Notes under the pieces: generated by a model
What the model was told of the DNA's origin: nothing
The model's database searches: none
Seen by the model: the letters and a program-made list of their open reading frames with translations, nothing else
Part shown: positions 1 to 64,000 of the stretch, piece by piece
Position numbering within the stretch: position 1 is the first letter of the stretch
Layout: each line of letters starts with the position of its first letter
IMG/VR virus record: IMGVR_UViG_3300014205_000170
Location: 454,810-518,809 of that record
Source of the DNA: a virus
Lineage: Duplodnaviria > Caudoviricetes
Length of the DNA: 64,000 bases
Direction: 5' to 3' (one strand)
Position numbers and translations under genes: made by a program

Positions 1-2
1 TA

Positions 3-1217
3 GATGGAGTAAAGAAGTTTATGAATTTTTTGGAAATGCCAAAATCAGATAAACATAAATTTATTAAGAAAAATCCAGGCGGAAAAATTATAGCCTCAAG
101 AAAAGAAGTAAAAAGAGAAGGCGGTATAGAAACATCAAAAGATGTTGAATTTGAATTGCCGGAACAACTTGCTGTAACGACACAAAAAGAAAGAAGAGAT
201 TTATTAAAAAACAATGAAGAATATATAAAAAATCTTATTGAAGGAGATGCCGATAAAAAAGAAGTAAATTTTTTAAGATTACTTTTTGGAGAATCTAATC
301 CACAAGATATAAGAAAGACTTTAAAACCAGAGAAAGATAAATTGATTAAATATTATGATGACCCTTCTCATTTTGGGAAATTCAGTATAATAAGAGGAGT
401 GCCATTGCCGGGTATATTTGAATTTTATAGAATTTTCAACAAAGGAGAACAAGTCGGAGTAGTAGAAGGTAAGGAAAAACCATACTATAAATTTGAATTA
501 GAAGATTTGCATAATCCAGAAATTGCAAAGACGGTTATTAATTTTTTTGCTAAACTTTATAAGGCTGATGAAAAAGTTTCTAATATTGATGCAGTAGGAC
601 AATACAAAATATTGGATGATTATATTCATATGTTAGAAATCGCCGGTGAAAGTAAAGAAAAAATTACAGAGATAATTAATAAATATAAACCAACTCAATT
701 ACAGTTTTTTAAAAATTCAGAGGGACTTATTCCTCTTGTGGTATATGAAAAATATTATTCTTTATTAACTAATTATACATCCAAAGAAAACGCTATTACG
801 AACATTAAAGAGAATAAAGAAGAAATAGTAAAAAGAATGGGTTTGGGAGAATATGAAAAACTTTTAAATTTATATTCTACACCAGCTTATGATGTTGAAT
901 ACGGTCATATGGTTGAATTTTTAGGCGAACTTCAAGATGATTACGACATAAATGGAAGAAAAATTAAAACAAGAAAAAGTACTGATTTTTTAGATAAAGG
1001 AAGAAAGTATGAAGTAACTAGAGTTGTATATCCAGAAGAATCTGGTGCTGTATTAAATTCTAAAATAAGAGTTTTAGATAATAGTAAAAATGAAACAGGA
1101 TGGATGCCAACAACTGATTTTAAAGTTCCCATTAAATATATCAATGAATCTGAAATTGTACTTGATTATGTTAGAAGAAAATTGGTAGAAACTTATTTAA
1201 AACAAACTAAAAAATGA
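3..1217 (+). CDS. hypothetical phage protein, probably 5'-truncated by the window edge
   Basis: 398-aa ORF from ATG 21; the frame is open back to position 3; no recognisable motif. Confidence 0.6.
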   Translation, partial: DGVKKFMNFLEMPKSDKHKFIKKNPGGKIIASRKEVKREGGIETSKDVEFELPEQLAVTTQKERRDLLKNNEEYIKNLIEGDADKKEVNFLRLLFGESNPQDIRKTLKPEKDKLIKYYDDPSHFGKFSIIRGVPLPGIFEFYRIFNKGEQVGVVEGKEKPYYKFELEDLHNPEIAKTVINFFAKLYKADEKVSNIDAVGQYKILDDYIHMLEIAGESKEKITEIINKYKPTQLQFFKNSEGLIPLVVYEKYYSLLTNYTSKENAITNIKENKEEIVKRMGLGEYEKLLNLYSTPAYDVEYGHMVEFLGELQDDYDINGRKIKTRKSTDFLDKGRKYEVTRVVYPEESGAVLNSKIRVLDNSKNETGWMPTTDFKVPIKYINESEIVLDYVRRKLVETYLKQTKK

Positions 1218-2014
1218 AAACAAATTTAATACAATCAATAAAAGATTTTTTTGCAAAAAAAAACTTAGTAATTTTTACTTTATTAGCTGCTGTTGTTCTT
1301 TTGGTTTTACTGCAATTTAAATCTTTCGGAGATTTACGTGCTCTTAAAAATCAATCAAAACAAAATGAAGAAGCTTTTAAAAAGGAATTGGTTGTTGAAA
1401 AGAACAAGAGTGGACATCTACAAACATCCGTGGTTGCTTTCGAAGGAAAAATTAAAGACGTAGAAAAATATAGTGCAGAACTTGCGAAGGAAATCAAAGA
1501 CTTGAAACACAGAAAACCGGAAGTAATAATTAAAACACAACTGGTTTATATTGGAGATACTGCTAAAGTTAATAATCAGTTAACAGATAAAGGTAATGGT
1601 AATTATGATTTAGATTGGCAATACATAAATGCAGATAGTTCTCGAATTTTAAATGGCACAAGTTCTTTTAATGCTAAAGTTAAAGTATCAGACCAAACAT
1701 ATTCTATTAGTATTTTGCCCGGAACAACACAAATTAAAAAAGATATCTTAAAAATAGACTTAACGGTTGGAGTTGCAAAAAACAAAAAGACAGGATTTGA
1801 TGAAATTTTCGTTACTCCAAAAAATCCAAATATCACTGTTAGTAAATTAGAAGGCGCAATATTAAACAAACCAAAACAAAATAATTTTAGTGTAAGTGCA
1901 CAACTTGGATATGGAATAGTTTATGGTAAAGGAAATATCACCATGGGTCCATTTGTTGGAGTTGGATTATCCTACAATTTATTAGGAGGAATAAAAAAGA
2001 TTTTTCAAAGATAA
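1214..2014 (+). CDS. membrane-anchored protein, putative spanin-like lysis protein
   Basis: N-terminal TM helix, coiled coil, C-terminal amphipathic beta-hairpin (GPFVGVGLSYNL). Confidence 0.4.
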   Translation: MKTNLIQSIKDFFAKKNLVIFTLLAAVVLLVLLQFKSFGDLRALKNQSKQNEEAFKKELVVEKNKSGHLQTSVVAFEGKIKDVEKYSAELAKEIKDLKHRKPEVIIKTQLVYIGDTAKVNNQLTDKGNGNYDLDWQYINADSSRILNGTSSFNAKVKVSDQTYSISILPGTTQIKKDILKIDLTVGVAKNKKTGFDEIFVTPKNPNITVSKLEGAILNKPKQNNFSVSAQLGYGIVYGKGNITMGPFVGVGLSYNLLGGIKKIFQR

Positions 2015-2266
2015 TTAAGCTTCTTCTCCTTTAATTTTAGCGATTTTTTTAGCAGTTTCTTCATCTTTATAAACTGCAATATCACTACCATTTAATCCAA
2101 CATGTTTTAATGTGGCTTTTGCAATGTTTTCAACTATTTCTAAAGCAAGGTGTTTTAAACTTTCTTTAGTAGGTTCTTCATTATGCCAATTAGCGATGCT
2201 ATTATAAGTTTCGTTAACTAATGCATCTACTTCAAACACTGCTTTGTCATTTTCTTGATTGCTCAT
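2015..2266 (-). CDS. hypothetical protein
   Basis: 83-aa ORF coupled to the upstream ORF. Confidence 0.6.
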   Translation of the reverse strand: MSNQENDKAVFEVDALVNETYNSIANWHNEEPTKESLKHLALEIVENIAKATLKHVGLNGSDIAVYKDEETAKKIAKIKGEEA

Positions 2267-2685
2267 ATTTCTATATTTTTTGTTAATCCAGTTAATTTGT
2301 TTTTTTCTATATAAAATCCTATACTTTTATTACCATCATATTCCGTAGACCATAAGCGCGGAGTGTTGTTTTTCCATAAAGTATTTTTTGTGTGAATCTT
2401 ACCGGTTGTTAAATTTGTTTGTTCAAAGAAAATTTCTTCACCATTATCAGAATACCTTTTTTTTATGTTATATTTTTCACCATATTCTTCTATCTCATAA
2501 TCTTTATAAACATCGTTAATTAGCTTTTGGTGTTTAATTGTTTTGAAATTAGTTTTATTTTTTTCATTTGTAATAAGCACAATTCTTCCATTAGCTAAAT
2601 ATTTATACTCATAACGTGTTTTACTGATAGGCTCAAATTGAAAAATGAGTCTACCTAAAATATCATATTCTATATTATCAAACAT
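2263..2685 (-). CDS. hypothetical protein
   Basis: 140-aa ORF. Confidence 0.55.
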   Translation of the reverse strand: MFDNIEYDILGRLIFQFEPISKTRYEYKYLANGRIVLITNEKNKTNFKTIKHQKLINDVYKDYEIEEYGEKYNIKKRYSDNGEEIFFEQTNLTTGKIHTKNTLWKNNTPRLWSTEYDGNKSIGFYIEKNKLTGLTKNIEI

Positions 2686-2728
2686 TCAAGAATTTACTTT
2701 AAATCATTACAAGTTCATATTTACATAT

Positions 2729-3625
2729 ATGAAGAATGATTCTATACAAATTAATAAAGAAATCATTAAAAAAGCAATATGTCATTATGCCGCCTTAATA
2801 AGGCCGGAACAACTGCCAGAACCTATTTTTAAAATTCTATCTCCATATATTAACCCCAATTTTATTGAGGATAAAGTACTTCTTTCTAGTGAAAGAATTA
2901 AAAACCATATAGATTGGGATAAAATAGACAAAATGAAGCTAATTAGGCTTATTATAAGAGATAAGTTTATTTTAGAACGTATTGATTTGAATAAGCATGA
3001 TTTTACTCTTAGAGAGCTTATTCCCATCTTTATAATGCATCCGGATTTAATTGATTATTTTGATATAGACTTCAATAGTCTATCTGCCGTAGATGCCATC
3101 AAGATGTTAGAGATAAACTCTGCTTTCATTGCTAAAATCGATATAGGAAGGTATTCTTATTCTAAAGGAGAAGTGGTAAAAATACTAGAATCTTTTCATG
3201 ATAAAGCAGAAATAATAGACAAATTAAATTTGGATACTTTAGACCATTATGCTATTAGAACTTTATTATTAAAAAGTGGGGATAAGTACGTACACAAATT
3301 AGATTTATCTAAAATAAAAGCTTTGGATTGGATAGAGATTTTAAATAAAAAACCAGAATTGATAAATCATTGTAAAACATCAATTTTTGAAATTGGTGAT
3401 TGTTTTTTATTAACTAAACTGGTGCAAATTTTGCCGGAGTATGATTATTTGATTCAAGATAATAAAGATAAGATTTCTGCACTAGGTTGGGAGCACCTAT
3501 TAATATTCGATTCAGAAAAATATTCTAAGTATTGTAATTTTGAATTATTGTCTAAGAAAAATTGGGAGATTATAATTAGAAAACATCCGAGCATGACTAA
3601 TCTCATGCATAGATATGTATTATAA
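2729..3625 (+). CDS. helical-repeat protein (about 22-aa units such as ALDWIEILNKKPELI)
   Basis: ORF track 2645..3625; likely start ATG 2729; repeated W-x-x-[IL] helical units. Confidence 0.55.
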   Translation: MKNDSIQINKEIIKKAICHYAALIRPEQLPEPIFKILSPYINPNFIEDKVLLSSERIKNHIDWDKIDKMKLIRLIIRDKFILERIDLNKHDFTLRELIPIFIMHPDLIDYFDIDFNSLSAVDAIKMLEINSAFIAKIDIGRYSYSKGEVVKILESFHDKAEIIDKLNLDTLDHYAIRTLLLKSGDKYVHKLDLSKIKALDWIEILNKKPELINHCKTSIFEIGDCFLLTKLVQILPEYDYLIQDNKDKISALGWEHLLIFDSEKYSKYCNFELLSKKNWEIIIRKHPSMTNLMHRYVL

Positions 3626-3922
3626 ATTCTCTTCGTCTAAAGTAATAGAATGTGGCTCTCTATTAACCATTTCTTTTCCTTTTTTGATTTTGTGTTTCCA
3701 CATTTTAAGCATTACGATAGCTTTACCAATTAAATCTTCTGCATCATCATATTGGTCATCATCAATCTTTTGAATCAAAGAATTTACATTATTAGCAAAT
3801 TCAGATTTTACTCTATTCCAATCTAGGCCAGCTCTCATAATAAGGTCATGTTCATTGACGTTATCCATTTCAGACATTATGTTTCTGACAAGGGTTCTCA
3901 ATTGTTTTTCTTTATTCTCCAT
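3620..3922 (-). CDS. putative virion-associated protein with LRTLVRNIMSE helix motif
   Basis: 100-aa ORF with upstream coding-strand TATTTA motif. Confidence 0.5.
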   Translation of the reverse strand: MENKEKQLRTLVRNIMSEMDNVNEHDLIMRAGLDWNRVKSEFANNVNSLIQKIDDDQYDDAEDLIGKAIVMLKMWKHKIKKGKEMVNREPHSITLDEENL

Positions 3923-4007
3923 CTGGCTTTTTGTTGTGTTAATAACTTTTTAGTATAAATATGAAAAAAAATTGCCTAGACTCTTGGTTTTTAATTCAAA
4001 ATATACT

Positions 4008-4015
4008 TATCTTTG
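4008..4015 (+). promoter_or_regulatory. Bacteroidota sigmaA-type -7 box (TATCTTTG) upstream of the tRNA cluster
   Basis: matches TAnnTTTG; 32 nt upstream of the first tRNA. Confidence 0.65.
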
Positions 4016-4047
4016 TATCGTTAGTTCTTTTAAATGATTAATTATAT

Positions 4048-4120
4048 GTTGATGTAGCATATTGCGAATGCGTCGCCCTGAACAAGCGAAGAGTAACAGG
4101 TTCAATTCCTTTCGTCAACA
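4048..4120 (+). tRNA. atypical tRNA-Phe(GAA)
   Basis: GTTGATG/CGTCAAC acceptor, GCAT/ATGC D-stem, loop CTGAACA, T-loop TTCAATT; C31.A39 mismatch, bulged T-stem, no encoded CCA. Confidence 0.75.
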
Positions 4121-4125
4121 CAAAC

Positions 4126-4205
4126 GTGGATGTAGCTTATAATACATTAAAGTGCTGGCCTGAAAAACCAGAGAATGGTAAGTTTGTATCTTCCCATCCA
4201 CACCA
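4126..4205 (+). tRNA. atypical tRNA-Phe(GAA)
   Basis: GTGGATG/CATCCAC acceptor plus ACCA, loop CTGAAAA; C31.A39 mismatch, bulged T-stem, deviant T-loop TTTGTAT. Confidence 0.7.
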
Positions 4206-4216
4206 ATTAAGAATAT

Positions 4217-4313
4217 GGCAAGGTAGCTCAGTGGTGGTTCTCTGCAAAGAGAATCTTTAAGAGCAATGCCCTGAAAAAGCATGAGTCGGAGTGTTCGATT
4301 CCTCCTCTTGCCA
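4217..4313 (+). tRNA. atypical tRNA-Phe(GAA) with an extra hairpin in the D-loop
   Basis: GGCAAGG/TCTTGCC acceptor; GCTC/GAGC D-stem enclosing GGTTCTCT-GCAA-AGAGAATC; loop CTGAAAA; T-loop TTCGATT. Confidence 0.75.
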
Positions 4314-4319
4314 CAAATG

Positions 4320-4350
4320 AACCCCAGAAATAATATTTTTGGGGTTTTTT
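4320..4350 (+). terminator. intrinsic terminator after the tRNA cluster
   Basis: AACCCCAGAAA/TTTTTGGGGTT stem followed by a T run. Confidence 0.75.
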
Positions 4351-4432
4351 ATTTTGAATATTTATATTTTTAGACTGATAAGTGAAGTTGATAACTTAAA
4401 ACACCAATGAATGGATTCTGATAGTTGCAAAC

Positions 4433-4888
4433 GTGAACAGAAAGAAAGAGACACTCAAGAACAAAATGACGGCCCCAAACAGCACAGAATGGCTCGGAAC
4501 CGTAACTCTAATGGGGGGAATGTTTTTCCTTCCACTTGGATACGACGTTCTATTTCTAAACCTAATGAAATTAACCGGTTCTTATTGGATTACGGATTTT
4601 ATTTTTTACTGCCTTTCAGCACTATTCTTTATACTACACTATTCTTTTTCTCGTAAAATCCTACTTATGTTAGGAACATTCTTCCTTCCTTTTGGATACG
4701 ATTTCTTATTTAAAACAATTTTAGATTATACTGGCTCTTATGTTATTACAGATTCTGTATTTTACATAACATCATTTGTATTGTTTATAATACATTTTAC
4801 AATTAATAAAACTAATCCCTTAGATGAAATTCAAAAGAGAACTTTAGAAACGAAGTTAAAAATAATGGATTTTAAATCTAAAATTTGA
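4433..4888 (+). CDS. membrane protein with an internally duplicated two-TM unit
   Basis: two copies of FFLPxGYDxLF...TGSYxITDxxFY. Confidence 0.65.
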   Translation: MNRKKETLKNKMTAPNSTEWLGTVTLMGGMFFLPLGYDVLFLNLMKLTGSYWITDFIFYCLSALFFILHYSFSRKILLMLGTFFLPFGYDFLFKTILDYTGSYVITDSVFYITSFVLFIIHFTINKTNPLDEIQKRTLETKLKIMDFKSKI

Positions 4889-4892
4889 CTGA

Positions 4893-5894
4893 TTAATGAG
4901 AATCAGCATTTAAACCAAGAGATTTTAATAATGCAATTGCTGGATTATAACCTCCGCCGCTTTTAAATCTAAGTATGTGTTTATTATTAAAATGTTCATC
5001 ATCATTTAAGAGAGCATATGCTGTATCTTCATCTATTCCAATCTTTTTTATACTTAATTTGTTTTGTAAAATCCAATCCCATTGAGCATTCGCATCTAAT
5101 GCATCAAATTCTGTTTTCATTGTATTTAAATCCATAGGATTATCTATGGTATCCAAAAGAGTTTGTATCTTATCAGGAATTTTACCCCCATTTATAGATT
5201 TGATTCTATCTAATTCTCTTGTTATGGAAGGAGTATCTTTTTTTACGTTGAAACCAGTTTCTTTAATAGCCCTAACTATTCTTTGGTAAAATGTATCAAT
5301 TATATTGTCGGGTATAAAATCTTCACTTTCTTTAAGAATATTTTGAACTGTTTTTCTTATCTCTTTCATAATTTCTTTTGGCTCTGCCACTTCTTGTGGA
5401 GTTTTACCGGTTTTAATGATATTATCAAACAAAGCGTAATCTAGATACATAAATTCTACACTACTTACATTTGCTCTTTTTGGAATAATCATCGTTTGAC
5501 CATATTTATTTCTAAAACCGTCATGATGAAAATTAACTACTTTTTTCTGGTTATCAACCCTTTTAATTAAAGCTATAAATTCGCCTTCTCTAGGTACTTC
5601 ATCTGTTTGGCCAGGTACTTTATATTTTCCTCTAAACAAAGCCCAATAACCAGCTTTTATCTCTCGGTTATCCCCTAAAGGATTTTGACCTTCAATACCA
5701 GAGGTTAAATCAACCAAATCAGCCTCTTTAATTCGATTTGCAGTGTCTATCAGTTTTGCGAGGTAAGAAGTGGTTAGTTTTGGTTTATATCCCTTTAAAA
5801 GCTTTAATGCGCGTTGAAGACCTATAGTGCCACCTTCTTTGTATCCTTTTACTAAAAGAAAAAAGTTTAATTGTTTTGTGTTTTTAGATGGCAT
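4893..5894 (-). CDS. putative virion-associated protein (IRKTVQNILKES motif)
   Basis: 333-aa ORF with upstream TATTTA motif. Confidence 0.55.
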   Translation of the reverse strand: MPSKNTKQLNFFLLVKGYKEGGTIGLQRALKLLKGYKPKLTTSYLAKLIDTANRIKEADLVDLTSGIEGQNPLGDNREIKAGYWALFRGKYKVPGQTDEVPREGEFIALIKRVDNQKKVVNFHHDGFRNKYGQTMIIPKRANVSSVEFMYLDYALFDNIIKTGKTPQEVAEPKEIMKEIRKTVQNILKESEDFIPDNIIDTFYQRIVRAIKETGFNVKKDTPSITRELDRIKSINGGKIPDKIQTLLDTIDNPMDLNTMKTEFDALDANAQWDWILQNKLSIKKIGIDEDTAYALLNDDEHFNNKHILRFKSGGGYNPAIALLKSLGLNADSH

Positions 5895-5977
5895 TAATTC
5901 TTTGTTTAATGTTTATAAATATCCTATGTTTTATTAAAGTCAAAGGCTATTTTTCTTATTTTTACAAAAAAGAAAAA

Positions 5978-7162
5978 ATGGAGCAATACATTGAACTTAT
6001 CAAAAGAATCATTAGCGAAGGAAAAGAAAAAGAAGATAGAACTGGAACCGGAACAATATCTATTTTTGGACACCAAAGCGTATATGATTTATCTAAAGGA
6101 TTTCCTTTACTTACTGCCAAAGCTACATATACTAAAGGTATAATTGTTGAATTGTTATGGTTTCTCGGTATTCATTTAAAAGATGAAAAATACCAAAAAT
6201 TTTCTATGACCAATATCAAATATTTAGTAGATAATAACGTAAACATCTGGAATGAATGGGCTCACAGAGATATGGTAAAGTATCAAAAGGAAGTTTCTGA
6301 AAAAATAAAAATTGAAAATCCGAATGTTGAATTTAATTTAAAAATAGACCTAATTTCACTACAAGAATTTACTCAAAGAATCAAAGAAGATGATGGCTTT
6401 GCAGAAAAATGGGGTAATCTAGGGTCTGTATATGGACAACAGTGGCGTAAGTGGAAATTTACGGACTATGAAAAAACGCAAGAAAATACTTTTCAAGCAA
6501 AAATTGGTTTTATCGACCAGATTAAATATGCCATAGAGAGACTTAAAACAAATCCGGAAGACCGTGGAATAATAATCTCTGCTTGGAATGTGGGAGAACT
6601 TGACCAAATGGCTTTAAGACCTTGTCATACAATGTTTCAATTATATGCTGAACCTTTATCTTATAAGGAACGATTAGATGTGTATGAAAAAAATATTAAA
6701 GTGGATACGGCTGATTTTAAAACAGAAGAAAAATTAGATAATAGAGGAGTGCCGAAATATAAATTGTCCTTACAGCTTTATCAAAGGTCAGCAGATGTCT
6801 TCTTGGGAGTGCCATTTAATATAGCTTCTTATTCAATATTATTACAAATGATTGCTCAAGTTACCAATATGACTATTGGTAATTTTATACACACATTCGG
6901 GGATGCGCACATATACAAGAACCACAAGACACAAGTAAATGAATTATTAAAAAAAATATCTCCAGAATTAAGAGACAATCCAGAGTCTATAGATTTTTAT
7001 GAGAACAAATCTTTGTTAACACAAGTTGGTAATGATTGGCCGGTATTACCAACATTGTGGCTTAATACGAGCGTAAAAAGTATTGAGGATTTTACAATTG
7101 AAGATATAAAGATAAAAGATTACAAACCCTTCCCAAAAATTGAAGCGCCAATTGCGGTATGA
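5978..7162 (+). CDS. thyA: thymidylate synthase
   Basis: EDRTGTGT, LRPCH catalytic Cys, QLYQRSADVFLGVPFNIASY, GDAHIY; start moved to MEQYIEL. Confidence 0.97.
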   Translation: MEQYIELIKRIISEGKEKEDRTGTGTISIFGHQSVYDLSKGFPLLTAKATYTKGIIVELLWFLGIHLKDEKYQKFSMTNIKYLVDNNVNIWNEWAHRDMVKYQKEVSEKIKIENPNVEFNLKIDLISLQEFTQRIKEDDGFAEKWGNLGSVYGQQWRKWKFTDYEKTQENTFQAKIGFIDQIKYAIERLKTNPEDRGIIISAWNVGELDQMALRPCHTMFQLYAEPLSYKERLDVYEKNIKVDTADFKTEEKLDNRGVPKYKLSLQLYQRSADVFLGVPFNIASYSILLQMIAQVTNMTIGNFIHTFGDAHIYKNHKTQVNELLKKISPELRDNPESIDFYENKSLLTQVGNDWPVLPTLWLNTSVKSIEDFTIEDIKIKDYKPFPKIEAPIAV

Positions 7163-9240
7163 GGGACAAAAAATCTTACATATCTATTATTTTTGATTTA
7201 GAGAAAAAACCTTCCTATAAAGATTCTTATACAAGTAATTATGATAGTTCTGGTAATTTAATCTCTACTGTCAAAAAAAAGTTTGCAGGATATTCAAAAA
7301 AATATCTTAATCAAAGATGGGGAATATATTGTAAGTGTGGATATTGCACGGAATCTTCGGTTGACAACATTTGTTTGAAAGGTGATAATTTTTCTTTTAA
7401 AGAAAATGTGAATTGCCTTCATTGTAATGAAGTGTATAATTCAAATTCAAATCTGAGATTTTTAAATTCAAAAAACACAGAAGCCAATGTTGTTTCAAGA
7501 AGGTTTGCGTTTGTAGAAAAAAAAGATTTTTACGCATTGTACTCTTTTGCAACCAGCGTAATGATTTCAGTCACAACCAAAAAATTAATTTTTAAAGACC
7601 ATGGAAATTTGTCTCTATATGTTTCAAAAAAGAACAAAGCAATTAAGCTACGAATTGGCAAGGGCATAAAAACAATACCATTAAAAAACTTAACAGTTGC
7701 ATGCTTAGCTCTAATAGATGAATTATCATCTAATTTGTTATATGAAGATATGATTAATCAAAATGATTTTGAAAAAAGATTCATACAACCATTATTGGAC
7801 TTTTCAAATGCAGTAGAGCAAAAGTGTGACCAAAGAGATGTCCAAAAAATCTTAATGTCTTTAAATGATAATCAAAGCAAGCAGTATTTTGAATCCTTTT
7901 TTAAAGAGTCAACAACTAGAGGTTTTAATTATCCTGATTTTTTCAAGCACGATTACTTATATGATTGGAATTCTTTCAATCGTTGTTCAGAAAATATTTC
8001 TGCTTACCGGTATATATGGATACAATATTTTAAACAAAGAATCCCTTTAATGTTAAGTATTTATTTATATCCACCTCTAGCTACTCTTGCGATTTCATAT
8101 GGTTCGAATAAACTTTTAAATTTATTTCAAAAGTCAACTTTAATGTGTTCTTTAACAGATTTGTTAAGAAAAAAACCTACAAATCCAAAAGACATTTTAG
8201 AAATAATGTTTAAAAATAAAATTCTAACTGAGTTTCACAAAAACAAAAAAATCAAAAAAGATGTACAAAAAGAAAACAAAAAAAGAGTTAGAAAATTCAC
8301 AAAAAATTCTCCAAAAATCATTCGACATCCAACTTTATTTAATGACAGTAGGGTGCCAATTAATAAAAACATTAAAATACAATTAAAGAGTATTAAATTT
8401 AAAAAACTCTACGTTGATTTATTTTTGCATAGGTTTGATAGTGCAGCCACATTATTTTATGGATTCTTAAATAATCAATCTTCGTTTGATAATATTGAAA
8501 CTTTAAATCGAATACTTTATTATGAAAATTTTGGAACCATTCAAAGGAGAATTAATTTATTATTTGAAATACAAAACAGTTTTCAACACATAGAAAGAAG
8601 ATTAGAAAATTTTAAAATAGACTTTAAAACAGCACAGCATTTATTTAAATTAAATGACAGCAATTTAAAAGATTTCACAAGACTTCTACATTGTTATATT
8701 GATAGTATATATATGTTACAAACTTTAAATCTTCCTATTGATGATATTTTTAAAATAAAATCTTATACAGAGTTAAATAATTTACATGATAATTTAAATA
8801 AAACCTTTCAATTAAAATCAGATGAAAGAATAAATACAATGTTAAAAAAGCATGTTGCTCATTTTAAACACACAGAAGTCATGTTAAATAAAATAAGTTT
8901 TTCAATTTTAGATACTCCAGAACGATTTTATGATGAATCTGATTTTATGAATCATTGCGTAAAAACATATTATAAATGTACTGCTGAGGGAAAATATATA
9001 ATCTATTCTGTAGTTGATTCTACAACAAATGATAGAGCGACCTTAAGTATTAGTCTAGTTGGGAATGATGGATATTATTTTGACCAATTAAAAGCCAAAC
9101 ATAATCAAAAAACAACGGTTAATATTATTTCTGCAACTAGAAAATTCTTAGAAAAGTATTTTAAAATCGATACAGAACAAGATAAGTGTGATTTGCTAAT
9201 AACAGAAGAAATGGTTTCACAAACAAATTCTATTTTTTGA
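7159..9240 (+). CDS. PcfJ-like domain protein
   Basis: C-terminal LHD...ESDFMNHCVKTY...RATLSI...QLKAKHN; N-terminal Cys pairs. Confidence 0.6.
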   Translation: MRDKKSYISIIFDLEKKPSYKDSYTSNYDSSGNLISTVKKKFAGYSKKYLNQRWGIYCKCGYCTESSVDNICLKGDNFSFKENVNCLHCNEVYNSNSNLRFLNSKNTEANVVSRRFAFVEKKDFYALYSFATSVMISVTTKKLIFKDHGNLSLYVSKKNKAIKLRIGKGIKTIPLKNLTVACLALIDELSSNLLYEDMINQNDFEKRFIQPLLDFSNAVEQKCDQRDVQKILMSLNDNQSKQYFESFFKESTTRGFNYPDFFKHDYLYDWNSFNRCSENISAYRYIWIQYFKQRIPLMLSIYLYPPLATLAISYGSNKLLNLFQKSTLMCSLTDLLRKKPTNPKDILEIMFKNKILTEFHKNKKIKKDVQKENKKRVRKFTKNSPKIIRHPTLFNDSRVPINKNIKIQLKSIKFKKLYVDLFLHRFDSAATLFYGFLNNQSSFDNIETLNRILYYENFGTIQRRINLLFEIQNSFQHIERRLENFKIDFKTAQHLFKLNDSNLKDFTRLLHCYIDSIYMLQTLNLPIDDIFKIKSYTELNNLHDNLNKTFQLKSDERINTMLKKHVAHFKHTEVMLNKISFSILDTPERFYDESDFMNHCVKTYYKCTAEGKYIIYSVVDSTTNDRATLSISLVGNDGYYFDQLKAKHNQKTTVNIISATRKFLEKYFKIDTEQDKCDLLITEEMVSQTNSIF

Positions 9241-9285
9241 TGTCTGGATACTTTGAAATATTAAATAATAATATTAAATTTGATT

Positions 9286-10062
9286 ATGGCAAAGTTTAAT
9301 ATAGAAATACCTGGCGAAATACTAACGTCTAATTCTAAAGAAATAAATTTTGAATTATTAAAAGATAAAACTATTATCGGATTTTGCGGATATGCTAGGT
9401 CTGGGAAAGATACATTAGGAAATTTAATGGTTCAAAAGCTTGGTTTTAAACGTATCTCCTTTGGGGATATGTTAAAAAAAGACCTTGATGAATATATGAA
9501 GGTTCAAGTTTTTAATGAATTAGTTAATAATGGTACGGACATAAAGCTTGAAGATGTTAATTTTTTAAATCCAAAAACTCTTGAAATAAAGGAAATTTTA
9601 AGACCATATATGATATGGTTTGGAGAGACAATGAAAGAAAATAATGGCATGCATCATTGGACAAATAGAGCATTGGCCGAAATTGGAGATAGTAAAAAAG
9701 TAGTCATTACAGACGTGAGAAGAGTGAATGAATTAGAATTGTTTATGTATAACGAAGAACAAAGAAAGAGAAGGATGCAGAATATGATTTTGGCAGAAAT
9801 GCCTTCTGAAAATCTTTCGTTTGTTCATGAAAATGAAACCACAGAAGATTTTAAAAGTTTATTAATAAATATAAATCAATTAAAGCTATCTGATACTGAC
9901 CAAAAAACTTTGGATACAATTCGTTTGGCTCAAGAAAATTGGTTGTTTGACTATGTGGTTCAGGTTGATTCTAGAATCCCAGACAAAGGAGGATATAGGG
10001 AAAAATACATGTATAATCAACTTCTTCAATTAGTTAATAAATTTCCAAAATATTTTGTGTAA
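9286..10062 (+). CDS. deoxynucleoside monophosphate kinase (T4 gp1-like)
   Basis: IIGFCGYARSGKDT P-loop, SFGDMLK, VVITDVRRVNE. Confidence 0.85.
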   Translation: MAKFNIEIPGEILTSNSKEINFELLKDKTIIGFCGYARSGKDTLGNLMVQKLGFKRISFGDMLKKDLDEYMKVQVFNELVNNGTDIKLEDVNFLNPKTLEIKEILRPYMIWFGETMKENNGMHHWTNRALAEIGDSKKVVITDVRRVNELELFMYNEEQRKRRMQNMILAEMPSENLSFVHENETTEDFKSLLININQLKLSDTDQKTLDTIRLAQENWLFDYVVQVDSRIPDKGGYREKYMYNQLLQLVNKFPKYFV

Positions 10063-10106
10063 TTTTGTAACATTTTTAGTACTTTTCAGTTTAAACAATA
10101 TATACT

Positions 10107-10265
10107 ATGAAAACCAATAATAATACAGAGCCTGCTGTACTCCCAAGGCCAACGACTAAACCTGAGACCAATCCGGGCACATCAGACCCAAAAACTAATC
10201 CTGGAAAAGATAAAGACCCTTGGAAAGTTCCAAACCCAAATTTAGACCCAACCCCAAAAGCTTAA
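10107..10265 (+). CDS. 52-aa proline-rich peptide (not in the ORF track)
   Basis: MKTNNNTEPAVLPRPTTKPETNPGTSDPKTNPGKDKDPWKVPNPNLDPTPKA fills the intergenic gap. Confidence 0.55.
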   Translation: MKTNNNTEPAVLPRPTTKPETNPGTSDPKTNPGKDKDPWKVPNPNLDPTPKA

Positions 10266-10276
10266 TTAAAACAGAC

Positions 10277-11338
10277 ATGGCAAAAGATAACGAAATATTA
10301 CGTCCAGAAGTAGAAAATCAAAGATTTGAAACTTATGTTGATGCAGGAAACTTAACACCACACAGAAGAATTGTCGACATGCTTGACCGTATGACGTTTC
10401 CTTTCTCTGAAAATAATTTTTTCAAATATAATCCATCGTTTATTGCCGCAGATGAATTTAATCGATGCGCAAGAATTTACACTGAACGTGGGCAAGGGCA
10501 AGGTCCGATGGAAGCTATGAGATTGATGCAACAATTACTGCAAATCGAAGAGCCAAATAAACCTGAATTAACGGATTTAGCTATTGAGTTAGTAAGAGAA
10601 ATGTATAATGTACCTGACTCCATTAACTTAAGAGCATTTTTGGAAAATTCTGATGAAGATGCCGGAGAAGAGTTTGATGATAGCGATAATGATGTCGAAA
10701 TGCTTAGTGATGAAAGAAAAGAAGAGTTAAAACCAGAAATTGAAAAGAGAAGAATTTTAAATTCTATTGTTCATGGAGCAGCTGTTCATCAATGGACATC
10801 AGCATATCATATAGTAGCAGATAAATTAAATGATATTAATCCTGAATTATTAGAAAAATACAACAGACTTTCTGCATTAGTAAACTACTTTAATTGGCAA
10901 ATCATTCAAAGCGATATGATGGCTATGGGTGGTGGCGCTCGACCTGTTTTACAAGGCTTTAATAAAGTTGATATTAAAAACAAAGATATCAAAGCTTCTG
11001 CAATGAATTTCCCTGTTTTAATTCATGAACTTTCAAAAGGAGTATTGGATTATTTGGTATCAATCGGAATACCTAATCTTCCTCCATATGAATTAGAATA
11101 TGTGTATGCTGAAGCAGATAAGTATTCTCATGAACAATGGCATTATTTCTTTGGTCCAACATTGTGGAGAGCTATGTTGAATACGGCTGATGTTACTAGT
11201 CATGATTTACCTCAAATCATTTCTGAGATGGCTCAAATGGATTACACAGATTTGTCAAATTTTTGTATTGACATTTGTCACCATCCGGAAGAACTTGGAA
11301 AACCACAAATGCAAGCTTTGAAAAAGAAAGCGTTTTAA
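10277..11338 (+). CDS. phage protein with FPVLIHELSKG motif
   Basis: ORF track 10220..11338; likely start ATG 10277. Confidence 0.65.
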   Translation: MAKDNEILRPEVENQRFETYVDAGNLTPHRRIVDMLDRMTFPFSENNFFKYNPSFIAADEFNRCARIYTERGQGQGPMEAMRLMQQLLQIEEPNKPELTDLAIELVREMYNVPDSINLRAFLENSDEDAGEEFDDSDNDVEMLSDERKEELKPEIEKRRILNSIVHGAAVHQWTSAYHIVADKLNDINPELLEKYNRLSALVNYFNWQIIQSDMMAMGGGARPVLQGFNKVDIKNKDIKASAMNFPVLIHELSKGVLDYLVSIGIPNLPPYELEYVYAEADKYSHEQWHYFFGPTLWRAMLNTADVTSHDLPQIISEMAQMDYTDLSNFCIDICHHPEELGKPQMQALKKKAF

Positions 11339-11347
11339 TAAAAACGC

Positions 11348-11719
11348 ATGCAATACGAGAGGATAGATTTTCTAAAAAATTGGAATAATAAACTTCTGTG
11401 CGATATTTTTGTAATTATTCGTCCAGTAAATAAGAAATATTCTCTTGACCAAGTTGTTGATATTAGAATTGATGATAAATTTTTTTCTTACGCCAAGGTT
11501 CTAAAAAGCGAAATAAGAACTTTAAATGACATTATTGCTTCCGGAATGTTTTTATTAGATTCTGGAATGAATGAAAAAGATTTTCGTGATTTCATTAATG
11601 AATTATATTCTAAAAAAAGTTGGTGGAAAAATGAAGACACGGAATTGAAAATAATTTTTTTCAAGAAAATTACTCAATTAACTATTTTTGAAGATGGAAA
11701 TTATCCGATTGCCACATAA
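11348..11719 (+). CDS. hypothetical protein, possibly ASCH/PUA-like
   Basis: 123-aa ORF. Confidence 0.5.
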   Translation: MQYERIDFLKNWNNKLLCDIFVIIRPVNKKYSLDQVVDIRIDDKFFSYAKVLKSEIRTLNDIIASGMFLLDSGMNEKDFRDFINELYSKKSWWKNEDTELKIIFFKKITQLTIFEDGNYPIAT

Positions 11720-12767
11720 GTTTTTATTTCATCATAGTGCTCACCAAACATTTGAATATTTTGGGATTTCTCCACATTTTCAAGAAGATTTACAATGGAA
11801 GTTAACTGAAAAACATAGGTTTTATCATAACTATGAACATATTAATCATATTATTGATATGATTGACAAATACGACGCTTCCAAATATAACTACAATTTA
11901 TCTTCGATAGATAAGCAAATATTATTAGCCACTGCTTTATATCATGACGCTATTTACAACCCTCAATTTAAAAATAATGAAGAACAATCAATAAAATATT
12001 TTATTTCTCATTGCTCTCAGAACTTAAATCGAACCAACGAAATAGAACAAGTGATTTCTTTAATAAGAGATACTATTAAACATACACCGTCTTCTAAATT
12101 GTCTGAAATATTTTGTGATTTTGATTTACAAATTTTAAAAGAAGGAAATTTCCAGGATATGCTTATTATGGAAAAAAAGATATTTTTAGAATTTCAAAAA
12201 TACGATTATACTTTATATAAAAAAGGTCGTATTGAATTTTTAGAATCTTTTTTAAAGAATGTTGTTACCAATAATACAGAAAACATTCGCGCTCTTATAG
12301 ATTATATCAAAATAAGAGTACCAAAAATTGGTATTTATGCCGGTTCATTCAATCCTTTCCACAAAGGACATCTTAACATTGTTGAGAAGGCTGAAAAAAT
12401 CTTTGATAAAGTGATTATTGCAAAAGGAATTAATCCGGAGAAACCAACAGATAAAGGTTTAAATGGATTGGATGATAAACTTTATTATAGGCAAGTGGAA
12501 GAATTTAAGGGGGTGATTACGGATTATATACCAAAAAAATCTCAAGATGCTGACATAACCCTTATCAGGGGATTAAGGAATGGTAATGATTTAAGTTATG
12601 AAATAAATCAACTTACATTCATAAAAGAATTTGATTCTAATCTTAAATATGTTTTTATACATTGTGATAAAGAATATGAACACATATCTTCGACAGCAAT
12701 GCGAAGCATGTTGGCCTCTGGAGATGAGAAAATGATTGCTAAAGCCAAATATTATTGTGAAATATAA
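11688..12767 (+). CDS. coaD: HD-type phosphohydrolase fused to phosphopantetheine adenylyltransferase
   Basis: RFYHNYEH...LYHDAIY...NEEQS...CDFDL, then IYAGSFNPFHKGH, LIRGLR, HISST. Confidence 0.8.
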   Translation: MKMEIIRLPHKFLFHHSAHQTFEYFGISPHFQEDLQWKLTEKHRFYHNYEHINHIIDMIDKYDASKYNYNLSSIDKQILLATALYHDAIYNPQFKNNEEQSIKYFISHCSQNLNRTNEIEQVISLIRDTIKHTPSSKLSEIFCDFDLQILKEGNFQDMLIMEKKIFLEFQKYDYTLYKKGRIEFLESFLKNVVTNNTENIRALIDYIKIRVPKIGIYAGSFNPFHKGHLNIVEKAEKIFDKVIIAKGINPEKPTDKGLNGLDDKLYYRQVEEFKGVITDYIPKKSQDADITLIRGLRNGNDLSYEINQLTFIKEFDSNLKYVFIHCDKEYEHISSTAMRSMLASGDEKMIAKAKYYCEI

Positions 12768-12831
12768 ATTATTTTAAATAATGTTTGGTCCTCTTGCTTT
12801 TTGAAATTTTTTCTAATAAGTTTACATCATG

Positions 12832-13216
12832 ATAAAATGACTCTTGGTCTTTTAATTAAAAAGAAAAGGAGAAACAAAAGATGGAAACACCAACAATAAT
12901 TTTAATATCAATTTTGTCTACTTTAAGTGTAGTTGCCATTATAGCATTAGTGGTAGTTGCGTTTGTAAAGCAAGGTAGAAAGATAGTAAAGCTAGAAGAA
13001 GATTTGCGACGTAGTATTCTAAAGCTAGAAGATGAAACGCGCATTCGAACAAATCGATTAATGGATGATTATACGAGAGAATTTGAAAATGTACGTAAAT
13101 TTATCGATTCGAGATGTGATAAATTAGATTTGAAAATTAAAAATTCTGGAACTAAAATTGAAACTCAAAAACAAGTTCTACAAGGATAAACAACATAGAC
13201 CAAGAGTTCATTTTAT
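12832..13216. repeat. 19-bp inverted repeat (one bulge) flanking a single gene
   Basis: ATAAAATGACTCTTGGTCT (12832-12850) vs AGACCAAGAGTTCATTTTAT (13197-13216). Confidence 0.7.
12881..13189 (+). CDS. small membrane-anchored coiled-coil protein
   Basis: N-terminal hydrophobic helix, then coiled coil with FIDSRCDKL. Confidence 0.65.
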   Translation: METPTIILISILSTLSVVAIIALVVVAFVKQGRKIVKLEEDLRRSILKLEDETRIRTNRLMDDYTREFENVRKFIDSRCDKLDLKIKNSGTKIETQKQVLQG

Positions 13217-15063
13217 TCATAAATATCTCTGTGTTTTTTTCCGAATTTTCTAATCATGTAACCTGAAAATGAATTAGCCTCATTCTCATGTGGAGAACCA
13301 TCTTCTCCAGAAGTTTCAGTTAAAACATTATCCAATTTTTGTTTATAGTGTCTAATTTCATGAGCTAAAGACCTTAGTGGGTCAGCTAACATATTTCTGT
13401 TTTTTGTGTAAATCCAAATGTGGTCATTGTTGGGATTATAACTTGCAGTTGTAGTTATTGGACCACCGCGTTCAGCGGTCATAAAAACAGAACAAGGAGT
13501 CTCAATATTAAGTTCTGTGCAACAATCAAGAATAAATTCTTTAATTAATTCTGCCTTTTTAGCATCAATATTATCAACTGATTTTTTGATTACCAGTTTA
13601 TGAGATGGAGCTTTTTGAAACATTGTGTTTTCTTTTTTGTTTGGTTCAGAAATTTCTCCTTCAACATACTTTTTTAATTTTGTATAATAATCAGGAACTT
13701 CATTTAAGTGTGCTATTGCTATTTTTAAAGTTTTAATTTCATCATCATTTGTAACGTTAGTAGTTGGATTAACAGTGCCATGTTCTTTTTCTATATCAAA
13801 ACCTATAGCGAGTTGTTTTAAATCATAACGAGAAATATCTAAATTACCTAACTTAGCAATTTTTTTAATTTTCAATTCAGAGTTAGATAAATTACCATTC
13901 AATGATTGAGTTTCTGTGTACATTTCTTTAATAATCATTTCTTTTAAAAATTTTGATGGATATAACATTCTTAATGGATGACCTTGAGGTATATCTTTTT
14001 GTTTTATTCCAAAGACTTTTTTCTCAGGGCACGTATCTTTATTGTCAACAAGAAAATGATTATTACAAGCCCAAACAGTATGGTTCATATTTAAAACTTG
14101 TCCTATTTTAAAAGGAAAATTTATTTTAAATTCATTTTCAACATTAGTTATTTTCCCATCCGGAGTTTTTGTAACTTTTATAATAATTTGTGGTCTTCTT
14201 TTATTTGTAAAAATAACTTCTTGCAAATTTTTTATATTTACAGCTTCGGTTTTAATTTCATTCATGGAAAGATTTTTATCAAAAGCTTGAGAAGAAATAT
14301 CCCCTAGTTTTTTTAAATAACCATTATTTCGCAAGAACTTAAAAGCCAAATTTTCAGCAGAAAATTCTCCGGTTTTATCTAAGCCGGATTGTCTCATCTG
14401 TTTTATTTTGTCTTTTAATTTTTTAGATTGTTTATATATTGCATTCCAATCAGGACTTTCATCCAAAGATTTTTTTTCAATTTCTTCTATTTGCGTAGCA
14501 ATATCTGAAGATTTTTTCTTTATGAGTTTTTTATCAATTGTTACTTTTTCTTTCTCCGGGCTGTGAATCCATTCATCATTTACAAGGTTATACACCCCCA
14601 CTGATTTATTTTCTTCATTTTTCTCCTGTACATAAAGCTCTACTGCATATCCTTTCAAAGAAATATCATGACTGTTTTTCCAATTTGAACCTTTAGCATC
14701 AAAAAAATCTTTTGCTAATTTCACATCGTCAGAAATTTTATTAAAATCAAAAACTATATGTAAATCCAAATCACTTGTTTCATTCCAATTATAATTTGCC
14801 ATACTGCCTAAAAACAATATGTTTTCAGGTTTTATTTGCACATCTAAATATTTAATATATTCATCTGCAATTTTTAGTAATTGGGTTCTTATTTCTGGAT
14901 TTAATGTATTATCATGCCAAATTTTTGGATTTAAATGGTCTTTTACATAGCTGCTTGGGATAACAACACTATCTACATCTAACTCTTGTATAGAAAAAAC
15001 ACCCTCTAAAATAGGTTCTAAAAGGGTTTTAAGGCCATTTTTATTAAAAATTGAGATAGACAT
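13213..15063 (-). CDS. multidomain protein: Pol-beta-type nucleotidyltransferase, DUF5661-like domain, HEXXH zincin-like domain
   Basis: GSMANYNWNETSDLDLH; GFDIEKEHG...IAIAHLNEVPDYYTKL; SLAHEIRH...ENEAN. Confidence 0.7.
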   Translation of the reverse strand: MSISIFNKNGLKTLLEPILEGVFSIQELDVDSVVIPSSYVKDHLNPKIWHDNTLNPEIRTQLLKIADEYIKYLDVQIKPENILFLGSMANYNWNETSDLDLHIVFDFNKISDDVKLAKDFFDAKGSNWKNSHDISLKGYAVELYVQEKNEENKSVGVYNLVNDEWIHSPEKEKVTIDKKLIKKKSSDIATQIEEIEKKSLDESPDWNAIYKQSKKLKDKIKQMRQSGLDKTGEFSAENLAFKFLRNNGYLKKLGDISSQAFDKNLSMNEIKTEAVNIKNLQEVIFTNKRRPQIIIKVTKTPDGKITNVENEFKINFPFKIGQVLNMNHTVWACNNHFLVDNKDTCPEKKVFGIKQKDIPQGHPLRMLYPSKFLKEMIIKEMYTETQSLNGNLSNSELKIKKIAKLGNLDISRYDLKQLAIGFDIEKEHGTVNPTTNVTNDDEIKTLKIAIAHLNEVPDYYTKLKKYVEGEISEPNKKENTMFQKAPSHKLVIKKSVDNIDAKKAELIKEFILDCCTELNIETPCSVFMTAERGGPITTTASYNPNNDHIWIYTKNRNMLADPLRSLAHEIRHYKQKLDNVLTETSGEDGSPHENEANSFSGYMIRKFGKKHRDIYE

Positions 15064-15106
15064 AACTTCACCAATAAATATCCTTAAAAAAGGTATTTTA
15101 TGATGA

Positions 15107-15499
15107 TTATGACATCGTTGACAATAGCGTATCTAGTATTTGTCTGTCTATTGCTTCTGAAATTGCTTGTGCTAACATATCGGTGATAAATGTGGGTGCA
15201 TCAAGTTTATATTTTTCACATATAACTATTCTTGTTGCTGAATTTGGGTTTGTAAGTAATGCTGCCAATTCAGATTCTGCATCAATTGAATGATAGGTGG
15301 CCAAATCTTGAGCCATTTCTACATTCCAAGTAGCATTAATTCGTCTTTCTTGAACTTGAACTGGGATGGAGGATATAGTTAAATTTATTTCTTTAACAAA
15401 AGGTGGAAATTTTTCTACTAAAATTTCTCTTATAAAAACATTCTTTCTATAAATTGGCTCAAAAGTATGAAAGTTTCCATATGAAGACCAAGGATTCAT
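15107..15499 (-). CDS. small protein containing a T4 gp23-like major capsid protein fragment
   Basis: RRINATWNVEMAQDLATYHSIDAESELAALL...ISEAIDRQIL resembles the conserved gp23 segment. Confidence 0.65.
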   Translation of the reverse strand: MNPWSSYGNFHTFEPIYRKNVFIREILVEKFPPFVKEINLTISSIPVQVQERRINATWNVEMAQDLATYHSIDAESELAALLTNPNSATRIVICEKYKLDAPTFITDMLAQAISEAIDRQILDTLLSTMS

Positions 15500-16107
15500 T
15501 ACATTTTATTGTGTGGATTTGCTATTCTAAAATTCGTTTTATAAGTTTCTCTTTTTAATAAAAAAAGTTTTGTATTACTATTAGTATCGCCTGCATTTTC
15601 CACCTTTTTAATAGTATCTTTGTTTTCGCGAATTATATCTTTCAGTTTTTCTGTTTTTATTAACCAAATTTCATTGATTTGAGGATAATACGTTACGAAG
15701 AAATCTGCTTTAGTTACAGAAATACCAGATTTTTTCCCTCTTGATTCATATTCGATAGCCATGTTGCCGGTGTCTCTAAGAGAACCAGTCTTTTCATCTT
15801 CAAACAAATGAGCAACATCAGTTTTAATTTCAAAAATATATTCTTTTCCATTTTTTAAAAATTTATAATCATGTGATATATCTTCACATTTAGAAAGAAA
15901 AATATATCCCAGGTTTTCTAAAAATTTTCGAACTATTGATTCTCCTTTTTCTCCCATAGAAAGAGCAGATTCAAAATTATTAATATAACTTCCTTTATTT
16001 AATTTTATATCTTTTTCTAATTCTGTACATAATTCACTGACAGTTTTAGTAGATAAAGTTTCACTAAGCATATTATCTATGTTTGTGAAAAATTCCAAAT
16101 CTTCCAT
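15499..16107 (-). CDS. PD-(D/E)xK nuclease-fold phage protein
   Basis: GEKGE...HDY...FEIKTD...NMAIEYESRGKKSGISVTKADFF. Confidence 0.6.
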   Translation of the reverse strand: MEDLEFFTNIDNMLSETLSTKTVSELCTELEKDIKLNKGSYINNFESALSMGEKGESIVRKFLENLGYIFLSKCEDISHDYKFLKNGKEYIFEIKTDVAHLFEDEKTGSLRDTGNMAIEYESRGKKSGISVTKADFFVTYYPQINEIWLIKTEKLKDIIRENKDTIKKVENAGDTNSNTKLFLLKRETYKTNFRIANPHNKM

Positions 16108-16170
16108 AAAAATTTTTGTTTGTTTGCTAGAACAAATAAAAAGGATTAAATTGATATAAGCAAGTTGAAA

Positions 16171-16491
16171 TTATCTAGAACGACCTTTAGAAAGGTCATC
16201 GAAATATTGATAAAATCCTTTATAGGCAATTACAGACATCATGGTGGGTCCAATTAAACAACCCATAACAGAGAACAGCCCTCCCATAATACTATCGTTA
16301 AAACCATCTTTTATAGCATCTATAACCCAGCCAAAGTTTATGAATTCTAAAGTTGTAATGACCAACGCTACAACAAAGAGTTGTAAATAGCTATTTTGCC
16401 ACTGTAAAGCAAACCAGAATTTAAAAGAACGTTCAAAATTAACATCTGTTCTGAACCATCTTACTTGTTTTTTTGTCTCACTTGTTGGCAT
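16171..16491 (-). CDS. membrane protein
   Basis: two hydrophobic segments. Confidence 0.55.
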   Translation of the reverse strand: MPTSETKKQVRWFRTDVNFERSFKFWFALQWQNSYLQLFVVALVITTLEFINFGWVIDAIKDGFNDSIMGGLFSVMGCLIGPTMMSVIAYKGFYQYFDDLSKGRSR

Positions 16492-16492
16492 A

Positions 16493-16750
16493 TTATTCGT
16501 CTTTTTTTAATAATGGACTTCGAAAGTCTACGAGTTCTTTCATTCGTTTTACTTCTTCTGCTAATAATTTAACATCTTCTAATTGTACAAATTCGCTTTC
16601 TTTAACTATTTCAGAATTAGAATTTTCAGATTGAATACTTAATTCTTTGGTTGAAGTATTGTCAACCTTTATCCACCCTTCCAAAATAGCCATTTTTTCT
16701 ATTTCGGTTTGTAAATATTTTTTCAATTCTTCTTTAGTAAATTTTTGCAT
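16493..16750 (-). CDS. putative virion-associated small protein (KFTKEELKKYLQTEI)
   Basis: 85 aa with upstream TATTTA motif. Confidence 0.55.
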   Translation of the reverse strand: MQKFTKEELKKYLQTEIEKMAILEGWIKVDNTSTKELSIQSENSNSEIVKESEFVQLEDVKLLAEEVKRMKELVDFRSPLLKKDE

Positions 16751-16841
16751 ATTAAATTTTATCTGGTTTTTATAAATATGTATTTTTTTGTTGTTTTATA
16801 GGCATTTTTACTTTAAATTTGTTATTAACTCTAAGAAAATT

Positions 16842-17144
16842 ATGACTGTTATTTTTTTACTTCTTTGTCTTTTTGGTACCAGTTTTTGTTTAACTGGCAT
16901 TTTGATTTGTGCTATTACATTTTTTCGTAAAGTTTCTAATGGAGAGCATCAAAGAAAGGTTGTGGTTTCTCCTAGAGGTTTTCTTTTTCTATTTTTAGGT
17001 ATCGTATCATTCTCATTTACAGATATTTACGACCAAAAATGGGGAGCTGCAATAGTTCATTTTTCAACTTCAATTTTATACTTGTGTATTTATATAATAT
17101 TGAACAAATCTTACAAATTAAAATTAGAAGATGAAAATCGCTAA
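16842..17144 (+). CDS. membrane protein
   Basis: three hydrophobic segments; start moved to MTVIF. Confidence 0.5.
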   Translation: MTVIFLLLCLFGTSFCLTGILICAITFFRKVSNGEHQRKVVVSPRGFLFLFLGIVSFSFTDIYDQKWGAAIVHFSTSILYLCIYIILNKSYKLKLEDENR

Positions 17145-17700
17145 AAGTTATAAAAAACACATTTACTGTCTCGAAGGTAATTGGCAAAAAGATTTAAGAA
17201 AAAAATCTAGCGTAGATTCTTCATTAATGTTTCTTGAAAAAAATTGTGATATCAAACACATACATAAGCACTGTGGAACTAAAGAAACTGTATTTTATTA
17301 TCTTGATATATGGAAGTATAAAAAGTATTCCAATTATTCGATTTGTTATTTAGCATTTCATGGTTTTGAAGGTGAGATAACAGTTGGAAGAGATACTGTT
17401 AGTTTAGAAGAAATGGCTGATTCTCTAGAAGGCGCTTGTAAAGATAAAATAATATTTTTTGGTAGTTGTTTAGTTTTACAAGTAGATAGAGCTAGGATAA
17501 ATAGTTTTTTAGAAAAAACCGGAGCACTTTGTATTTGTGGTTATAAAGTTTCTGTTGATTTCTTATCAAGTTCAGTATTTGAGATGTTAGTGATAAACAT
17601 GTTGCAGAACTATAAAGATATTTCTTGTGTTCAAAGAGACATTAATCTTTATTATAGTACTCTAGCAAAAGAATTGGAATTTAAAATTTATACTTTGTAA
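17131..17700 (+). CDS. DUF6642-like protein (caspase/CHAT-like fold)
   Basis: IYCLEGNW, YLAFHG, IIFFGSC, ICGY..SVDF. Confidence 0.65.
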   Translation: MKIAKSYKKHIYCLEGNWQKDLRKKSSVDSSLMFLEKNCDIKHIHKHCGTKETVFYYLDIWKYKKYSNYSICYLAFHGFEGEITVGRDTVSLEEMADSLEGACKDKIIFFGSCLVLQVDRARINSFLEKTGALCICGYKVSVDFLSSSVFEMLVINMLQNYKDISCVQRDINLYYSTLAKELEFKIYTL

Positions 17701-18361
17701 TTTTTTTTTCAATTATTACTTTTCTTTTACCATCAAAAGAATCGGTCCAGTATTCCATAATTCCATCACCATTCATAAAAAAATCCTCTTTTAGATTATT
17801 TAAATCTGTTGTGGTAATTATAAATTTACTTTTATTTGAAGTGGGATTAAAACAACACATAAAAGATTGAATTAAGTCATCGTAATTATCATTAAAACCT
17901 AATTCGGAAATATAAATAAAATCAAGTAAATAACCTCTCCCAGCATCGCGTTGTTTTTTTGTCCAATACTGTATTTTGGAATGATTAGAAAATTCTGTGA
18001 ATTTTTGATTGTGTTTTTCTGGAGTAAGAATTGTATTTTCTAAACCTTGTGAATGGAATATCTGTTCTAAAACATGTAAGTTTCCATTAATTAATTGTCT
18101 TAAAGTTTGAATTTCTTGATGTGAACTTGCTATAACTCCTACTTTAAATTTTGGATTTACAATGACTTTCCACAAAATATATAAAGACATTGCAAAACTT
18201 ACTCCTTCTTGTCTTTGTTTATAAACAATGGTATATTTATTTTTTTCCAAAAAGGAAAGAAAATTTCTTTGTGCCAATGATAAACGAATGAAATTTGACT
18301 CTTCTACTAAAGAATGATTTAAGGAAACATCTAATAATTTACAAAAATCATGAAATTCCAT
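17681..18361 (-). CDS. degenerate terminase large-subunit ATPase-domain homolog
   Basis: TIVYKQRQEGVS (cf. KSRQxGxS), EFSNHSKI, AGRGYLLDFIYISE (Walker B D changed to S), IITTT; no nuclease domain. Confidence 0.6.
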   Translation of the reverse strand: MEFHDFCKLLDVSLNHSLVEESNFIRLSLAQRNFLSFLEKNKYTIVYKQRQEGVSFAMSLYILWKVIVNPKFKVGVIASSHQEIQTLRQLINGNLHVLEQIFHSQGLENTILTPEKHNQKFTEFSNHSKIQYWTKKQRDAGRGYLLDFIYISELGFNDNYDDLIQSFMCCFNPTSNKSKFIITTTDLNNLKEDFFMNGDGIMEYWTDSFDGKRKVIIEKKITKYKF

Positions 18362-18618
18362 TAACTCTGTACGAATTTATTCAATTGAGTTACGAATGTC
18401 TTTTCAATAATAGTGTGTACTTTATCTGGAATAACAGATTCCTCCCCAGAAGCTTTCCATTTTTCATCATCTTCATCTTCTGATAGTTTATTGGTAAATG
18501 AATAGTAATCAACTATTACATTAATCAATTGATTTAAAGCAACTACGTCATTAATTTTATCATTAACAATTTCAGTTGAAATTACTTGATTTTCGTTAGG
18601 TGCATTATTTGTCGACAT
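18361..18618 (-). CDS. hypothetical protein
   Basis: ORF track 18361..18639; likely start MSTNN. Confidence 0.55.
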   Translation of the reverse strand: MSTNNAPNENQVISTEIVNDKINDVVALNQLINVIVDYYSFTNKLSEDEDDEKWKASGEESVIPDKVHTIIEKTFVTQLNKFVQS

Positions 18619-18675
18619 ATTTTTTTCTTTATTATTCAAATAAAAGAAAATTTTAGATAAAAGTCAATATCTATA

Positions 18676-18706
18676 TTTGAAATACAAAAAGTTTTAGATA
18701 CATTTG
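18676..18706 (+). promoter_or_regulatory. Bacteroidota sigmaA promoter TTTG-N19-TACATTTG
   Basis: both the -33 and -7 boxes are present with canonical spacing. Confidence 0.75.
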
Positions 18707-18722
18707 AATTAAAATCAAGAAA

Positions 18723-19085
18723 ATGGAAATAATAGCTAAAGTTAGAAGAGTAGAGCCAACAGAACACATCAATGATAAGTTCAAAAAGAGAAAATTAATT
18801 GTTAATTCAGAAGAAAAATCACCTTACCCTCAAGTGTTATCTTTTGAGGCAATACAAAAAAATACCTCTCTTTTGGATAATTTAAATCCCGGAGATGAGA
18901 TTAAAATTTTTTTCAATTTAAAAGGAAGAGAATTTTTAACGAAAGATAGTAGACAAGCAGTGTTTAATACTTTGGAAATCTGGAAAATAGATACTCTCAA
19001 AAAAGATGCTGATTTTTCAGAACCAATTTCAGAAGACATCAATCTGAATAACCATGAAGAAGATAATGAAACTTTACCTTTTTAA
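18723..19085 (+). CDS. DUF3127 family, putative ssDNA-binding protein
   Basis: FKKRKLIV...YPQVLSFE...FNLKGRE...FNTLEIWKI; acidic tail ending LPF. Confidence 0.85.
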   Translation: MEIIAKVRRVEPTEHINDKFKKRKLIVNSEEKSPYPQVLSFEAIQKNTSLLDNLNPGDEIKIFFNLKGREFLTKDSRQAVFNTLEIWKIDTLKKDADFSEPISEDINLNNHEEDNETLPF

Positions 19086-20608
19086 TTTAAAACATTTAGA
19101 TAAAATTCAACTTCTTTACTTTCGTTTATTTTATCTACAAACGTATTAATTAATTTAATTGTATTGTCTGCGACTCCTCGTTTTTTGAGATTACTTAAAA
19201 GCGCTTCATTTTTCAAAATAGCTTTTGCTAATTCAATCCCTGGCGCACCAAAGGTACTTCTAACTAATAATATATTTATATACTGGGCAAATCTATGTTT
19301 ATCTAATAGAGTATTCCAAATAACCCCATGTACTTCCATTAATTTAAATGCAAATTTTCGCCCTTCCGGTCCTAAAGAAACTAAATCTATAATAAATTTT
19401 TGTATATTTTCATAACTAGTATTTTTATCTGATAGCCACTCATTTAACCAAGGCAACGATTTAATAACATTCAACCCTTCTTTTTTTAAATTTAAAGTGA
19501 TGTAAGAGTTTATCAAATCATCAAAATTGTTTTTTAAAAAAATACTTTTAATAAATTCCACATCAGTTAAAATTACATTTTTAAGTTCTTCTGTAGCTCC
19601 CATTTCTTTAAAAAACTCTTCAAAAAACAAATAACCTTTTTTATTAATAAGGCTTATTTTCTCTGGAAGACTTTTTAATATTTCCAATCCTTCTTCTTTT
19701 GTTACTAATTTATTATCAATTTTAAATGATGCATCTATTTGTCCAATTTTAGTAAAAAATTTTAATAATTCAGGATTTTCTCTAAAAAATTGTGTAACAT
19801 TAATTCGTTTATCGGTTGTATCCATAAACTGTCCAGTTTCAAAATGAAATTGCAATTTTTTCAATACAGCTTTATCGTTTTTAACGTTCTTATTTATAAG
19901 TATAAATAAAGGTCCTTGTTTGTGATAATATTCAAATCTATTATTATAATCATTTGAAGCTGTGCACCATTTTGTGCTTTTTCCATACAAACAAGCTGCT
20001 TGTTGAGTTTTTGGTATTATTATTTTCCAATTATCATCATTATAAACTTGTTCCGCTCCTTCTAATTTAATAAGTTTTTCTTTTTCAGAAGCACTCATTT
20101 CTTCTTCGGAATCATACTTAGAAACAACATTATATAAAGAACTTAAATCATTAAAAGAATTTATGTTTCTTTGATTAACATCTAATTTTTCTTTGTTCTT
20201 GTCAAACAATCTTAAAGCTTCAGGTATTTTATAAAAGTCTTCTTCTTCTAATTCTCCATTCAAGTAAATATTCATTATCCAATTTAGATATTGTTTATTT
20301 TCAGAAGGGTCTGATTGTTCAAGTTTATCAAATCGTTTTAATATCAATTGAATCCAAATATCTTTTGGTATTAATTTTCCATTTTTAAAAGCAGTGTCTT
20401 TTATAAAGTTTTTAATGAAATTATCTTTTTCTTTTTCAGCATCCCAAATTCCCTTCGAATAAAACTTAACAAAGCGGTCAAATTTCTTACCAGCTCTTTC
20501 TGTAAAATCCTTTTTTAAAAACTCTGTTCTAGCTGATTCTAATAAAGTATCACTTTTAATGCCAGACAAACGCATTAATTTATTTTTATATGCTTCGCTT
20601 AAATTCAT
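19082..20608 (-). CDS. putative virion-associated protein with ACLYGKSTKWC domain
   Basis: KQYLNWI, DINSF-like segment, ACxYGxxTKWCT, LQFHFETGQFMD; start moved to MNLSEAY. Confidence 0.65.
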   Translation of the reverse strand: MNLSEAYKNKLMRLSGIKSDTLLESARTEFLKKDFTERAGKKFDRFVKFYSKGIWDAEKEKDNFIKNFIKDTAFKNGKLIPKDIWIQLILKRFDKLEQSDPSENKQYLNWIMNIYLNGELEEEDFYKIPEALRLFDKNKEKLDVNQRNINSFNDLSSLYNVVSKYDSEEEMSASEKEKLIKLEGAEQVYNDDNWKIIIPKTQQAACLYGKSTKWCTASNDYNNRFEYYHKQGPLFILINKNVKNDKAVLKKLQFHFETGQFMDTTDKRINVTQFFRENPELLKFFTKIGQIDASFKIDNKLVTKEEGLEILKSLPEKISLINKKGYLFFEEFFKEMGATEELKNVILTDVEFIKSIFLKNNFDDLINSYITLNLKKEGLNVIKSLPWLNEWLSDKNTSYENIQKFIIDLVSLGPEGRKFAFKLMEVHGVIWNTLLDKHRFAQYINILLVRSTFGAPGIELAKAILKNEALLSNLKKRGVADNTIKLINTFVDKINESKEVEFYLNVLN

Positions 20609-20811
20609 TATTTTATTATATGGTTGGGGATTCAGAAAACCATTCATCATACTCACATTTTTCCGGCGAGTTATTGGTTTCGTGATTTATATTTTCATTC
20701 TCTTTAACTTGAGAATTTTCTTCATTATTTTTAGGCTCCTTATCCATAATATATAAATATGACTTTTTTGTTGAATTATGATTAAAAAAAATGTATATTT
20801 ACTAAATAATT

Positions 20812-21173
20812 GGGTTCGACCGGTTTTGACAGTGAGCGCAATTTAAAAATAAGCATGTAGTGTGTTGTGAATATGACACTTTAATCTTAACTCTCAAATT
20901 TTATCTGGCGAAACTTTCGCTATGGCTGCTTAATAAACTCAGTTTATTTCAGTCGTTGTAAGCCTTATAGCACTCTTGCTTCGCGATAAGTGTCTTGCAT
21001 TATAAAAGAGCAAGTTATTTTAGTGATGATATTAACTAAAATAATAAAAATATCTAAGTTGAAATTTGGTTTGATTTTATGCCTGGTTTTAATCGAAAAT
21101 TAAATAAATTCTAAACATGTAGAAGGTTTTTAAATTCCTTATTTGGACGAGGGTTCGAATCCCTCCGAATCCA
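20812..21173 (+). ncRNA. ssrA: tmRNA (one-piece), tag (A)GETFAMAA
   Basis: GGGTTCG/CGAATCC acceptor with G3.U70; ACCGGTTTTGAC 5' motif; tag ORF 20907-20933; 3' GGAC-GAGGG TTCGAAT CCCTC; no encoded CCA. Confidence 0.93.
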
Positions 21174-21184
21174 CAAATTGATTG

Positions 21185-21211
21185 AAAGTCAACTATTTAG
21201 TTGACTTTTCT
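21185..21211. terminator. bidirectional terminator between tmRNA and the fibre gene
   Basis: AAAGTCAACTA/TAGTTGACTTT hairpin. Confidence 0.7.
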
Positions 21212-23557
21212 TTATTCAAACGGTTCTATAATATGCCAACCTATTTTTGAAGTATCAGAGGCGCTATTAGAACCAATAATAAATGATGTTCCAGCTGTTC
21301 TTCCAGAGATGAAAGGAATTCCCATAAATCCACTACCATCTGGAATTTGTATTGATAACATAATAAGCGATGCGTTTGTTACTGCTGTTGTAGTAACTAC
21401 CACGAATCCAGATGCTAATGTAGCTAATCCGGCTGTTGGACTTGTACCGGTGAATGCAAAAGTTTTATTTCTAACATATAGGTTTGGTACATATACAGAA
21501 TCATCTGTTGATGCAGTAAGAGCCCTACCTCCAATTATAGCACTTCTATTTGTTGAAGATGGAATTACGTTATTTGCACCTCCTATGATTGTAGACCATG
21601 ACCCAGAAAGTGTATGTCCAGTTCCATTAACAATAGTAGAATGACGACCCTGTACAGTATTGTTAAAACCATTAATAATTGTTGAGCCTGTATTATTCGC
21701 TGTATTACCACTACCGTTACCAATTAATGAGAATAATCCTGAACTAGTATTGTTAAATCCATTTAAAACAGTAGAATAAGCAGAAGTACCGCTTGTAACG
21801 GAGTTATAAACTCCATTGTTTATGGTGGAAAAATTACCTGTAACAGAATTGGACCTACCATTTATAATAGCAGCATATGTTCCTGATGTTGTATTTCCAC
21901 TACCATTACCAATTAAACTTTTAGTTCCATTAGTAGTATTTTGTCTACCATTTAATATTGTAGAATAAAATGTTCCAGCCGAATTTGATATACCATTTTC
22001 AATGGTTGTATAAGAGCCAACAGTGGTATTGCCTGAACCATTTAAAATAACAGAACTTATTCCGGACGAACTATTTCTTCTACCATTTAAGGCTGCTGAA
22101 TAAGTTGATATACTTGAATTTAAAAAACCGTTTCCTACAAATGATTTACCACCAGTAGCTGTGTTTCCAGAACCATTTACAATAGTAGCATATGATGATG
22201 TTATTGCTGAATTATTTCTACCATTAACAACGGTAGACATTGTTTGATTTGCTAAATTTCTATAACCATTACCAACAAATGTTCTTGCAGCAGAAGCTGT
22301 ATTATAAACACCATTTATAATAGTAGCATAAGAACCGGTAGAAGCTGAATTTTTAAAACCATTACCAATAAATGCTCCAACAAAATTTGATTTATTTTGA
22401 TAACCATTTATAACAGTTGCATAATTATGTGTTAATGTTATGTTTCCAAATCCAGCACCAATAAATCCAGACCTAGAATCAGTTGTGTTTCCTGTACCTC
22501 CTCCTATAAATGCAGTAATACCTGATGAAGTGTTTTTTATACCACCAACAACAATAGAACCTAGCAAATGAGAAGTGTTTCCAGAACCACCTACAACTAC
22601 ACCATATGCATTGTTTACTGTATTTAATTTACCTGCACCAATAAATGAATATTGCGCAGTAATAGAATTCCCTTTACCATTAACAATAGCAGAGCTAAAT
22701 GCTCCGGTTGAAGCGGTGTTGGCATGTCCACCTACACTAGAGTGATTTCCATCTGCCACACTGTTATATCCATTTCCTATAAAAGAATAATTTCCTGATG
22801 CAATGTTTTTTTGTCCATTTACAATCGAAGAATAGTTTCCAGTAATAGCTGAATTTAATAACCCTCCTCCAACAAAAGAATGTTGTCCTGAAGCTAAATT
22901 TCCATTTCCTGCTCCTATAAATGTATAGTAATAAGAAGAACGATTATTAATACCAGCACCTACAAAAGCAGCATATCCAGAAGAATGATTTTGTTTACCT
23001 CCAACAATCGTAGAATAATCTGTTGTTGCGGAATTTTGATAACCATTTCCTATAATAGAATTACTACCATTAGCTAAGTTATATTGTCCGCCAACAACAA
23101 TAGCTCCTGTAGTTGTTGCAGAATTATAGTTACCATTAAGAATTGCTGTAAATTGTTGTGTTGCTTTATTACTGCTTCCATTTCCAATAAATGACCTAAT
23201 TCCATTTGCTTTATTTCCGTAACCTCCAACAACAGCAGCAAAATTACTTGTTGCTACGTTTTGGGCACCATTCCCAATAAAAGAATAAGTAGATGTTGTT
23301 GCAGAGTTGCCTTTACCTCCTACGATAGAAAAAATTCCAGTTGCTAAGTTTCCACTGTTGTTATTTGCTATAATGGAATCTGAACCAGTAGATGAACTCC
23401 ATAAACCTGCTGTAGTAGCACTTAAGGCATCTTGAATTAATACTCCTTGCAAAGCAGTTCCTCCAGAATTCATTTGTATGAATTGATTGGCAGATAAGCC
23501 ACCAAAATCATGGTCTGTAGACCCTGTAAATGGATGTTTTTGAAAGTGAGTACTCAT
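21212..23557 (-). CDS. Gly/Asn/Ser-rich beta-roll repeat protein, putative fibre or adhesin
   Basis: dozens of about 15-aa repeats of type S[FT]I[GV][GN]GxxNxAxG; upstream TATTTA motif. Confidence 0.75.
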   Translation of the reverse strand: MSTHFQKHPFTGSTDHDFGGLSANQFIQMNSGGTALQGVLIQDALSATTAGLWSSSTGSDSIIANNNSGNLATGIFSIVGGKGNSATTSTYSFIGNGAQNVATSNFAAVVGGYGNKANGIRSFIGNGSSNKATQQFTAILNGNYNSATTTGAIVVGGQYNLANGSNSIIGNGYQNSATTDYSTIVGGKQNHSSGYAAFVGAGINNRSSYYYTFIGAGNGNLASGQHSFVGGGLLNSAITGNYSSIVNGQKNIASGNYSFIGNGYNSVADGNHSSVGGHANTASTGAFSSAIVNGKGNSITAQYSFIGAGKLNTVNNAYGVVVGGSGNTSHLLGSIVVGGIKNTSSGITAFIGGGTGNTTDSRSGFIGAGFGNITLTHNYATVINGYQNKSNFVGAFIGNGFKNSASTGSYATIINGVYNTASAARTFVGNGYRNLANQTMSTVVNGRNNSAITSSYATIVNGSGNTATGGKSFVGNGFLNSSISTYSAALNGRRNSSSGISSVILNGSGNTTVGSYTTIENGISNSAGTFYSTILNGRQNTTNGTKSLIGNGSGNTTSGTYAAIINGRSNSVTGNFSTINNGVYNSVTSGTSAYSTVLNGFNNTSSGLFSLIGNGSGNTANNTGSTIINGFNNTVQGRHSTIVNGTGHTLSGSWSTIIGGANNVIPSSTNRSAIIGGRALTASTDDSVYVPNLYVRNKTFAFTGTSPTAGLATLASGFVVVTTTAVTNASLIMLSIQIPDGSGFMGIPFISGRTAGTSFIIGSNSASDTSKIGWHIIEPFE

Positions 23558-23655
23558 TTTCTTTTAATTCAAAGTTTTTATTATAAGTAAATAGGTTTCT
23601 TTTTAAGTTTTATGGCTAAACTTTTCTTTTTTGTATAATCAGATATATTTACATT

Positions 23656-24039
23656 ATGAAAACAATGACAACAAAAAAAGATTCAATATCATTTAAAAAG
23701 GAAAAAAAAGGCACTTTTTGTATTTTCAAAGATGAAAACTTTGCTCACCTCATGGCTATGAGCTTTACTTTCCATTCAAAATATATGGAAATCGTATCAG
23801 AACAAAAGGGGCAAACAATGCAAGAAAGCCCTAAATTTTTAAAATTAATGCAAGACCTTTCTGTTGCAAATGAGAAAATTAGTATAAGACAAAGTGAATT
23901 AAAACTTTTGAATGAATGGGTAAAATGTATAACCGAAATTATCATAGAGCTTCCAACAGCTAATTTAAAAGATAAAAATTTGAAAAAATTTTTTAGATTA
24001 TCTCAAGATTTCGTAAAAAAAACAAACGAGGTACTGTAA
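23656..24039 (+). CDS. hypothetical protein
   Basis: 127-aa ORF. Confidence 0.6.
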   Translation: MKTMTTKKDSISFKKEKKGTFCIFKDENFAHLMAMSFTFHSKYMEIVSEQKGQTMQESPKFLKLMQDLSVANEKISIRQSELKLLNEWVKCITEIIIELPTANLKDKNLKKFFRLSQDFVKKTNEVL

Positions 24040-24231
24040 AATTCTAAAAATATAAATTATGGCTAAGAAAAATAAGAAAACTAAAACACCTATAATTTGT
24101 ATTGATTGCTTAAAACACAGTGGATTTTTTCAAGAAGATTTTATTTATAGTGTAGTTAATCATCCAAAACATTGTCAACATTGCAATGAAATAGTTTTAG
24201 AGAAGCCTAATTTTGGGAAGCCAATTTATAA

Positions 24232-24729
24232 CTAATTAAATTCTTTCATTTTTATTGTCATGGTGTGTGGAGCGGTTTTGTTACCTCCAAAATAAGGAAA
24301 TAATTTATATCCCCACTTACAACATTTAGCTTTAGCAATATTTGCTAGACTAATTATTTTACCATCATAATTTGTAATTTTAAATTCAAAATATACATCA
24401 TATGTATTTATTTCAAAAATGAAAATTTTATTTATTGGTATAATTGCTATTCTTCTAGAATATCTAATTCCTAATTTATAACAATAAGCATATATGGCAA
24501 TTTGACCTTCCTCAACATTCCAGCCAAATCTGGCAGAATTTTTATGATGAAATCCAAATGATATTCCAAAAAGTTTATTAATATCAAAATCATCAACATC
24601 ATTAAATTTATACAGACAACTATCGGTGAATAAAACTTGGTACTTAAGATTCTTTAAACCAAAATGAATGTTTGGATAAAATCCAGACCTGTGATTTCCT
24701 TTTTTTATTAAAAAGCTTTTCAAATCCAT
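24232..24729 (-). CDS. phage protein, predicted beta-sandwich
   Basis: DINKLFGISFG.HHKNSARFGW, LFPYFGGNKTAPH. Confidence 0.6.
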   Translation of the reverse strand: MDLKSFLIKKGNHRSGFYPNIHFGLKNLKYQVLFTDSCLYKFNDVDDFDINKLFGISFGFHHKNSARFGWNVEEGQIAIYAYCYKLGIRYSRRIAIIPINKIFIFEINTYDVYFEFKITNYDGKIISLANIAKAKCCKWGYKLFPYFGGNKTAPHTMTIKMKEFN

Positions 24730-24753
24730 TATGAAATAAATATCACATTAAAA

Positions 24754-24784
24754 TTTGTTTTAAGGCTTTTTTTGACTACATTTG
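24754..24784 (+). promoter_or_regulatory. Bacteroidota sigmaA promoter TTTG-N19-TACATTTG
   Basis: canonical boxes and spacing; followed by a GTAAC...CGTTT element. Confidence 0.7.
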
Positions 24785-24832
24785 TTTTGTAACAAATCGT
24801 TAAATTCAACGTTTAAATAATAAAATCTCAAC

Positions 24833-25108
24833 ATGAAAACAACCTCTATCGTTATTGCATTAACAATTGCAGTGATTCTTGCATTTTGTACAATATTCTA
24901 TTTTGTACACCCCGTATTAGTTTTAACATTAAAAGATATTTTAACAATTATATTGTTAGATGCAATAATTGCATTTTGTCTTGCTTCGTATTTAAGCGAT
25001 AACCATATGTGGTTGATAGTTTGGACCATTATCGGTGCAATTTGTCCTCCTGTTTCAATAATCGCAGCGGTTATTAAATACAATAAATCGAAAGCAAAAA
25101 CAATATGA
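24833..25108 (+). CDS. membrane protein
   Basis: three hydrophobic helices. Confidence 0.55.
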   Translation: MKTTSIVIALTIAVILAFCTIFYFVHPVLVLTLKDILTIILLDAIIAFCLASYLSDNHMWLIVWTIIGAICPPVSIIAAVIKYNKSKAKTI

Positions 25109-25659
25109 AAGTAATTTATGCTTCTGAGAAGTTAACTTCTTCTAAGTTCTCAATTTTTTTAGCTGGGCCAACTCCCAGAAAAGCTTCTGTAAAATCTTGG
25201 AGACCAGAGTTTATAAAAGCATTAGAAAAGAAAGGATTTAAAAGTACCGCTTATGCTCCGGAAAACCGTGTAAAAGGCAGTCCATATGATTTTGAAACAC
25301 AAATATCTTGGGAAGTAAAAGGTTTAAATAAAGCAGATTTGGTGGTTTTTTGGATACCGCGTAATTTAGAAACCATGCCAGCATTTACAACCAACATAGA
25401 GTTTGGTGAATTTATGCATTCAAATAAACTTGTTGTTGGTTTCCCTTTAGATGCTCCAAACAATCGTTATATTGGTAAGCGATGTCAAATGCATAAAGTT
25501 CCTTTATTTCATTCAATTGATGAAATGGTTGAATATATTTGTAATGAAGAACATAAAAAACTTAACCCTTGCAAAAAATGTCATGGTTTGGGTGAAACAG
25601 ATAGTAACGGAAGAGCTTATAAATGCATTAAATGTAATGGAGTTGGCTATTTGAAATAA
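25105..25659 (+). CDS. nucleoside 2-deoxyribosyltransferase-like protein with C-terminal CxxCxGxG zinc finger
   Basis: SIFLAGPTPR..SWR, QISWE, VVFWIPR, TTNIEFG. Confidence 0.8.
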   Translation: MKVIYASEKLTSSKFSIFLAGPTPRKASVKSWRPEFIKALEKKGFKSTAYAPENRVKGSPYDFETQISWEVKGLNKADLVVFWIPRNLETMPAFTTNIEFGEFMHSNKLVVGFPLDAPNNRYIGKRCQMHKVPLFHSIDEMVEYICNEEHKKLNPCKKCHGLGETDSNGRAYKCIKCNGVGYLK

Positions 25660-25660
25660 C

Positions 25661-26158
25661 ATGAATAAAAAAATAGAAATAAAAATTCTAGCGGTATCAG
25701 GCCAATCGTTATTAACTAAATTCATGCAAGCAGCTGATGTGTTTGAAGACAGTAAAGTTCTTGGCACTCCAAAAATTTTAATTGTGAAATACAAAGCCGG
25801 AGAAAAAATTTCCACAAAAAGAGCTGCTGATTTAATTAACTTTATAAAACAATCTTTAGAAAAAAATGAGGAGATTGTATCTTTTATTCATATTCTTGAA
25901 ATACAAGAAGGAAAAAAAATACGAAAAAATAAAGGAGAACTTGCACCTTTTGTGAACAAAGATGTACGTTGTATTTCAGATGGGAAAAAGTGGGGCTTAC
26001 TTTCGAAATACATTGAACTGAATACAAATTTAAAAGTTATTACTGATGAAAATATGTTCATTACTTCTGTTGGATTTCATTTGAATGATTTAAAATTAGA
26101 AACATCAAAGATTTATTCAGAAGATTTAACAAAAAATAAGTTTTACATTAATAAATAA
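25661..26158 (+). CDS. hypothetical protein
   Basis: 165-aa ORF. Confidence 0.6.
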   Translation: MNKKIEIKILAVSGQSLLTKFMQAADVFEDSKVLGTPKILIVKYKAGEKISTKRAADLINFIKQSLEKNEEIVSFIHILEIQEGKKIRKNKGELAPFVNKDVRCISDGKKWGLLSKYIELNTNLKVITDENMFITSVGFHLNDLKLETSKIYSEDLTKNKFYINK

Positions 26159-26187
26159 TTTGCGTATATTTACAAAAAACAATTATT

Positions 26188-26550
26188 ATGAAATAGATTA
26201 ATAAACTTTACATTATTACAAGGCGCGACTTAAATCCTGGAAGTCAAGCAGTTCAATCCATTCATTCGTTGCATGAATTCGAAAAGCAACAAAAATCACA
26301 TTACGAACTCTGGTATCACAATTCTAAAACGATAGTATTTCTATCTGTTGAATCTATTGCTGAACTAGAAAAATTAAGAGAAAATCTTCTTGGTAATAAA
26401 ATACCCTTTGCTGGCTTTAGAGAACCTGATTTAAACAATCAACTTACATCTTTATGTATCATCTCAACCAACAAAACAAAACAGCTGTGTAAAAACCTAC
26501 CATTAGCTTTATCTGAATTTTCTTTAAAAGAAAGGGGGGCACATGTTTGA
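26188..26550 (+). CDS. peptidyl-tRNA hydrolase PTH2-like protein with an in-frame TAG at codon 3
   Basis: MK*INKLYIITRRDLNPGSQAVQSIHS...TIVFLSV...FREPDLNNQLTSL; the ORF-track start at 26269 omits the conserved N-terminal strand. Confidence 0.75.
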
Positions 26551-27172
26551 ATATGTGGCTTATAAATTAGGGGGGACCATTCCTTATCCGGTTACGAAAA
26601 TTATCTGGAGAGATAAAGAACAATTGGTTTTTTTTGATGGTCAATTTTACAATATAGATGAATGTATTCTTTGTGCTGATACCGGCTTAACTATAAAAGG
26701 AAAGCGCATTTATGAAGGAGATATTCTTCAATTAGATATCCCAGATTCTTCTTGTTATTGTAAAGGGAAAATTGGTATTGTTTTTTTTCATCGTGGTCAA
26801 TTTTGTTGGGAAGCAGTAGATGGTTGGAGAACCTATTCTTTATATGGAAAAAACTGGAAAAAATTAGGTAATATTGCATGTGACGTTGAACGAATTTTTA
26901 CTCTTGAACAAAGAGGCAATTCATTAATAAGGAAAGTTGCTGAGAAAAAAAAGGGCGCTTATTATGGAGTTCTATTGGAAAAAACTCTAAAACAATTTAA
27001 ACCTACACAAGGAGAAGAAATAAGCGATTTAGAAGTGCAGTCAAAAAAAGCACAAAAAAAATTACTCTTTGAATATGCCAATTATTTAAAGATTAAAAAG
27101 CTAATTGAGGGTAATAAAATTTATCCAGATATTGTGGAAAAAAATCTTACATTTGTAACAGATTCTGAATAA
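26543..27172 (+). CDS. YopX-like protein
   Basis: DTGLTIKGKRIYEGDIL...GIVFF..GQF...LGNI. Confidence 0.65.
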   Translation: MFEYVAYKLGGTIPYPVTKIIWRDKEQLVFFDGQFYNIDECILCADTGLTIKGKRIYEGDILQLDIPDSSCYCKGKIGIVFFHRGQFCWEAVDGWRTYSLYGKNWKKLGNIACDVERIFTLEQRGNSLIRKVAEKKKGAYYGVLLEKTLKQFKPTQGEEISDLEVQSKKAQKKLLFEYANYLKIKKLIEGNKIYPDIVEKNLTFVTDSE

Positions 27173-27188
27173 AATCGTTTAATATTAC

Positions 27189-28532
27189 ATGGGTAATGCT
27201 AAATATACAAATGAACAAATTGAAGAAGAAAAGTATCGTCAAAAACTTATTGAGTCGATGCCTAAACTTCCCACAAATGGTCAATTATATCTATCTCTTC
27301 CAAAAACATTAAGACAATTATCAAAAGAAAATTACACTATTTCAGATGCAGCCAAATGCAGTAAAGAACTAAAATCGCTCATTAATCCTTTGTTGATTCA
27401 GGGAACTAATGGTCAATTTTGTGTAAAAGATAAAACTGAAAGAGAAAAAATCACAATAGCTCTTGCACATTTAGATAAGATTAAAAGTCACAGAATGATG
27501 GAGGAATATTATGAAAGTATTTCCAAAATCCTAACTATGAATTTGTTTTGGATTCAAGAAATCACTACATGGGAATGGAAAAGTAGAAATACTTACAAAC
27601 AATTAAAATCTCTTGTAGAACATTTGTTTTGTGAGTATGAAGTTCCGGAATTTTTATTTCAATCATGGACAGACAAAACACACAATTATAAACATGTGGA
27701 TTGGTTTTTACATATTGCCTCTGGTTTAAGTGCTAAAAAATTATATCAATTTCCAATTAAGGCTACAAATAAGATGTTGCACGAATTTATTAATACACCA
27801 TTTCCTGGATATTCAATAGATGATGCAGTAAGACGCGCTCAAGTAATCGGGTTAGGAGGAGATGAAAGATTAGCTAATGCTATTTTAATGTCTCGCTTAC
27901 GACATAACTTTCAAAATAATGAATTTTGGACAACTGTAATTCACTTTTTTATTGGTATACCAATGTTGAATATTGATGAAGTTGGAACTATTATTGATTT
28001 TATAAATGAAAAGAAGTTTGTTGCCAAACATGTAATTGTTAATGGAAAAAGGTTATATCAACCCGAAATGCCAAATTTTACAATAAAAGGAAGAAATATT
28101 CAAACTTTAATAGATGACACTCATGCTTGGCACCGCGAACTTAGAAAGCATAATAAAGCAGATATGTCTGCAGAATGGCTAGGAACCGGCATGGAACCAT
28201 TTGTCCTTGAAGAAGGAATTAAGGATAAGAAAAGCTTTAAACTTTATGAAGTAGTTGAAATAACTTCTGCAAAAGAACTTCATAAAGAAGGCTCTACTAT
28301 GCATCATTGTGTTTTTTCTTATCTTAGTTCTTGCATTAAAGGAACATGTTTTATTTTTTCTTTAAGATTATTTGGAGCCAGTTTAGTAACAATAGAGGTT
28401 AGAGAAAATAGAGCTGTTCAAATTCGAGGAGAATATAATAAAAGACCTGACCAAAAAGCATTAAGTATTATAAATGCATGGGCTAACAAAGAAAACATAC
28501 AAATTACTAGCTATGCAATAGGTGGTAGATAA
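27189..28532 (+). CDS. PcfJ domain protein
   Basis: HLFCEYEVPEFL, FTIKGR, ELHKEGSTMHHCVFSY, VTIEV..QIRGEYN. Confidence 0.8.
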   Translation: MGNAKYTNEQIEEEKYRQKLIESMPKLPTNGQLYLSLPKTLRQLSKENYTISDAAKCSKELKSLINPLLIQGTNGQFCVKDKTEREKITIALAHLDKIKSHRMMEEYYESISKILTMNLFWIQEITTWEWKSRNTYKQLKSLVEHLFCEYEVPEFLFQSWTDKTHNYKHVDWFLHIASGLSAKKLYQFPIKATNKMLHEFINTPFPGYSIDDAVRRAQVIGLGGDERLANAILMSRLRHNFQNNEFWTTVIHFFIGIPMLNIDEVGTIIDFINEKKFVAKHVIVNGKRLYQPEMPNFTIKGRNIQTLIDDTHAWHRELRKHNKADMSAEWLGTGMEPFVLEEGIKDKKSFKLYEVVEITSAKELHKEGSTMHHCVFSYLSSCIKGTCFIFSLRLFGASLVTIEVRENRAVQIRGEYNKRPDQKALSIINAWANKENIQITSYAIGGR

Positions 28533-28535
28533 AAT

Positions 28536-28602
28536 GCCCCACATGGTGCGTTATGGGTGCCCTAACATCTAATGACGGTCGGTTCGAACCCGACATGGGG
28601 CA
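28536..28602 (+). ncRNA. tRNA-like RNA lacking a D-stem
   Basis: GCCCCA/TGGGGC acceptor-like stem; perfect T-arm GTCGG TTCGAAC CCGAC; one central long stem with loop CCCTAA. Confidence 0.6.
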
Positions 28603-28837
28603 CAAATAAAAAATAATTTAAAATAAAATTAAACGCACTCATCTCATATTAAAACACAGAACCATTGAGTGTGTTGTTCGTCATAATGAAGATTCTGGAA
28701 CTTTAGCCAATCTTGTACAAAAATCATGTGTAGAAATTTTAGAATCAGGATATAGCATTTGTGGAATCACCAAAAGTCACAAAAATAATGATGTAGTTGA
28801 GGTTTACATTATTTATGAAGTTGTAATAAGAAAGGTT

Positions 28838-29044
28838 ATGTTTGAAAAATTTGATGAAGATTCTTTTTATTCTAACGAAGAAATGGAAAATCAAATGAGA
28901 CAATATATTCGAAGAGTAGAAGATTTAAAAAGAAATAGAATACCGGAAGAAAAATTATTTAAAGGAATTTACGCTTCCACTTCCTTATTTTCCATTTCAG
29001 CCTTAAAACAACGGCATCTAAAAAATGTCGATAACCCACTCTAG
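28838..29044 (+). CDS. hypothetical protein
   Basis: 68-aa ORF; 3' end overlaps the convergent gene. Confidence 0.35.
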   Translation: MFEKFDEDSFYSNEEMENQMRQYIRRVEDLKRNRIPEEKLFKGIYASTSLFSISALKQRHLKNVDNPL

Positions 29045-29237
29045 CATGTCGTAGGTCTTTAATTAGTTCATTTCTTTTACCCTTTAGAGCTAAGGCCATT
29101 TCGTACTCTTCAAACTCAACACAACTACTAATCCACTTTTTCAAGAGTTCTAAACGAAGAGCAGCACTTAATTCTTTGGATTCAACTTGGTATCGTAATA
29201 ATATATATTTTACCTTGTTTTTGGCTAGATTTTTCAT
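28959..29237 (-). CDS. hypothetical protein with UVR-like EEYEMA motif
   Basis: start moved to MKNLAK, downstream of a TATTTA motif. Confidence 0.55.
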   Translation of the reverse strand: MKNLAKNKVKYILLRYQVESKELSAALRLELLKKWISSCVEFEEYEMALALKGKRNELIKDLRHARVGYRHFLDAVVLRLKWKIRKWKRKFL

Positions 29238-29329
29238 AGCGCCTCCTTTTATAATAAATAGTGTGTTTTTATGCAAAAAAATTAACTGGGGCGTTGTTTA
29301 TGATGAACGAGTTTGTTATATTTGTTTAA

Positions 29330-31351
29330 ATGAGCAAGCAACAAAGTAACATTCTTTCGAAAATTTTAATCGACAAAAAGAATATTTTAGAAACAGCTAG
29401 AATTACCCTTAAAAAGGAATTTGTAGGCATTGATTCAATTATAGATGAAATCATTCATTCGATTGAAGCTTGGTTTATATATTCAGAAGGACAAATACGT
29501 CCAGCAATTGTTAATTTATGGGGTTTAACAGGGGTTGGCAAAACCTCTTTAATTGTACGTTTATCCGAATTAATAGGATTAAATGAAAAGTTATTTAGAT
29601 TTGATGTAGGGGATTATTCGTCTGAAAATTCTGTTTTAAAAGACGATTTTTCAGAAAAATTAAAGAGTAGCAGTTCACAGCCAATCATTATTGTTTTTGA
29701 TGAATTTCAATTGGGCAGAACAGTATCAAGCGAAGGAAAAGAAATTGATAGGAGTGGTTTAAGGGCTTTGTGGGATTTGTTGGATAGTGGTAAATTAAGC
29801 ATACTTAATGATACTTATTATGGCAGTAAAGTCATAACTTTAATTCTAAAACTACAACATTGTGTTGACAGTGGAGTCGAATCTTCCAAAGGTAAAATAA
29901 CAAAAAACATAAAAATACATTCGGAAATTTTTTACAAAAAAAAAGGTAAAGCAAAATTAACGAATGAAGATAATGAACAAGTTGATGCTTCATTATTTAT
30001 ACCCGAAGAATTTTATTATTATATAAAACATATGATAATTGGCTTTCATGTTGAAACAGAGTCTTCTTTAAAAAGAAAAATGTTGAGCATGAATCATTTG
30101 GAAGTTTTACGATTTTTAAATGAGCTTATAACTAAAAATCTCAAGCCAACTATACATGATTTTTCACAAGCTTTAATTTTTATTGTGGGGAATTTAGATG
30201 AGGTTTATTCTATGGCAAACAATGTAAATCCTGATTCTGACGCAGACCTTTTTCATGAACACTCTTTAAAAATTTCCATAACAGAAGTTAAGGAAGCGCT
30301 ACAACAAAGATTTCGAGTGGAACAAATAGCACGGTTAGGAAATAACCATATTTTATATCCGGCATTTTCATCAAAATCTTACTATAATTTGATTGCTTTA
30401 GAATTGGAGAAATTTAAGCAACGAATGAGTGAACGGTACCACATTTTTATTGAACTAGATAATTCTATAAACGATATTATCTATAAAGAAGGTGTTTTTC
30501 CCACACAAGGAACAAGACCTATTTTTACTACAATCAACAATTTAGTAGAAAGCTATATCTCAAAAATAATGTCAGATATTATTATTAATGATTTGACACC
30601 ACAAAAAATTTCATGGAAATTTGTCCCGGAAAATAGTGAATACGAAGTTGCGATACATGTTAATAAGAAAACTATTATTAAAAAATATCCTTTAAATCTA
30701 AAAATTAATAATCTTCGAGAATCCACAAAAGATGATTTTCAAGCTAACATAGCAGTTCACGAAGCAGGTCATGCTGTATTGTGCGCAATGTATTTACGTT
30801 TAATTCCAGAAGAAGTCATTTCTCAAACTGCCGGTACAGTACATGGATATTGTAGAATAAAATATCCTCGAATTTTAACGAGTGTGGTTCTAGAAAGAGA
30901 TATTGTAGTTGGACTTGGAGGTTATGTTGCCGAATTACTTGTGTTTGGTAAATCACTTTTAAGTAACGGGTCATCTAGAGACATAGAAATGGTTACAGAA
31001 AAAGCTATTTCTTACATAAAAACATATGGAATGAATGGTTTTCCTGCCTTAATAGGTGTGCCTAGTCAAAACATGAATCAAACGCATTTTTTCAAACACG
31101 AAGATTCAGATAAACAAGTTAAAGAATTAATCGACAATAGTTTAAAAACAGCTAAAAAGATAATGAAGAAAAATAAAACTTTGTTATTAAAAGTTGCTGA
31201 ATTTCTTTCTGAGAACACCAAAATGAATAAGGAACTAATGACAGAATACGTTCAAAAATATGGAGTTGATATACCTGAAATAAGAACTGCCAACACCTAT
31301 CATAGTTTTAAAGAAATTCTAAATAACAAAATACATACAATTAAAAAATAA
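29330..31351 (+). CDS. soluble AAA+ ATPase fused to an FtsH-type M41 peptidase domain
   Basis: GLTGVGKT Walker A, IIVFDE Walker B, FRVEQIARLG, QGTRP; AVHEAGH, LGGYVAE, GSSRD; no TM segment. Confidence 0.85.
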   Translation: MSKQQSNILSKILIDKKNILETARITLKKEFVGIDSIIDEIIHSIEAWFIYSEGQIRPAIVNLWGLTGVGKTSLIVRLSELIGLNEKLFRFDVGDYSSENSVLKDDFSEKLKSSSSQPIIIVFDEFQLGRTVSSEGKEIDRSGLRALWDLLDSGKLSILNDTYYGSKVITLILKLQHCVDSGVESSKGKITKNIKIHSEIFYKKKGKAKLTNEDNEQVDASLFIPEEFYYYIKHMIIGFHVETESSLKRKMLSMNHLEVLRFLNELITKNLKPTIHDFSQALIFIVGNLDEVYSMANNVNPDSDADLFHEHSLKISITEVKEALQQRFRVEQIARLGNNHILYPAFSSKSYYNLIALELEKFKQRMSERYHIFIELDNSINDIIYKEGVFPTQGTRPIFTTINNLVESYISKIMSDIIINDLTPQKISWKFVPENSEYEVAIHVNKKTIIKKYPLNLKINNLRESTKDDFQANIAVHEAGHAVLCAMYLRLIPEEVISQTAGTVHGYCRIKYPRILTSVVLERDIVVGLGGYVAELLVFGKSLLSNGSSRDIEMVTEKAISYIKTYGMNGFPALIGVPSQNMNQTHFFKHEDSDKQVKELIDNSLKTAKKIMKKNKTLLLKVAEFLSENTKMNKELMTEYVQKYGVDIPEIRTANTYHSFKEILNNKIHTIKK

Positions 31352-31356
31352 AAAAA

Positions 31357-31674
31357 ATGAATCTTACAGACGCTACATTTGACAACGAAACAAAAACTGG
31401 AATATCGGTAATTGATTTTTGGGCACCTTGGTGTGTACCTTGCAAAAACATTTTACCAATTATTGATGAACTCGCTAAAACATATGATAATTCTGACATT
31501 AAAATTTTAAAAGTAAATGTTGATGAATGTTCTGAGGCTCCTGCGAAATTTGGAATAAAAAGCATTCCTACTATTTTAGTGCTTAAAGATGGTGCTGAAA
31601 TTAATAGAAATGTTGGGTCAGAGAAAGTGAAAGAAAAAATCGAAGAAATGATATTGAAAGCCAGGAATTCTTAG
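31357..31674 (+). CDS. trxA: thioredoxin
   Basis: DFWAPWCVPCK, KVNVD, SIPT. Confidence 0.92.
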   Translation: MNLTDATFDNETKTGISVIDFWAPWCVPCKNILPIIDELAKTYDNSDIKILKVNVDECSEAPAKFGIKSIPTILVLKDGAEINRNVGSEKVKEKIEEMILKARNS

Positions 31675-31700
31675 AAAATAATTTACTCCGGAGATTGGTA

Positions 31701-32279
31701 ATGATGAAAAAAGAAACAAATAATAAGTTGAAGATATCTGACTCATACCAAAAAAAACTTTGGAAAAAAGAGGTAGAAAAAAGAAAGAAATTTGGTATTT
31801 CTTCCGAAACTTTTTATGGTGGCTATGGTAATAATTACATAAGATTTTGTTCTTTAAGTTTCAAAAGAGATTTTCAAACTTTATATTCTTGTTATGTTTC
31901 CAGAAAAGATATTAAGAAACATAGTTTTAATACTCACATAAAAAATAATATAGATTTATTCGTAGATACTTTTTTGAAGTATAAAGACTATACTTTCCAA
32001 CAACTAGAAGAAGCAAATGGGGCCTTACAATTATCTAAAGTTTGTGGTTTGGTTCATATCCTCGAAGAACACAAAATAGAATATAAAGATAAAAAAATTG
32101 AAATTTTTTATAGACTAAAAGATGCAGCAACCTTATCTTGTTACCCTGAAAAAGTGAAAATTATTTTTCAAACAGATAGATATTGTCGAGCAGTAGCTTT
32201 TTTGTATAAAGAACCTAACCACAGAATAGTATTTTTAGAAAAATATGATATACGTAGACACCGTTCATCTAGTCGCTGA
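31701..32279 (+). CDS. hypothetical protein with C-terminal RIVFLEK motif
   Basis: ORF track 31695..32279. Confidence 0.55.
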   Translation: MMKKETNNKLKISDSYQKKLWKKEVEKRKKFGISSETFYGGYGNNYIRFCSLSFKRDFQTLYSCYVSRKDIKKHSFNTHIKNNIDLFVDTFLKYKDYTFQQLEEANGALQLSKVCGLVHILEEHKIEYKDKKIEIFYRLKDAATLSCYPEKVKIIFQTDRYCRAVAFLYKEPNHRIVFLEKYDIRRHRSSSR

Positions 32280-32823
32280 TAGTTTAAAAGAATTACATTT
32301 GTTTGCAGAACAAATTGGGTTAAAACGCCAGTATTTTGAGGGAGTTAAAAAAGGACATCCCCACTATGATTTAACGAATAAAATTATTTATAATAAGGCA
32401 ATTGAAAATGGAGCAAAAATTGTTAGTAGCAAAATTATTTTAAAAAAAAGCAAAGCATTATCAATGAAAAATACATTTAAACTCATCATAGCAGGTTCTA
32501 GAAATTTTAGCGATTACAATACTTTAAAAAATGTTTGTGATGAATTTTTATTTGAAAAAAATAATATTGAAATTGTGTCCGGTACAGCTAGAGGTGCTGA
32601 TATGTTAGGCGAACAATATGCCCAAGAAAAAGGATATCAAGTTTCAAAATTTCCAGCAGATTGGAATAAAGGAAAAGGAGCTGGTTATATTCGAAATAAA
32701 CAAATGGCTGAATATGCAAATGCTTTAGTTGCTTTTTGGGACAACTCTAGTCGAGGTACTAAACACATGATTGATTTAGCTTATCAAAATAATTTAGAAG
32801 TGAAGGTTCATCTATTTAAGTAA
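32245..32823 (+). CDS. DUF4031 domain fused to a SLOG (DUF2493/YspA-like) domain
   Basis: HLVADSLKELHLFAEQIGL..HYDL; IIAGSRNF, VSGTARGAD, AGYIRNKQMA, SRGTKHMI. Confidence 0.8.
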   Translation: MIYVDTVHLVADSLKELHLFAEQIGLKRQYFEGVKKGHPHYDLTNKIIYNKAIENGAKIVSSKIILKKSKALSMKNTFKLIIAGSRNFSDYNTLKNVCDEFLFEKNNIEIVSGTARGADMLGEQYAQEKGYQVSKFPADWNKGKGAGYIRNKQMAEYANALVAFWDNSSRGTKHMIDLAYQNNLEVKVHLFK

Positions 32824-32825
32824 GA

Positions 32826-33104
32826 TTACTTTTTCTTTTTCTTAATTTTATTGATTTTTTTAACTTTAATGATTTTCTTAACCGGTTTTTTTACAGGTTT
32901 TTTAATTTCTTTTTTAGGCTCTTGAATCACCTGTGTTTTGCATGTACAATTTTCATTACAATTACAACCACAATTGACACAAGAACAATTAGTGTCACAC
33001 TTACACCCTTCTTTATTGCAACCGCACTTACAAATGGATGTTGGAGCTTCTACTGCTACTACTGGTTCTTTTTTGCCAAGTAATTTCTTTAAAAAGTTTT
33101 TCAT
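32826..33104 (-). CDS. Cys-rich metallothionein-like protein with a Lys-rich tail
   Basis: CKCGC..GCKC..CSC..CGCNC..CTC followed by poly-Lys; upstream TATTTA motif. Confidence 0.6.
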   Translation of the reverse strand: MKNFLKKLLGKKEPVVAVEAPTSICKCGCNKEGCKCDTNCSCVNCGCNCNENCTCKTQVIQEPKKEIKKPVKKPVKKIIKVKKINKIKKKKK

Positions 33105-33299
33105 TTTGTTTGGTATTTCTTATAAATATTAGGTAAAAACTTAAAAAAACCGCTTTAAGACACTTATTCGTACCCAGATAAACACATCTATCCAGAACTG
33201 AAAATCGTTAGTTAAAATGAAGGTAAAACCCGCAAAAAGTAAAAAATGTTTGTTTGTTTGTAACAAAACAATATCTTTGTACGTATTAAAAAAGAGACA

Positions 33300-33659
33300 A
33301 TGAAGAATACAATTTTATTATTAATGGCATTATTATGCTTAGGGAGCTTTACGTTTAAAGATGAAAAGTTTAAAACGTTGTTGTGTGACAAACAATGGGT
33401 CACACAAGCAACAAATGATAAAACCTCTAAAGTTATTATTATTTTCAGAACTAATAATGTGTATGAACACCATTATGTGTTTAAGGATAATAAAGTTTCT
33501 TATTTTGGGAAATGGTCTCTTGATAATGAAAACAAAAACATTGTCATAACATGTGAAAAACTAAAAGACACATTTCAAGTTATATCATTACAAAATAATA
33601 ATCTTGTATTAAACACAGAAAGTGCCGGAAAAAAATCTTTCACCATAAAAGACAAATAA
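33300..33659 (+). CDS. secreted lipocalin-like protein
   Basis: signal peptide, LLCDKQW, GKWSL, FQVISL..LVL. Confidence 0.6.
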   Translation: MKNTILLLMALLCLGSFTFKDEKFKTLLCDKQWVTQATNDKTSKVIIIFRTNNVYEHHYVFKDNKVSYFGKWSLDNENKNIVITCEKLKDTFQVISLQNNNLVLNTESAGKKSFTIKDK

Positions 33660-33674
33660 GAATTGTCATAATGT

Positions 33675-33908
33675 ATGTTTAAAAAACAAAATCACAATTT
33701 AGTATTAGTTGAAAAAACATTAGATTTTGAAAAGGTTTATTCTTTACTGTATAACGAAGCTTGTGAAGCTCCAGTATGGAAAACAAGACCGGATTCCATT
33801 GGTTATAAAAAATTTGTTGTGGATGTTTATAAAAACGGAAATCTTCATGTTTTAATTAAAAAAAATCTATCTCCAATAACAAACATGGAGTTACTAGAAA
33901 TTATTTAA
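33675..33908 (+). CDS. hypothetical protein with N-terminal LVLVEK motif
   Basis: 77-aa ORF. Confidence 0.5.
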   Translation: MFKKQNHNLVLVEKTLDFEKVYSLLYNEACEAPVWKTRPDSIGYKKFVVDVYKNGNLHVLIKKNLSPITNMELLEII

Positions 33909-33912
33909 AAGT

Positions 33913-33977
33913 AAAACCCTACTGTAGCGACACTAGTAGGGTTTTTGCCTATTGTAACGGCAACGGTCCTAAGTCCG
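33913..33977. terminator. bidirectional terminator-like hairpin within a small structured element
   Basis: AAAACCCTACT/AGTAGGGTTTT stem plus a TTGCC/GGCAA hairpin between convergent genes. Confidence 0.6.
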
Positions 33978-33982
33978 TATCT

Positions 33983-34129
33983 TTAACGCCCTTGACCTTT
34001 ATAAGCCTTAGCGTAATTTTTTGAATTCTTACTTCTTGAAACTTTTGTTTTGGCATGTATGCCTTTTCTCTTTTTTTTAGGTTTATCTCTGTGAAGAGAA
34101 GCTGTTTGGATATTTGTTTTTTTTGCCAT
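33983..34129 (-). CDS. 48-aa highly basic protein ending YKGQGR (not in the ORF track)
   Basis: MAKKTNIQTASLHRDKPKKKRKGIHAKTKVSRSKNSKNYAKAYKGQGR; upstream TATTTA motif. Confidence 0.7.
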   Translation of the reverse strand: MAKKTNIQTASLHRDKPKKKRKGIHAKTKVSRSKNSKNYAKAYKGQGR

Positions 34130-34162
34130 TTTGGCTTTGGTTTATTATAAATATTTCAAAAA

Positions 34163-34591
34163 TTATTCTTTATCTGTCTCTTTCTTTTTTGAGTCTTTTG
34201 GCTCTAAAAAGTCATATAATCGCTTTATAGCGAATCCTGGGATGTCCACGAAAATACCACTAAAGATAACTGCAATAAACACAGACCTCACCAATGAACC
34301 AATGTAGGCAATGTCAACCTTTTCAGCTGGGTCAGCCCATCTAAAGCCAATAAAGCACAAAGCAGTAATGACGGCCACAATCCAAATTCTATAATTATAA
34401 AGCTTTGATTCTCTTATGAAATTATCATACCACTTAAACTGATTGGTGTGCTTTAAGCCGTACAAAATATTAATAAACATAATAATAAAGAACCAGTTTA
34501 AGCCTTGGCAAAAGCCAATAAGTTCTGGCTGTAAACCATTGGTCCACATTGAATCATAAAAGGATTGAGGTGGTAATATTTTCAGCTCCAT
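34163..34591 (-). CDS. membrane protein, holin-like topology
   Basis: three TM helices, charged C-terminus, upstream TATTTA motif. Confidence 0.45.
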   Translation of the reverse strand: MELKILPPQSFYDSMWTNGLQPELIGFCQGLNWFFIIMFINILYGLKHTNQFKWYDNFIRESKLYNYRIWIVAVITALCFIGFRWADPAEKVDIAYIGSLVRSVFIAVIFSGIFVDIPGFAIKRLYDFLEPKDSKKKETDKE

Positions 34592-34642
34592 TTAATCAAT
34601 AAATAGAAATTTTATTCTTATCTTTGAATTAAGGAGAGCAAT

Positions 34643-35269
34643 GTGAAAGAAAATAGTTTTGACATATCTAAAATATTAACGGAAGTTGAAATTCATCCAT
34701 TAAAAACTAGGAACATTTATTTATATGGCTCTAGAATATATGGCACAAACCGAATTGATTCCGACTATGACATTATTTTAATCGGAGCTAATTTATTGGA
34801 GCACATTGAGAAAGAAGTTTTAATTGATGATAAACGTTTAAACGTTCACATTATTACTCCGGATAAATTCAAACGTGACCTTGAGAGACATGATATAATG
34901 AATTTAGAATGTGTATTCTCTCCAGCTTGGGCACGATTACAAGAAAAAGAAATTTTAAAATTTATCATAAACAAAAAGAAACTTGCAAAAAATATTATTG
35001 CACAATCTTTTAATAGCTGGCAAAAAGGAAAGTTTAAATTAAACGAAGGAGATATTTATCATGGTCTTAAAAGCATATTTCATTCTTTGAAAATGCTAAT
35101 TTTCGCAATTCAAATAATAGAGCATGGTAAAATAAATGATTTTGCAGCAGCAAATTATTTACACAAAGAAATAAATGAATGTGATGAATTTGAATGGGAA
35201 TATTTTAGAGAGAAATATTTGCCTTTAAAAATTGAATTGGAAAAGAAATTAAAAGAACTAGCAAAATAA
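34643..35269 (+). CDS. minimal nucleotidyltransferase (Pol-beta superfamily) with helical C-domain
   Basis: IYLYGSRIYGT..DSDYD; LKSIFHSL. Confidence 0.8.
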   Translation: MKENSFDISKILTEVEIHPLKTRNIYLYGSRIYGTNRIDSDYDIILIGANLLEHIEKEVLIDDKRLNVHIITPDKFKRDLERHDIMNLECVFSPAWARLQEKEILKFIINKKKLAKNIIAQSFNSWQKGKFKLNEGDIYHGLKSIFHSLKMLIFAIQIIEHGKINDFAAANYLHKEINECDEFEWEYFREKYLPLKIELEKKLKELAK

Positions 35270-35273
35270 TTAT

Positions 35274-35516
35274 ATGAAAGAACATTTTAAAAGATTAATT
35301 CTTGCCGCTTATAACTTAGGTTGGGAAGAGTGTGCTGATGAAGATGATTCAAATCAAAAATTATTTAAAAAAAATAGTATTTTAAGAACCGCATATTTGA
35401 TGGGTTGGGATTATTACATTATCGGTGATGATGTAACAAGTATAGACAACCTTACAAATGAAGAAATTTTAAAGAGAATCCAAGACTTACACAAAAAATC
35501 AAACGAAAAAAAATGA
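35274..35516 (+). CDS. hypothetical protein
   Basis: 80-aa ORF. Confidence 0.55.
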   Translation: MKEHFKRLILAAYNLGWEECADEDDSNQKLFKKNSILRTAYLMGWDYYIIGDDVTSIDNLTNEEILKRIQDLHKKSNEKK

Positions 35517-36103
35517 TTAATTATGGCATTATACATGATTCAAATTTATTCTACGAAGCAGAAGGATTCTCCCGTATTGAATCTCCTTGGACGGTTTCTA
35601 AACCAATTTCCGATATAACAAAGCCAGAAGAAAAACAGGATTTTAAAATTGAATATAATCAAAAAGTTCTTGTTGCTTCTGGAGAACAATCATTTCTTTA
35701 TTTATATTTAAAACAATTTTTACCCAAAGGTAGATTTCAAACAACCACACCTTGTTTTAGAGATGAAATATTTGATAGTACACACACAAAATATTTTATT
35801 AAAACAGAATTAATTGATACACAAACTGTAACTGAAAAATCTTTACAAGAAATCACAGAAAAATGCTTAGTGTTTTTTAGTAAGTATCTTAATAAGAAAT
35901 TTTTATCTATCGACAAATCAGAAGATGGATATGACATTAATTATAACTTTTTAAATAAGCAATATGAATTAGGTTCTTATGGTATGAGAGAGTGTGATTT
36001 CTTACGTTGGATTTATGGAACCGGTTGTGCAGAACCAAGACTATCATCAATTATAAATTTAAATAAAAATGGGGTATCATCTAAAACAAATAGAAAAAGG
36101 TAA
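35513..36103 (+). CDS. class II aminoacyl-tRNA synthetase catalytic-core-like protein (SerRS/ProRS-like), no tRNA-binding domain
   Basis: LVASGEQSF; motif 2-like TPCFRDE...FIKTE; ELGSYG; motif 3-like GTGCAEPR. Confidence 0.7.
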   Translation: MINYGIIHDSNLFYEAEGFSRIESPWTVSKPISDITKPEEKQDFKIEYNQKVLVASGEQSFLYLYLKQFLPKGRFQTTTPCFRDEIFDSTHTKYFIKTELIDTQTVTEKSLQEITEKCLVFFSKYLNKKFLSIDKSEDGYDINYNFLNKQYELGSYGMRECDFLRWIYGTGCAEPRLSSIINLNKNGVSSKTNRKR

Positions 36104-36308
36104 TCTAGGAGAGATTTCTAAAATAAGAGAAGAGTTCGAAGAACTCATGGATGCAAATGAGCAAAAGAATCCAGTATTAGAAATTTGCGAACTGTGTGAC
36201 TTGTTGGGAGCGATAGAAGCTTATGCAAAAAAATGGAATTTAACCTTAAGAGATTTAAATAACATGAAAGAGGCAACAATAAAAGCTTTTAAAGATGGAA
36301 CGCGATAA
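36069..36308 (+). CDS. MazG/HisE-like all-alpha NTP pyrophosphatase
   Basis: SKIREEFEELMDA...ELCDLLGAI. Confidence 0.65.
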   Translation: MGYHLKQIEKGNLGEISKIREEFEELMDANEQKNPVLEICELCDLLGAIEAYAKKWNLTLRDLNNMKEATIKAFKDGTR

Positions 36309-36311
36309 TAA

Positions 36312-36677
36312 ATGACAATTACACTATTAGATAATAATACTCGAAATGTAATATTGGAAAAATTTATTACACCAAAGTGGTTTAAACTTTTATTTTCAAA
36401 AAGAACTCATTTATTACACAACAATAGTTTGTTAGAAACATACAGAATTTTCCTTAGAATTCTGCATGGAGCTGACCTTACAATAACTGGACAAACATAT
36501 CCATATATACCAATATCAGCTAAAGCAGAAATAAACAAATGGAGAACAAAACCAGAAAAAATAAATACAGAATTAGCTTCTTTTTTAATAGAGGATATTA
36601 AAATTGTTGGAATTGATAGTGGGTCTTTCGATTTTGATGAAACTCACTTTAACGTTTTTGCAAGAAATGAAATGTAA
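36312..36677 (+). CDS. hypothetical protein with N-terminal RNVILEK motif
   Basis: 121-aa ORF. Confidence 0.55.
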   Translation: MTITLLDNNTRNVILEKFITPKWFKLLFSKRTHLLHNNSLLETYRIFLRILHGADLTITGQTYPYIPISAKAEINKWRTKPEKINTELASFLIEDIKIVGIDSGSFDFDETHFNVFARNEM

Positions 36678-36679
36678 TT

Positions 36680-37255
36680 ATGTATTTTAAAAACGAGGAG
36701 TGCACATATTTATCTACAAATCCTTATGCAATAGAAATGTCTAAATTTTTAGTGCAAGAGGTTTATCCTTTTATAATATCTTATTCAAAATATTTAGGAA
36801 TGTCTAAATTTAATTTTGAACTTGGTTATGATAAAAATGATGATTATCATTATGAAGTTGAAATTTCTGTACAATCTACTAACTTAAGAATTGGAATAGT
36901 AAAGTATTACCTTGCAAAGCATCAGCATTACGAAAACAAGAGTGTTGCACATAAAAATGAATATGTTTTTGACAATTCTTCTACTACACAATTTTTACAT
37001 AATGGTACAGTTTTTAATGAAAGCGAAATAGAACCAATATTATATTCTATTCAAAACATAGAGTGCCCTGGTGGTGTTTTTAAATCAGCTATAACGTTTT
37101 ATTTACATTACTGTGAAAGTGTTGTAAAGATAGGAGAAGAAATAAAACATACTTATTTTGGTGGCTTTAAAGATTTAATGGCTAGAGTAAATAAATTATC
37201 AATGCCAATAGAACGAACTGTATTATTTGAAAAATATTTTCATGATGGCAACTGA
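36680..37255 (+). CDS. paralog family C protein, RTVLFEK motif
   Basis: shares NP..I.[ML]....[VI]YP with the next two ORFs. Confidence 0.6.
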   Translation: MYFKNEECTYLSTNPYAIEMSKFLVQEVYPFIISYSKYLGMSKFNFELGYDKNDDYHYEVEISVQSTNLRIGIVKYYLAKHQHYENKSVAHKNEYVFDNSSTTQFLHNGTVFNESEIEPILYSIQNIECPGGVFKSAITFYLHYCESVVKIGEEIKHTYFGGFKDLMARVNKLSMPIERTVLFEKYFHDGN

Positions 37256-37721
37256 ATCACAAATAAAAAATTTTAAAGAAAATCCAGAATGTATTGAATT
37301 AGCTATTTTAATGGCCAACACTATATATCCAAAAATTATTGGTTTGCTAAAACAATTAGGCATGGAAGAAGTTCGACTTGATACTATTGTAGGTCTTAAA
37401 AATATGTGTTTAAATATAAATGGAGAAATTGTGTTTTATAATTTAGAAAACGAGGGTAAGGATGAAAAAAAGGCAGATACTTATGTTATAGAAGTTTTGG
37501 GAAAAAGCATTTGTCCTTATTTTGAAAAAGAAACGGATTCTATAACGAAAGAACATGAAAGCCCATCAAAAAAATATTTAGATTTTTGCAAATCAATAAT
37601 AAGTTCTATAGAACCTCTTGAAACGCAATTAAAAGAAATAAACAATGTATTAAATATTGCAAGACAAATAAATATACCTTTACAAAGAATAATTTTAATA
37701 GAAAAAACAAATGTGCGCTAA
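37242..37721 (+). CDS. paralog family C protein, RIILIEK motif
   Basis: KENPECIELAILMANTIYP...YLDFC. Confidence 0.6.
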   Translation: MMATESQIKNFKENPECIELAILMANTIYPKIIGLLKQLGMEEVRLDTIVGLKNMCLNINGEIVFYNLENEGKDEKKADTYVIEVLGKSICPYFEKETDSITKEHESPSKKYLDFCKSIISSIEPLETQLKEINNVLNIARQINIPLQRIILIEKTNVR

Positions 37722-38334
37722 AAAAAGTCATGTATTCGAAGGGGATATTTTACAAAGGACAGAAATAACCACTATGATGCAACAATTAATGCAAGAACAC
37801 TATGGTTTAATTAATCAAGAAGATGAAGTAGAACTTGAAGTTCTTGATGATGAAGCAGGGGAAAGCTTAGATAACGAACAGAAACAAATAAACTATTTGA
37901 AACAAAATCCTAAGATTGTACAATTAGCAGAGAACATGATTAATAGAGTGTATCCAAGATTGTTACAATTATTAAATGATTTTCAAGTTGACTTATTAGA
38001 AGTAAGTGAATTTGTTCAAAGCACTTTCAATTGTTCAATAAATTATAAAAATCAAAATTTACAATTTCAATTTTCATATAATAGTTATCTTTTAACAAGC
38101 AATGAATGTCCTGTTTTAAATAACTTTCATGTTTTACAAAGCTATACAAAGGATGAGTTATTACAAAACAACCTCGCTTTAAGTTATATTAATTTTTGTA
38201 ATACTATTATTGATGTAGTTGATAAATTGGAACAATTAGATATTGGATTAAACAATACAATACAAAGAGCAGAAAAGTGCACTTTAAGATTTGACAATAA
38301 AGTAATAATAGAAAAATGGACAAAAAGATTTTAG
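37711..38334 (+). CDS. paralog family C protein, KVIIEK motif
   Basis: KQNPKIVQLAENMINRVYP...YINFC. Confidence 0.6.
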   Translation: MCAKKSHVFEGDILQRTEITTMMQQLMQEHYGLINQEDEVELEVLDDEAGESLDNEQKQINYLKQNPKIVQLAENMINRVYPRLLQLLNDFQVDLLEVSEFVQSTFNCSINYKNQNLQFQFSYNSYLLTSNECPVLNNFHVLQSYTKDELLQNNLALSYINFCNTIIDVVDKLEQLDIGLNNTIQRAEKCTLRFDNKVIIEKWTKRF

Positions 38335-38930
38335 CCGGGAAATTAGAATTCACTCAATTATTTAATCCAATAAAATTATTTACCGAAGAAGGAGAAGTAA
38401 ATTTATGGGATTTTTATCATAATTTATTTACAGAATTAAATGATAAAAAAACTTCCATGACCATGGAAATGAATAAGCTTATAATACATTCAAATTTAGA
38501 ATCAGAATTTTCTTTAGAATATAAAAATGACGAAAAATCAAAACTTATCATTTTAAAGAAGATAGATGGGTTTGGATTTTCTAACATAGGTTCATATTTA
38601 CCAGACATGCTACAAAGATTAAATGGTAGAAAAATTATTGTTACCATATTAGAAGAAGGTATTTCTATTGAAAACGACTCAGAAGAAAAAGTATTTGAAT
38701 TGTATTATACTAATGGTAATTCTTGTGCTATTCCGGAAGACAAAATAAAAACCTTATGTAAAATAGGAACAAATGATACTTGTATTTTTTGTACAGTATC
38801 TTCTGTTGGTTTTGAATGCGCGAAATTTGATTCCTACATGGCTAGACAATTGCTTTATAGATATTCTGAAGGAACAATGAATGCCTCAAGAATTGGTAAT
38901 TGTGCAATTGTAGGAAGAAAAGAAAATTAA
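38316..38930 (+). CDS. hypothetical protein with Cys-rich C-terminus
   Basis: 204-aa ORF; CKIG..CIFC..FECAK. Confidence 0.6.
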   Translation: MDKKILAGKLEFTQLFNPIKLFTEEGEVNLWDFYHNLFTELNDKKTSMTMEMNKLIIHSNLESEFSLEYKNDEKSKLIILKKIDGFGFSNIGSYLPDMLQRLNGRKIIVTILEEGISIENDSEEKVFELYYTNGNSCAIPEDKIKTLCKIGTNDTCIFCTVSSVGFECAKFDSYMARQLLYRYSEGTMNASRIGNCAIVGRKEN

Positions 38931-40462
38931 ATACCTTTTAATTTAATTAAAAAATTCTCTGTTTCTCTTCTTTCAATTTCATCTCCTAGTGCTTTGCCAG
39001 TAAATCCTTTATCAATTAATTCTTTACTATTAATACTTAATTTAAAATTCAAAAAAGTATTTACGAACTTTGGATTCATTTGCATCCATTGAGAAAATGT
39101 CAGTATTTCTGAATTAGAAAGTTTGGAATTTTGTTGAGCCTTTTTTAGTTTTATAACATTTTCAGAATTAAGAGAATAAAAGTGTTTTAAAAATGAAATC
39201 TGAGTAATCTCATCAACAGAATATTTCAATTGATTTAATTGTTTTTTTAATTTTTCAGAATCATTATCTATTAATAAATAAGCTAACAAGACAGGAATAA
39301 TTCTTTCTTCTATAAAATCTTCTTTATAATTAAGTCCTTTAAAAACCCAATCGAATAATTTATATTTTTGAATTAAATTCAAAAAATGAACAACAGATTT
39401 AGCGGATTTTATACCTTTAATAAATTCATCTCTTATTCTTTCGGCAGAAACATTTGAGGTTGCAGAAACAGTATCTCCCATTTGCAATTCTGGAAACCCA
39501 CCCAATCTACTATCTTTTTGTAAAGCAGCATCCACAGAAGGGTCTAAATCAGAACCAAATCTAGCAGCGAATCGAACTGCTCTCATAATTCTTAAGCGGT
39601 CTTCATTAAATCTATCTTCGGCACTTCCTACTGTTTTAACAATACCTTTTTTCAAATCAGATACTCCACCTACAAGGTCAACAATTTCTTGTTTATCTAT
39701 ATCATAAAATAAAGCATTAATAGTTAAGTCTCGTCTTAATACATCTTGGTCAATAGTTGTAAATTCTACTGAGTCTGGACGACGACCTGCTCCAATATCT
39801 TTTCTAAAAGTTGCAATTTCATATTCTCCACTTGGAGTTAAAACATTTATAATACCAAAAACCTTACCGGTTTCTAATGTTTTATAAAATGGAGAAACAA
39901 CTCCTTGAACAATATCAGGTAAAGCATCTGTTGCTAAATCGTAATCTTTTGGTTCTTTTCCTAAAAGAGCATCTCGAACAGCTCCGCCAACAACAAATAA
40001 TTTATATCCCTTTTGCTTTAAAAGATTTTTAATTTTTAAAATATCTTCTGGAATAGGAATGTTGAATTTAATTCTAACTTCTTCTTCTTTTAAAAGACTC
40101 TTCTTTAAAATTTGTCTTACTTCTTGCCTTATTTTTTTTTCGTTGCTCAAGTGTTTTTTCCAATTATCTAATGTTCCTATCATGTATTCTCTAACACCAC
40201 TACTATTAGCGGAATGAACTTTGTAGTCTGTATTTCGTATATCTAGTTCTTTTTCAAATACTATCCATTTAACAGCATCTTTACCTTCTTCTAGATTTTC
40301 TCCTAAATCATTATCAAAACTAACATATGAAGGAGCTCCATTTTTATTAATAAATTCTTTGAATTCAGTTAAATTTCGAGCTATTATCCAACTATTATTA
40401 TCTGTTTTTGGATAAATATCAGTTGGCATTCTGATGTCGTCTAAAAAAATCTTATAATCCAT
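38927..40462 (-). CDS. cca: cyclic-phosphate-processing receiver domain fused to a CCA-adding tRNA nucleotidyltransferase
   Basis: IFLDDIRMP..SFDNDLG..VHSAN; VGGAVRDALLG..KDYDLAT, EIATFR, RRDLTINAL, EDRLRIMRAVRF, SAERI; start moved to MDYKIF. Confidence 0.88.
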   Translation of the reverse strand: MDYKIFLDDIRMPTDIYPKTDNNSWIIARNLTEFKEFINKNGAPSYVSFDNDLGENLEEGKDAVKWIVFEKELDIRNTDYKVHSANSSGVREYMIGTLDNWKKHLSNEKKIRQEVRQILKKSLLKEEEVRIKFNIPIPEDILKIKNLLKQKGYKLFVVGGAVRDALLGKEPKDYDLATDALPDIVQGVVSPFYKTLETGKVFGIINVLTPSGEYEIATFRKDIGAGRRPDSVEFTTIDQDVLRRDLTINALFYDIDKQEIVDLVGGVSDLKKGIVKTVGSAEDRFNEDRLRIMRAVRFAARFGSDLDPSVDAALQKDSRLGGFPELQMGDTVSATSNVSAERIRDEFIKGIKSAKSVVHFLNLIQKYKLFDWVFKGLNYKEDFIEERIIPVLLAYLLIDNDSEKLKKQLNQLKYSVDEITQISFLKHFYSLNSENVIKLKKAQQNSKLSNSEILTFSQWMQMNPKFVNTFLNFKLSINSKELIDKGFTGKALGDEIERRETENFLIKLKGI

Positions 40463-40533
40463 ATTAGATAAATATCTACTTTTTACAAAGGTACCCTTAA
40501 TTTTTAAGATATTTATTCTAAAAGTGAACAAAA

Positions 40534-40737
40534 ATGGATACTAATTTGATAAAATATATAGCATCTTTTTTTTACCACAAAGGGTATGAAGACGGTAAAA
40601 ATGAAAAGGTAAAATACAATCGAAACCAAAAATTAGATGCCTCAATTAAAGAATGTTTAGAACAGTATAACCAAGAGATTCAAGACGAAAAACGAAAAGA
40701 TAGCCCACATCATCACTTAAATAGATATGACCAATAA
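40534..40737 (+). CDS. hypothetical protein
   Basis: 67-aa ORF with upstream TATTTA motif. Confidence 0.5.
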   Translation: MDTNLIKYIASFFYHKGYEDGKNEKVKYNRNQKLDASIKECLEQYNQEIQDEKRKDSPHHHLNRYDQ

Positions 40738-41275
40738 GAGAATTTTATATCTACATGGACTTGGAGGTAATCCAGATACTAAGGCTATAAAAAAGCTTGA
40801 GGGTCAATATGATGTTGTTGCACCAAAATTAGATTATGAAAATCCAGGTATTTGGACCGGTCTACAAAAATTAGTAGATAAAATGAATCCAGATGGGATA
40901 ATTGGTCATTCTTTGGGAGGATATTTAGCTTATTATCTATCAAACAATAACCATATTCCGGCCTTGTTGTTTAATCCAGCTTTTAATGATGAAGACTTAT
41001 TTTTAATACCAATACCTCAGTCCATCACAGAAATGTCTCCATATGGTCAACAAATGGCTATAATAGGAAAAGATGATGTTGTTATTAATCCAAATGACCA
41101 ATTAAATGCTCTAAAGCTCGGAAATGCTGATGTTTACATAGAAAACATTGGCCATGATATTCCGGATGATTTATTTGATTTTTATTGTAATAAGTTCATT
41201 AATAGAGATTTATCTAAAAATGAAGCAGTTATTCGTAAAATGGTACAAGAATTTTATTTGAAGAAACTTCAATAA
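40727..41275 (+). CDS. YqiA/YcfP-like alpha/beta hydrolase
   Basis: LYLHGLGG, IGHSLGG, LFNPA, GKDDVVI, IGH. Confidence 0.85.
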   Translation: MTNKRILYLHGLGGNPDTKAIKKLEGQYDVVAPKLDYENPGIWTGLQKLVDKMNPDGIIGHSLGGYLAYYLSNNNHIPALLFNPAFNDEDLFLIPIPQSITEMSPYGQQMAIIGKDDVVINPNDQLNALKLGNADVYIENIGHDIPDDLFDFYCNKFINRDLSKNEAVIRKMVQEFYLKKLQ

Positions 41276-41276
41276 A

Positions 41277-41600
41277 TTAATAGTAATAGATTTTAACATC
41301 ACTACCTTTTCTTTGAGAAACTTTATTGAATTTGTTTACAACAGCAGTTCCTAAGTCTATACCTGCTTCTTGACACAACAAATCCAGATAACAAATTATA
41401 TCAGCAGCTTCATCTGCTAAAATTTCTTTTTCATTTGCCTCTTTTAATGTAAAATCCCCTCTGTCAATTTTTTTGATGATATTGCACAACTCACCGGTTT
41501 CACCTGCTACTGCATTTCCCCATCTAGGCAAGTCCCATCCAGAAGGATAATGACCTTGTCTTTTTTTATTTGCTTCCTTTAGTTGCTTAAGAATATCCAT
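41277..41600 (-). CDS. MazG-like nucleotide pyrophosphohydrolase
   Basis: AGETGELCNIIKK, ADEAADIICYL, KFN. Confidence 0.85.
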   Translation of the reverse strand: MDILKQLKEANKKRQGHYPSGWDLPRWGNAVAGETGELCNIIKKIDRGDFTLKEANEKEILADEAADIICYLDLLCQEAGIDLGTAVVNKFNKVSQRKGSDVKIYYY

Positions 41601-41603
41601 TTT

Positions 41604-42002
41604 TTAAAATTCAATTTTCATATCTGAATTATCAATAATGATTTCAGCTGAACGTAAAGATTCGAAATAACCACACCAAAAACAACTCAGTTGTAAATCA
41701 GCATCACCATCTGTTTTTAATATAATACAATGTTCTGCCATATAATCATCTGTCCTACCATTTCTTTCGAATCCTACAAACCAATCTTTCTTTCTGTTAT
41801 CTTTAAAAATTTGTTCTCTTGATTTACTCTTAGTGCTATATCCATTTAAAGATTTGTATTGTTGATAATGTTCATTGATTCTTTGAAGATTTGCTTTAGC
41901 AATACTTAAGTCATCCCAATCCAATTCTAGATTATCTTCTCTTTCATAGTCATTAAAGCTGTCTCCTGTTTTATAAGAAATTTTTATTTTATATTTTCCC
42001 AT
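41604..42002 (-). CDS. hypothetical phage protein
   Basis: IKISYKTGDSF...FWCGYFESL. Confidence 0.65.
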   Translation of the reverse strand: MGKYKIKISYKTGDSFNDYEREDNLELDWDDLSIAKANLQRINEHYQQYKSLNGYSTKSKSREQIFKDNRKKDWFVGFERNGRTDDYMAEHCIILKTDGDADLQLSCFWCGYFESLRSAEIIIDNSDMKIEF

Positions 42003-42010
42003 TTGAACAA

Positions 42011-42277
42011 TTATATTTTTACTAAAGCTTGTTCTATTCTTTCTGTCCAGTGTTTATTTGCAGATTTTTTTCCTTCAGCGACAGTATTGCATTCAAAGTC
42101 ACCTTCATCATAGTATTCATCAAAACAAAAACTCCAAGAATATTTTGTTTCCCATTCCCTTACGTTGCTTTTCTCGTATATTCTGTAACTTCCAAAAGGA
42201 GTTCTGGCCTCCATGGATTGAGATTCATTTACTTCTCCTTGCCACTTGAGTGGTTTTATTTTATATGACTTTTCCAT
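42011..42277 (-). CDS. hypothetical protein related to family B (KIKPLKW)
   Basis: start moved to MEKSY; the ORF-track extension overlaps a tRNA-like gene. Confidence 0.55.
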   Translation of the reverse strand: MEKSYKIKPLKWQGEVNESQSMEARTPFGSYRIYEKSNVREWETKYSWSFCFDEYYDEGDFECNTVAEGKKSANKHWTERIEQALVKI

Positions 42278-42285
42278 TAAATAAG

Positions 42286-42382
42286 TGAAGAGAGAAGGAC
42301 TCGAACCTCCAATGTCGTTAGACCACCAATAAAGCTTGCGGATGTCTTTATGTGGCTGATATACCATTTCTCATATCTCTTC
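42286..42382 (-). tRNA. aberrant class II (Leu-like) tRNA with an elongated anticodon arm; identity undetermined
   Basis: GAAGAGA/TCTCTTC-A acceptor; D-arm TGAGAAATGGTATATCA; T-arm GGAGG TTCGAGT CCTTC; anticodon arm CCAC-ATAAAG/CTTTAT-TG-GTGG with an 11-nt loop. Confidence 0.6.
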
Positions 42383-42386
42383 AAAT

Positions 42387-42790
42387 CCCCCACAGCATCT
42401 ATCCTATCTGCGGGGGTTGTGCAATACTGAATTGCATGAATAAAAATTAACTGAGTCTTATGTTCATCATCCAAGCGTTTCGCCCACCAAACTGTCCAGC
42501 CTTATTTGTATTATAATTTTTGGAGGCCGGAGACGGATTTGAACCGCCACTCTCTTGTTTATTTACTCAATTTTTTATTCGTCTTTAACATGAATCTTAT
42601 GCTTCTGACACAACACTAAAACCGCAATTTTGAATGTAATGCTAAAAATAAAGCTAAGGCTACGTCAGTATTTTTTATATTTTTAAAAGAACGTTAAAAA
42701 AGTATTAGAGATATCTAAGCTTCGCTTAAGGAGGACGCTTGTTGAAAAACTCAACAAACGCATGCGGCTAATAGTCCTTACTCTAATTTT
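42387..42790 (-). ncRNA. circularly permuted tRNA/tmRNA-like structured RNA
   Basis: 3' tRNA half (T-arm 42548-42532, TCCGGCC-T-CCA 42531-42521) precedes a 19-nt linker and the 5' half (GGCTGGA from 42501, D-arm GTTT/AAAC); further long-range helices. Confidence 0.8.
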
Positions 42791-42794
42791 TTAA

Positions 42795-43601
42795 TTATTT
42801 TCCAATTTTACCAACATGAAGATAACTGAATAATTTTTCAGCATTCATATTGGATTTTACAGCATCAACTTCATTTGAAACTTTTAAAGCTTCAATGGTA
42901 GCGCTAAGCAATTTACTTCTTCTGCGAAGAATTTCAGCACGTTCTCTGTGAGAAAGTTCACCGGTAAACTTTTGAAAAGTATAATCTCCCAATTCCATAA
43001 CAGTATCTTTCGAACCGATTGGAGCTTTGTAAGAAGAAGAATCTTTTAAATCCTTAACGTTAGGGTCAATCATAACGTAACTTTCTTTTACGATAGATTT
43101 CTTTGTACCAGCTTGTTTTTTGTTTTCAAAAATCGCTTTACCTTGGTACATTTCTTCTGTTGTTTGATTCCACTCTTCGTCATCATTACGTACTGGAATT
43201 TGCTTATACATTTCTTCTAAGTCTCCATTTTCTAAAAATGATTTTAAGCGTAACAATTCCAAAGAAGAGAATTCTCCGAATTCAACCCCTTCAACTGTTA
43301 GTTTTGCTTTTGGTGTTCCGGAAGCATTGGTGGCTTCTTGAGAAAACAAAAGGTCAATATACTCTTGATTTGTTTCTTTAAGCCAGTTCAGTTTTTCTGC
43401 AACAGTTGTTACAACCAGTTTATTTCCGCGCTCACTTGGAATGTCTACCGTACCATTTTTTGGTTCGTATGTTTTTTTCTCTCCTTTAAAAGAACCAGAT
43501 TTATCTTTAAAGAATTGAATGTAATCTTTAATGCTTGCTTTGAATTGTGAAGATAAATGTTCTGTTTTACCTAACACTGTGTTTAATTTTAATTTGTCCA
43601 T
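42795..43601 (-). CDS. conserved hypothetical protein (recalled as DUF7873-like) immediately upstream of the permuted RNA
   Basis: KLNTVLG..GEKKTYEP..EATNA..ELLRLK..IPV..W..FTGELS..RAEILRR..L..SNEV..LFSYL; family assignment from memory, needs an HMM check. Confidence 0.6.
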   Translation of the reverse strand: MDKLKLNTVLGKTEHLSSQFKASIKDYIQFFKDKSGSFKGEKKTYEPKNGTVDIPSERGNKLVVTTVAEKLNWLKETNQEYIDLLFSQEATNASGTPKAKLTVEGVEFGEFSSLELLRLKSFLENGDLEEMYKQIPVRNDDEEWNQTTEEMYQGKAIFENKKQAGTKKSIVKESYVMIDPNVKDLKDSSSYKAPIGSKDTVMELGDYTFQKFTGELSHRERAEILRRRSKLLSATIEALKVSNEVDAVKSNMNAEKLFSYLHVGKIGK

Positions 43602-43901
43602 AATGTTTAATATTAATTTAAATTTTAAAAATAGAATTCAAAAGTAGTTAACTTTTTTATCCTGACAAAATTTTAAATGGGAATTGTAAAAAAAACTTAG
43701 ACAATTTATCAACAAATACTTTATGTTGTTTTGCGGAACCCATGAAATCAAAGATTTTAAGGTGGTTCCTTGTATCTGTTAGTGTACCGGTATGTAAATA
43801 TCTATAACATGTTCTTGAATATAAATACAAATATAAAAAGCATTTTCTTAAAAGTAAAGTTTTTTATAATTATTTCACAACTTTATCTAAATTTGCTTAT
43901 C

Positions 43902-44276
43902 ATGAATGTTGAATGTAAGTTTTTTAAAGTACTTGAAGATTTTGAATATAAATCTGAATATTATTCATGGTCTTATAAAAAAAATAGAATTTTCATGTTT
44001 GTTAACTATAAGATAAATCAGAAAATAAATGACTATCGTGGTAATCCAGTGTTTCATTATTACCGCTACTCTTGGGTCTTAGCAACAAACAGTGACCCAG
44101 TAATTTATAGTTTTAGTGGTTTTGATGAATTGCAAAAACAAAATTTAGTTCAAGAAGTAGATATTTTGAATGAACAATGGATTTACCCACACCTTCATAA
44201 AACTGCTATTAATTTTATTAATCAAGCAAAGATTTTGCAAAGAGAAATGATTATAGAAAAGATTAAAAATCTTTAA
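43902..44276 (+). CDS. paralog family E protein, REMIIEK motif
   Basis: similar to 45618 (WxLAT..P..WI..HL). Confidence 0.6.
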   Translation: MNVECKFFKVLEDFEYKSEYYSWSYKKNRIFMFVNYKINQKINDYRGNPVFHYYRYSWVLATNSDPVIYSFSGFDELQKQNLVQEVDILNEQWIYPHLHKTAINFINQAKILQREMIIEKIKNL

Positions 44277-44286
44277 CAAGCTTATT

Positions 44287-44529
44287 TTACGACCAATTAA
44301 ATCTTTGCGTTTTCTCGGTCAAAACCAATCTCGTAGTTGCAAAAATTAGTTTATCATGTATGATAAGTCCAAAATTTCTATATTTAATTTTGTTAAGTTT
44401 TAAAATTAATTTATCCCAAGAAGAAGTACTGTGATAGCGTAAAAATATACCACGAATACTTCGTATATTATCTTGAAAGAAAATAGTATCGCCTTCTGAA
44501 AAAAGTTGATTATGATTTAAACTCAACAT
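44287..44529 (-). CDS. paralog family A protein, RLVLTEK motif
   Basis: GDTIFF..RGIF..RLVLTEK. Confidence 0.6.
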   Translation of the reverse strand: MLSLNHNQLFSEGDTIFFQDNIRSIRGIFLRYHSTSSWDKLILKLNKIKYRNFGLIIHDKLIFATTRLVLTEKTQRFNWS

Positions 44530-44534
44530 TTAAA

Positions 44535-44786
44535 TTACTTCACAATTATGCTTTTAGTAGAAAGCCAGGTAACAACTGTGTTAACATCAATAACACCTGA
44601 TAAGTAATCACCAAGTTGTTCTCCTTCTAATTCAGTATTCTGAAAACCTCGTCCTTCTTGTTTGCCTAAAGATAAATATCCCCACCGGTACCGAATATAT
44701 CCTTCGGTATTATCAGAAAATTTTATATCCCAAGTTGATGGACATCCAAAACATGTTTGGGTCATCTCCTTAATTGTTAAGTTCAT
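44535..44786 (-). CDS. hypothetical phage protein
   Basis: QTCFGCPSTW..YIRYRWGYL. Confidence 0.65.
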   Translation of the reverse strand: MNLTIKEMTQTCFGCPSTWDIKFSDNTEGYIRYRWGYLSLGKQEGRGFQNTELEGEQLGDYLSGVIDVNTVVTWLSTKSIIVK

Positions 44787-45190
44787 ATTTTCTCTGAAAA
44801 AACTTTTCTAGTACTTCGAATTTCTAATAAAGTTTTATTTTCTTTACCACATTGAAAAGCTTCTTGATTAGAAGGTGGTCCTTGTTCTTTAATTGAACCG
44901 AAAAGAGGATGTTGACACTTAAAAAGCCTTTCTACTCTTTGACGGGTTTCTTCATTATAATAACCAGCGTAATAAGCAAGATTATCTTTTGCTATTTTTT
45001 CTGCTGTTTTATTCGGGTTAACATAATTTTTTCCTTCTTGTTCTTTAAGGATATCCATTGTTTTTTGAATATACTCAACATAACTTTCAAAATATTGTGC
45101 AGCATCATTAACAGATAAAATTGTCATTGCTGGTTTTAAACATTCACCAGTACTTAAATTTTCTTTATTATCTGGATTAAATATAGTCAT
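44783..45190 (-). CDS. hypothetical protein with C-terminal RKVFSEK motif
   Basis: NLAYYAGYY..HPLFG; TAnnTTTG upstream. Confidence 0.65.
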   Translation of the reverse strand: MTIFNPDNKENLSTGECLKPAMTILSVNDAAQYFESYVEYIQKTMDILKEQEGKNYVNPNKTAEKIAKDNLAYYAGYYNEETRQRVERLFKCQHPLFGSIKEQGPPSNQEAFQCGKENKTLLEIRSTRKVFSEKI

Positions 45191-45617
45191 GTCAGATTAT
45201 TTGTTTGCTTATAAACAAAGATACTTATTTTTTTTCTATACTTTTTCAAAAAAATTAAAATGTGCATAAAATTCTAGCCCAGTAATATTTTTAGTTTTTT
45301 AGATTATGTTATTGTTCTGGATTTGAACAACAAAGTAAGTTCCAACCTTAATGTTAAAGATTTTTTTAAATTAATACATTCCCTAGGTGAATGCGTAACT
45401 ATTTGTTTTTATTTATATTTAATATATTGTCAATCAATACTTTAAAGTGTTTACTTAAACAGAACATCTAATAGTGAAAAAAACACAAAGTCATACAACC
45501 ATACACGAAGCACAAAAGAATAAAGCATACATTGATAAGGGATATGATTAATTTCTTTTTGAATTAAAATCATACAACGGAGTTATATAACATTAGATTT
45601 TATTATCTTTGTAAATA

Positions 45618-46127
45618 ATGAATGAAACAATATGTACAGCTTACAAATTAAAAGAAAACTTTTTAGTTTCAGATAATGCAATGCATGAATTTTTTAGAAT
45701 ATCTAGTAGAGCTGCTCCAGATACAATAATTTTCAATAAAGATAGAATAATAGTCAAAGTTGAATATAAAGATTGTAATAAGAAAGAAAAAAAGCAATTC
45801 TGGATGTTAGCTACGAAAACAAAACCATCTCTTAAAATTTTCGAAAAAGAGTTTAAAACGTTAACATCAAAGGAATTTTTAACAAACATTCAATTAGAAG
45901 ATGAACATCATTGGATTAATGACCACTTAAATCAACAAGTAAGGTTTTATCTCAAGTGTTCAAAGTTTTTTAGTCGTCAAGTATTAACAGAAAAAACTAT
46001 TATCATTCCTCCGCCTCTTTCTATTTTTGGTCCCGGACAAGGTTATGTGGTTATGGGCAGACCAGTAAGAACAAATTCTATATTACAAAAACTAAAAAGA
46101 ATGATGAAATTAGTACAAAATCTATAA
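45618..46127 (+). CDS. paralog family E protein, RQVLTEK motif
   Basis: TATCTTTG at 45604-45611; similarity to 43902. Confidence 0.6.
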   Translation: MNETICTAYKLKENFLVSDNAMHEFFRISSRAAPDTIIFNKDRIIVKVEYKDCNKKEKKQFWMLATKTKPSLKIFEKEFKTLTSKEFLTNIQLEDEHHWINDHLNQQVRFYLKCSKFFSRQVLTEKTIIIPPPLSIFGPGQGYVVMGRPVRTNSILQKLKRMMKLVQNL

Positions 46128-46167
46128 TGTAGCCTTTTTCCTACATTAAGCATCAAAACAACCTTTA

Positions 46168-46461
46168 ATGTTGGAAAAGTTCGACAAAAACTATAAATTT
46201 ACTATAATGAAAAATGAAACTGTTTTAATGTTATACATGTTGTTGATAACAATGGTATTTATGATATATGCACAAAAACCTAAAGACCTAGTTTACTTTA
46301 CTGGAAAATTAATGGCATGGATGTTTTTCCCTTTAATATTTGTAATTTTTGCTCTTACATCTTATATAGACAAGAAAAGATTAAAATGGTTAAATAAAAA
46401 ATGGTTCGTAGTTTCCATTCAAGAAGCTTGGATATTTTTAGTAGCCGGATTCATGAATTAA
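46168..46461 (+). CDS. membrane protein
   Basis: hydrophobic helices. Confidence 0.5.
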   Translation: MLEKFDKNYKFTIMKNETVLMLYMLLITMVFMIYAQKPKDLVYFTGKLMAWMFFPLIFVIFALTSYIDKKRLKWLNKKWFVVSIQEAWIFLVAGFMN

Positions 46462-46464
46462 AAA

Positions 46465-46830
46465 ATGCAATCTGAAAATCTTTATATAGATGAACCTAGT
46501 GTAATTCATTCTGCTGAAATGAATATTTTTCTTACAGCTAAGTTAAGCGAAATTAAAGGAATGGGTTATCGCGCTCGAAAACACTATACGTTTTGGAAAA
46601 GTAAGAAATGTTCTTGGTGCAGAATATTTTGTGAATATGGTATTCGGTGGTCAGATAAATGGCAACTTTTTCCAATTTGGAATGTAAGTCATAATTCACA
46701 AAGAGCATTATCATTTGGTTTTTGGAAATTATATTTTGAAATTGGTTATTACAGAGAAAATTCATTTAATCAAAAAAGAAAATACCCATTTAGAAATAAG
46801 TTGTGGAATTTTTATCAATTATTTTTTTAA
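46465..46830 (+). CDS. hypothetical aromatic-rich protein
   Basis: 121-aa ORF. Confidence 0.5.
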   Translation: MQSENLYIDEPSVIHSAEMNIFLTAKLSEIKGMGYRARKHYTFWKSKKCSWCRIFCEYGIRWSDKWQLFPIWNVSHNSQRALSFGFWKLYFEIGYYRENSFNQKRKYPFRNKLWNFYQLFF

Positions 46831-46837
46831 ATCAAAG

Positions 46838-47056
46838 ATGATTGTATTTGAAAATATAGAAATATCAAAGTTTCAATTAAATTATGAGAATATAAAAAAC
46901 CTACCACATTTTATAACACAAATTCACATACATGGTTTTTATAAAGAAGGGGCACTTAAATATTGTAAACATGACTGGTTTTTTATCGGAAGTGTTGGAG
47001 AAGCGATTTGTACAAAGTGTGGTAATTGGGAAAATGAAATAACACATGTAAAATAA
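46838..47056 (+). CDS. small Zn-ribbon protein
   Basis: CKHDW...CTKCG; start moved to MIVFE. Confidence 0.5.
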   Translation: MIVFENIEISKFQLNYENIKNLPHFITQIHIHGFYKEGALKYCKHDWFFIGSVGEAICTKCGNWENEITHVK

Positions 47057-47057
47057 A

Positions 47058-47525
47058 ATGATTTCATTTAATTATAGACATAGTGATGTTCATACTAGAG
47101 AAATTTTAGTTGAAAAAAAATCTAGAGGAAAATTACAAAATTTTCACATTCCACATTCTGCATGGGAAGAGTTTTCTAAAAATATCCCTTTAATAACTTT
47201 TAAAGACTCAATGTATCTTACTGAAAAACTTATCGAATATTTAGCACAAAATATTTTTTCTCCATTATGTGGTTCTGAAAAATATGAAATCTTAAAACAT
47301 GTAGACAACATAAATTTAACTGTGTATCATTCTATAATAATTGATAAATATGTATTCACAATTTCAGAAGGATTAATTTTTAATACATTTTCAACTAGGT
47401 TTAATCCACATGACTTTAGACAAATTATAGATTCACTATGGCATTCTAAAAGTCTTTATAATAGAAATTCTAGTCTTAGCGATTCTGGTCGTAGTCTTAG
47501 AAATTCTAATCTTTTCCAAATATAA
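47058..47525 (+). CDS. paralog family F protein, N-terminal REILVEK motif
   Basis: similar to 58206 (P..W......P..L....F.PL..YVFTI). Confidence 0.6.
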   Translation: MISFNYRHSDVHTREILVEKKSRGKLQNFHIPHSAWEEFSKNIPLITFKDSMYLTEKLIEYLAQNIFSPLCGSEKYEILKHVDNINLTVYHSIIIDKYVFTISEGLIFNTFSTRFNPHDFRQIIDSLWHSKSLYNRNSSLSDSGRSLRNSNLFQI

Positions 47526-47863
47526 TGAACTTTAAAAACATATTTCAAAAATTTCTTTGTACTATTGGAAATCACAAATATCAACTAGACAATTCTGGCT
47601 TAACAGAATTTCCAGTAGACTTTTTTAAATGCAATCATTGTTCAAAGTATTTATTAGTTATTAATGGATTGTTAGCAGTGGGTGTACGTCGTCTTTTATT
47701 ATATAAAAAACGACATGATTTATTAGAGCAAAAACGTTGCGTCATAGTAGAAAAATTTAAACTAAAAATTAAAAAACCAAAACTGCTTATAAATCCGCTA
47801 ACCGGAGAAATCAATCTTAATTATATCATGATTACAGATATGGCAGAAGATGTTTTTATTTAA
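47525..47863 (+). CDS. paralog family D Zn-binding protein, RCVIVEK motif
   Basis: FLCTIGNHKY..DFFKCNHC. Confidence 0.6.
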   Translation: MNFKNIFQKFLCTIGNHKYQLDNSGLTEFPVDFFKCNHCSKYLLVINGLLAVGVRRLLLYKKRHDLLEQKRCVIVEKFKLKIKKPKLLINPLTGEINLNYIMITDMAEDVFI

Positions 47864-47879
47864 TCGCCACATTTTATTG

Positions 47880-48173
47880 ATGAAAAAAATATTTTATAAA
47901 ATACTATGTTTTTTAGGAATTCATTCTTTTGAAAAAACATATAATGCACTTGTACTTATATCAAATGTTGATTTCTTTGAATGTAAACATTGTATAAAGT
48001 CTTATATTACTTTTAGAGGTTTTAACATGAAAAGTGATGAAAACATTTTAGTAAGACAAATAAAACAACGAAAAGCATTATCAGAAACAAGATATGTGCT
48101 TATTGAAAAACAGTTTCACTATATTAAACACTATAAATCATTATCTTTATCAGACCTATTGTTTAACCGCTGA
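47880..48173 (+). CDS. paralog family D Zn-binding protein, RYVLIEK motif
   Basis: ILCFLGIHSF..DFFECKHC. Confidence 0.6.
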   Translation: MKKIFYKILCFLGIHSFEKTYNALVLISNVDFFECKHCIKSYITFRGFNMKSDENILVRQIKQRKALSETRYVLIEKQFHYIKHYKSLSLSDLLFNR

Positions 48174-49679
48174 ATTAGCTTTTGGATTCCAAGAAATTCC
48201 ACCTCCCCAAGTTAGTTTTTGCCCAGTCACTTGTCCAGCCGTATTTGTAATGTCATTTATTTGAGGTATAGCAGAAGCTCCGGAAGAATATATTAAACAC
48301 GCATTACCATCAGAATCAACCATTTTATAATCAAGCGTAGAAGGATTTATCCAAATATATTTTTGTTCTTTGGAGGATAGATTAAATATCATAGGAACAT
48401 ACTCTGTTACAAACGGCAAAAAACCACCGGTTCCAGATATGTTAGTAGAGGCAGGGTAATTACAATTTCCAATATTAACATTGCCCAAACCACCACAATC
48501 AGCACCAAATCCAAATTGATAAAATCCACTACCAGGACTATTTTGCGTAGCTTCTTCATCGTTTTGATAGCAATAAGCTTTTAAATTATCATCAATAATA
48601 TTTAAAGAAATCAAATCATTCAATGGTGCTTGTATCAATGTTTTTAAATTAGAATCTGCATATGGAAAACCATAAGAGTTAGAAGTTTCATGTAATATCT
48701 TAGCATACATATTTCCTGTATGTCCACTTACGCCAAAAGGTTTTAAGTACGAATAGTTTACACTATAATTAATGTTATTAGAATAACTTGGATTTACTTC
48801 AAAATATCCTTCATTAAGTCCTATGAGTATGTTTCTAAATAATGAGTTAGTTGTTATGACGCTGTCTGTATTACCAGAACGATTTTCAGGATACTCAACA
48901 CCATTATAATAAAGAGAAGCACCATCACAACGATAAATAATATCACTCGTAATTGCTGAGTAATAAATAATTAAGTTATCGGATGTTGAAGAACTTAAAA
49001 TAATTGCCCCTAATTCATTATTAAAGCCCCCTTTAAACTGCTTTTGAGTTCCATCTGATAAAGTATCAGTATTAATACACAACTGTGCGTTATTTTGGCT
49101 TAAAATGTCAAAAAAAGAATCAAAAGTTGTGTAGGCACTTGGAATTATATTTGGTCCAATAACTTTTCTAAAATCCTGAACACTTATTACAGCTCCTGAA
49201 AAAGTAGATGAAAGCTTATTTACTATATTATTAATGGATTTTTTATATCCCAATGACCAACCACTACTTCCGGAAAGAGCTAAAGGCAACCCAACTAAAT
49301 CTACATTGGATAAATTTATCCAAACACAATTATCAGTAGGCAATCTAGAAAATTCAATCCATCCGTAATATTGGTCCCCTAAAGGCAAAGGAGCAATATT
49401 TCCACTGGCATCTAAAGGCATTTGGCCATAAGCAAAATAAAAACGTCCTGAATCTATAAAATCCATGGTAATTTCAATAATCTGTGTGCTTCCACTAGGA
49501 AAGACAGAAAAAGGATAAGAAACATTATATTGTATAGGATTTCCATTAACATTATAAGGGTAATTTATAACTGGATTGGATTGGAGATTTACCGGTGCAC
49601 TCTTTGCGCTAATAGCAAAATTCAATTCATTACCAGCTGAATCGTACAAATCTCTATAATTAATAAGTCTTATGGTCAT
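48156..49679 (-). CDS. GH64/thaumatin-like beta-1,3-glucanase
   Basis: SGRFYF, WIEF, WINLSNVDLVGLPL, GLNEG, NMYAKILH..SYGFPYAD. Confidence 0.65.
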   Translation of the reverse strand: MTIRLINYRDLYDSAGNELNFAISAKSAPVNLQSNPVINYPYNVNGNPIQYNVSYPFSVFPSGSTQIIEITMDFIDSGRFYFAYGQMPLDASGNIAPLPLGDQYYGWIEFSRLPTDNCVWINLSNVDLVGLPLALSGSSGWSLGYKKSINNIVNKLSSTFSGAVISVQDFRKVIGPNIIPSAYTTFDSFFDILSQNNAQLCINTDTLSDGTQKQFKGGFNNELGAIILSSSTSDNLIIYYSAITSDIIYRCDGASLYYNGVEYPENRSGNTDSVITTNSLFRNILIGLNEGYFEVNPSYSNNINYSVNYSYLKPFGVSGHTGNMYAKILHETSNSYGFPYADSNLKTLIQAPLNDLISLNIIDDNLKAYCYQNDEEATQNSPGSGFYQFGFGADCGGLGNVNIGNCNYPASTNISGTGGFLPFVTEYVPMIFNLSSKEQKYIWINPSTLDYKMVDSDGNACLIYSSGASAIPQINDITNTAGQVTGQKLTWGGGISWNPKANSAVKQ

Positions 49680-49744
49680 CTAAACGTTTAGTAATAAATA
49701 TGGAATTTTATCCCGAACAAATAAAATTGTCATATCTTTGTAAT

Positions 49745-50017
49745 ATGACAAGTTCAGATGTGGCCTTTAAATTTTTCGAAGTTCAACATGATATATTTCT
49801 CAATGATGGGATTTTACCTAAAAATATTGATATTCTAAGGGTTTTCCGTTTTTTAAAACAATGTAGAGAAGACAATTTAAAATTAATAGGAATTAACTAC
49901 GAAGTCTATGTCGGAGATATACCATATAAACATTTAAAGGTAGGTCAAATATATACAAATGGTTTTGCTGTTGCTGAAAAAGAAACAAGGAAAGTTATAT
50001 TTGAAAAAGTTACTTAA
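49745..50017 (+). CDS. hypothetical protein with RKVIFEK motif
   Basis: ATG 4 nt after TATCTTTG (49733-49740). Confidence 0.55.
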   Translation: MTSSDVAFKFFEVQHDIFLNDGILPKNIDILRVFRFLKQCREDNLKLIGINYEVYVGDIPYKHLKVGQIYTNGFAVAEKETRKVIFEKVT

Positions 50018-50020
50018 AAC

Positions 50021-50353
50021 ATGGAGTGGCTAAAAAAAACATATCGCAGGATTATGTGTTATAAAGAAAGACATGTTTATATTTATATAAGCACTATAGA
50101 TTTAACTGATTGGCCAGGAGTAAATGGAATTATAAAAGGAGATTTTAAAATTAATTTTTTTGAATGTCAACATTGCAAATATGTATGTTTAAAGGGTACA
50201 CAACGTGTTCCACAAAGTTATTTATGGTATGTAGTTAAAATATTTCAAGAAAGAGAAAGTGAATCTAGAAAACGCAAGGTAATTTTTGAAAAATATATTA
50301 AATTATTAATGGAACCCATCACCTCAATGGAACAAATACAACATCTTTTTTAG
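50021..50353 (+). CDS. paralog family D Zn-binding protein, RKVIFEK motif
   Basis: IMCYKERHVY..FFECQHC. Confidence 0.6.
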   Translation: MEWLKKTYRRIMCYKERHVYIYISTIDLTDWPGVNGIIKGDFKINFFECQHCKYVCLKGTQRVPQSYLWYVVKIFQERESESRKRKVIFEKYIKLLMEPITSMEQIQHLF

Positions 50354-50358
50354 TTCTA

Positions 50359-50631
50359 TTAATTAACAGTCATTAATGTGTGATGTTCTAAATTTTCCCA
50401 GCGAATATTCTTTTCTATTAATACTATTTTAGTTGGATGTATTGACCTAATATTAGCCATACGACAACAACTACGCATGTTTTTGTCTATTAATTCAAAA
50501 GATGTTATTACCGAAAAATTTAAAAAATCAGTTATTTCTATTGAGTGAATTAAACCTACGTATTCTTGATTTGTTTTTAAAATCACTAAAACAGTATCAT
50601 AGTCCATTGGTATGTTTTCTCTTACTTTCAT
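50359..50631 (-). CDS. paralog family A protein (tandem array)
   Basis: YDTVLV..YVGLI..KIVLIEK. Confidence 0.7.
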   Translation of the reverse strand: MKVRENIPMDYDTVLVILKTNQEYVGLIHSIEITDFLNFSVITSFELIDKNMRSCCRMANIRSIHPTKIVLIEKNIRWENLEHHTLMTVN

Positions 50632-50900
50632 TATACTAATATTAATTGCAAAGGGTCTTCATTCGGTTCTTTAATTTTTTCTATCAACATAATTCTTGAA
50701 TTATACACATTGTCTATATTATGTAAAGATAAAGTTGGATAAAAACTAGTATGATATATTTCAGCTCTAAAATAGTATCCATTTTTTGAATGTGGTGCTG
50801 GGTCGCTCATTATGTCTCCATCTATAAATAAACCGGTATAGCATTTACCATGCTGTATTACAACAACACTATCATATTTTTTAATACCCCATTTTGGCAT
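50631..50900 (-). CDS. paralog family A protein (tandem array)
   Basis: YDSVVV..YTGLF..RIMLIEK. Confidence 0.7.
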   Translation of the reverse strand: MPKWGIKKYDSVVVIQHGKCYTGLFIDGDIMSDPAPHSKNGYYFRAEIYHTSFYPTLSLHNIDNVYNSRIMLIEKIKEPNEDPLQLILV

Positions 50901-51168
50901 AATTCTTATATGTTATTTTTTCGGTCAATACAATTCTTGACATCCAAACAGTATATACATTTCTAATGTCATTAAAAACTTTTCCTTTATTATTGGAAAT
51001 ACCAACTGCAAAAAATTGAAGATGTATCACATTTTCACTTTCATGAACAACATCAGCATTACCACCTACAAATAAGCCATAAAATATTTCTCCTTTTATA
51101 GTGGTAACTATAATACTATCAAACATTTCCAAATCTGATACTCTTGAAGTTAAATACTCATTTCTCAT
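50881..51168 (-). CDS. paralog family A protein (tandem array)
   Basis: FDSIIV..FYGLF..RIVLTEK. Confidence 0.7.
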   Translation of the reverse strand: MRNEYLTSRVSDLEMFDSIIVTTIKGEIFYGLFVGGNADVVHESENVIHLQFFAVGISNNKGKVFNDIRNVYTVWMSRIVLTEKITYKNYAKMGY

Positions 51169-51182
51169 TAGCGTGTATCAAT

Positions 51183-51530
51183 TTATCTTTCTTCATTATC
51201 AATTAAAGTTTCTATACTACGTCCATCACTTTGTGTCCGTTTTTGTATTTTTTCTAACAAAACAATTTTTGCAGAATAAACAGCCGTTGGATTATATACA
51301 AAAAGAGGACAAATTCCGTTCATTCGAAAAATTTCCACTTGTGTGTACAAACCCCATGTGTTTTCTTCAAATTCAAAGCGATTAGAATATCTAAAGCCAC
51401 CTTTATAACTTTCTTTTGCCTCACCCTGACTATATGTACCCTTAAAAGTTTTACCTTTTTTAGTTTGAATAATTATAGTATCAAAACAAGACAAATTTAG
51501 CTCCCTTAATTTTAATTTATTTTTTCTCAT
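51183..51530 (-). CDS. paralog family A protein (tandem array)
   Basis: FDTIII..FKGTY..KIVLLEK. Confidence 0.7.
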   Translation of the reverse strand: MRKNKLKLRELNLSCFDTIIIQTKKGKTFKGTYSQGEAKESYKGGFRYSNRFEFEENTWGLYTQVEIFRMNGICPLFVYNPTAVYSAKIVLLEKIQKRTQSDGRSIETLIDNEER

Positions 51531-51809
51531 TTATATTGTGTCTAATACAGAATAAAAATCTAATTCTAATTCTGGCCCTTTACATTTTTCAACCAATACA
51601 ATGCTGGCCAAATATACGTTCTTTATTTTATCAATCTTTACTTTGGAATTTATATTTGAATCGTATAACGAAACTTTATAAAAAAATTTATGAGCATCAT
51701 CGTTTTCCACTGACATGACTACGCTTCCTCCTAAAAATAGGCCAGCATAATTTTTGTATTTTGAAATTACAACAATGCTATCATATCTATGTATGCTATC
51801 AACGTTCAT
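51531..51809 (-). CDS. paralog family A protein (tandem array)
   Basis: YDSIVV..YAGLF..SIVLVEK. Confidence 0.7.
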   Translation of the reverse strand: MNVDSIHRYDSIVVISKYKNYAGLFLGGSVVMSVENDDAHKFFYKVSLYDSNINSKVKIDKIKNVYLASIVLVEKCKGPELELDFYSVLDTI

Positions 51810-52056
51810 TTTCTATTTTTTCAACTAATATAATTCGAGCATGTGCAATAAAGTCCGGGCTTTTAATTTTTAAATTTTCAACTCCACACTTTTGAAAAAT
51901 CTCTATTACATTATGTATCACCATTGGAAATTTAATAAAAGAAAACTTATTTACATTCATAGCATAATGCATTTCTTTAAATAAACCACTGTACTTTTTC
52001 CCATTCTTTTCAAGAATAACACTATCAAAATAATGTATATTGTTTTGTCCTTTCAT
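51799..52056 (-). CDS. paralog family A protein (tandem array)
   Basis: FDSVIL..YSGLF..RIILVEK. Confidence 0.7.
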   Translation of the reverse strand: MKGQNNIHYFDSVILEKNGKKYSGLFKEMHYAMNVNKFSFIKFPMVIHNVIEIFQKCGVENLKIKSPDFIAHARIILVEKIENER

Positions 52057-52295
52057 TTATCTCCTTTGATTTTTTCTATTAATAAAATCCTAGAATGATA
52101 TATTGTCGCTATTCTTTGTCTTGTGGTAATGTGTTCTATTTGTCCATTAATATATAATGCGGCTGCATCCAGTTTTTCATTATGTAGAGTTGGAATTTTT
52201 CTTACATAAGAATGTAATAATCCGGAATATATTTTTCCGAGTTCTGTTTCAATAATAACACTATCAAATGTATGGAATGTACGAAAGTCTTTCAT
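52053..52295 (-). CDS. paralog family A protein (tandem array)
   Basis: FDSVII..YSGLL..RILLIEK. Confidence 0.7.
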   Translation of the reverse strand: MKDFRTFHTFDSVIIETELGKIYSGLLHSYVRKIPTLHNEKLDAAALYINGQIEHITTRQRIATIYHSRILLIEKIKGDK

Positions 52296-52556
52296 TTAAA
52301 ATATACTTATGTCATCGTCTGTAACAGTGTTTGTTTTTTCTAACAATACAATTCTTGTGTGAATTATGGTTGCTACCTCATGAATTGTTTGAGCTGTTTT
52401 CATATCTGGATTTATTATAATAATATTCCAACGTTTTATACTATTCCTAAAACCATCTGTGTATCCATCAATGAAAATTCCCTTATAATAATTTTTCGAA
52501 AAAACAGTACAAAGAATTACTGTATCAAACTGTTTAAAATCTTTTCTTTCTATCAT
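52296..52556 (-). CDS. paralog family A protein (tandem array)
   Basis: FDTVIL..YKGIF..RIVLLEK. Confidence 0.7.
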   Translation of the reverse strand: MIERKDFKQFDTVILCTVFSKNYYKGIFIDGYTDGFRNSIKRWNIIIINPDMKTAQTIHEVATIIHTRIVLLEKTNTVTDDDISIF

Positions 52557-52806
52557 AATTTATCTTCTCTGTAAGTAAAATCCTAGAAAAAACAATTTGA
52601 ACACTATCGGCATCCAAGTTAGAAACACATAATATGGGTTCATTGTATTTTTGAAATATTTCTACTTGTACATAATAACCGTTTCGTCTATCCCAATTAA
52701 ACCCCTCAACATTACCATGAAGATATAATCCTTGATATTCTTTATTGTCAACAAACAAAGAAACGCTGTCGTATTTTTTAATATTTATTTCTCTTTTGTG
52801 TATCAT
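52534..52806 (-). CDS. paralog family A protein (tandem array)
   Basis: YDSVSL..YQGLY..RILLTEK. Confidence 0.7.
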   Translation of the reverse strand: MIHKREINIKKYDSVSLFVDNKEYQGLYLHGNVEGFNWDRRNGYYVQVEIFQKYNEPILCVSNLDADSVQIVFSRILLTEKINYDRKKRF

Positions 52807-52810
52807 TCTT

Positions 52811-53056
52811 TTATATTACTCGTGATATATCAATATCAACGTCATTGTACAAATAAGGAGTGTTTTTATGTTTTTCCGTCAATATAATTCTGCCGCCAAA
52901 TACTTTCTCTCCATGATAAACATTATAATGAGGAAGTTTTCCGTTCACATATATGCAACAGAAAAAAACCGCATCATTTTTATAATATTTTAAAAACAGA
53001 CCGGAAAAAGACCTATACGCGTTCTGTACAATAACACTATCATATAATTCATGCAT
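52811..53056 (-). CDS. paralog family A protein (tandem array)
   Basis: YDSVIV..FSGLF..RIILTEK. Confidence 0.7.
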   Translation of the reverse strand: MHELYDSVIVQNAYRSFSGLFLKYYKNDAVFFCCIYVNGKLPHYNVYHGEKVFGGRIILTEKHKNTPYLYNDVDIDISRVI

Positions 53057-53058
53057 TT

Positions 53059-53298
53059 TTATTTTCGTCTACTTAAATTATTAAATTCTAGGTATGATTT
53101 TTCTGTTAAAACTATTCTGTTATAAAACACTTTTTCTTCTTTAAAAACTGGAAAAGCAACACATTGAGTACCTCGATATATTTCAGAACTGAATCTAGTG
53201 GATTTTCCCATTTCGTTTAAATAAATTCCTTGAAATCTGTAATTTTCTTTTTCATTTATAATAAGCACTGTATCTCCAAAACTAAAATTCACATCCAT
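53059..53298 (-). CDS. paralog family A protein (tandem array)
   Basis: GDTVLI..FQGIY..RIVLTEK. Confidence 0.7.
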   Translation of the reverse strand: MDVNFSFGDTVLIINEKENYRFQGIYLNEMGKSTRFSSEIYRGTQCVAFPVFKEEKVFYNRIVLTEKSYLEFNNLSRRK

Positions 53299-53516
53299 AT
53301 CTTTTCAGTTAATACAATTCTTGTTTCATATACTTCTTTTAATTGCCAAAATTCGTTTAGTTTAGAATTTGAATAAATTTGAACCATATAATAACCAGCA
53401 AATGTATTTGGTGGAGCCATTAAATTAATATGCTTACCTCCTCTAGCAAACAATCCTGAAAATATTCCAAATTTGGTTTTTACAGTTACGCTATTGTATG
53501 GCTGAATTTCTTTCAT
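53289..53516 (-). CDS. paralog family A protein (tandem array)
   Basis: YNSVTV..FSGLF..RIVLTEK. Confidence 0.7.
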   Translation of the reverse strand: MKEIQPYNSVTVKTKFGIFSGLFARGGKHINLMAPPNTFAGYYMVQIYSNSKLNEFWQLKEVYETRIVLTEKIWM

Positions 53517-53749
53517 TGCTTAAACTTCTCTGTTAGTATAATTCGAGAGATGTGTACATTTTTAACATTAGGAATGCACATTTCAGGAAACAAAGAATTG
53601 CAATATAAAGTTACTCGATAAAACTCATACCGGTTTTCATATTTCATGTCTCTAATTAAACTACCCATAAGAAACAATCCATGGTACTTACCATCCTTAT
53701 TTTCAACAATGATACTATCGTATTCTTCTATGTCTAATGCAATTCCCAA
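53513..53749 (-). CDS. paralog family A protein (tandem array)
   Basis: YDSIIV..YHGLF..RIILTEK. Confidence 0.7.
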   Translation of the reverse strand: MGIALDIEEYDSIIVENKDGKYHGLFLMGSLIRDMKYENRYEFYRVTLYCNSLFPEMCIPNVKNVHISRIILTEKFKQ

Positions 53750-53755
53750 ATTATT

Positions 53756-54046
53756 TTAATAATTTTGTGAAACTTTTCCGATTTTATTCATCATTGAAAT
53801 GGTTTCTGAATCAATATATTTTTCTAATAGAATTATTCTACAAAAAAGAACCTCATTTGAACAAGCTAAGATATTGAGATAAGAATCAAAATCAGGTTTT
53901 GTTACATTAACATGTAATCGAATCGTATCTTTTGTTATTTTTCCGGATATGACTTTAGCACCATCACCCATGAATAAACCAGTATAAACTTTTCTAGAAA
54001 TAGCAGAAATAACCCTGACACTATCATATTTGTTTATTCGCCCCAT
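53756..54046 (-). CDS. paralog family A protein (first gene of the tandem array)
   Basis: start moved to MGRINK after a minus-strand TATCTTTG; YDSVRV..YTGLF..RIILLEK. Confidence 0.7.
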   Translation of the reverse strand: MGRINKYDSVRVISAISRKVYTGLFMGDGAKVISGKITKDTIRLHVNVTKPDFDSYLNILACSNEVLFCRIILLEKYIDSETISMMNKIGKVSQNY

Positions 54047-54103
54047 TTTGTGTTTCAAAGATAAGAATAAATTTTGTATATTTGCTTTTAAACACATGGA
54101 ATA

Positions 54104-54283
54104 ATGAGCAAAAAAATTGAATTTGACCAATTAGCAGAAAAGCTTAAAAATGAGTTCGGCTCAAGTATTATAGATGAGGGTACAGAAGACAACCCATATG
54201 ACTGGTGGCTTATAGATGTAACTGTAACTGATATAATCGATTTTTTAAAGAAAGAATTAAATGAAACTAAAATTAACGCTTAG
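54104..54283 (+). CDS. 59-aa hypothetical protein (not in the ORF track)
   Basis: MSKKIEFDQLAEKLKNEFG...; TATATTTG upstream at 54077. Confidence 0.5.
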   Translation: MSKKIEFDQLAEKLKNEFGSSIIDEGTEDNPYDWWLIDVTVTDIIDFLKKELNETKINA

Positions 54284-54491
54284 ACAGCTTGAATCTTTAC
54301 TTCAAAGACAAAAAGAAAAGGTCATTGATAGACTCTCTTCGGATAGCTATTTGTATAATACAGAAAGCACAAGCGGCTCTTTAAAGACCTTGCCTATCGA
54401 TAAGGACAAAATGAAACAGATAGGCATGGATGCACAATTTCCAGAAGATTTTCTTACACTTAAAAAGTACATTGAGGAAGATGATAGGTAG
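54261..54491 (+). CDS. hypothetical protein
   Basis: 76-aa ORF. Confidence 0.55.
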   Translation: MKLKLTLRQLESLLQRQKEKVIDRLSSDSYLYNTESTSGSLKTLPIDKDKMKQIGMDAQFPEDFLTLKKYIEEDDR

Positions 54492-54867
54492 AGATTTAAA
54501 AATACGAAGATGGACAAATACTGCCAACGCCAGAACTCGAAAACATAAAGGAGAAATCTTTTTATCTATGAGTTTGATTTTACCGGGTGAGAGTTTTGAA
54601 TCTACGTTCAATATAACGAATTGGCGTATTTGGAATCATATGAACACTAAACCAATTTTTCTTAAAAACAACCAGTTTGTAATAAATTATACAAAAAAAA
54701 GAGGTACAGAATCGCGTTTAATTTTGTGTAATTCTTTAGAAGATGCAAAAAAGAAAGCAGATGAAATCATTATGGCCAAAATATTCAAAGTTTATTTTGA
54801 GCCCATTCCGGAAAGAAAAGTGCTTATAGAAAGAAAAAGAACAAAGAAGAAAAAATCAATAATATGA
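54481..54867 (+). CDS. paralog family B protein, RKVLIER motif
   Basis: LKIRRW..FNITNW..CNSLEDAKKKA..FEPIPERKVLIER. Confidence 0.65.
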   Translation: MIGRDLKIRRWTNTANARTRKHKGEIFLSMSLILPGESFESTFNITNWRIWNHMNTKPIFLKNNQFVINYTKKRGTESRLILCNSLEDAKKKADEIIMAKIFKVYFEPIPERKVLIERKRTKKKKSII

Positions 54868-55088
54868 AAAAACTAAAATTTGAGGAATTAGATTGGAGCA
54901 AAATCAAAGAAGATACCGTGTCCATGGATTTTGTAACGTTTAAAGGTTTAGAAATTACATTATGGAAAAACAAAGTGGGCTCTCCAAATAACAAAATCAT
55001 TGGAAGCTGCTACTTACCTAAAGCTTTACATAAAGCCACCTATAGCTATGTAGATGAGAGATGTAATAGAAGTATTTATCCGGATTAA
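54864..55088 (+). CDS. hypothetical protein
   Basis: 74-aa ORF. Confidence 0.45.
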   Translation: MKKLKFEELDWSKIKEDTVSMDFVTFKGLEITLWKNKVGSPNNKIIGSCYLPKALHKATYSYVDERCNRSIYPD

Positions 55089-55206
55089 TGTTTTAAAGAT
55101 AATTCTATAAAAGATATAAACAATTTATAGATTAATATAATCGGCGAAGCCGTCCGAGCAAGATTTTTTTAAAATCAAAATGTAAATTCCAGAGTAAAAT
55201 CCAACT

Positions 55207-55602
55207 TTAATAATGATATCCATTTCCACTGTTAATCCAGTAAGAAACCACAGAATTTCCCCATTCATCCGTCTCCTCAAAAACCTCAGCTACAACTTTC
55301 CTATCCTTCTTGTTGGTCCAAGTCTCTTTCGAATCTGCTACTCGATGCCTGTTAAATAAATTATTCCTATCGTAATTCACGATTTTACTTTCTAAATTCT
55401 CGCCATCTCCTTCTATTTTCGATAACATAAAAGCACTAAAATCCTGTGCAGAAACATGCTTAAAGTCTCTATCTTTATGTAGTTGTACATACGTTAAATA
55501 AATAGCTCTATCAAACCTCTCTTGGTGAGATTCACCCCAAGCACTATCTCCGGAACGTTCAGATTCAGAAAGGATTTTACGTATGATTTTTCTTATATTC
55601 AT
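55207..55602 (-). CDS. putative virion-associated protein (MNIRKIIRKILSES)
   Basis: N-terminal amphipathic helix ending L-x-E. Confidence 0.6.
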   Translation of the reverse strand: MNIRKIIRKILSESERSGDSAWGESHQERFDRAIYLTYVQLHKDRDFKHVSAQDFSAFMLSKIEGDGENLESKIVNYDRNNLFNRHRVADSKETWTNKKDRKVVAEVFEETDEWGNSVVSYWINSGNGYHY

Positions 55603-56411
55603 TATTCTGCAGCTTGGTCTGTTACATTTGGAAGGTCCTTTTTAAATTCATTTATAATTTCTAATAATCTTTTTAAAAATACATCCTTATCTTTAAATGT
55701 TTCCTTTGTTGTTATGTAGTTATTGTTTTGACCATGGTTTTTTAAATAACTTAAACCAAATTCTCTGGTCGAATTATTAAAATATATAGAAACCATATGA
55801 CCAGCCTCTCTGTATATTTCTCCAAGAATATCATCATAAGCATCGTAAATTTCGTGAAACTCTGCCCTCTTAGATTTCACCGAGTCAGCTACATACTCAT
55901 CATCATTATAACAATAGTCATAAGACTCTTGATTTTTCTTTATGAATTCTAATACTTTTTCCTTACATTCTAAAGGAATATCATTCTGAATAATATTTAA
56001 AATGTCCTCCTCAGTATCGCGTACTTTATTTGGATTTAGTGGTGTGGCATTAAATGGATTATTACCCTCTTTTTCTAATACATGAAATCCATTTTCATTT
56101 GCCCAATAATAAGCTCCTTGAGGTTGTCTTGAATTCTTAAAATAATATGTAAATCGGATTTTACGCCCACTTTTAAGTAAAAACCTAATTAACAACCCTT
56201 GTTTTGACCACATGTTAAAACCAGATTTATCTACTTGACACCATTTGGCCTTTTGACCATAAATATGGGAAGTCATCTGACTTTTGGGAATTAAACATAC
56301 AATATTCTTATCACGGTATATAATTTCAACTTGGTCCTTGAACTTACCGGTTAATTCAGTTAAGAATAAACGTCTGATATGCTTTCTGATATGTTCTTCG
56401 TTTAAGGCCAT
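55602..56411 (-). CDS. putative virion-associated protein with SHIYGQKAKWC domain
   Basis: IRKHIRRLFLTE; domain related to 19082..20608; upstream TATTTA motif. Confidence 0.6.
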   Translation of the reverse strand: MALNEEHIRKHIRRLFLTELTGKFKDQVEIIYRDKNIVCLIPKSQMTSHIYGQKAKWCQVDKSGFNMWSKQGLLIRFLLKSGRKIRFTYYFKNSRQPQGAYYWANENGFHVLEKEGNNPFNATPLNPNKVRDTEEDILNIIQNDIPLECKEKVLEFIKKNQESYDYCYNDDEYVADSVKSKRAEFHEIYDAYDDILGEIYREAGHMVSIYFNNSTREFGLSYLKNHGQNNNYITTKETFKDKDVFLKRLLEIINEFKKDLPNVTDQAAE

Positions 56412-56465
56412 CTAAAAGAATAAATAGGCTCTGAAATTTGAATATTTTTAAGTATCTTTGGGAGT

Positions 56466-56825
56466 ATGTTTTTATCAAACTTAAAAGATTTAAATTGGCG
56501 AACTTTTAAACATGAAGAAGAAGAATCTGATGTTGTTGAATACTTTGCTATAGTAGAATTCAATCATGAAGAAGTCATTGAATTTATAATTAACAATGTA
56601 AAATCCTATGTTGGTGAAGAATCTATTGTTGATGATAAAGCATTTTACTTATATTATGTTGAAAAACAGACCAATTCAAGAAGAAAGAAATTCGCCAATC
56701 TTGAATCAGCAAAACAAAAAGCACAATCGATATTTTCTGATATGGTCAAAGAATCATTTTTTAAACCAATACCAGCTCGAAAAGTATTATTGGAAAAGAG
56801 ACGAAAAAGAAAGGAAACAATATGA
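56466..56825 (+). CDS. paralog family B protein, RKVLLEK motif
   Basis: LKDLNW..FYLYY..NLESAKQKA..FFKPIPARKVLLEK. Confidence 0.65.
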   Translation: MFLSNLKDLNWRTFKHEEEESDVVEYFAIVEFNHEEVIEFIINNVKSYVGEESIVDDKAFYLYYVEKQTNSRRKKFANLESAKQKAQSIFSDMVKESFFKPIPARKVLLEKRRKRKETI

Positions 56826-57196
56826 TAAAAAACTTAATAAACGTAAAAGCCTTGAATTTAGAAAGAATATCAGTAGTATCCTGGATTTTGTTCTGTGTTC
56901 TTTTGGGTAGTGTTGGATGGGGTCTACATGACCCAAAACTTTACCAACCGTGGGCAGTGTGGGTTACTGGAACATTCCTCTTTGAGACTGTTATGCTCTT
57001 TTTATTGATGATATTAAGTTCTTTTATAACGTCATTCTTTTTTCCAAATTATATAAACATTTTAAAAGAAACTGCCGGGAAAGGATTTGTTAATTATAAA
57101 AATTCAAAAGCCTCTGAAAACTTTTGTACTGTTCTATTGGTTTTGTTTATTATACTAATGAATTCTTTTATGATATATAATCTCTTTATGAAGTAA
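56822..57196 (+). CDS. membrane protein
   Basis: three TM helices. Confidence 0.55.
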   Translation: MIKNLINVKALNLERISVVSWILFCVLLGSVGWGLHDPKLYQPWAVWVTGTFLFETVMLFLLMILSSFITSFFFPNYINILKETAGKGFVNYKNSKASENFCTVLLVLFIILMNSFMIYNLFMK

Positions 57197-57197
57197 A

Positions 57198-57572
57198 ATG
57201 GAAATAAAGAAACTAAGGTGGTGGAATCCAAGACTTAAAAGTCTTAATAAGAACAAACGTAAAATCATAGATAGGACAGCTACGTTTAAAGTCTTTGGAT
57301 ATCAATTTTTTATTACCAATATCAAAAACTATAACAAGGGTAAATCTATTATAGAAAAAAACGTCTTTTATCTTAATTATAAAAAATATTTTAAGGATAA
57401 ACATGGAAATAATTCATCAGGTTATTCTAGAACAATAAAATGTACAAGTTTAAAAGATGCCAAAGAGAAGGCTAATCGACTGTGTGAAAAGTTAATAATA
57501 CAAACCTTTTATAAGCCGGTACCAACCAGGAAGGTTTTTACTGAAAAGAGAAAACAACGTAAATTAAAGTAA
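57198..57572 (+). CDS. paralog family B protein, RKVFTEK motif
   Basis: IKKLRW..FYLNY..CTSLKDAKEKA..FYKPVPTRKVFTEK. Confidence 0.65.
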   Translation: MEIKKLRWWNPRLKSLNKNKRKIIDRTATFKVFGYQFFITNIKNYNKGKSIIEKNVFYLNYKKYFKDKHGNNSSGYSRTIKCTSLKDAKEKANRLCEKLIIQTFYKPVPTRKVFTEKRKQRKLK

Positions 57573-57940
57573 TGTTAATACTTGAAAACTTAAAACCTTT
57601 AAAGTGGAAATCCCTTTATACCAAAAAGGAATTAAGCACTATTTTTAAGGGTAGGGTTTCTTTGATGTCTAGGTGTCCTTTACCTTTACATGATAATTTT
57701 AGATTCTATATTTCGAATTGGAAAGAACTTACACCAAGAACAGCCAATCCTATAATTGATGGTCATTTTTATCTTTCCTCTGATATTATGAATAAAAAAG
57801 GTGATAAAATTAAATTCAATTCCATAGCAGATGCAAAGAAAGGTGCACAAAAACAATTATACAAAATTTTAAAAGCATTGTACTTTATGCCCAATCCAAG
57901 AAGAGTTGTTTTGTTCGAGAAAAGGAAACGTCCTAAATAG
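57572..57940 (+). CDS. paralog family B protein, RVVLFEK motif
   Basis: LKPLKW..FYISNW..SIADAKKGA..FMPNPRRVVLFEK. Confidence 0.65.
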   Translation: MLILENLKPLKWKSLYTKKELSTIFKGRVSLMSRCPLPLHDNFRFYISNWKELTPRTANPIIDGHFYLSSDIMNKKGDKIKFNSIADAKKGAQKQLYKILKALYFMPNPRRVVLFEKRKRPK

Positions 57941-58195
57941 CATAAAAGTCTCTGGTTTTTTCTGTTAATACTATCTTGCTTGGTATTAGTTTTTCTTTGT
58001 GTTTACAAACACAAGTCAATCCAATGTAGGAATTTACCCAATGTAGGAATTTACATATATGGCAGAGGAAAAATGTCTGTTGTAATATTCTGCATATTCC
58101 ATAAAAATCCCAGAATACGGAATAAAATCCTTCTCTATAATTATACTGTCTACTTTTTGTCTAATGCTTACAGTATCTCCAAGAGTAAAATCCAT
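57933..58195 (-). pseudogene. family A paralog frameshifted by a 17-nt tandem duplication
   Basis: CCAATGTAGGAATTTAC x2 at 58021-58054; removing one copy restores an 81-aa ORF, MDFTLGDTV...SKIVLTEKTRDFYAI. Confidence 0.75.
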
Positions 58196-58205
58196 ATACA
58201 AATTT

Positions 58206-58673
58206 ATGAATAAATTTCTTATATTTGTTCTAACAATGCAAGGAGCTTTAAATTTATTCCCAGAGTATGTTTTTACCAAAGGAGTTCTTTTGGAAAAAAG
58301 TGGATATATTGCCTGTGAGAATATATTAGATTTGTTTCCAAATAAATTTTGGAATGATTTGTATGATAAACTACCTAATGAAGGAGTTACTAATGATGTG
58401 GTGAGAATTTTGTCTGAACAGTTTTTTTGTCCTTTATTGAATGAAGCAGAATGGTTCAACACAGGTTTGTTTTATACTCCGACTGATTTCTCTCCTTTTG
58501 TTACACTTCGTGTTGGTAGGTATGTTTTTACAATAACACCATCTTTGTTTGGAGTAAAATCATTTTATGGAAGTGGTTTGGTAAGTCCTTTTAAATATGA
58601 ACTTAATGATATTTGGAACAAGAAGAAACTAGTATACCGTTCAAATTATATACTTAAATTAAATGGAACTTAA
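58206..58673 (+). CDS. paralog family F protein, KGVLLEK motif
   Basis: similar to 47058. Confidence 0.55.
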   Translation: MNKFLIFVLTMQGALNLFPEYVFTKGVLLEKSGYIACENILDLFPNKFWNDLYDKLPNEGVTNDVVRILSEQFFCPLLNEAEWFNTGLFYTPTDFSPFVTLRVGRYVFTITPSLFGVKSFYGSGLVSPFKYELNDIWNKKKLVYRSNYILKLNGT

Positions 58674-59109
58674 AAAACTTAACTGGTTTGTAAATAAGGA
58701 TTATTCTTATAAAAACATGAAACAATGGTTTGCCAGATTTCATTTCTTTAATGTTATATTTTATATTGATAATTGGTCAGGTAGCTCTGAAAGGCCAATC
58801 ATAAAAAAAAATGTTTACTTTGTTTATTTTTATCGTAACGATAAATTCTCATATTCACGTAGAATCCAATGTCAAAGCCTAGAAGAAGCCAAACAGAAAT
58901 CTATTGAGATGTGTTTTAAAATGATAAGGGATACTTTTTTTGAGCCTCCGGTTGAACGAAAGATACTTTTTGAAAAGTGTAAACGTAAAGCTTCTAAACG
59001 AAAAACAATAAGCGAAAATGATATTCGTTTATTACAGAATCTTAGATTGATAGCGCCGGCTGAACCGATAAATGATAATGTATTGTGGGGATATACAACA
59101 TTAAAATAA
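58663..59109 (+). CDS. paralog family B protein, RKILFEK motif
   Basis: LKKLNW..FYIDNW..CQSLEEAKQKS..FFEPPVERKILFEK. Confidence 0.65.
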   Translation: MELKKLNWFVNKDYSYKNMKQWFARFHFFNVIFYIDNWSGSSERPIIKKNVYFVYFYRNDKFSYSRRIQCQSLEEAKQKSIEMCFKMIRDTFFEPPVERKILFEKCKRKASKRKTISENDIRLLQNLRLIAPAEPINDNVLWGYTTLK

Positions 59110-59117
59110 TTATAAAC

Positions 59118-59282
59118 ATGAATATTTCAGACTTAAAACAGATAATAATGCAAGAAGTACTAGAGACGCAAGGAAAGTGTGTTAGAGTAGTTTTAACAGA
59201 GAAATACAGTAAAGCTAAAAGAAATAAAGAGATTGCTGATAAAATTTTTAATGAGGTTTTAAAGAGAATGAATTATTTGTAA
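59118..59282 (+). CDS. small protein, RVVLTEKY motif
   Basis: paralog of the next ORF. Confidence 0.55.
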   Translation: MNISDLKQIIMQEVLETQGKCVRVVLTEKYSKAKRNKEIADKIFNEVLKRMNYL

Positions 59283-59479
59283 TGAAGATTGACGTATTAA
59301 ATAGTAGAAGCAGATTGTCTCCGGGCGCATTTGATGGGTTTGTTTTCAATAATTTTGAAGAGGTTTTTTCTAGGTACGTGTTGGTTGAAAAATACACTGA
59401 AAAACAAAGACAGTTTGATGTGGACAATGCGATATTTTATCAAAAATTACTTAAGATGTTAAATCCACACAATTTTTAG
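59282..59479 (+). CDS. small protein, RYVLVEKY motif
   Basis: paralog of the previous ORF. Confidence 0.55.
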   Translation: MKIDVLNSRSRLSPGAFDGFVFNNFEEVFSRYVLVEKYTEKQRQFDVDNAIFYQKLLKMLNPHNF

Positions 59480-59787
59480 ACGGCTTTTGTTTTTTCTGTT
59501 AAAACTATTCTTAAAGTATGTATTGGTTTGTCTCGATTGAAAAAAGAAAGTGACCACTTATTATCAGTACGTTTAAAAAAAACTAGTCCGCTTTTGAATT
59601 TATTCTCTTTTGAGTTACGAATTTTCACTAAAAAGCCTCTTACTTTAATTGAGTCTACTGATTTTTTATATTCACATCCTCCATGTTTCTTTTTACCGGT
59701 AAGAGGATTTTTTTTCAAGTCACATGTAACTTCAATTGTATCGAAATGATGAAAAGTGGAATCTTGGTATAATTGAAAATCGTTCAT
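59476..59787 (-). CDS. paralog family A protein, RIVLTEK motif
   Basis: FDTIEV..VRGFL..RIVLTEK; TACCTTTG upstream. Confidence 0.6.
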   Translation of the reverse strand: MNDFQLYQDSTFHHFDTIEVTCDLKKNPLTGKKKHGGCEYKKSVDSIKVRGFLVKIRNSKENKFKSGLVFFKRTDNKWSLSFFNRDKPIHTLRIVLTEKTKAV

Positions 59788-60005
59788 TGGTCTATTCAAA
59801 GGTAGTCAAAATTTTGGGCAAAAAAATTTCTGGGAAAAATTTTTGGTAGGTCGAATTTTGTATATCATATAGAAAAGGGTACACCCTCTTTTTTGCCTTA
59901 AAACCTTGGTGCTACTTTTTTGGAAAAAAAATGGGCCAAAAAATGCGCGTTGGGTCCATCCACAGGGGGGGTAGGGTCATTTTAGGGCTAATTTTTGATA
60001 CGATA

Positions 60006-60114
60006 GGTTAAGCCCCTAATTAAGACCCTAACCGGTACATTAAGGGGCTAAGCTGTCCACTAGTGGTTAAGACCTTAATTAAGCCCTCCTGTATCCCAAT
60101 AGGGGTCTAAGCTA
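60006..60114. repeat. two imperfect 59-nt tandem repeats in a GC-richer non-coding region
   Basis: GGTTAAG-N4-TAATTAAG-[A]CCCT...AGGGG[T]CTAAGCT at 60006 and 60065. Confidence 0.7.
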
Positions 60115-60232
60115 GGACGGTAGGCAGAAACCGTATTGGAATTATCGTATATAAGTAAAATCCAAACCACCGCCACTGCAGCCGCCGGCCCGTGCACAGG
60201 TCCGTGTCTCCGCCAGGGAAATTCCACAAAAC

Positions 60233-60263
60233 AAAAAACCCCGAAGTTTCCTTCGAGGCTTTT
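60233..60263 (-). terminator. intrinsic terminator of the leftward early-type operon
   Basis: CCCCGAAG/CTTCGAGG stem flanked by A and T runs. Confidence 0.55.
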
Positions 60264-60417
60264 ATGGACGCTGAGTATTTTTAATTGAGGTAGGACTTTA
60301 TGTCCGAGTATTTGTATTTGTCGGTAACCAAAACTTTGTTCTTATAGTAAACGGTATACATTTGTTTGCAAGTACTAAACGTTGCATAAAAATTAGTATC
60401 TGTTCCTACAAGTATTA

Positions 60418-60777
60418 TCATGGCGTACTATACTCATAATCTAATAACGGTGTTACACAAAATATATTTATTAATTGAGAGATTCTGTCCGAGCTATGAA
60501 CTTCGATTATTTTAAAGTACTTTGTTTGATAACCGATTCGGATAGTTTCGTAGTCTGTAATGTAGCCGTCCCTTGCTAAGAGTTTTTCGCATTCCTCATA
60601 CCAAATATCAAAAAAGGGTTTACCTGATGGAGAGATTCCGTTGTCGCGAATTTCATCAAAGATGGTATAACAAGCTACAAAGTCCAGCGTGTCTACAATT
60701 GGTCGACCTCTATGTTTGTACTTTGCGGCTTTAACCGATTTCTTTTTAAAGAAATTATTAACGTAAAATAATAACAT
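60418..60777 (-). CDS. hypothetical protein
   Basis: 119-aa ORF. Confidence 0.55.
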   Translation of the reverse strand: MLLFYVNNFFKKKSVKAAKYKHRGRPIVDTLDFVACYTIFDEIRDNGISPSGKPFFDIWYEECEKLLARDGYITDYETIRIGYQTKYFKIIEVHSSDRISQLINIFCVTPLLDYEYSTP

Positions 60778-60781
60778 GATT

Positions 60782-61015
60782 TTACTGTGTTATATTAATT
60801 AATTTACCGAAACTGATTCCACCGATTAGAGCAAGTATTCCACCTATGAAGATTAGTGGAGTGTAATAATAAGACAAGCCGCACAATACTACACCAACAA
60901 TGATTAATAAACTAAGCATAGCCAAACGCTTTTTTTCTTGCTGTTGTCTTAAGGCTTTGAGACGTTCGATGTCTTTTCGTTGCCAATCATTAAATGCCGA
61001 TACTACGTCTTGCAT
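60782..61015 (-). CDS. small membrane protein
   Basis: two TM helices. Confidence 0.55.
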   Translation of the reverse strand: MQDVVSAFNDWQRKDIERLKALRQQQEKKRLAMLSLLIIVGVVLCGLSYYYTPLIFIGGILALIGGISFGKLINITQ

Positions 61016-61016
61016 A

Positions 61017-61253
61017 TTACTTTTTGTTTTTTAATTCCGCTATAATATCAAGAGCTGCTGCGAAAAATGTTTTGGTTAGTATGCTCGTACTTTCCTCTTT
61101 TAGTTTGATGTATGCTTGGATGTAATCTTGTATAACAACAATGAACCAACCAAACATAAAAAAACCTCCAGCGGCTATTGCTCTAAATAGATGTTCGTCT
61201 TTACAAAAAAGGATGACTAATAGCCAACAGATTGTCATAATAGATGTTTTCAT
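61017..61253 (-). CDS. small membrane protein
   Basis: two TM helices; ATG 3 nt after the promoter motif. Confidence 0.55.
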   Translation of the reverse strand: MKTSIMTICWLLVILFCKDEHLFRAIAAGGFFMFGWFIVVIQDYIQAYIKLKEESTSILTKTFFAAALDIIAELKNKK

Positions 61254-61256
61254 ATT

Positions 61257-61288
61257 GTACTATACGGTTTAAAAGGATTTTACGTTAC
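61257..61288 (-). promoter_or_regulatory. ECF-sigma-like promoter GTAAC-N17-CGTATAGTAC
   Basis: one of six copies with identical spacing. Confidence 0.8.
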
Positions 61289-61290
61289 AG

Positions 61291-61611
61291 TTATTCGTTA
61301 CCTAAATTTTCTAATGTGCTGGCGAAGTTTTGTTTGGCTTCATTAAAGCAATTATCTATTATTTTATTTTTCTCTATTGTTAAAGTAACCTCATTGAGTT
61401 TATTTAAAAGGTTTCCTATGTGTTCAGCAAATTTTGTTAAAAAAGGTTCAGCACATGAAGGATGATAATTAGAGATAGCGGTATAGCCTCCATTAACATG
61501 AGCTATACTAACGATTAAATCTTTTTCTATGAGCTTTTTCTCACACGCTTTGCACTTAGCTGTTTTGTAAGTATTTTGTTCAGTCCAAATGTTAAAAGGC
61601 AATCCGTTCAT
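61291..61611 (-). CDS. PARP-type zinc-finger-like protein
   Basis: AKCKACEKKL...YHPSC. Confidence 0.55.
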   Translation of the reverse strand: MNGLPFNIWTEQNTYKTAKCKACEKKLIEKDLIVSIAHVNGGYTAISNYHPSCAEPFLTKFAEHIGNLLNKLNEVTLTIEKNKIIDNCFNEAKQNFASTLENLGNE

Positions 61612-61630
61612 GGTGTGTAGTTTAGTTTAT

Positions 61631-61662
61631 GTACTATACGGAATTTAAAACATTGAAGTTAC
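61631..61662 (-). promoter_or_regulatory. ECF-sigma-like promoter GTAAC-N17-CGTATAGTAC
   Basis: exact motif; divergent from the copy at 61696. Confidence 0.8.
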
Positions 61663-61695
61663 AGTAAGGATATATCAAATTTAAGTTAAGTAGGT

Positions 61696-61727
61696 GTAAC
61701 ATACTAATAGAATTTTACGTATAGTAC
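61696..61727 (+). promoter_or_regulatory. ECF-sigma-like promoter GTAAC-N17-CGTATAGTAC
   Basis: exact motif. Confidence 0.8.
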
Positions 61728-61752
61728 TGTATAACCAATAAACAAAGAAACC

Positions 61753-62295
61753 ATGCAAGAGAACGTTAAAAAATTAGTAGAAATGTTAAGTACAATGAAA
61801 ATTGGCTTTATCGCTGTTAATCGTTATGAGAACATTGAAGGTGAAAAAAGCAAGCGTCGTATTAACATCGGTTTCAGCTATGAAAACCTAAAAAAGTCTG
61901 ACCTTAAAACATTAACTGAGGGGGTTGAGTTTATCCCTTCGGACAAGTACACACAAGCCGATTGGAACGTAGCTATTGCTGAATTGAAGCAGTCATTGAT
62001 TGAACCAAGTAAAACACGTTCTGAGGCTCAAAGTAATGCGTATTTGAGTTTAACAGAGAACAATGCTGTTCGCTACAATTACGAAACACAAGAACTTTAC
62101 ATTATGGGTATTGAACTTGATGGAAGCAAATTTGTAACCGAGGAAGGAACAAAGAAAACTGTAAAATCCGCACCAAAGACCATTGCAAAGAACGTTATTA
62201 GACGTGAGTATTTAAAATCAGGTCTTATCCGTAACTTTAAGGTAAAGAATATCGGAGAGGTGAAATTGAAAGGTGAGGAAATTGAGTTAGGGTAA
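61753..62295 (+). CDS. hypothetical phage protein
   Basis: 180-aa ORF with codon usage suggesting high expression (CGT, GGT, AAC). Confidence 0.7.
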   Translation: MQENVKKLVEMLSTMKIGFIAVNRYENIEGEKSKRRINIGFSYENLKKSDLKTLTEGVEFIPSDKYTQADWNVAIAELKQSLIEPSKTRSEAQSNAYLSLTENNAVRYNYETQELYIMGIELDGSKFVTEEGTKKTVKSAPKTIAKNVIRREYLKSGLIRNFKVKNIGEVKLKGEEIELG

Positions 62296-62332
62296 AATCC
62301 TAATATATCGGCAACTAAGAGGGGAGGTGTGT

Positions 62333-62364
62333 GTAACATTCTCCCTTTTTTATTCGTATAGTAC
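62333..62364 (+). promoter_or_regulatory. ECF-sigma-like promoter overlapping a terminator hairpin
   Basis: exact motif; the -35 box lies inside a GGGAG...CTCCC-T-run hairpin. Confidence 0.8.
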
Positions 62365-62367
62365 TGT

Positions 62368-62610
62368 ATGAGCGATGAGAAGCACATAAATAAAAAGAAG
62401 GTTATCATTGAGAAAATTAATGAGAAGCGTTTGGCTTATGAGATTGAGAAGTTGAAACGTTTGAGGGTGCGTAAAACTAAAAGGAAAATAAAACGTGCTG
62501 AGAACAAAAAATACAATTTTAGTAATGCAACATGGTATGAGGATGGTAAATGTATGCAAAATTGTGAAATGGGAGGTACTTGTGGATTCCCATGTAATGG
62601 AGATTGTTAA
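62368..62610 (+). CDS. small basic protein, KKVIIEK motif, Cys-rich C-terminus
   Basis: CEMGGTCGFPCNGDC. Confidence 0.6.
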   Translation: MSDEKHINKKKVIIEKINEKRLAYEIEKLKRLRVRKTKRKIKRAENKKYNFSNATWYEDGKCMQNCEMGGTCGFPCNGDC

Positions 62611-62616
62611 TGATAT

Positions 62617-62674
62617 GGCGTATTAGCTAAGTGGTATAGCAGCAAAGTCGGGTGTTCGATTCACTCATACGCTA
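62617..62674 (+). ncRNA. tRNA-like RNA with no anticodon arm
   Basis: GGCGTAT/ATACGCT-A acceptor; D-arm GCTA AGTGGTA TAGC; only AGCAAAGTC before the T-arm GGGTG TTCGATT CACTC. Confidence 0.75.
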
Positions 62675-62689
62675 CAAATAAATTAAACA

Positions 62690-63025
62690 ATGCTTAAAAA
62701 AGTAATTATAAAGTTTCTATTGTATTTCATTTTGCCATGTGCAATAGGTTTTGCTTTTAGAACAAACATTTACCTGTTCATTAATTTGATTTTATTGTAT
62801 GCTATCACAATATTCATTATTAATCTTGATAACCGCAAATGGAAATTTAGGTGGATTAATGAATACAAAAAAAGAGACAATTACGATATTCATATTACCC
62901 CAGTCATCACTTTCAATCAAACCACAATAAACAATGAATTGGGGAGCGGTGTCTCTCATGCTATTGCCTTGGAGTGGTTATGTTTTGCAGTAGCTATTAT
63001 GCGTTACAAAGTTAAACCAATATAG
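62690..63025 (+). CDS. membrane protein
   Basis: two N-terminal TM helices. Confidence 0.55.
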   Translation: MLKKVIIKFLLYFILPCAIGFAFRTNIYLFINLILLYAITIFIINLDNRKWKFRWINEYKKRDNYDIHITPVITFNQTTINNELGSGVSHAIALEWLCFAVAIMRYKVKPI

Positions 63026-63026
63026 T

Positions 63027-63058
63027 GTAACGTCTCCCTATTAAAAATCGTATAGTAC
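63027..63058 (+). promoter_or_regulatory. ECF-sigma-like promoter GTAAC-N17-CGTATAGTAC
   Basis: exact motif. Confidence 0.8.
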
Positions 63059-63221
63059 CTTATAACAAAAACCAAAACACATGATACAACAAAGAAAAAG
63101 CATTACAATGCCAACATTACAAGAGTATAACAACAGCCGCTTATTGGCTTGTGATATTGTAACCGGACGAGAGTTCCGTAGAATGAAAAGAAAAGGTTTA
63201 ATCTCACCAATTTATTAAGCT

Positions 63222-63425
63222 ATGAACGAACTAAACGATTCAACAATGCACATGCTTGGTTATTTGGATGATAGCCAATGGAGGGATGCTGCTATGGCTT
63301 TAGATGGCAAAGAAGAAAAACAAGAACTATTGGAATTGGCAAAGAAGGTAGATGAAAGATATAAAACCAATTTTGCCAAGGTGGTACAAAATGTTTATAA
63401 TGGAGTAAAAGAAACCGAAGAATAA
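63222..63425 (+). CDS. hypothetical protein
   Basis: 67-aa ORF. Confidence 0.55.
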   Translation: MNELNDSTMHMLGYLDDSQWRDAAMALDGKEEKQELLELAKKVDERYKTNFAKVVQNVYNGVKETEE

Positions 63426-63444
63426 TAAAACAAAAAAACAAACT

Positions 63445-63630
63445 ATGAGATTTGATATTCATCGCAGAAACAGAGTAAGCAGTAGTAGAAAAGGTCATAC
63501 CTCTTTTGATTCTTTGAAAGACCTTTTACATAAGGAGCGTAATGGTAAATACCTCAATCCAGTTGAAAAGGCTGAATTGAAAAGATATGCCGAGCAACAA
63601 CGAAGGAAAAAGACGGCAAGGAAACATTAA
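63445..63630 (+). CDS. small basic protein
   Basis: 61-aa ORF. Confidence 0.5.
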   Translation: MRFDIHRRNRVSSSRKGHTSFDSLKDLLHKERNGKYLNPVEKAELKRYAEQQRRKKTARKH

Positions 63631-63655
63631 CTATTTAGAAAGGAGACTTACAAGT

Positions 63656-63687
63656 GTAACGTCTCCTTTTTTAATTTCGTATAGTAC
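63656..63687 (+). promoter_or_regulatory. ECF-sigma-like promoter overlapping a terminator hairpin
   Basis: exact motif; the -35 box is in the loop of AAGGAGAC/GTCTCCTT followed by a T run. Confidence 0.8.
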
Positions 63688-63690
63688 GTT

Positions 63691-63864
63691 ATGATAAAAA
63701 CAAGTAGATTATTTTGGGATTGTGAATGTACTGGAAACAATGAGTATATTCATTCAAAAAAACAAACCAAGTGTTTAAAATGCGGAACCTTTCATTTTGA
63801 ACAACCTGATTCTCGTCCCGAAGAAATACGTTTATATTTATCTACTTTAACTTTAAAGTCATAA
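63691..63864 (+). CDS. 57-aa Zn-ribbon protein (not in the ORF track)
   Basis: FWDCEC..YIHSK..CLKCG..QPDSR; ATG 3 nt after the promoter motif. Confidence 0.6.
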   Translation: MIKTSRLFWDCECTGNNEYIHSKKQTKCLKCGTFHFEQPDSRPEEIRLYLSTLTLKS

Positions 63865-64000
63865 CAAATGGAAGCATACTACAACCCTTATTCTTTTATG
63901 TCTAACGACATTGTTGCTTGGAACGGTATTCTTACCAGCTTCGGAGCAATTGCACACTTAACCGCTGATGGAGATTCATTACGAATGGCCAATGAGGAAG

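What the first reader, a model, noticed from the sequence alone, without database searches (positions are those of the whole stretch)
15107..62610. One short linear motif, R-x-[VI]-[LIFV]-x-E-K, grafted onto more than 35 proteins from unrelated families
Seen: the motif or a close variant occurs, usually near a terminus, in all 17 family A genes, 5 family B, 3 family C (36680-38334), 3 family D, 2 family E and 2 family F genes. It is also in the 59118/59282 pair and in singletons at 31701 (RIVFLEK), 33675, 36312 (RNVILEK), 44783 (RKVFSEK), 49745, 62368 and 26543. The capsid-fragment protein has it twice and the terminase-fragment protein has RKVIIEK. The codons differ between copies, so selection is on the peptide and this is not a DNA repeat. 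I did not see it in the housekeeping-type enzymes (ThyA, Trx, CCA enzyme). Inference: a phage-wide addressing tag, for example beta-strand addition to a shared hub, a signal for import into a phage compartment, or a degron for the phage AAA+/M41 protease, letting many small effectors plug into one machine.
Basis: partly seen in the sequence, partly recalled or inferred. Interest (0 to 1): 0.85.

Follow-up and report, generated by a model that had tools for sequence, protein, structure and literature searches.

The report
Shared docking peptide on megaphage proteins
About a quarter of the proteins of this giant bacterial virus, including dead fragments of its own capsid, tail and packaging proteins and two anti-immunity protein homologues, carry the same seven-residue peptide, which behaves like a docking handle for one still unidentified partner and has no published description that I could find.

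Summary
Confirmed, and larger than reported. The window lies in a complete 519-kb phage with a probable Bacteroidota host. (T)-R-x-V-L-[IFTLV]-E-K occurs in 194 of about 796 genes (shuffles: 4.5), spread over about 160 unrelated sequence groups. Codon use matches the genome, so selection is on the peptide. Orthologues at about 43% identity keep it at the same site, with E and K invariant. It marks one clade; sister phages lack the enrichment. It was appended (full-length Tad3 homologue), inserted (Acb3 homologue, capsid fragments) or converted from a native strand (terminase paralogue). Every clearly detected degenerate copy of a virion or packaging protein carries it (7 of 181 tagged, 0 of 420 untagged). 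Carriers avoid early and late promoters and include membrane proteins, which argues against capsid loading. Best reading: a cytoplasmic beta-strand handle that ties immune decoys and binders to one machine, possibly the phage ClpC-ClpP. The scan noted this motif elsewhere in this genome, and different tags in other megaphages.

The parts
15107..15499 (-). Major-capsid-protein fragment (matches residues 275-323 of the real MCP) with two tags, at 15410-15430 and 15212-15232; the second interrupts the capsid-derived helix
17681..18361 (-). ATPase-only terminase paralogue; Walker B Asp replaced by Ser, no nuclease domain; tag at 17705-17725 aligned to a native terminase strand; this gene and 13 homologues all keep the tag
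26963..26983 (+). Weak R-less variant in gene 26543-27172 (6.2 bits; may be chance)
28829..28849 (+). Tag (17 bits) in an open frame that lacks a standard start upstream
31695..32279 (+). Singleton carrier, tag 32223-32243
33675..33908 (+). Singleton with R-less variant at 33696-33716
36312..36677 (+). Singleton carrier, N-terminal tag 36342-36362
36680..38334 (+). Three adjacent genes with C-terminal tags at 37214-37234, 37686-37706 and an R-less variant at 38296-38316
43770..44276 (+). Carrier, C-terminal tag 44241-44261
44287..44529 (-). Outlying family A member, tag 44311-44331
44783..45190 (-). Carrier, tag 44789-44809, one residue before the stop
45618..48173 (+). Five carriers, tags at 45975, 46739, 47097, 47735, 48090
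49700..50353 (+). Two carriers, tags at 49988 and 50273
50359..54130 (-). Family A array: 14 small SH3/Sm-like beta-barrel genes, each with the tag at the end of the barrel (the copy at 51585 lacks R)
54430..54867 (+). Family B member with the rare E-R variant at 54814-54834
56466..57940 (+). Three family B carriers, tags at 56778, 57528, 57902 (the gene 56822-57196 between them is untagged)
57933..58195 (-). Family A copy split by a short duplication and frameshift near 58020-58050; tag at 57957-57977
58164..59109 (+). Two carriers, tags at 58278 and 58957 (family B)
59085..59479 (+). Two 65-aa carriers, tags at 59184 and 59372
59476..59799 (-). Family A member, tag 59491-59511
62368..62610 (+). 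Carrier, tag 62395-62415; one of the few carriers behind the phage early promoter (62331)

Best explanation
The seven residues are a docking strand read by one highly conserved partner in the cytoplasm during middle infection. Shown: peptide-level selection, one clade, many unrelated bodies, any position, E and K fixed. Inferred (about 0.8): one reader binds exactly these residues, probably by adding them to a beta-sheet edge, so the tag works in tails, loops and edge strands alike. Inferred (about 0.5): the variable bodies are binders and baits for host immune proteins (dead copies of capsid, terminase, prohead protease and tail tube, probable portal and sheath pieces, and Tad3 and Acb3 homologues), and the tag ties what they catch to one machine. 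Inferred (about 0.3): that machine is the phage's N-domain-less ClpC with ClpP, reached through an adaptor such as the UVR-motif protein at genome 307388-308188. The set would then be a library of substrate receptors that destroys immune sensors and clears the potentially poisonous fragments before assembly.
For: 194 of 796 genes against 4.5 expected, in 161 BLAST components. In 26 of 27 doubly tagged orthologue pairs the tag is at the same aligned site; identity R 0.88, V 0.65, E 1.0, K 1.0 against 0.43 elsewhere. No E-to-D and one K-to-R among more than 220 consensus sites. The tag can be the last seven residues or follow Met directly, so seven residues suffice. It is appended after a full-length Tad3 match (PDB 9b7d_B, E 2e-25, residues 12-203 of 216) and lies between the two Acb3 profile segments. 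Degenerate virion-protein copies at E<1e-5: 7 of 181 tagged, 0 of 420 untagged, Fisher p 2e-4, post hoc. Terminase ATPase domain, portal and capsid are sensor triggers (PMC13601566); phage proteases activate CBASS (PMC12991175 title); Tad3 binds ThsB (PMC13728456). The phage encodes ClpP and a ClpC with no N-domain but a UVR motif. The UVR protein is 76% identical within the tagged clade and 26% to an untagged relative, and keeps a distinct acidic segment in tagged lineages.
Against: ClpC and ClpP also occur in untagged relatives. The match between the UVR protein and the tag is a single evolutionary event, and one tagged lineage is as diverged (39%) as untagged ones. Only about 12 of 194 bodies are recognisable, so the immune link rests on a small minority. 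Terminase ATPase paralogues can activate rather than block sensors (T4 vs.8, PMC13601566). Nothing here shows expression or degradation.
Confidence: 0.35

Rival explanations
1. Capsid-loading signal like the T4 CTS: the tag binds the prohead core or protease, and the carriers are injected with the DNA as anti-defence cargo.
For: The R-x-hydrophobic-L-x-E spacing equals the second half of the helix motif on this phage's late cargo-type proteins. A conserved late core protein (genome 446846) has a tag-like segment even in untagged relatives. T4 internal proteins are diverse defence inhibitors sharing only a CTS (PMC3012670).
Against: The position is free, often internal. The residue after E is always K, never K in 47 helix-type sites. 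A multi-pass membrane carrier keeps the tag in its orthologue. Late-promoter motif upstream of 5% of carriers against 47% of cargo-helix genes. A separate cargo signal already exists. One chance 14-bit match per proteome is expected.
Confidence: 0.17
2. Acceptor site for a covalent modification or conjugation (acylation, isopeptide or cross-link at the fixed Lys or Glu) that marks or anchors the carriers.
For: K and E tolerate no conservative change, as in modification consensus sites (my knowledge). The phage has an R2K-clade ATP-grasp ligase inside a carrier block.
Against: That ligase was not found in the tagged relatives held and is present in untagged G003. No other protein-conjugating enzyme surfaced among 137 scanned non-carriers (not the whole proteome).
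Confidence: 0.13
3. Plain degron or timer: the tag only removes middle proteins, especially dominant-negative fragments of structural proteins, before assembly; no substrate is recruited.
For: All detected structural fragments are tagged; carriers sit mainly in middle-type operons; ClpC and ClpP are encoded.
Against: Internal and barrel-end positions are poor pore-engagement sites (my knowledge). It does not explain why untagged middle genes need no tag, or why full-length Tad3 gained one.
Confidence: 0.13
4. Mimic of the inter-subunit strand of host GroEL (about residues 36-42) that docks carriers on the chaperonin.
For: One Bacteroidota GroEL scores 14.2 bits at that strand; that genome also has the closest ClpC relative. 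The strand's interface role is from my knowledge.
Against: Another Bacteroidota GroEL scores -2.6, with D and R where the tag fixes E and K. About ten such matches are expected per bacterial proteome (scaled). The site is occupied in assembled rings. The phage has no chaperonin.
Confidence: 0.06
5. No separate reader: tags pair with each other as antiparallel strands (R with E, V with L) and gather carriers into dimers or aggregates that sequester host proteins.
For: The pattern is self-complementary on paper, and no clear clade-specific hub gene emerged.
Against: It does not explain the fixed K; barrel-end tags have at most one free edge; most carriers have a single copy.
Confidence: 0.06
6. 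Artefact of composition, a DNA repeat, or the last strand of one shared fold.
For: In family A and about 30 barrel-like genes the tag sits at the barrel's end.
Against: Enrichment of 40- to 80-fold over shuffles; genome-like codons; bodies include Tad3, Acb3, terminase, capsid, tube and membrane proteins; no enrichment in sister phages.
Confidence: 0.01

Closest known systems
Phage T4 capsid targeting sequence (CTS) of internal proteins (PMC3012670)
   Same: One short shared peptide on otherwise diverse, fast-evolving phage proteins, some of them anti-defence.
   Different: The CTS is N-terminal and removed (my knowledge) and serves a handful of genes. This tag is position-free, ends in a fixed Lys, is on about 200 genes including membrane proteins, and no packaging is shown.
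SPO1 Gp53, a phage adaptor-like protein for B. subtilis ClpCP (PMC6873191); also MecA, McsA and the SspB XB tail (my knowledge)
   Same: A phage protein that redirects an AAA+ protease; short docking peptides on adaptors.
   Different: One protein and the host protease. Here about 200 candidate receptors share one motif, the phage has its own ClpC and ClpP, and the link is only inferred.
Tad3 (PDB 9b7d) and Acb3 (Pfam PF25187) anti-defence binders
   Same: True homologues are among the carriers.
   Different: In these homologues the tag lies outside the region matched by the solved Tad3 chain and between the matched Acb3 profile segments, so it is an addition.
T4 vs.8, a terminase-ATPase paralogue (PMC13601566)
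   Same: A stand-alone copy of the terminase ATPase domain that a sensor can recognise.
   Different: vs.8 keeps its Walker motifs and activates Avs2. The copy here lost the Walker B Asp and gained the tag.
Eukaryotic short-motif systems: viral F-box adaptors, PP1 RVxF docking, Plasmodium PEXEL (from memory, not tested)
   Same: A variable binding body plus a constant short handle on hundreds of proteins.
   Different: Eukaryotic readers; no homology; analogy only.

Membership tests
T4-type capsid targeting sequence | Signal at the N-terminus | tested here: not met
   37 of 194 within 15 aa of the N-terminus, 71 of the C-terminus, the rest internal
T4-type capsid targeting sequence | Removed by the prohead protease after [LI]-x-E | tested here: inconclusive
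   The tag contains L-x-E, but the next residue is always K and never K in 47 cargo-helix sites
T4-type capsid targeting sequence | Carriers are soluble, packageable proteins | tested here: inconclusive
   Most are soluble, but 5 of 181 have predicted membrane helices (against 38 of 420 untagged), and a multi-pass one keeps the tag in its orthologue
T4-type capsid targeting sequence | Carriers present in virions | not testable with these tools
   Needs virion proteomics
Clp adaptor or degron system | A Clp unfoldase and peptidase are available | tested here: met
   Phage ClpP E 1.8e-62; ClpC without N-domain, with UVR motif
Clp adaptor or degron system | Machine restricted to, or co-evolving with, the tag | tested here: inconclusive
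   ClpC and ClpP also in untagged relatives; the UVR protein follows the clade once only
Clp adaptor or degron system | Tag-dependent binding and degradation | not testable with these tools
   Needs biochemistry
Degron for the window's AAA+/M41 protease | Protease present in tagged relatives | tested here: inconclusive
   Absent at the syntenic site in G012 and no orthologue in G011/G012, which are incomplete
GroEL inter-subunit strand mimic | Tag matches the host GroEL strand consistently | tested here: inconclusive
   14.2 bits in one Bacteroidota GroEL, -2.6 in another; true host unknown
DNA repeat or mobile element footprint | Nucleotide-level conservation | tested here: not met
   Codon identity 0.569 against 0.565; flanks at most 0.21 bit
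Single expanded protein family | Homologous bodies | tested here: not met
   161 components, 135 singletons; recognisable bodies have different folds
Tad3 family (one carrier, genome 268856) | Full-length homology to solved Tad3 | tested here: met
   Pfam E 2.7e-27; 9b7d_B E 2e-25 over residues 12-203

The most novel reading that the evidence does not exclude
A phage clade has built a modular targeted-degradation system in bacteria. About 200 substrate receptors (immune-protein binders and dead decoys of its own virion proteins) share one seven-residue handle that plugs into a single adaptor and the phage's own ClpC-ClpP, in the manner of F-box proteins and cullin ligases but without ubiquitin.
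Probability: 0.25. Interest if true: 0.95.

Novelty: categorically new. Interest (0 to 1): 0.8.

Why it matters
Most genes of giant phages are orphans. A shared handle puts a quarter of this proteome into one functional class and makes it testable with a single peptide pull-down. If the bodies are baits and binders, the roughly 180 unknown carriers per genome are a ready list of candidate anti-defence proteins and a map of what host immunity senses. The pairing of tag and dead virion-protein fragments suggests a way to use decoys without triggering the sensor or poisoning assembly. A position-independent seven-residue handle with its reader could become a tool for targeting or degrading proteins in bacteria. 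Unchecked notes of this scan report different tags in other megaphages, so the strategy may have arisen repeatedly.

Tried and rejected
Complex prediction of the UVR protein's N-terminal part (residues 1-194) with a 35-aa tag peptide gave no verdict (score 0.01, mark 0.32). It is no evidence either way, and the single job is spent. Fold searches of the UVR protein found no clear match, and its N-domain was barely tested. The family A model gave only weak Sm/Hfq/SH3-like matches, none at E<=0.001 (Atlas TM 0.55-0.61), and AlphaFold left the tag as coil after the last strand. No phage GroEL or GroES. Listing genes present in tagged and absent in untagged relatives gave many enzymes and no obvious hub; DUF6642 beside the terminase paralogue was considered and has adjacency and distribution only. 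De novo motif search in untagged G001 found no alternative tag. The motif is rare in three Bacteroidota genomes (1-4 matches, like the control). Ten literature searches found no description of the motif or of such a system; subscription journals are mostly not covered. The family A homologue search used a profile that includes the tag, so the tags in all its true hits are partly circular. Gene calls are my own codon-score caller, so counts are approximate.
Full report
Context. The window is the last 64 kb of a 518,809-bp virus record with direct terminal repeats and 29% GC. It has a gp23-type capsid protein whose nearest isolates are only 30-44% identical. The host is probably Bacteroidota: the closest bacterial relative of the phage ClpC is from that phylum, and the sigma-factor N-termini and the TAnnTTTG promoter boxes upstream of several carriers look Bacteroidota-like (my knowledge).

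In the window the strict pattern is in 28 of 108 genes (shuffles 0.2), and about 45 genes carry it when variants and missed frames are included. In the genome, 194 of 796 genes score at least 10 bits on a motif matrix against 4.5 in shuffles; a relaxed pattern gives 209 against 10.8. The consensus is T(31%)-R(79)-x-V(78)-L(67)-[I,F,T,L,V]-E-K. E and K are fixed by the matrix, but independent counts find no E-to-D or E-to-Q and one K-to-R beside 224 full matches. Codons match genome use and the flanks carry no DNA signal. The carriers fall into 161 BLAST components, 135 of them singletons, with a median length of 124 aa.

It is a clade trait under selection. Relatives with 89-90% capsid identity, and a second large genome (G011 34 of 164 genes, G012 59 of 384), are tagged. 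Relatives at 82% or less are not (4 of 247, 6 of 462, 2 of 279, 0 of 144). Around the portal gene, tags persist in five loci down to 54% terminase identity and vanish in three sister loci. In orthologue pairs the tag stays at the same site in 26 of 27 doubly tagged cases, with R, E and K far more conserved than the bodies (43%). Carriers evolve faster than other genes (median 42% against 56%). Two orthologues in untagged G001 show tag-like ends, and a late core protein has a tag-like segment in all relatives held, so a few ancestral copies may predate the expansion; one such match per proteome is also expected by chance.

How the tag is placed. It can be the last seven residues or follow the start Met, so seven residues are enough. 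It arose in three ways. It was appended after a complete Tad3 fold. It was inserted between the two Acb3 profile segments and inside capsid-derived segments, as in window gene 15107. It was converted in place from a native strand, as in the terminase paralogue 17681, where it aligns with the strand after the ATPase's last helix and is kept in all 14 sequences. In family A, a small SH3/Sm-like barrel (weak matches only), it follows or overlaps the last strand. All this fits a peptide bound in extended form at a sheet edge, which is inference.

What the bodies are. Most have no Pfam or PHROG match. Those that do are telling: Tad3 and Acb3 homologues; three different capsid fragments; a terminase ATPase copy without the Walker B Asp; a prohead-protease piece with a decayed active-site region; two clear tail-tube copies; and weaker portal and sheath pieces. 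Profiles of 97 core genes found such virion-protein copies in 7 of 181 tagged genes and none of 420 untagged small genes (p 2e-4, post hoc). Tagged capsid fragments recur next to the portal gene in other clade members. At the site of window gene 15107, G012 has a related tagged mini-gene whose end resembles a portal segment instead (weak, 19 aa). Terminase ATPase, portal and capsid are documented sensor triggers (PMC13601566), and Tad3 binds ThsB (PMC13728456).

When and where. The early-promoter region has 1 carrier in 86 genes. By operon leader, early operons have 2 of 72, late-motif operons 14 of 124, and host-type or unclassed operons about 30%. Carriers are tightly packed, with a median gap of -1. 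Five have predicted membrane helices, and a multi-pass one keeps its N-terminal tag in G011. This points to a cytoplasmic reader in middle infection rather than head loading, although T4 internal proteins are also made early (my knowledge), so timing alone does not exclude loading.

It is not identified. The window's AAA+/M41 protease is missing at the syntenic site of G012. The phage has ClpP, DnaJ and a ClpC that lacks the N-domain but keeps a UVR motif; untagged relatives have them too. The best phage candidate is a 266-aa protein at genome 307388 with a C-terminal UVR motif, named McsA-like by one source. It is 76% identical within the clade and 26% to G001, with an acidic segment kept in tagged lineages only. 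That is one evolutionary event and therefore weak. Host GroEL carries a matching strand in one of two complete Bacteroidota sequences checked.

Verdict. Shown: a real, selected, clade-specific, position-free peptide on a quarter of a phage proteome, linked to dead copies of virion proteins and to anti-defence homologues. Inferred: one reader (0.8), a counter-defence purpose (0.5), Clp proteolysis as the outcome (0.3). It works like a capsid targeting sequence or an adaptor tail in being a constant handle on variable bodies. It fails the position test of the T4 CTS and cannot be filed with any degron family. I found no publication on it. The scan's unchecked notes report this motif in other windows of this genome and unrelated tags in other megaphages, one with fragments of essential proteins; I did not test those. 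Interest 0.8.

Noticed in passing
genome 307388-308188 (L017:7374-8171, minus): Conserved protein with an unmatched N-domain and a C-terminal UVR motif beside two sigma factors; candidate adaptor for the phage's N-domain-less ClpC.
   Followed up: partly
genome 170427-175938 (L009-L010): Phage DnaJ, ClpP and a ClpC lacking its N-domain, conserved in relatives; ClpP diverges unusually fast (50% within the clade against 78% for ClpC).
   Followed up: partly
window 55207, 55602, 38927, 40727, 19082: Second signal on late genes: amphipathic I-R-x-x-I-R-x-x-L-x-E helix or R-M-x-x-L-A-G-I, with a TATTTA upstream motif; probable head-cargo and protease signal, essentially separate from the tag.
   Followed up: partly
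window 61694, 62331, 63025, 63654 and genome 0-38 kb: About 50 copies of an early promoter core (GTGTAAC, about 17 nt, CGTATAGTAC), confined to the genome ends.
   Followed up: partly
genome 432124-432968 (L024:599-1443): Operon of tagged mini-genes: capsid N-terminal piece, sheath N-terminal piece and a probable sheath C-terminal piece; conserved in G012.
   Followed up: partly
genome 446846-448423 (L024:15321-16898): Late core protein of unknown fold with a conserved block containing a tag-like segment in tagged and untagged relatives.
   Followed up: partly
window 17131-17700: DUF6642 protein with His-Gly and Ser-Cys motifs suggesting a caspase-like fold (from memory), next to the terminase paralogue, 72% identical in G012 and absent from untagged relatives held.
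   Followed up: partly
window 29330-31351: Soluble-looking AAA+ plus M41 peptidase fusion, absent at the syntenic site of G012.
   Followed up: partly
window 57933-58195: Family A gene split by a short tandem duplication; real frameshift or assembly error not resolved.
   Followed up: partly
genome 82898-452000: Many aminoacyl-tRNA synthetase-like genes, peptide deformylase, RtcB-like ligase, five PcfJ-like proteins, PARG, bestrophin, an R2K ATP-grasp ligase and M3, M28 and PrsW peptidases.
   Followed up: no
window 48156-49679: 507-aa gene, probably the source of the Glyco_hydro_64 (beta-1,3-glucanase) hit in alignment A5; the member was not pinned down.
   Followed up: no
L310, L314, L315: Terminase, portal and a glycosyltransferase of relatives carry inteins; the query genome's copies are of normal length.
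   Followed up: no

What the first reader, a model, noticed from the sequence alone, without database searches (positions are those of the whole stretch)
26188..26550. Pth2-like gene starts with the minigene ATG-AAA-TAG: a possible termination or peptidyl-tRNA sensor
Seen: after TATATTTAC and an A-rich leader, ATG (26188) AAA TAG is in frame with INKLYIITRRDLNPGSQAVQSIHS, the conserved first strand and helix of PTH2-type hydrolases. No other canonical start precedes this motif. TAG is an ordinary stop elsewhere in the window (for example 31674, 50353, 57940). Established: two-codon minigenes such as lambda bar cause peptidyl-tRNA drop-off, tRNA-Lys is the species most limiting when Pth is depleted in E. 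coli, and prfB is autoregulated through an early in-frame stop. Inference: the hydrolase is made only by amber readthrough (RF1 limiting, or a suppressor present) or by reinitiation at the following ATT, which would be a feedback circuit tied to termination stress.
Basis: partly seen in the sequence, partly recalled or inferred. Interest (0 to 1): 0.8.

Follow-up and report, generated by a model that had tools for sequence, protein, structure and literature searches.

The report
Amber-gated Pth2-like gene, hidden suppressor tRNA
A giant phage that otherwise uses the normal genetic code keeps a stop codon as the third codon of a small tRNA-hydrolase-like gene and carries, 2 kb downstream, a stripped-down tRNA whose anticodon matches that stop; in relatives the stop and the anticodon change together, so the protein is probably made only when that tRNA overrides the stop.

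Summary
Observation confirmed; not an error. In this complete 519-kb standard-code phage genome, UAG is codon 3 of a Pth2-fold gene. Of 162 non-redundant homologs, 91 have a stop at codon 3-8 (85 UAG) and 9 more a mid-gene UAG; neighbouring genes are almost free of in-frame stops.

A model built only from homologs ranks it first in the genome. In four separate lineages where the stop became UGA or UAA, a matching UCA or UUA tRNA is present. Mid-gene stops, Shine-Dalgarno spacing and a purine after 90 of 91 early stops favour tRNA readthrough over reinitiation; lysine sensing is unsupported.

The protein lacks the Pth2 catalytic lysine, and a canonical Pth2 lies elsewhere in the genome, so hydrolase activity is unproven. 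Best guess: a feedback loop on the suppressor tRNA. This copy's anticodon arm is irregular and may work poorly. No expression data.

This scan reported the system earlier on other genomes; I found no paper. Cultured phages RsoM2USA and pT24 carry the same gate.

The parts
26142..26173 (+). Promoter-like site (-35 hexamer, 17-nt spacer, -10 hexamer), about 15 nt before the ATG
   Evidence: 10/12 consensus match (such matches are common by chance in this AT-rich region). The -10 region is kept in all orthologs, several with a TTGAC -35. Function inferred.
26188..26196 (+). Start codon, one Lys codon and the in-frame amber stop (the gate, 26194-26196)
   Evidence: conserved in orthologs and distant homologs.
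26188..26550 (+). Pth2-fold protein gene, 120 codons if the amber is read through; lacks the Pth2 catalytic Lys and has an EPD motif instead of DAGxT
   Evidence: PF01981; AlphaFold model with mean pLDDT 90.4; Foldseek hits are archaeal and human Pth2 structures, best E 4e-7, TM about 0.7; residue comparison.
26543..27172 (+). YopX-family gene whose start overlaps the Pth2-like stop by 8 nt (possible translational coupling)
   Evidence: Pfam PF09643; the same 8-nt overlap occurs in all orthologous loci.
27189..28532 (+). PcfJ-like gene, between the gated gene and the tRNA-like gene
   Evidence: Pfam PF14284; syntenic in orthologs.
28536..28602 (+). D-armless tRNA-like gene, 67 nt: acceptor stem 6 of 7 pairs, perfect T arm, about 11-bp anticodon hairpin, CUA at 28562-28564, discriminator A, CCA not encoded
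   Evidence: Found by a T-arm scan. Missed by ARAGORN and Rfam. Covariance model R1, built without it, scores it 45.3 bits, top hit in the genome. The structure shows compensatory changes among five homologs.

Best explanation
A single-gene lock and key. Ribosomes start at ATG 26188 and meet UAG at codon 3. Host RF1 normally ends translation there. The phage's own stop-reading tRNA (here the D-armless CUA tRNA at the end of the same gene run) sometimes wins and inserts an amino acid, and only then is the Pth2-like protein made; the overlapping yopX gene may follow it. Output therefore tracks active suppressor tRNA relative to RF1. SHOWN: conserved stop, standard code elsewhere, tRNA co-location, stop and anticodon switching together. 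INFERRED: readthrough by that tRNA (about 0.8 for the family, about 0.7 for this copy). INFERRED, weaker (about 0.4): the protein acts back on that tRNA, binding its acceptor/T half and removing aminoacyl or short peptidyl groups, so that suppression is held low, a negative loop with the logic of prfB.
For: Stop at codon 3-8 in 91 of 162 non-redundant homologs (85 TAG, 3 TAA, 3 TGA). Thirteen genes have TAG inside the intact domain at 9 different positions, four of them in addition to the early stop; these sites are mostly variable positions where close homologs have Glu, Ser, Ala or Gln. Neighbour genes of gated loci: about 36,900 homology-covered codons with 5 TAG, 3 TGA, 3 TAA, mostly off-frame noise. 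A CUA tRNA lies within the held flank for 62 of 85 early-TAG genes and was found for the window and six more by direct inspection or on looking further. Switches match in four lineages: TGA with UCA in this phage's own clade (L015, L016) and in L094; TAA with UUA in L228 and L058. The base after the stop is a purine in 90 of 91 (domain background 56%), the context reported to favour amber suppression (PMC6266110). Shine-Dalgarno spacing is 5-8 nt to the ATG in 17 of 19 genes and 14-22 nt to the codon after the stop. For the feedback step: many stop-less homologs also have a CUA or UUA tRNA right behind them, so protein and tRNA are partners apart from the gate; the ochre-tRNA phage ends 13 of 16 sampled genes in TAA, so its suppression must stay low; G000 already has a canonical Pth2.
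Against: No expression, proteomic or read data. The window's tRNA is irregular: the 7-nt-loop register has two mismatches at the top, C at position 33, and costs 4.8 kcal/mol more than a 6-nt loop. Whether a D-armless tRNA is charged and decodes on a bacterial ribosome is untested. CUA tRNAs of the family share no clear synthetase identity (discriminator A 61, G 30, T 10). U at +5 (81 of 91 early, 11 of 13 mid-gene) is unexplained. Homologs are related, so counts overstate independent events; the searches were seeded with gated members; the tree has few columns. No enzyme activity or binding was tested. No second amber-gated gene was found in G000, so what else the tRNA is for remains open.
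Confidence: 0.72

Rival explanations
1. RNA release factor: the stop-reading tRNA and the Pth2-like protein together end or rescue translation at that stop (the tRNA takes the nascent chain, drops off and is recycled). The internal stop then works as in prfB: more protein is made when the system fails.
For: The tRNA sits beside stop-less copies too. All three stop anticodons occur. An ochre tRNA exists in a phage that mostly ends genes in TAA. No other amber target is seen in G000 or was found in XacN1 (PMC5852040). G000 and 4 of 5 related genomes lack an RF-1 family gene.
Against: The tRNA usually matches the rarest stop (TAG ends about 8% of neighbour genes). A purine at +4 favours suppression. 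A charged tRNA normally continues elongation (own knowledge). The catalytic Lys is absent.
Confidence: 0.1
2. In this genome the key has decayed: the gate is real in the family, but the window's tRNA no longer decodes, and the gene is expressed only by low near-cognate readthrough or is being lost.
For: Anticodon arm prefers a 6-nt loop; C33; no D arm.
Against: Acceptor and T stems are intact with compensatory changes across the clade; CUA is kept at the same offset in all TAG lineages with sequence there and is UCA in the TGA lineages; the downstream frame is intact with all family invariants.
Confidence: 0.1
3. Reinitiation at the non-canonical codon right after the stop: the minigene delivers ribosomes to an AUU or GUU start.
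For: 79 of 90 early stops are followed by an Ile or Val codon, 52 by ATT; this residue aligns with the initiator Met of some stop-less homologs. In cluster C mycobacteriophages a TAG sits directly before the annotated GTG start.
Against: Mid-gene TAGs; AAC, AGC, GGC, GGG or AAA after several early stops; Shine-Dalgarno spacing; Ile is also kept at that position in stop-less homologs with longer N-termini; it does not explain anticodon co-switching.
Confidence: 0.05
4. Lambda-bar-like minigene that senses peptidyl-tRNA-Lys build-up or Pth shortage, or a Lys-tRNA hop over the stop.
For: Most leaders are 2-4 codons, the range where drop-off occurs (own knowledge).
Against: Lys precedes the stop in only 32 of 90, and AAA is simply the commonest second codon in G000. 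Only 50 of 90 have a matching landing codon. It gives no route to making the downstream protein and does not explain mid-gene stops or the tRNA.
Confidence: 0.03

Closest known systems
Stop-codon-recoded (code 15) phages with phage suppressor tRNAs (crAss-like, Lak; PMC9523058, PMC7886860, PMC13037316)
   Same: A phage tRNA with CUA anticodon is needed to read in-frame UAG, which can gate expression.
   Different: There many genes are recoded. Here the genome and the neighbouring genes use code 11, one gene family is gated, no RF gene is present, and stop and anticodon switch together to UGA or UAA.
prfB (RF2) autoregulation (PMC13245932)
   Same: An early in-frame stop in a translation-related gene makes its output depend on termination efficiency at that codon.
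   Different: prfB needs a +1 frameshift; here the frame continues in phase, the bypass appears to use a dedicated tRNA, and the product is not a release factor.
Pth2 (PF01981; PDB 2zv3, 1wn2, 3erj, 1xty, 1q7s) and phage PTH2 (PMC7824862)
   Same: Same fold; Gly, Gln, His of the first helix and the late Thr are kept.
   Different: The catalytic Lys position holds Tyr, Gln or Ser, and DAGxT is replaced by EPD; far below the NCBIfam cut-off (22 vs 126 bits). From my own knowledge this resembles the PTRHD1-like branch, whose hydrolase activity is not established.
Orphan amber suppressor tRNAs of standard-code jumbo phages (XacN1, PMC5852040; RsoM2USA, PMC8504454; tRNA-Pyl calls in cluster C mycobacteriophages)
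   Same: CUA tRNA in a code-11 phage with no known target.
   Different: A target is proposed here. RsoM2USA has an unannotated homolog with UAG at codon 3; the XacN1 homolog found is a C-terminal fusion without a stop, so the gate does not explain every such tRNA.
D-armless mitochondrial tRNA-Ser(AGY) (own knowledge)
   Same: No D arm, lengthened anticodon stem, intact acceptor and T arm.
   Different: Phage-encoded, stop anticodon, would have to work on a bacterial ribosome.
Selenocysteine and pyrrolysine decoding
   Same: A dedicated tRNA reads an in-frame stop in selected genes.
   Different: No fixed residue is required at the stop, stop type and position vary, and the tRNAs lack a common identity.

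Membership tests
Pth2 peptidyl-tRNA hydrolase | PTH2 fold | tested here: met
   Pfam above cut-off; model and Foldseek.
Pth2 peptidyl-tRNA hydrolase | Catalytic Lys and DAGxT motif (K18, D86, T90 of the M. jannaschii enzyme; residue roles from own knowledge) | tested here: not met
   Lys aligns with Ser19 and is never Lys in 162 homologs; EPD in 148. The second G000 copy keeps both motifs.
Pth2 peptidyl-tRNA hydrolase | Hydrolysis of peptidyl-tRNA | not testable with these tools
   Needs an enzyme assay.
Code 15 recoded phage | Widespread in-frame TAG and higher coding density under code 15 | tested here: not met
Amber suppressor tRNA | Acceptor stem, T arm and discriminator of a tRNA | tested here: met
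Amber suppressor tRNA | CUA in a 7-nt loop with U33 on a regular stem, and a D arm | tested here: inconclusive
   CUA is at the homologous offset, but this copy has C33, no D arm and prefers a 6-nt loop. Orthologs L003, L008, L015 and L016 have regular 7-nt loops.
Amber suppressor tRNA | Aminoacylation and UAG decoding in vivo | not testable with these tools
   No reads or assays available.
prfB-type autoregulation | Conserved early in-frame stop | tested here: met
prfB-type autoregulation | +1 frameshift at the stop; product is the factor that reads that stop | tested here: not met
   The frame continues in phase; the product has the PTH2 fold.
Lambda bar-type minigene | Stand-alone two-codon ORF with a specific last sense codon | tested here: not met
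   A conserved protein frame follows; the leader is 2-7 codons with 22 different last codons.

The most novel reading that the evidence does not exclude
The stop-reading tRNA and the catalytically remodelled Pth2-fold protein are a dedicated, co-evolving pair that controls what happens at one stop codon during infection (a self-limiting suppressor, or an RNA-based release or rescue factor), with a swappable stop-anticodon lock on its own gene, and in this clade the tRNA works without a D arm on a bacterial ribosome.
Probability: 0.3. Interest if true: 0.92.

Novelty: new variant of a known kind. Interest (0 to 1): 0.78.

Why it matters
Several papers report suppressor tRNAs in standard-code jumbo phages and could not name a target (PMC5852040, PMC8504454). 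This gives a specific, testable target and a natural genetic control: stop and anticodon change together. It shows that gene callers truncate, drop or mistranslate a widespread phage gene (orthologs are stored without their N-terminus, or with TAG read as Gln), and that standard tRNA finders miss the partner when it lacks a D arm, which may account for apparent orphan cases. If the loop is real it is a natural suppression sensor of use for genetic-code expansion, and a possible intermediate on the way to fully recoded phages.

Tried and rejected
Sequencing error or recent nonsense mutation: rejected by conservation. Genome-wide TAG recoding: rejected. 'No suppressor tRNA in G000': my first reading from ARAGORN and RF00005, overturned by the T-arm scan and model R1. 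Other amber-gated genes in G000: none convincing; other candidates have their own start codon downstream. Backup stops after TAG-ending genes: no clear signal, median 5 codons for TAG and TGA, 8 for TAA. An apparent match between the terminal stop and the anticodon in stop-less genes was largely due to mid-gene TAGs. TCA and TTA calls of my relaxed scanner in TAG loci look mostly like mis-registered Leu or Lys tRNAs and were not counted; some pattern hits were Arg tRNAs. A small helical neighbour protein occurs in 69 of 158 loci but not in G000, so it is not an obligatory part. A DNA pattern scan for the same start motif in other gene families returned 18 loci that I did not analyse. The careful tree did not finish; the quick tree was used. 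The paper on Pth2 catalytic residues was not held. Six literature searches found no description of the gate; most subscription journals are not covered.

Full report
Observation. The window is the last 64 kb of a complete 518,809-bp phage genome. ATG 26188, AAA and TAG 26194-26196 precede, in frame, 117 open codons that match Pfam PTH2. The genome uses code 11: densities under the three codes are 0.833, 0.845 and 0.834, and 38 of 584 long genes end in TAG. Only 23 of 473 ATG genes have a Shine-Dalgarno motif and 63% have A at -3, which suggests a Bacteroidota host (inference).

The stop is conserved. All eight closest database proteins were called without their N-terminus. Their DNA shows ATG, a short run of codons and a stop at the same place: TAG in six, TGA in two. 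More distant proteins that seemed to have Gln there are TAG read under code 15. From viral and metagenome scans I obtained 162 genes non-redundant at 90% identity. Ninety-one have a stop at codon 3-8 (85 TAG, 3 TAA, 3 TGA), nine more have a TAG only in mid-gene, 59 have none and three are unclear. The sample is biased towards gated members, so the proportion is not an estimate for the family, which has about 1,700 clusters at E 1e-10. The neighbours are not recoded: 36,900 homology-covered codons next to gated genes hold 5 TAG, and 1,952 next to mid-gene cases hold none.

How the stop is passed. Thirteen genes carry TAG inside the folded domain at nine positions, with the domain intact on both sides; four of these also have the early stop. 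Reinitiation cannot explain this. Where a Shine-Dalgarno site exists it is spaced for the upstream ATG (5-8 nt in 17 of 19) and not for the codon after the stop (14-22 nt). The base after the early stop is a purine in 90 of 91, the context that favours amber suppression in E. coli (PMC6266110). U at +5 is also strongly enriched and I cannot explain it. The codon before the stop is not conserved (22 kinds, Lys in 32 of 90), which argues against Lys sensing and against hopping.

The key. Earlier notes of this scan on other genomes proposed a phage suppressor tRNA, so I tested this. A CUA tRNA lies within a few kb of 62 of 85 early-TAG genes; more were found on looking further, and most of the rest have short flanks. 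In G000 neither ARAGORN nor RF00005 finds one. A scan for T arms outside called tRNAs found an element at window 28536-28602, three bases after the pcfJ stop. It has a 6-of-7 acceptor stem, a perfect T arm, no D arm and an 11-bp hairpin with CUA at the tip. Orthologs have a counterpart at the same or a nearby place: CUA where the gene has TAG (L003, L004, L008, L011) and UCA where it has TGA (L015, L016). Five D-armless homologs pair in 88.8% of cells, with two-sided changes at 14 of 20 pairs, against 31-50% for slid controls (the structure was drawn from these sequences, so this is partly circular). A model built from those five, without the window copy, ranks the window element first in the genome at 45.3 bits, the next at 28.7. 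The window's clade has SH-aLRT 99 and the two TGA genes form one branch inside it. Three further switches lie elsewhere: L094 (TGA at codon 8, UCA tRNA a few kb away), L228 (TAA, UUA tRNA) and L058 (TAA, UUA tRNA 19 kb away in a 98% complete genome). The only other non-TAG case, L156, could not be checked. Caveat: this copy's anticodon arm is irregular. The 7-nt-loop register costs 4.8 kcal/mol more than a 6-nt loop, and position 33 is C, seen in 5 of 108 family tRNAs.

The protein. The model is confident (pLDDT 90.4) and matches only Pth2 structures. The catalytic Lys position holds Tyr, Gln or Ser and never Lys, and DAGxT is replaced by EPD (residue roles from own knowledge). G000 has a canonical Pth2 at about 107.1-107.5 kb. 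The gated protein is therefore a Pth2-fold protein of unproven activity, probably specialised. Many stop-less homologs also have a CUA or UUA tRNA directly behind them, including cultured cluster C mycobacteriophages, so protein and tRNA belong together even without the gate.

Mechanism. Most likely the gene reports active suppressor tRNA relative to RF1 (about 0.72 for this copy). For the purpose I commit to negative feedback on the tRNA (about 0.4): an ochre-tRNA phage ends most genes in TAA and G000 shows no backup stops after TAG, so suppression must be low, and a limiter made in proportion to suppression would keep it so. The alternatives are a helper that recycles dropped-off peptidyl-tRNA(CUA), or an RNA-based release factor with prfB logic. 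None can be separated by sequence. The conserved 8-nt overlap with yopX could extend the gate to downstream genes, including the tRNA itself; this is speculation.

Known systems and novelty. It works like code-15 gating by a phage suppressor tRNA and like prfB, but fails the membership tests for both, and for canonical Pth2. Papers on XacN1 and RsoM2USA report CUA tRNAs without a target. RsoM2USA has an unannotated homolog with a well-spaced Shine-Dalgarno site and UAG at codon 3, and Tenacibaculum phage pT24 has the same start as this gene with a CUA-tRNA-like pattern match about 2.5 kb upstream. Six literature searches found no description. The scan has noted the system on other DNA, including a D-armless version; those notes were leads, and the numbers above are my own tests.

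Verdict. A real, programmed, family-wide feature; new variant of a known kind; interest 0.78.

Noticed in passing
window 20812-21176 (+): Phage-encoded tmRNA, Rfam RF00023 at 104.7 bits, missed by ARAGORN at default settings.
   Followed up: no
window 62617-62677 (+): tRNA-like gene with acceptor, D and T arms but no anticodon arm.
   Followed up: no
window 4048-4313 (+): Three odd Phe(GAA)-like tRNAs with 4-bp anticodon stems; one has a hairpin inserted in the D loop. G000 has further tRNA-like genes with long or scrambled anticodon arms (C1 37497, 191250, 419546, 430875).
   Followed up: no
G000 C1 107094-107498 (L001) and L342: Canonical Pth2 with intact motifs, near an HD-domain gene, a MazG-like gene and two class I aminoacyl-tRNA synthetase-like genes.
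   Followed up: partly
L324 (mycobacteriophage IkeLoa, about 2974-2982) and L290 (Myrna): A start codon and TAG sit directly before the annotated GTG start of the homolog, with a CUA tRNA downstream; Shine-Dalgarno spacing favours the second start, so this may be a relic of the gate.
   Followed up: partly
L194:2091-2483 and 68 other loci: Small basic helical protein of no known family next to the module in 69 of 158 loci, sometimes fused to the Pth2-like domain; absent from G000.
   Followed up: partly
L191, L194, L203, L212, L263, L271 and relatives: A GC-rich clade of stop-less homologs has a nearby tRNA with an even-numbered anticodon loop containing TCA, in genomes where TGA is the main stop; may be a different, non-standard decoder.
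   Followed up: no
L255 about 2869: A neighbouring conserved gene appears to contain an in-frame TAG where a homolog has Trp; possible second gated gene.
   Followed up: no
L340 (G005 C1 39135-39461, -): RF-1 family gene whose frame opens after a stop with no obvious ATG, in a genome with a gated gene and two CUA tRNAs.
   Followed up: no
L016-L018 about 100 nt upstream of the gene: A GNAT acetyltransferase gene lies directly upstream of the TGA-gated copy; tRNA-acetylating GNATs are known to be countered by Pth (own knowledge).
   Followed up: no
window 21212-23557 (-): 781-aa Gly/Asn/Ser-rich repeat protein resembling a phage fibre or adhesin.
   Followed up: no

What the first reader, a model, noticed from the sequence alone, without database searches (positions are those of the whole stretch)
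62617..62674. 58-nt tRNA with the anticodon arm cleanly deleted
Seen: a 7-bp acceptor stem, U8-A9, a canonical D-arm with GG, a canonical T-arm (TTCGATT) and A73, but only 9 nt (AGCAAAGTC) between the D- and T-arms. All remaining stems are intact, which argues against random decay. It lies in the ECF-promoter (early-type) region. Inference: a tRNA elbow/acceptor mimic that cannot decode and cannot be cut by anticodon nucleases. It could be a decoy for tRNA-targeting defences or uncharged-tRNA sensors, an amino-acid donor for non-ribosomal transfer, or an RNase P/Z processing signal.
Basis: partly seen in the sequence, partly recalled or inferred. Interest (0 to 1): 0.7.

Follow-up and report, generated by a model that had tools for sequence, protein, structure and literature searches.

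The report
Armless tRNA mimic paired with protein
The 58-base tRNA without an anticodon arm is a real, conserved phage RNA gene that always travels with one small basic cysteine-rich protein gene, so it is an undescribed RNA-protein pair and not a decayed tRNA; related armless tRNA look-alikes occur in many other phages.

Summary
Window 62617-62674 (+) scores 44.2 bits on Rfam tRNA. Acceptor, D and T arms are intact, and 9 nt replace position 26, the anticodon arm and the variable loop.

It is not decay:
- Every relative found carries the same armless layout, with compensatory changes in all three stems.
- Its flanks (T at -1, A73 then CAA) match those of the genome's genuine tRNAs.
- It is more conserved than the neighbouring coding DNA.

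The main new result is linkage. The element lies 6 nt after the stop of an 80-aa protein: a long basic helix plus a variable Cys knuckle, with no Pfam or PHROG family. Starting from the RNA, at least 44 of 47 metagenomic loci have this gene just upstream. Starting from the protein, 8 of 8 contigs have the RNA just downstream. Six complete phage genomes (108-519 kb) each hold exactly one of each.

Armless tRNA look-alikes (modal 58 nt) are also widespread inside late operons and tRNA clusters of unrelated phages. Two cultured phages carry them, annotated "tRNA-OTHER" (marked pseudo) or as an unnamed tRNA. Earlier notes of this scan reported similar RNAs in other phages.

Function is inferred: a processed, non-decoding tRNA mimic acting with its partner protein. 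No expression data were available.

The parts
62331..62366 (+). Promoter-like motif TGTAAC-N17-CGTATAGTAC. The ATG of ORF80 follows 3 nt later, so the mRNA has a very short leader or none.
   Evidence: There are four + strand and two - strand copies of the motif in 61256-63694. The same motif lies upstream of the ORF80 homologue (about 30 nt before its ATG) and directly abuts the RNA in the 364.7-kb phage G003. Activity was not tested.
62368..62610 (+). ORF80: a small basic protein with a conserved N-terminal basic region (the homologues' M-AKDK..Y.AE.LRR...RK.KRK motif; this copy has 13 extra N-terminal residues and keeps it only loosely) and a C-terminal Cys-rich knuckle ending ...PCNGDC. 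It is the partner gene of the RNA.
   Evidence: Homologues share 64-77% identity. Alignments A2 and A3 hold 12 and 39 members. AlphaFold gives pLDDT 84.9, with a helix at residues 3-53 and a small three-strand unit. There is no Pfam or PHROG family. It is single-copy in the genome. Against its relatives, 13-19 of the last 52 codons differ synonymously and 10-13 change the amino acid.
62617..62674 (+). 58-nt anticodon-armless tRNA-like RNA gene: acceptor 62617-62623 / 62667-62673; U8 A9 62624-62625; D arm 62626-62640; connector 62641-62649; T arm 62650-66; discriminator A73 at 62674.
   Evidence: Rfam tRNA scores 44.2 bits. The subfamily covariance model R1 scores 74.8 bits, and this is the only such hit in the genome. 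Covariation in alignment A1: 96.4% of cells paired, 10 of 16 pairs changed on both sides, 0 of 500 shuffles as high.
62611..62616 (+). 6-nt spacer TGATAT between the ORF80 stop and the RNA. T at -1 is the expected RNase P leader residue.
   Evidence: 41 of 51 genuine tRNAs of this genome have T at -1. The spacer is 3-22 nt in relatives.
62675..62689 (+). 3' trailer CAAATAAATTAAACA. C74 and then AA match the trailer rule of this phage's tRNAs. No CCA is encoded.
   Evidence: 50 of 51 tRNAs in the genome have C74, and 36 of 51 have N73-CAA. C74 is invariant in the 14 members of the subfamily alignment.
62690..63025 (+). ORF111, a hydrophobic small protein in the same transcription unit by position. 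It is not a conserved part of the module.
   Evidence: ORF list. Downstream genes differ or are absent in relatives, and some cassettes end in a terminator.
38927..40462 (-). Phage CCA-adding enzyme fused to a cyclic-phosphate-processing receiver domain. It is a candidate for completing the RNA's 3' end (inference only).
   Evidence: Pfam PolyA_pol 7e-34, cREC_REC 2.3e-18.

Best explanation
The element is a functional gene for a non-decoding tRNA mimic, and it forms a two-part module with the gene just upstream.

Proposed course of events:
1. The promoter-like site at 62331 drives a transcript that carries ORF80 and then the RNA.
2. Host RNase P cuts between 62616 and 62617.
3. The 3' end is matured at A73-C74 in the same way as the phage's own tRNAs and is completed to CCA, possibly by the phage CCA-adding enzyme.
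4. The result is an RNA of 58-61 nt that keeps the acceptor/T minihelix, the D arm and the D-loop/T-loop elbow. Two or three nucleotides stand where the anticodon stem-loop would be, so it cannot read a codon.
5. ORF80, a 50-residue basic helix plus a small Cys knuckle, most likely binds this RNA.
6. The pair acts in trans early in infection on a host or phage factor that recognises the acceptor/elbow half of tRNA.

My leading guess for the last step is that the pair titrates or blocks a tRNA-end-directed host factor, either a defence or a translation factor.

Shown: the structure, conservation, covariation, tRNA-type flanks, gene linkage and one-to-one copy number.
Inferred: processing, protein-RNA binding and the target.
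For: 1. Structure and score.

2. Orthologues keep the armless form. Contigs L127, L128 and L129 were found only through ORF80 homologues (64-77% identity). They carry a 58-nt element 3-8 nt after the stop, with connector AGCAAAGTC or AGAAAAGTC and compensatory changes at pairs 5:68, 6:67, 13:22, 49:65 and 52:62. Against L128 the RNA is 53/58 identical, while the last 52 codons of the ORF are 75% identical.

3. Covariation in 14 subfamily members: 96.4% of cells paired, 10 of 16 pairs with double changes, 41 such cells, 0 of 500 shuffles as high. Slid controls pair at only 40-59%.

4. Flanks match this genome's real tRNAs: T at -1 in 41 of 51, C74 in 50 of 51, and N73-CAA in 36 of 51. The element has all three.

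5. Linkage starting from the RNA: of 47 metagenomic elements found by an RNA pattern alone, 42 have an ORF80-family HMM hit ending 3-22 nt upstream. Two more are cut by a contig end but keep a family C-terminal motif. Two others have the family gene one ORF further upstream.

6. Linkage starting from the protein: 8 of 8 contigs carry the element.

7. Copy number: the six complete genomes examined hold exactly one high-scoring RNA each (66-76 bits, against 43 bits or less for ordinary tRNAs). The family gene next to it is single-copy in the five genomes searched for it; in G002 only the adjacent copy was seen.

8. The RNA does not have to abut the ORF. G003 has an inserted ORF plus a second promoter-like motif directly at the RNA's 5' end. 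G004 and the L013 type have an inserted ORF. L133 and L173 have a terminator right after the RNA. L127 has no downstream ORF and encodes CCA.

9. Protein model: one long, highly basic helix plus a Cys knuckle, pLDDT 84.9. This shape fits nucleic-acid binding, which is an inference.
Against: - There is no expression, processing or binding evidence of any kind.
- The D arm, T loop and, for the metagenome set, C69-G70-C71, A73 and C74 were fixed by my search patterns. Their conservation in those sets is partly circular. Only the eight protein-first contigs are free of this.
- Members of alignment A1 taken from viral contigs were pre-filtered for at least 6 of 7 acceptor pairs and 4 of 5 T-stem pairs (two members with 3 of 5 were added by hand), which inflates the percentage paired.
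- Strict linkage to one gene is also what a dedicated 3'-end-forming signal shows, as with mascRNA behind MALAT1.
- The folding energy is unremarkable (z = -1.3).
- The protein has no recognisable RNA-binding family and no structural match.
- The target is unknown.
Confidence: 0.55

Rival explanations
1. It is a purely cis-acting processing signal, like a plant-mitochondrial t-element or the mascRNA site of MALAT1. The tRNA shape recruits RNase P and RNase Z to cut the transcript. This sets the 3' end of the ORF80 mRNA and the 5' end of the next cistron. The excised RNA is a by-product.
For: - The element fills the gap between two co-oriented ORFs: 6 nt after one stop and 15 nt before the next ATG.
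- In unrelated small phages, armless elements sit co-oriented between TerL and portal, upstream of TerS, and between the major capsid and tail-tube genes.
- RNase P is known to process phage and operon RNAs (PMC11143913).
- t-elements define mRNA ends (PMC1920247).
- mascRNA is a 58-nt tRNA-like RNA made this way (PMC11693755; bioRxiv 10.64898/2026.01.19.700226).
Against: - There is only one copy per 108-519-kb genome, always with the same small gene.
- G003 gives the RNA its own promoter-like site. G004 and the L013 type put another ORF between gene and RNA. L133 and L173 end in a terminator, and L127 has no downstream gene.
- In the subfamily members whose acceptor stem no search pattern fixed, G2:C71, C3:G70 and G4:C69 are kept and 1:72 is weak or mismatched. 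The protein-first contigs also keep a full D arm and the G15/C48 partners. A cleavage signal does not obviously need these.
Confidence: 0.2
2. It is a charged or ribosome-directed tRNA mimic. One version: the armless RNA is aminoacylated by a synthetase that ignores the anticodon and serves as a non-ribosomal donor, perhaps acting on the variable Cys-rich C-terminus of ORF80. The other version: with the ORF80 helix standing in for the anticodon arm, it enters the ribosome without a codon, as SmpB-tmRNA does.
For: - A73, U8-A14, G18, G19 and the T loop are intact.
- For a bacterial LeuRS, A73 and this tertiary core are the critical elements, and deleting the whole anticodon stem-loop lowers affinity only 2.5-fold (PMC2377443).
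- The weak 1:72 pair with G2:C71, C3:G70, G4:C69 and A73 resembles the acceptor end of bacterial initiator tRNA (from my own knowledge, not tested).
- The protein family has a conserved N-terminus and a hypervariable Cys-rich C-terminus.
- The window also encodes a tmRNA, a CCA enzyme and other tRNA look-alikes.
Against: - There is no G3:U70, no long variable arm and no G-1, so the best-known anticodon-independent identities (Ala, Ser, His) are absent.
- mascRNA, the closest analogue, is not aminoacylated (PMC11693755).
- No transferase or synthetase gene is conserved next to the cassette.
Confidence: 0.12
3. It is a neutral relic: a tRNA gene (nearest paralogues are the Phe-like tRNAs) that lost its anticodon arm by deletion and is decaying.
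For: The closest sequences in the genome are the Phe-like tRNAs at G000:C1:4818, 17799 and 419903, which share the AGC after the D stem and the T loop TTCGATT. Annotators flag a similar element in Lactobacillus phage 3-SAC12 as a pseudo tRNA.
Against: - The same deletion, with compensatory stem changes, is seen in every relative across protein identities of 22-77%.
- The RNA is more conserved than the adjacent ORF.
- The element is 47% GC in a 30% GC genome.
- The processing flanks are retained.
- Connector lengths among phage elements are sharply peaked at 8-9 nt rather than spread out.
Confidence: 0.02

Closest known systems
mascRNA / menRNA, the tRNA-like small RNAs cut from the 3' ends of MALAT1 and MEN-beta (PMC11693755; bioRxiv 10.64898/2026.01.19.700226)
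   Same: Both are about 58 nt. Both have an acceptor stem, a T arm and a D-loop/T-loop elbow, and neither decodes. Both lie directly behind one particular upstream transcript. mascRNA is released by RNase P and RNase Z and then given CCA; the same route is inferred here.
   Different: mascRNA is eukaryotic. It keeps an anticodon-like stem with a compact loop, has a reduced D arm and lacks the tRNA linker residues. The phage RNA has a full canonical D arm and variable-loop residues and no anticodon stem at all. There was no Rfam hit to the mascRNA family in the permissive scan. Its upstream partner is a protein gene, not a lncRNA.
Plant mitochondrial t-elements (PMC1920247)
   Same: Both are tRNA-like structures with a conserved T arm embedded beside coding regions. 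t-elements direct RNase P and RNase Z cuts that make mRNA ends, and some receive non-encoded C or CCA.
   Different: t-elements are dispersed, non-canonical cloverleaves beside various genes. Here there is one copy per genome, always with one gene family, sometimes with its own promoter.
tRNA-like domain of tmRNA with SmpB
   Same: Both are tRNA mimics with an acceptor stem and T arm but no anticodon arm, working with a small basic protein. This window's phage also encodes a tmRNA. The comparison rests on established knowledge of trans-translation.
   Different: tmRNA has G3:U70 for alanine, a degenerate D region, pseudoknots and a tag ORF. This RNA has C3:G70, a full D arm and nothing else. 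ORF80 shows no similarity to SmpB in Pfam.
Phage RNase P substrates and tRNA-cluster stable RNAs: P1/P7 C4 RNA, phi80 M3 RNA (PMC11143913), and T4 RNAs C and D
   Same: All are small phage RNAs matured by the host tRNA-processing machinery without being decoders.
   Different: None is described as a clean anticodon-arm-less cloverleaf, and none is paired with a dedicated protein gene.
YrlA bacterial Y RNAs with Rsr/Ro60 (PMC4201824)
   Same: Both have a D-arm/T-arm tRNA-like module used as a protein-binding or tethering handle, and both occur in some phages.
   Different: In YrlA the acceptor-like stem continues into a long Ro-binding helix. Here a closed 7-bp acceptor is followed by a discriminator. 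There was no Rfam YrlA hit, and no Ro gene was seen among the window ORFs scanned with Pfam.

Membership tests
Canonical tRNA (Rfam RF00005) | Score above the family's gathering threshold | tested here: met
   44.2 bits against 29; 44.2 bits in the whole-genome search.
Canonical tRNA (Rfam RF00005) | Acceptor stem, D arm with G18 G19, T arm with a TTCRANY loop, and a discriminator | tested here: met
   all stems are fully paired.
Canonical tRNA (Rfam RF00005) | Anticodon arm: a 5-bp stem and a 7-nt loop carrying an anticodon | tested here: not met
   Only 9 nt lie between the D and T stems. Rfam aligns 3 nt in place of 17. It is therefore not a decoding tRNA.
tRNA pseudogene (decaying copy) | The lesion is private to one genome and the stems accumulate unpaired changes in relatives | tested here: not met
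   The same architecture is found in all relatives, 96.4% of cells are paired and 10 of 16 pairs show compensatory changes.
tmRNA tRNA-like domain | G3:U70 alanine identity, plus an attached tag ORF and pseudoknots | tested here: not met
   C3:G70 in 12 of 14 members. The molecule is closed at 58 nt. The genome's tmRNA lies elsewhere, at window 20812-21176.
mascRNA-menRNA / t-element type processing mimic | 5' end made by RNase P, 3' end made by RNase Z or trimming, and CCA added after transcription | not testable with these tools
   Only indirect evidence exists: the flanks equal those of the genome's tRNAs. No RNA run was available.
mascRNA-menRNA (Rfam family) | Sequence and structure match to the family model | tested here: not met
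   The permissive Rfam scan of 62400-62900 lists only tRNA and chance-level hits.
New subfamily defined here (model R1 plus the ORF80-family gene) | A 55-61-nt closed three-arm RNA with a 7-12-nt connector, usually G2 C3 G4, a weak 1:72 pair, A73 and C74 | tested here: met
   74.8 bits on R1; alignment A1.
New subfamily defined here (model R1 plus the ORF80-family gene) | An ORF80-family gene on the same strand within about 300 nt upstream, with one of each per genome | tested here: met
   Own genome: ORF80 ends 6 nt upstream and both are single-copy. The relatives behave the same way.

The most novel reading that the evidence does not exclude
ORF80 and the armless RNA together make a complete two-part tRNA surrogate. 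The protein's basic helix of about 50 residues stands where the anticodon arm would be, as SmpB does for tmRNA. The particle could then enter a ribosomal site, or bind an initiation or rescue factor, without reading a codon. Its initiator-like acceptor end (weak 1:72, G2 C3 G4, A73) would point to translation initiation or ribosome rescue as the process the phage manipulates early in infection.
Probability: 0.1. Interest if true: 0.9.

Novelty: new variant of a known kind. Interest (0 to 1): 0.8.

Why it matters
Non-decoding tRNA mimics are known (the tmRNA tRNA-like domain, mascRNA, t-elements, Y RNAs). A clean anticodon-arm-less cloverleaf encoded by phages was not in any paper my searches found, whether as a one-per-genome partner of a dedicated small protein or as a frequent resident of late operons. 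Annotation pipelines either miss these elements or label them pseudo-tRNAs.

If the RNA and the protein act together, this is a compact new RNA-protein module. Large Bacteroidota-type phages have kept it across very deep divergence, which implies an important interaction with the tRNA-handling machinery of the host or with a defence that targets it.

The class is directly testable. The cassette is about 350 nt. Two cultured phages (Lactobacillus phage 3-SAC12 and Vibrio phage K476) carry armless elements of the wider class. The wider finding also bears on how phage tRNA counts and "pseudo-tRNAs" should be interpreted.

Tried and rejected
- Nucleotide search of 61500-64000 against cultured and GenBank phages found no match.
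- An exact-pattern search for the element in viral contigs found none.
- The relatives search with the upstream 180-aa ORF found none.
- The huge phages reached through the CCA enzyme (LR745206.1, LR756502.1, LR756511.1) have no armless subfamily member. Their best R1 hits are ordinary 71-73-nt tRNAs.
- BLAST of the 58-mer against phage records gave only half-tRNA matches for my element. The L009 query led to the Vibrio K476 element, and also to a Salmonella Skatevirus site that lacks a proper acceptor stem, which I dropped.
- Flank queries around L022, L009 and L019 found no cultured phage with the same locus. One of them led by chance to Lactobacillus phage 3-SAC12.
- Sequencing runs: no RNA holder is listed. 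A groundwater run holds only one 151-nt contig, identical to 62689-62839, which does not cover the element.
- The ORF80 model has no PDB fold match at E <= 0.001.
- Stop-codon readthrough or recoding stimulated by the structure was considered and dropped. TAA is followed in frame by TGA, and spacers vary from 3 to 22 nt.
- An attP or integration relic was considered and dropped. Both tRNA halves are present, and no integrase gene showed up among the recurrent neighbours of the elements.
- A type III toxin-antitoxin reading was considered and dropped. The gene order and the RNA type do not fit.
- A RiPP-precursor reading of ORF80 (conserved leader, variable Cys core) was considered. It is kept only inside the second rival, because the leader is an extremely basic long helix and no maturase gene is linked.

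Full report
**What is there**

Window 62617-62674 (+) reads, in order: a 7-bp acceptor (GGCGTAT/ATACGCT, with G1-U72 a wobble), U8 A9, a D arm GCTA-AGTGGTA-TAGC, nine nucleotides AGCAAAGTC, a T arm GGGTG-TTCGATT-CACTC, and A73. Rfam's tRNA model aligns it end to end, with the 17-nt anticodon arm replaced by 3 nt. The score is 44.2 bits against a gathering score of 29, with E 3e-8. ARAGORN and the fast 64-kb Rfam scan miss it. The lowest-energy fold is exactly this three-arm shape, but the energy is not exceptional (z = -1.3). The nine nucleotides read naturally as position 26, a 3-nt turn, and a five-base variable loop ending in C48, the partner of G15. The anticodon stem-loop is therefore excised cleanly at the 26/44 junction (my reading of the sequence).

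**Genome and reliability**

The window is the last 64 kb of a 518,809-bp IMG/VR virus record. The record has a 123-bp terminal overlap, 30% GC, about 55 tRNA-model hits and a tmRNA. An independent Logan assembly of a landfill-metagenome run, probably the source sample, spans 61700-63700 without a single difference, at depth of about 171. This rules out an assembly slip.

**Not a relic**

I reached relatives through the neighbouring protein, not through the RNA.
- ORF80 (62368-62610) has homologues at 64-77% identity. All three of their contigs that could be read (L127, L128, L129) carry a 58-nt element 3-8 nt after the stop. The connector is the same or differs by one base. The stems differ by compensatory pairs, for example A13-U22 against C13-G22, U5-A68 against A5-U68, and U52-A62 against G52-C62.
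- Five more distant family members, picked from a profile search, gave the same result. One of them has a weakened acceptor top.
- In a 14-member alignment, 96.4% of pair cells are standard pairs, 10 of 16 pairs show changes on both sides, and no shuffle in 500 reaches these values. Sliding the partners drops pairing to 40-59%. A caveat applies: members taken from viral contigs had been filtered for paired stems, and my search pattern fixed their D arm and T loop.
- Against L128 the RNA is 53/58 identical, while the last 52 codons of the ORF are 75% identical, with many synonymous differences.

**Processing signals**

Of the 51 tRNAs that ARAGORN finds in this genome, 41 have T at -1, 50 have C at position 74, and 36 have N73-CAA. 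The armless element has T at -1, A73 and CAA. It therefore carries the same flanks as the phage's working tRNAs. This is the best available indirect sign that it goes through the same 5' and 3' maturation. The phage encodes a CCA-adding enzyme fused to a cyclic-phosphate-processing domain. No RNA data could be obtained, so processing remains an inference.

**A conserved gene-RNA pair**

The upstream ORFs of all subfamily elements are homologous. They share a conserved basic N-terminal region (M-AKDK..Y.AE.LRR...RK.KRK; looser in the window's own copy, which has 13 extra N-terminal residues) and a hypervariable Cys-rich C-terminus, ending in ...PCNGDC...CAMDI...YGTCQCS...CYCGDGTPYSY and other forms.
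- A metagenome scan with an RNA-only pattern gave 47 usable loci. In 42 of them an ORF ending 3-22 nt upstream hits the family HMM. Two more are cut by the contig end but show a family C-terminal motif. In two others the family gene lies one ORF further upstream.
- The six complete phage genomes examined, of 108, 172, 353, 363, 365 and 519 kb, each contain exactly one high-scoring RNA (66-76 bits; ordinary tRNAs score 43 bits or less). The family gene lies on the same strand within 300 nt. It is single-copy in the five genomes I searched for it; in the 363-kb genome only the adjacent copy was seen.
- The more distant huge phages LR745206.1, LR756502.1 and LR756511.1 have no such RNA; they were not searched for the protein.
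- The protein has no Pfam or PHROG family.
- It belongs to a small family: 83 representatives at 50% identity clustering, nearly all 51-94 aa.
- The model is one long basic helix (residues 3-53) plus a small Cys-bearing three-strand unit, with pLDDT 84.9. It has no PDB fold match.

**Why I favour a trans-acting RNA with a protein partner over a bare cleavage signal**

- In the 365-kb phage (G003), an extra ORF and a second copy of the TGTAAC-N17-CGTATA motif lie between the gene and the RNA. The motif directly abuts the RNA's 5' end.
- In G004 and in the L013 type, another ORF is inserted between them.
- In L133 and L173 a terminator follows the RNA. In L127 nothing follows on that strand, and CCA is encoded there.
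- There is one copy per genome, always with the same gene. Among the subfamily members whose acceptor no search pattern fixed, G2:C71, C3:G70 and G4:C69 are kept with a weak or mismatched 1:72.

These features are not what a generic punctuation mark needs. Even so, the mascRNA precedent shows that a dedicated processing element can be strictly linked to one transcript, so I keep that rival at 0.2.

**The wider class**

- In 98 of them a 7-bp acceptor (at least 6 of 7 pairs) and a T stem (at least 4 of 5) close around a connector of 6-13 nt. The peak is at 8-9 nt and the modal length is 58 nt. There are 77 distinct sequences with many different stems. The chance expectation for such closure is about 0.2% (my calculation, with 0.375 per pair).
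- A control scan for connectors of 14-19 nt found few at 14-17 and a second peak at 18-19, where a mini hairpin replaces the anticodon arm. The classes are therefore discrete, not a continuum of deletions.
- In small phages the armless elements lie co-oriented inside late operons: TerS-TerL-element-portal in L009, element-TerS in L019, and major capsid-element-tail tube in the T7-like L022. Others lie in tRNA clusters.
- Two cultured phages carry them. In Lactobacillus phage 3-SAC12 the element is annotated "tRNA-OTHER" and marked pseudo. In Vibrio phage K476 it is an unnamed 60-nt tRNA feature with an encoded CCA.
- In one genome per bacterial species (185,579 species), the same pattern found only 27 closed armless elements, several in Lactobacillaceae and one in a Streptococcus; two are identical to viral-contig elements, so at least some are probably prophage-borne.
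- For these other families the processing-signal reading may well be the right one. I did not study them further.

**Host hint**

Many cassettes sit a few nucleotides behind TAnnTTTG, the Bacteroidota -7 promoter type (established knowledge). One subfamily element lies on a short contig binned with a Flavobacterium MAG.

**Literature**

Searches for phage tRNA-like RNAs lacking the anticodon arm returned nothing that describes this. The nearest analogues are:
- mascRNA (PMC11693755)
- plant mitochondrial t-elements (PMC1920247)
- phage RNase P substrates (PMC11143913)
- YrlA (PMC4201824)

PMC2377443 shows that a bacterial LeuRS charges a tRNA-Leu that lacks its anticodon stem-loop. Charging of this RNA therefore cannot be excluded.

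Earlier notes of this scan (e1-3488865, e1-185656) reported anticodon-less tRNA look-alikes in other phages. The kind of RNA has thus been seen before in this scan; the protein partnership has not.

Noticed in passing
G000:C1 whole genome (tRNA clusters at 344-354 kb and 420-431 kb; window 4048-4121): Nearly all tRNA genes of this phage share one flank rule: T at -1 (41 of 51), C at position 74 (50 of 51) and N73-CAA (36 of 51). This suggests a uniform 3' maturation route that leaves or uses the first C of CCA.
   Followed up: partly
G000:C1:4818-4892 and 17799-17873 (outside the window, just past the contig junction): Two near-identical Phe-like tRNAs have an 8-nt anticodon loop, read by ARAGORN as the four-base anticodon AGAA. 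They are the closest paralogues of the armless element.
   Followed up: no
window 4048-4313: Three tandem tRNA-model hits all carry GAA in the anticodon loop. Two are missed by ARAGORN, and one has a large insertion in its D loop. The genome also has two ordinary tRNA-Phe genes.
   Followed up: no
G000:C1 344620, 420793, 421003, 422329, 428161, 429717: tRNAs for Glu, Asn, His, Lys, Trp and Thr are 85-88 nt long, so they carry extra arms or inserts that are unusual for these isotypes.
   Followed up: no
viral contigs L181-L293: A second discrete class of phage tRNA look-alikes has a connector of 18-19 nt, forming a mini hairpin in place of the anticodon arm. Many of them encode CCA.
   Followed up: partly
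genome loci L296-L412 (Chitinophagaceae, Flavobacterium, Spirosoma, Pedobacter and other Bacteroidota): About 60 bacterial chromosomes carry a canonical D arm, a connector such as AACAGAAAAAC and a T arm, but no closing 7-bp acceptor. This is apparently a different, Bacteroidota-wide tRNA-like RNA domain that I did not identify.
   Followed up: no
window 62318-62350: The hairpin closing the previous unit (GAGGGGAGG...CTCCCTTTTTT) carries the TGTAAC box of the next promoter-like site in its loop. Terminator and promoter therefore overlap. The consensus terminator scan did not call it.
   Followed up: partly
window 62689-62839: A groundwater metagenome from another study holds a 151-nt contig identical to this stretch. 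The same or a very close phage therefore occurs outside the landfill sample.
   Followed up: no
L135, L144, L156, L165, L153: In some relatives the cassette is itself flanked by further tRNA or tRNA-like genes, directly upstream of the ORF80-family gene or directly after the armless RNA.
   Followed up: no
L127:3260-4190: About 900 nt without a called gene follow the armless RNA in the 141-kb relative. I did not examine them for further RNAs.
   Followed up: no
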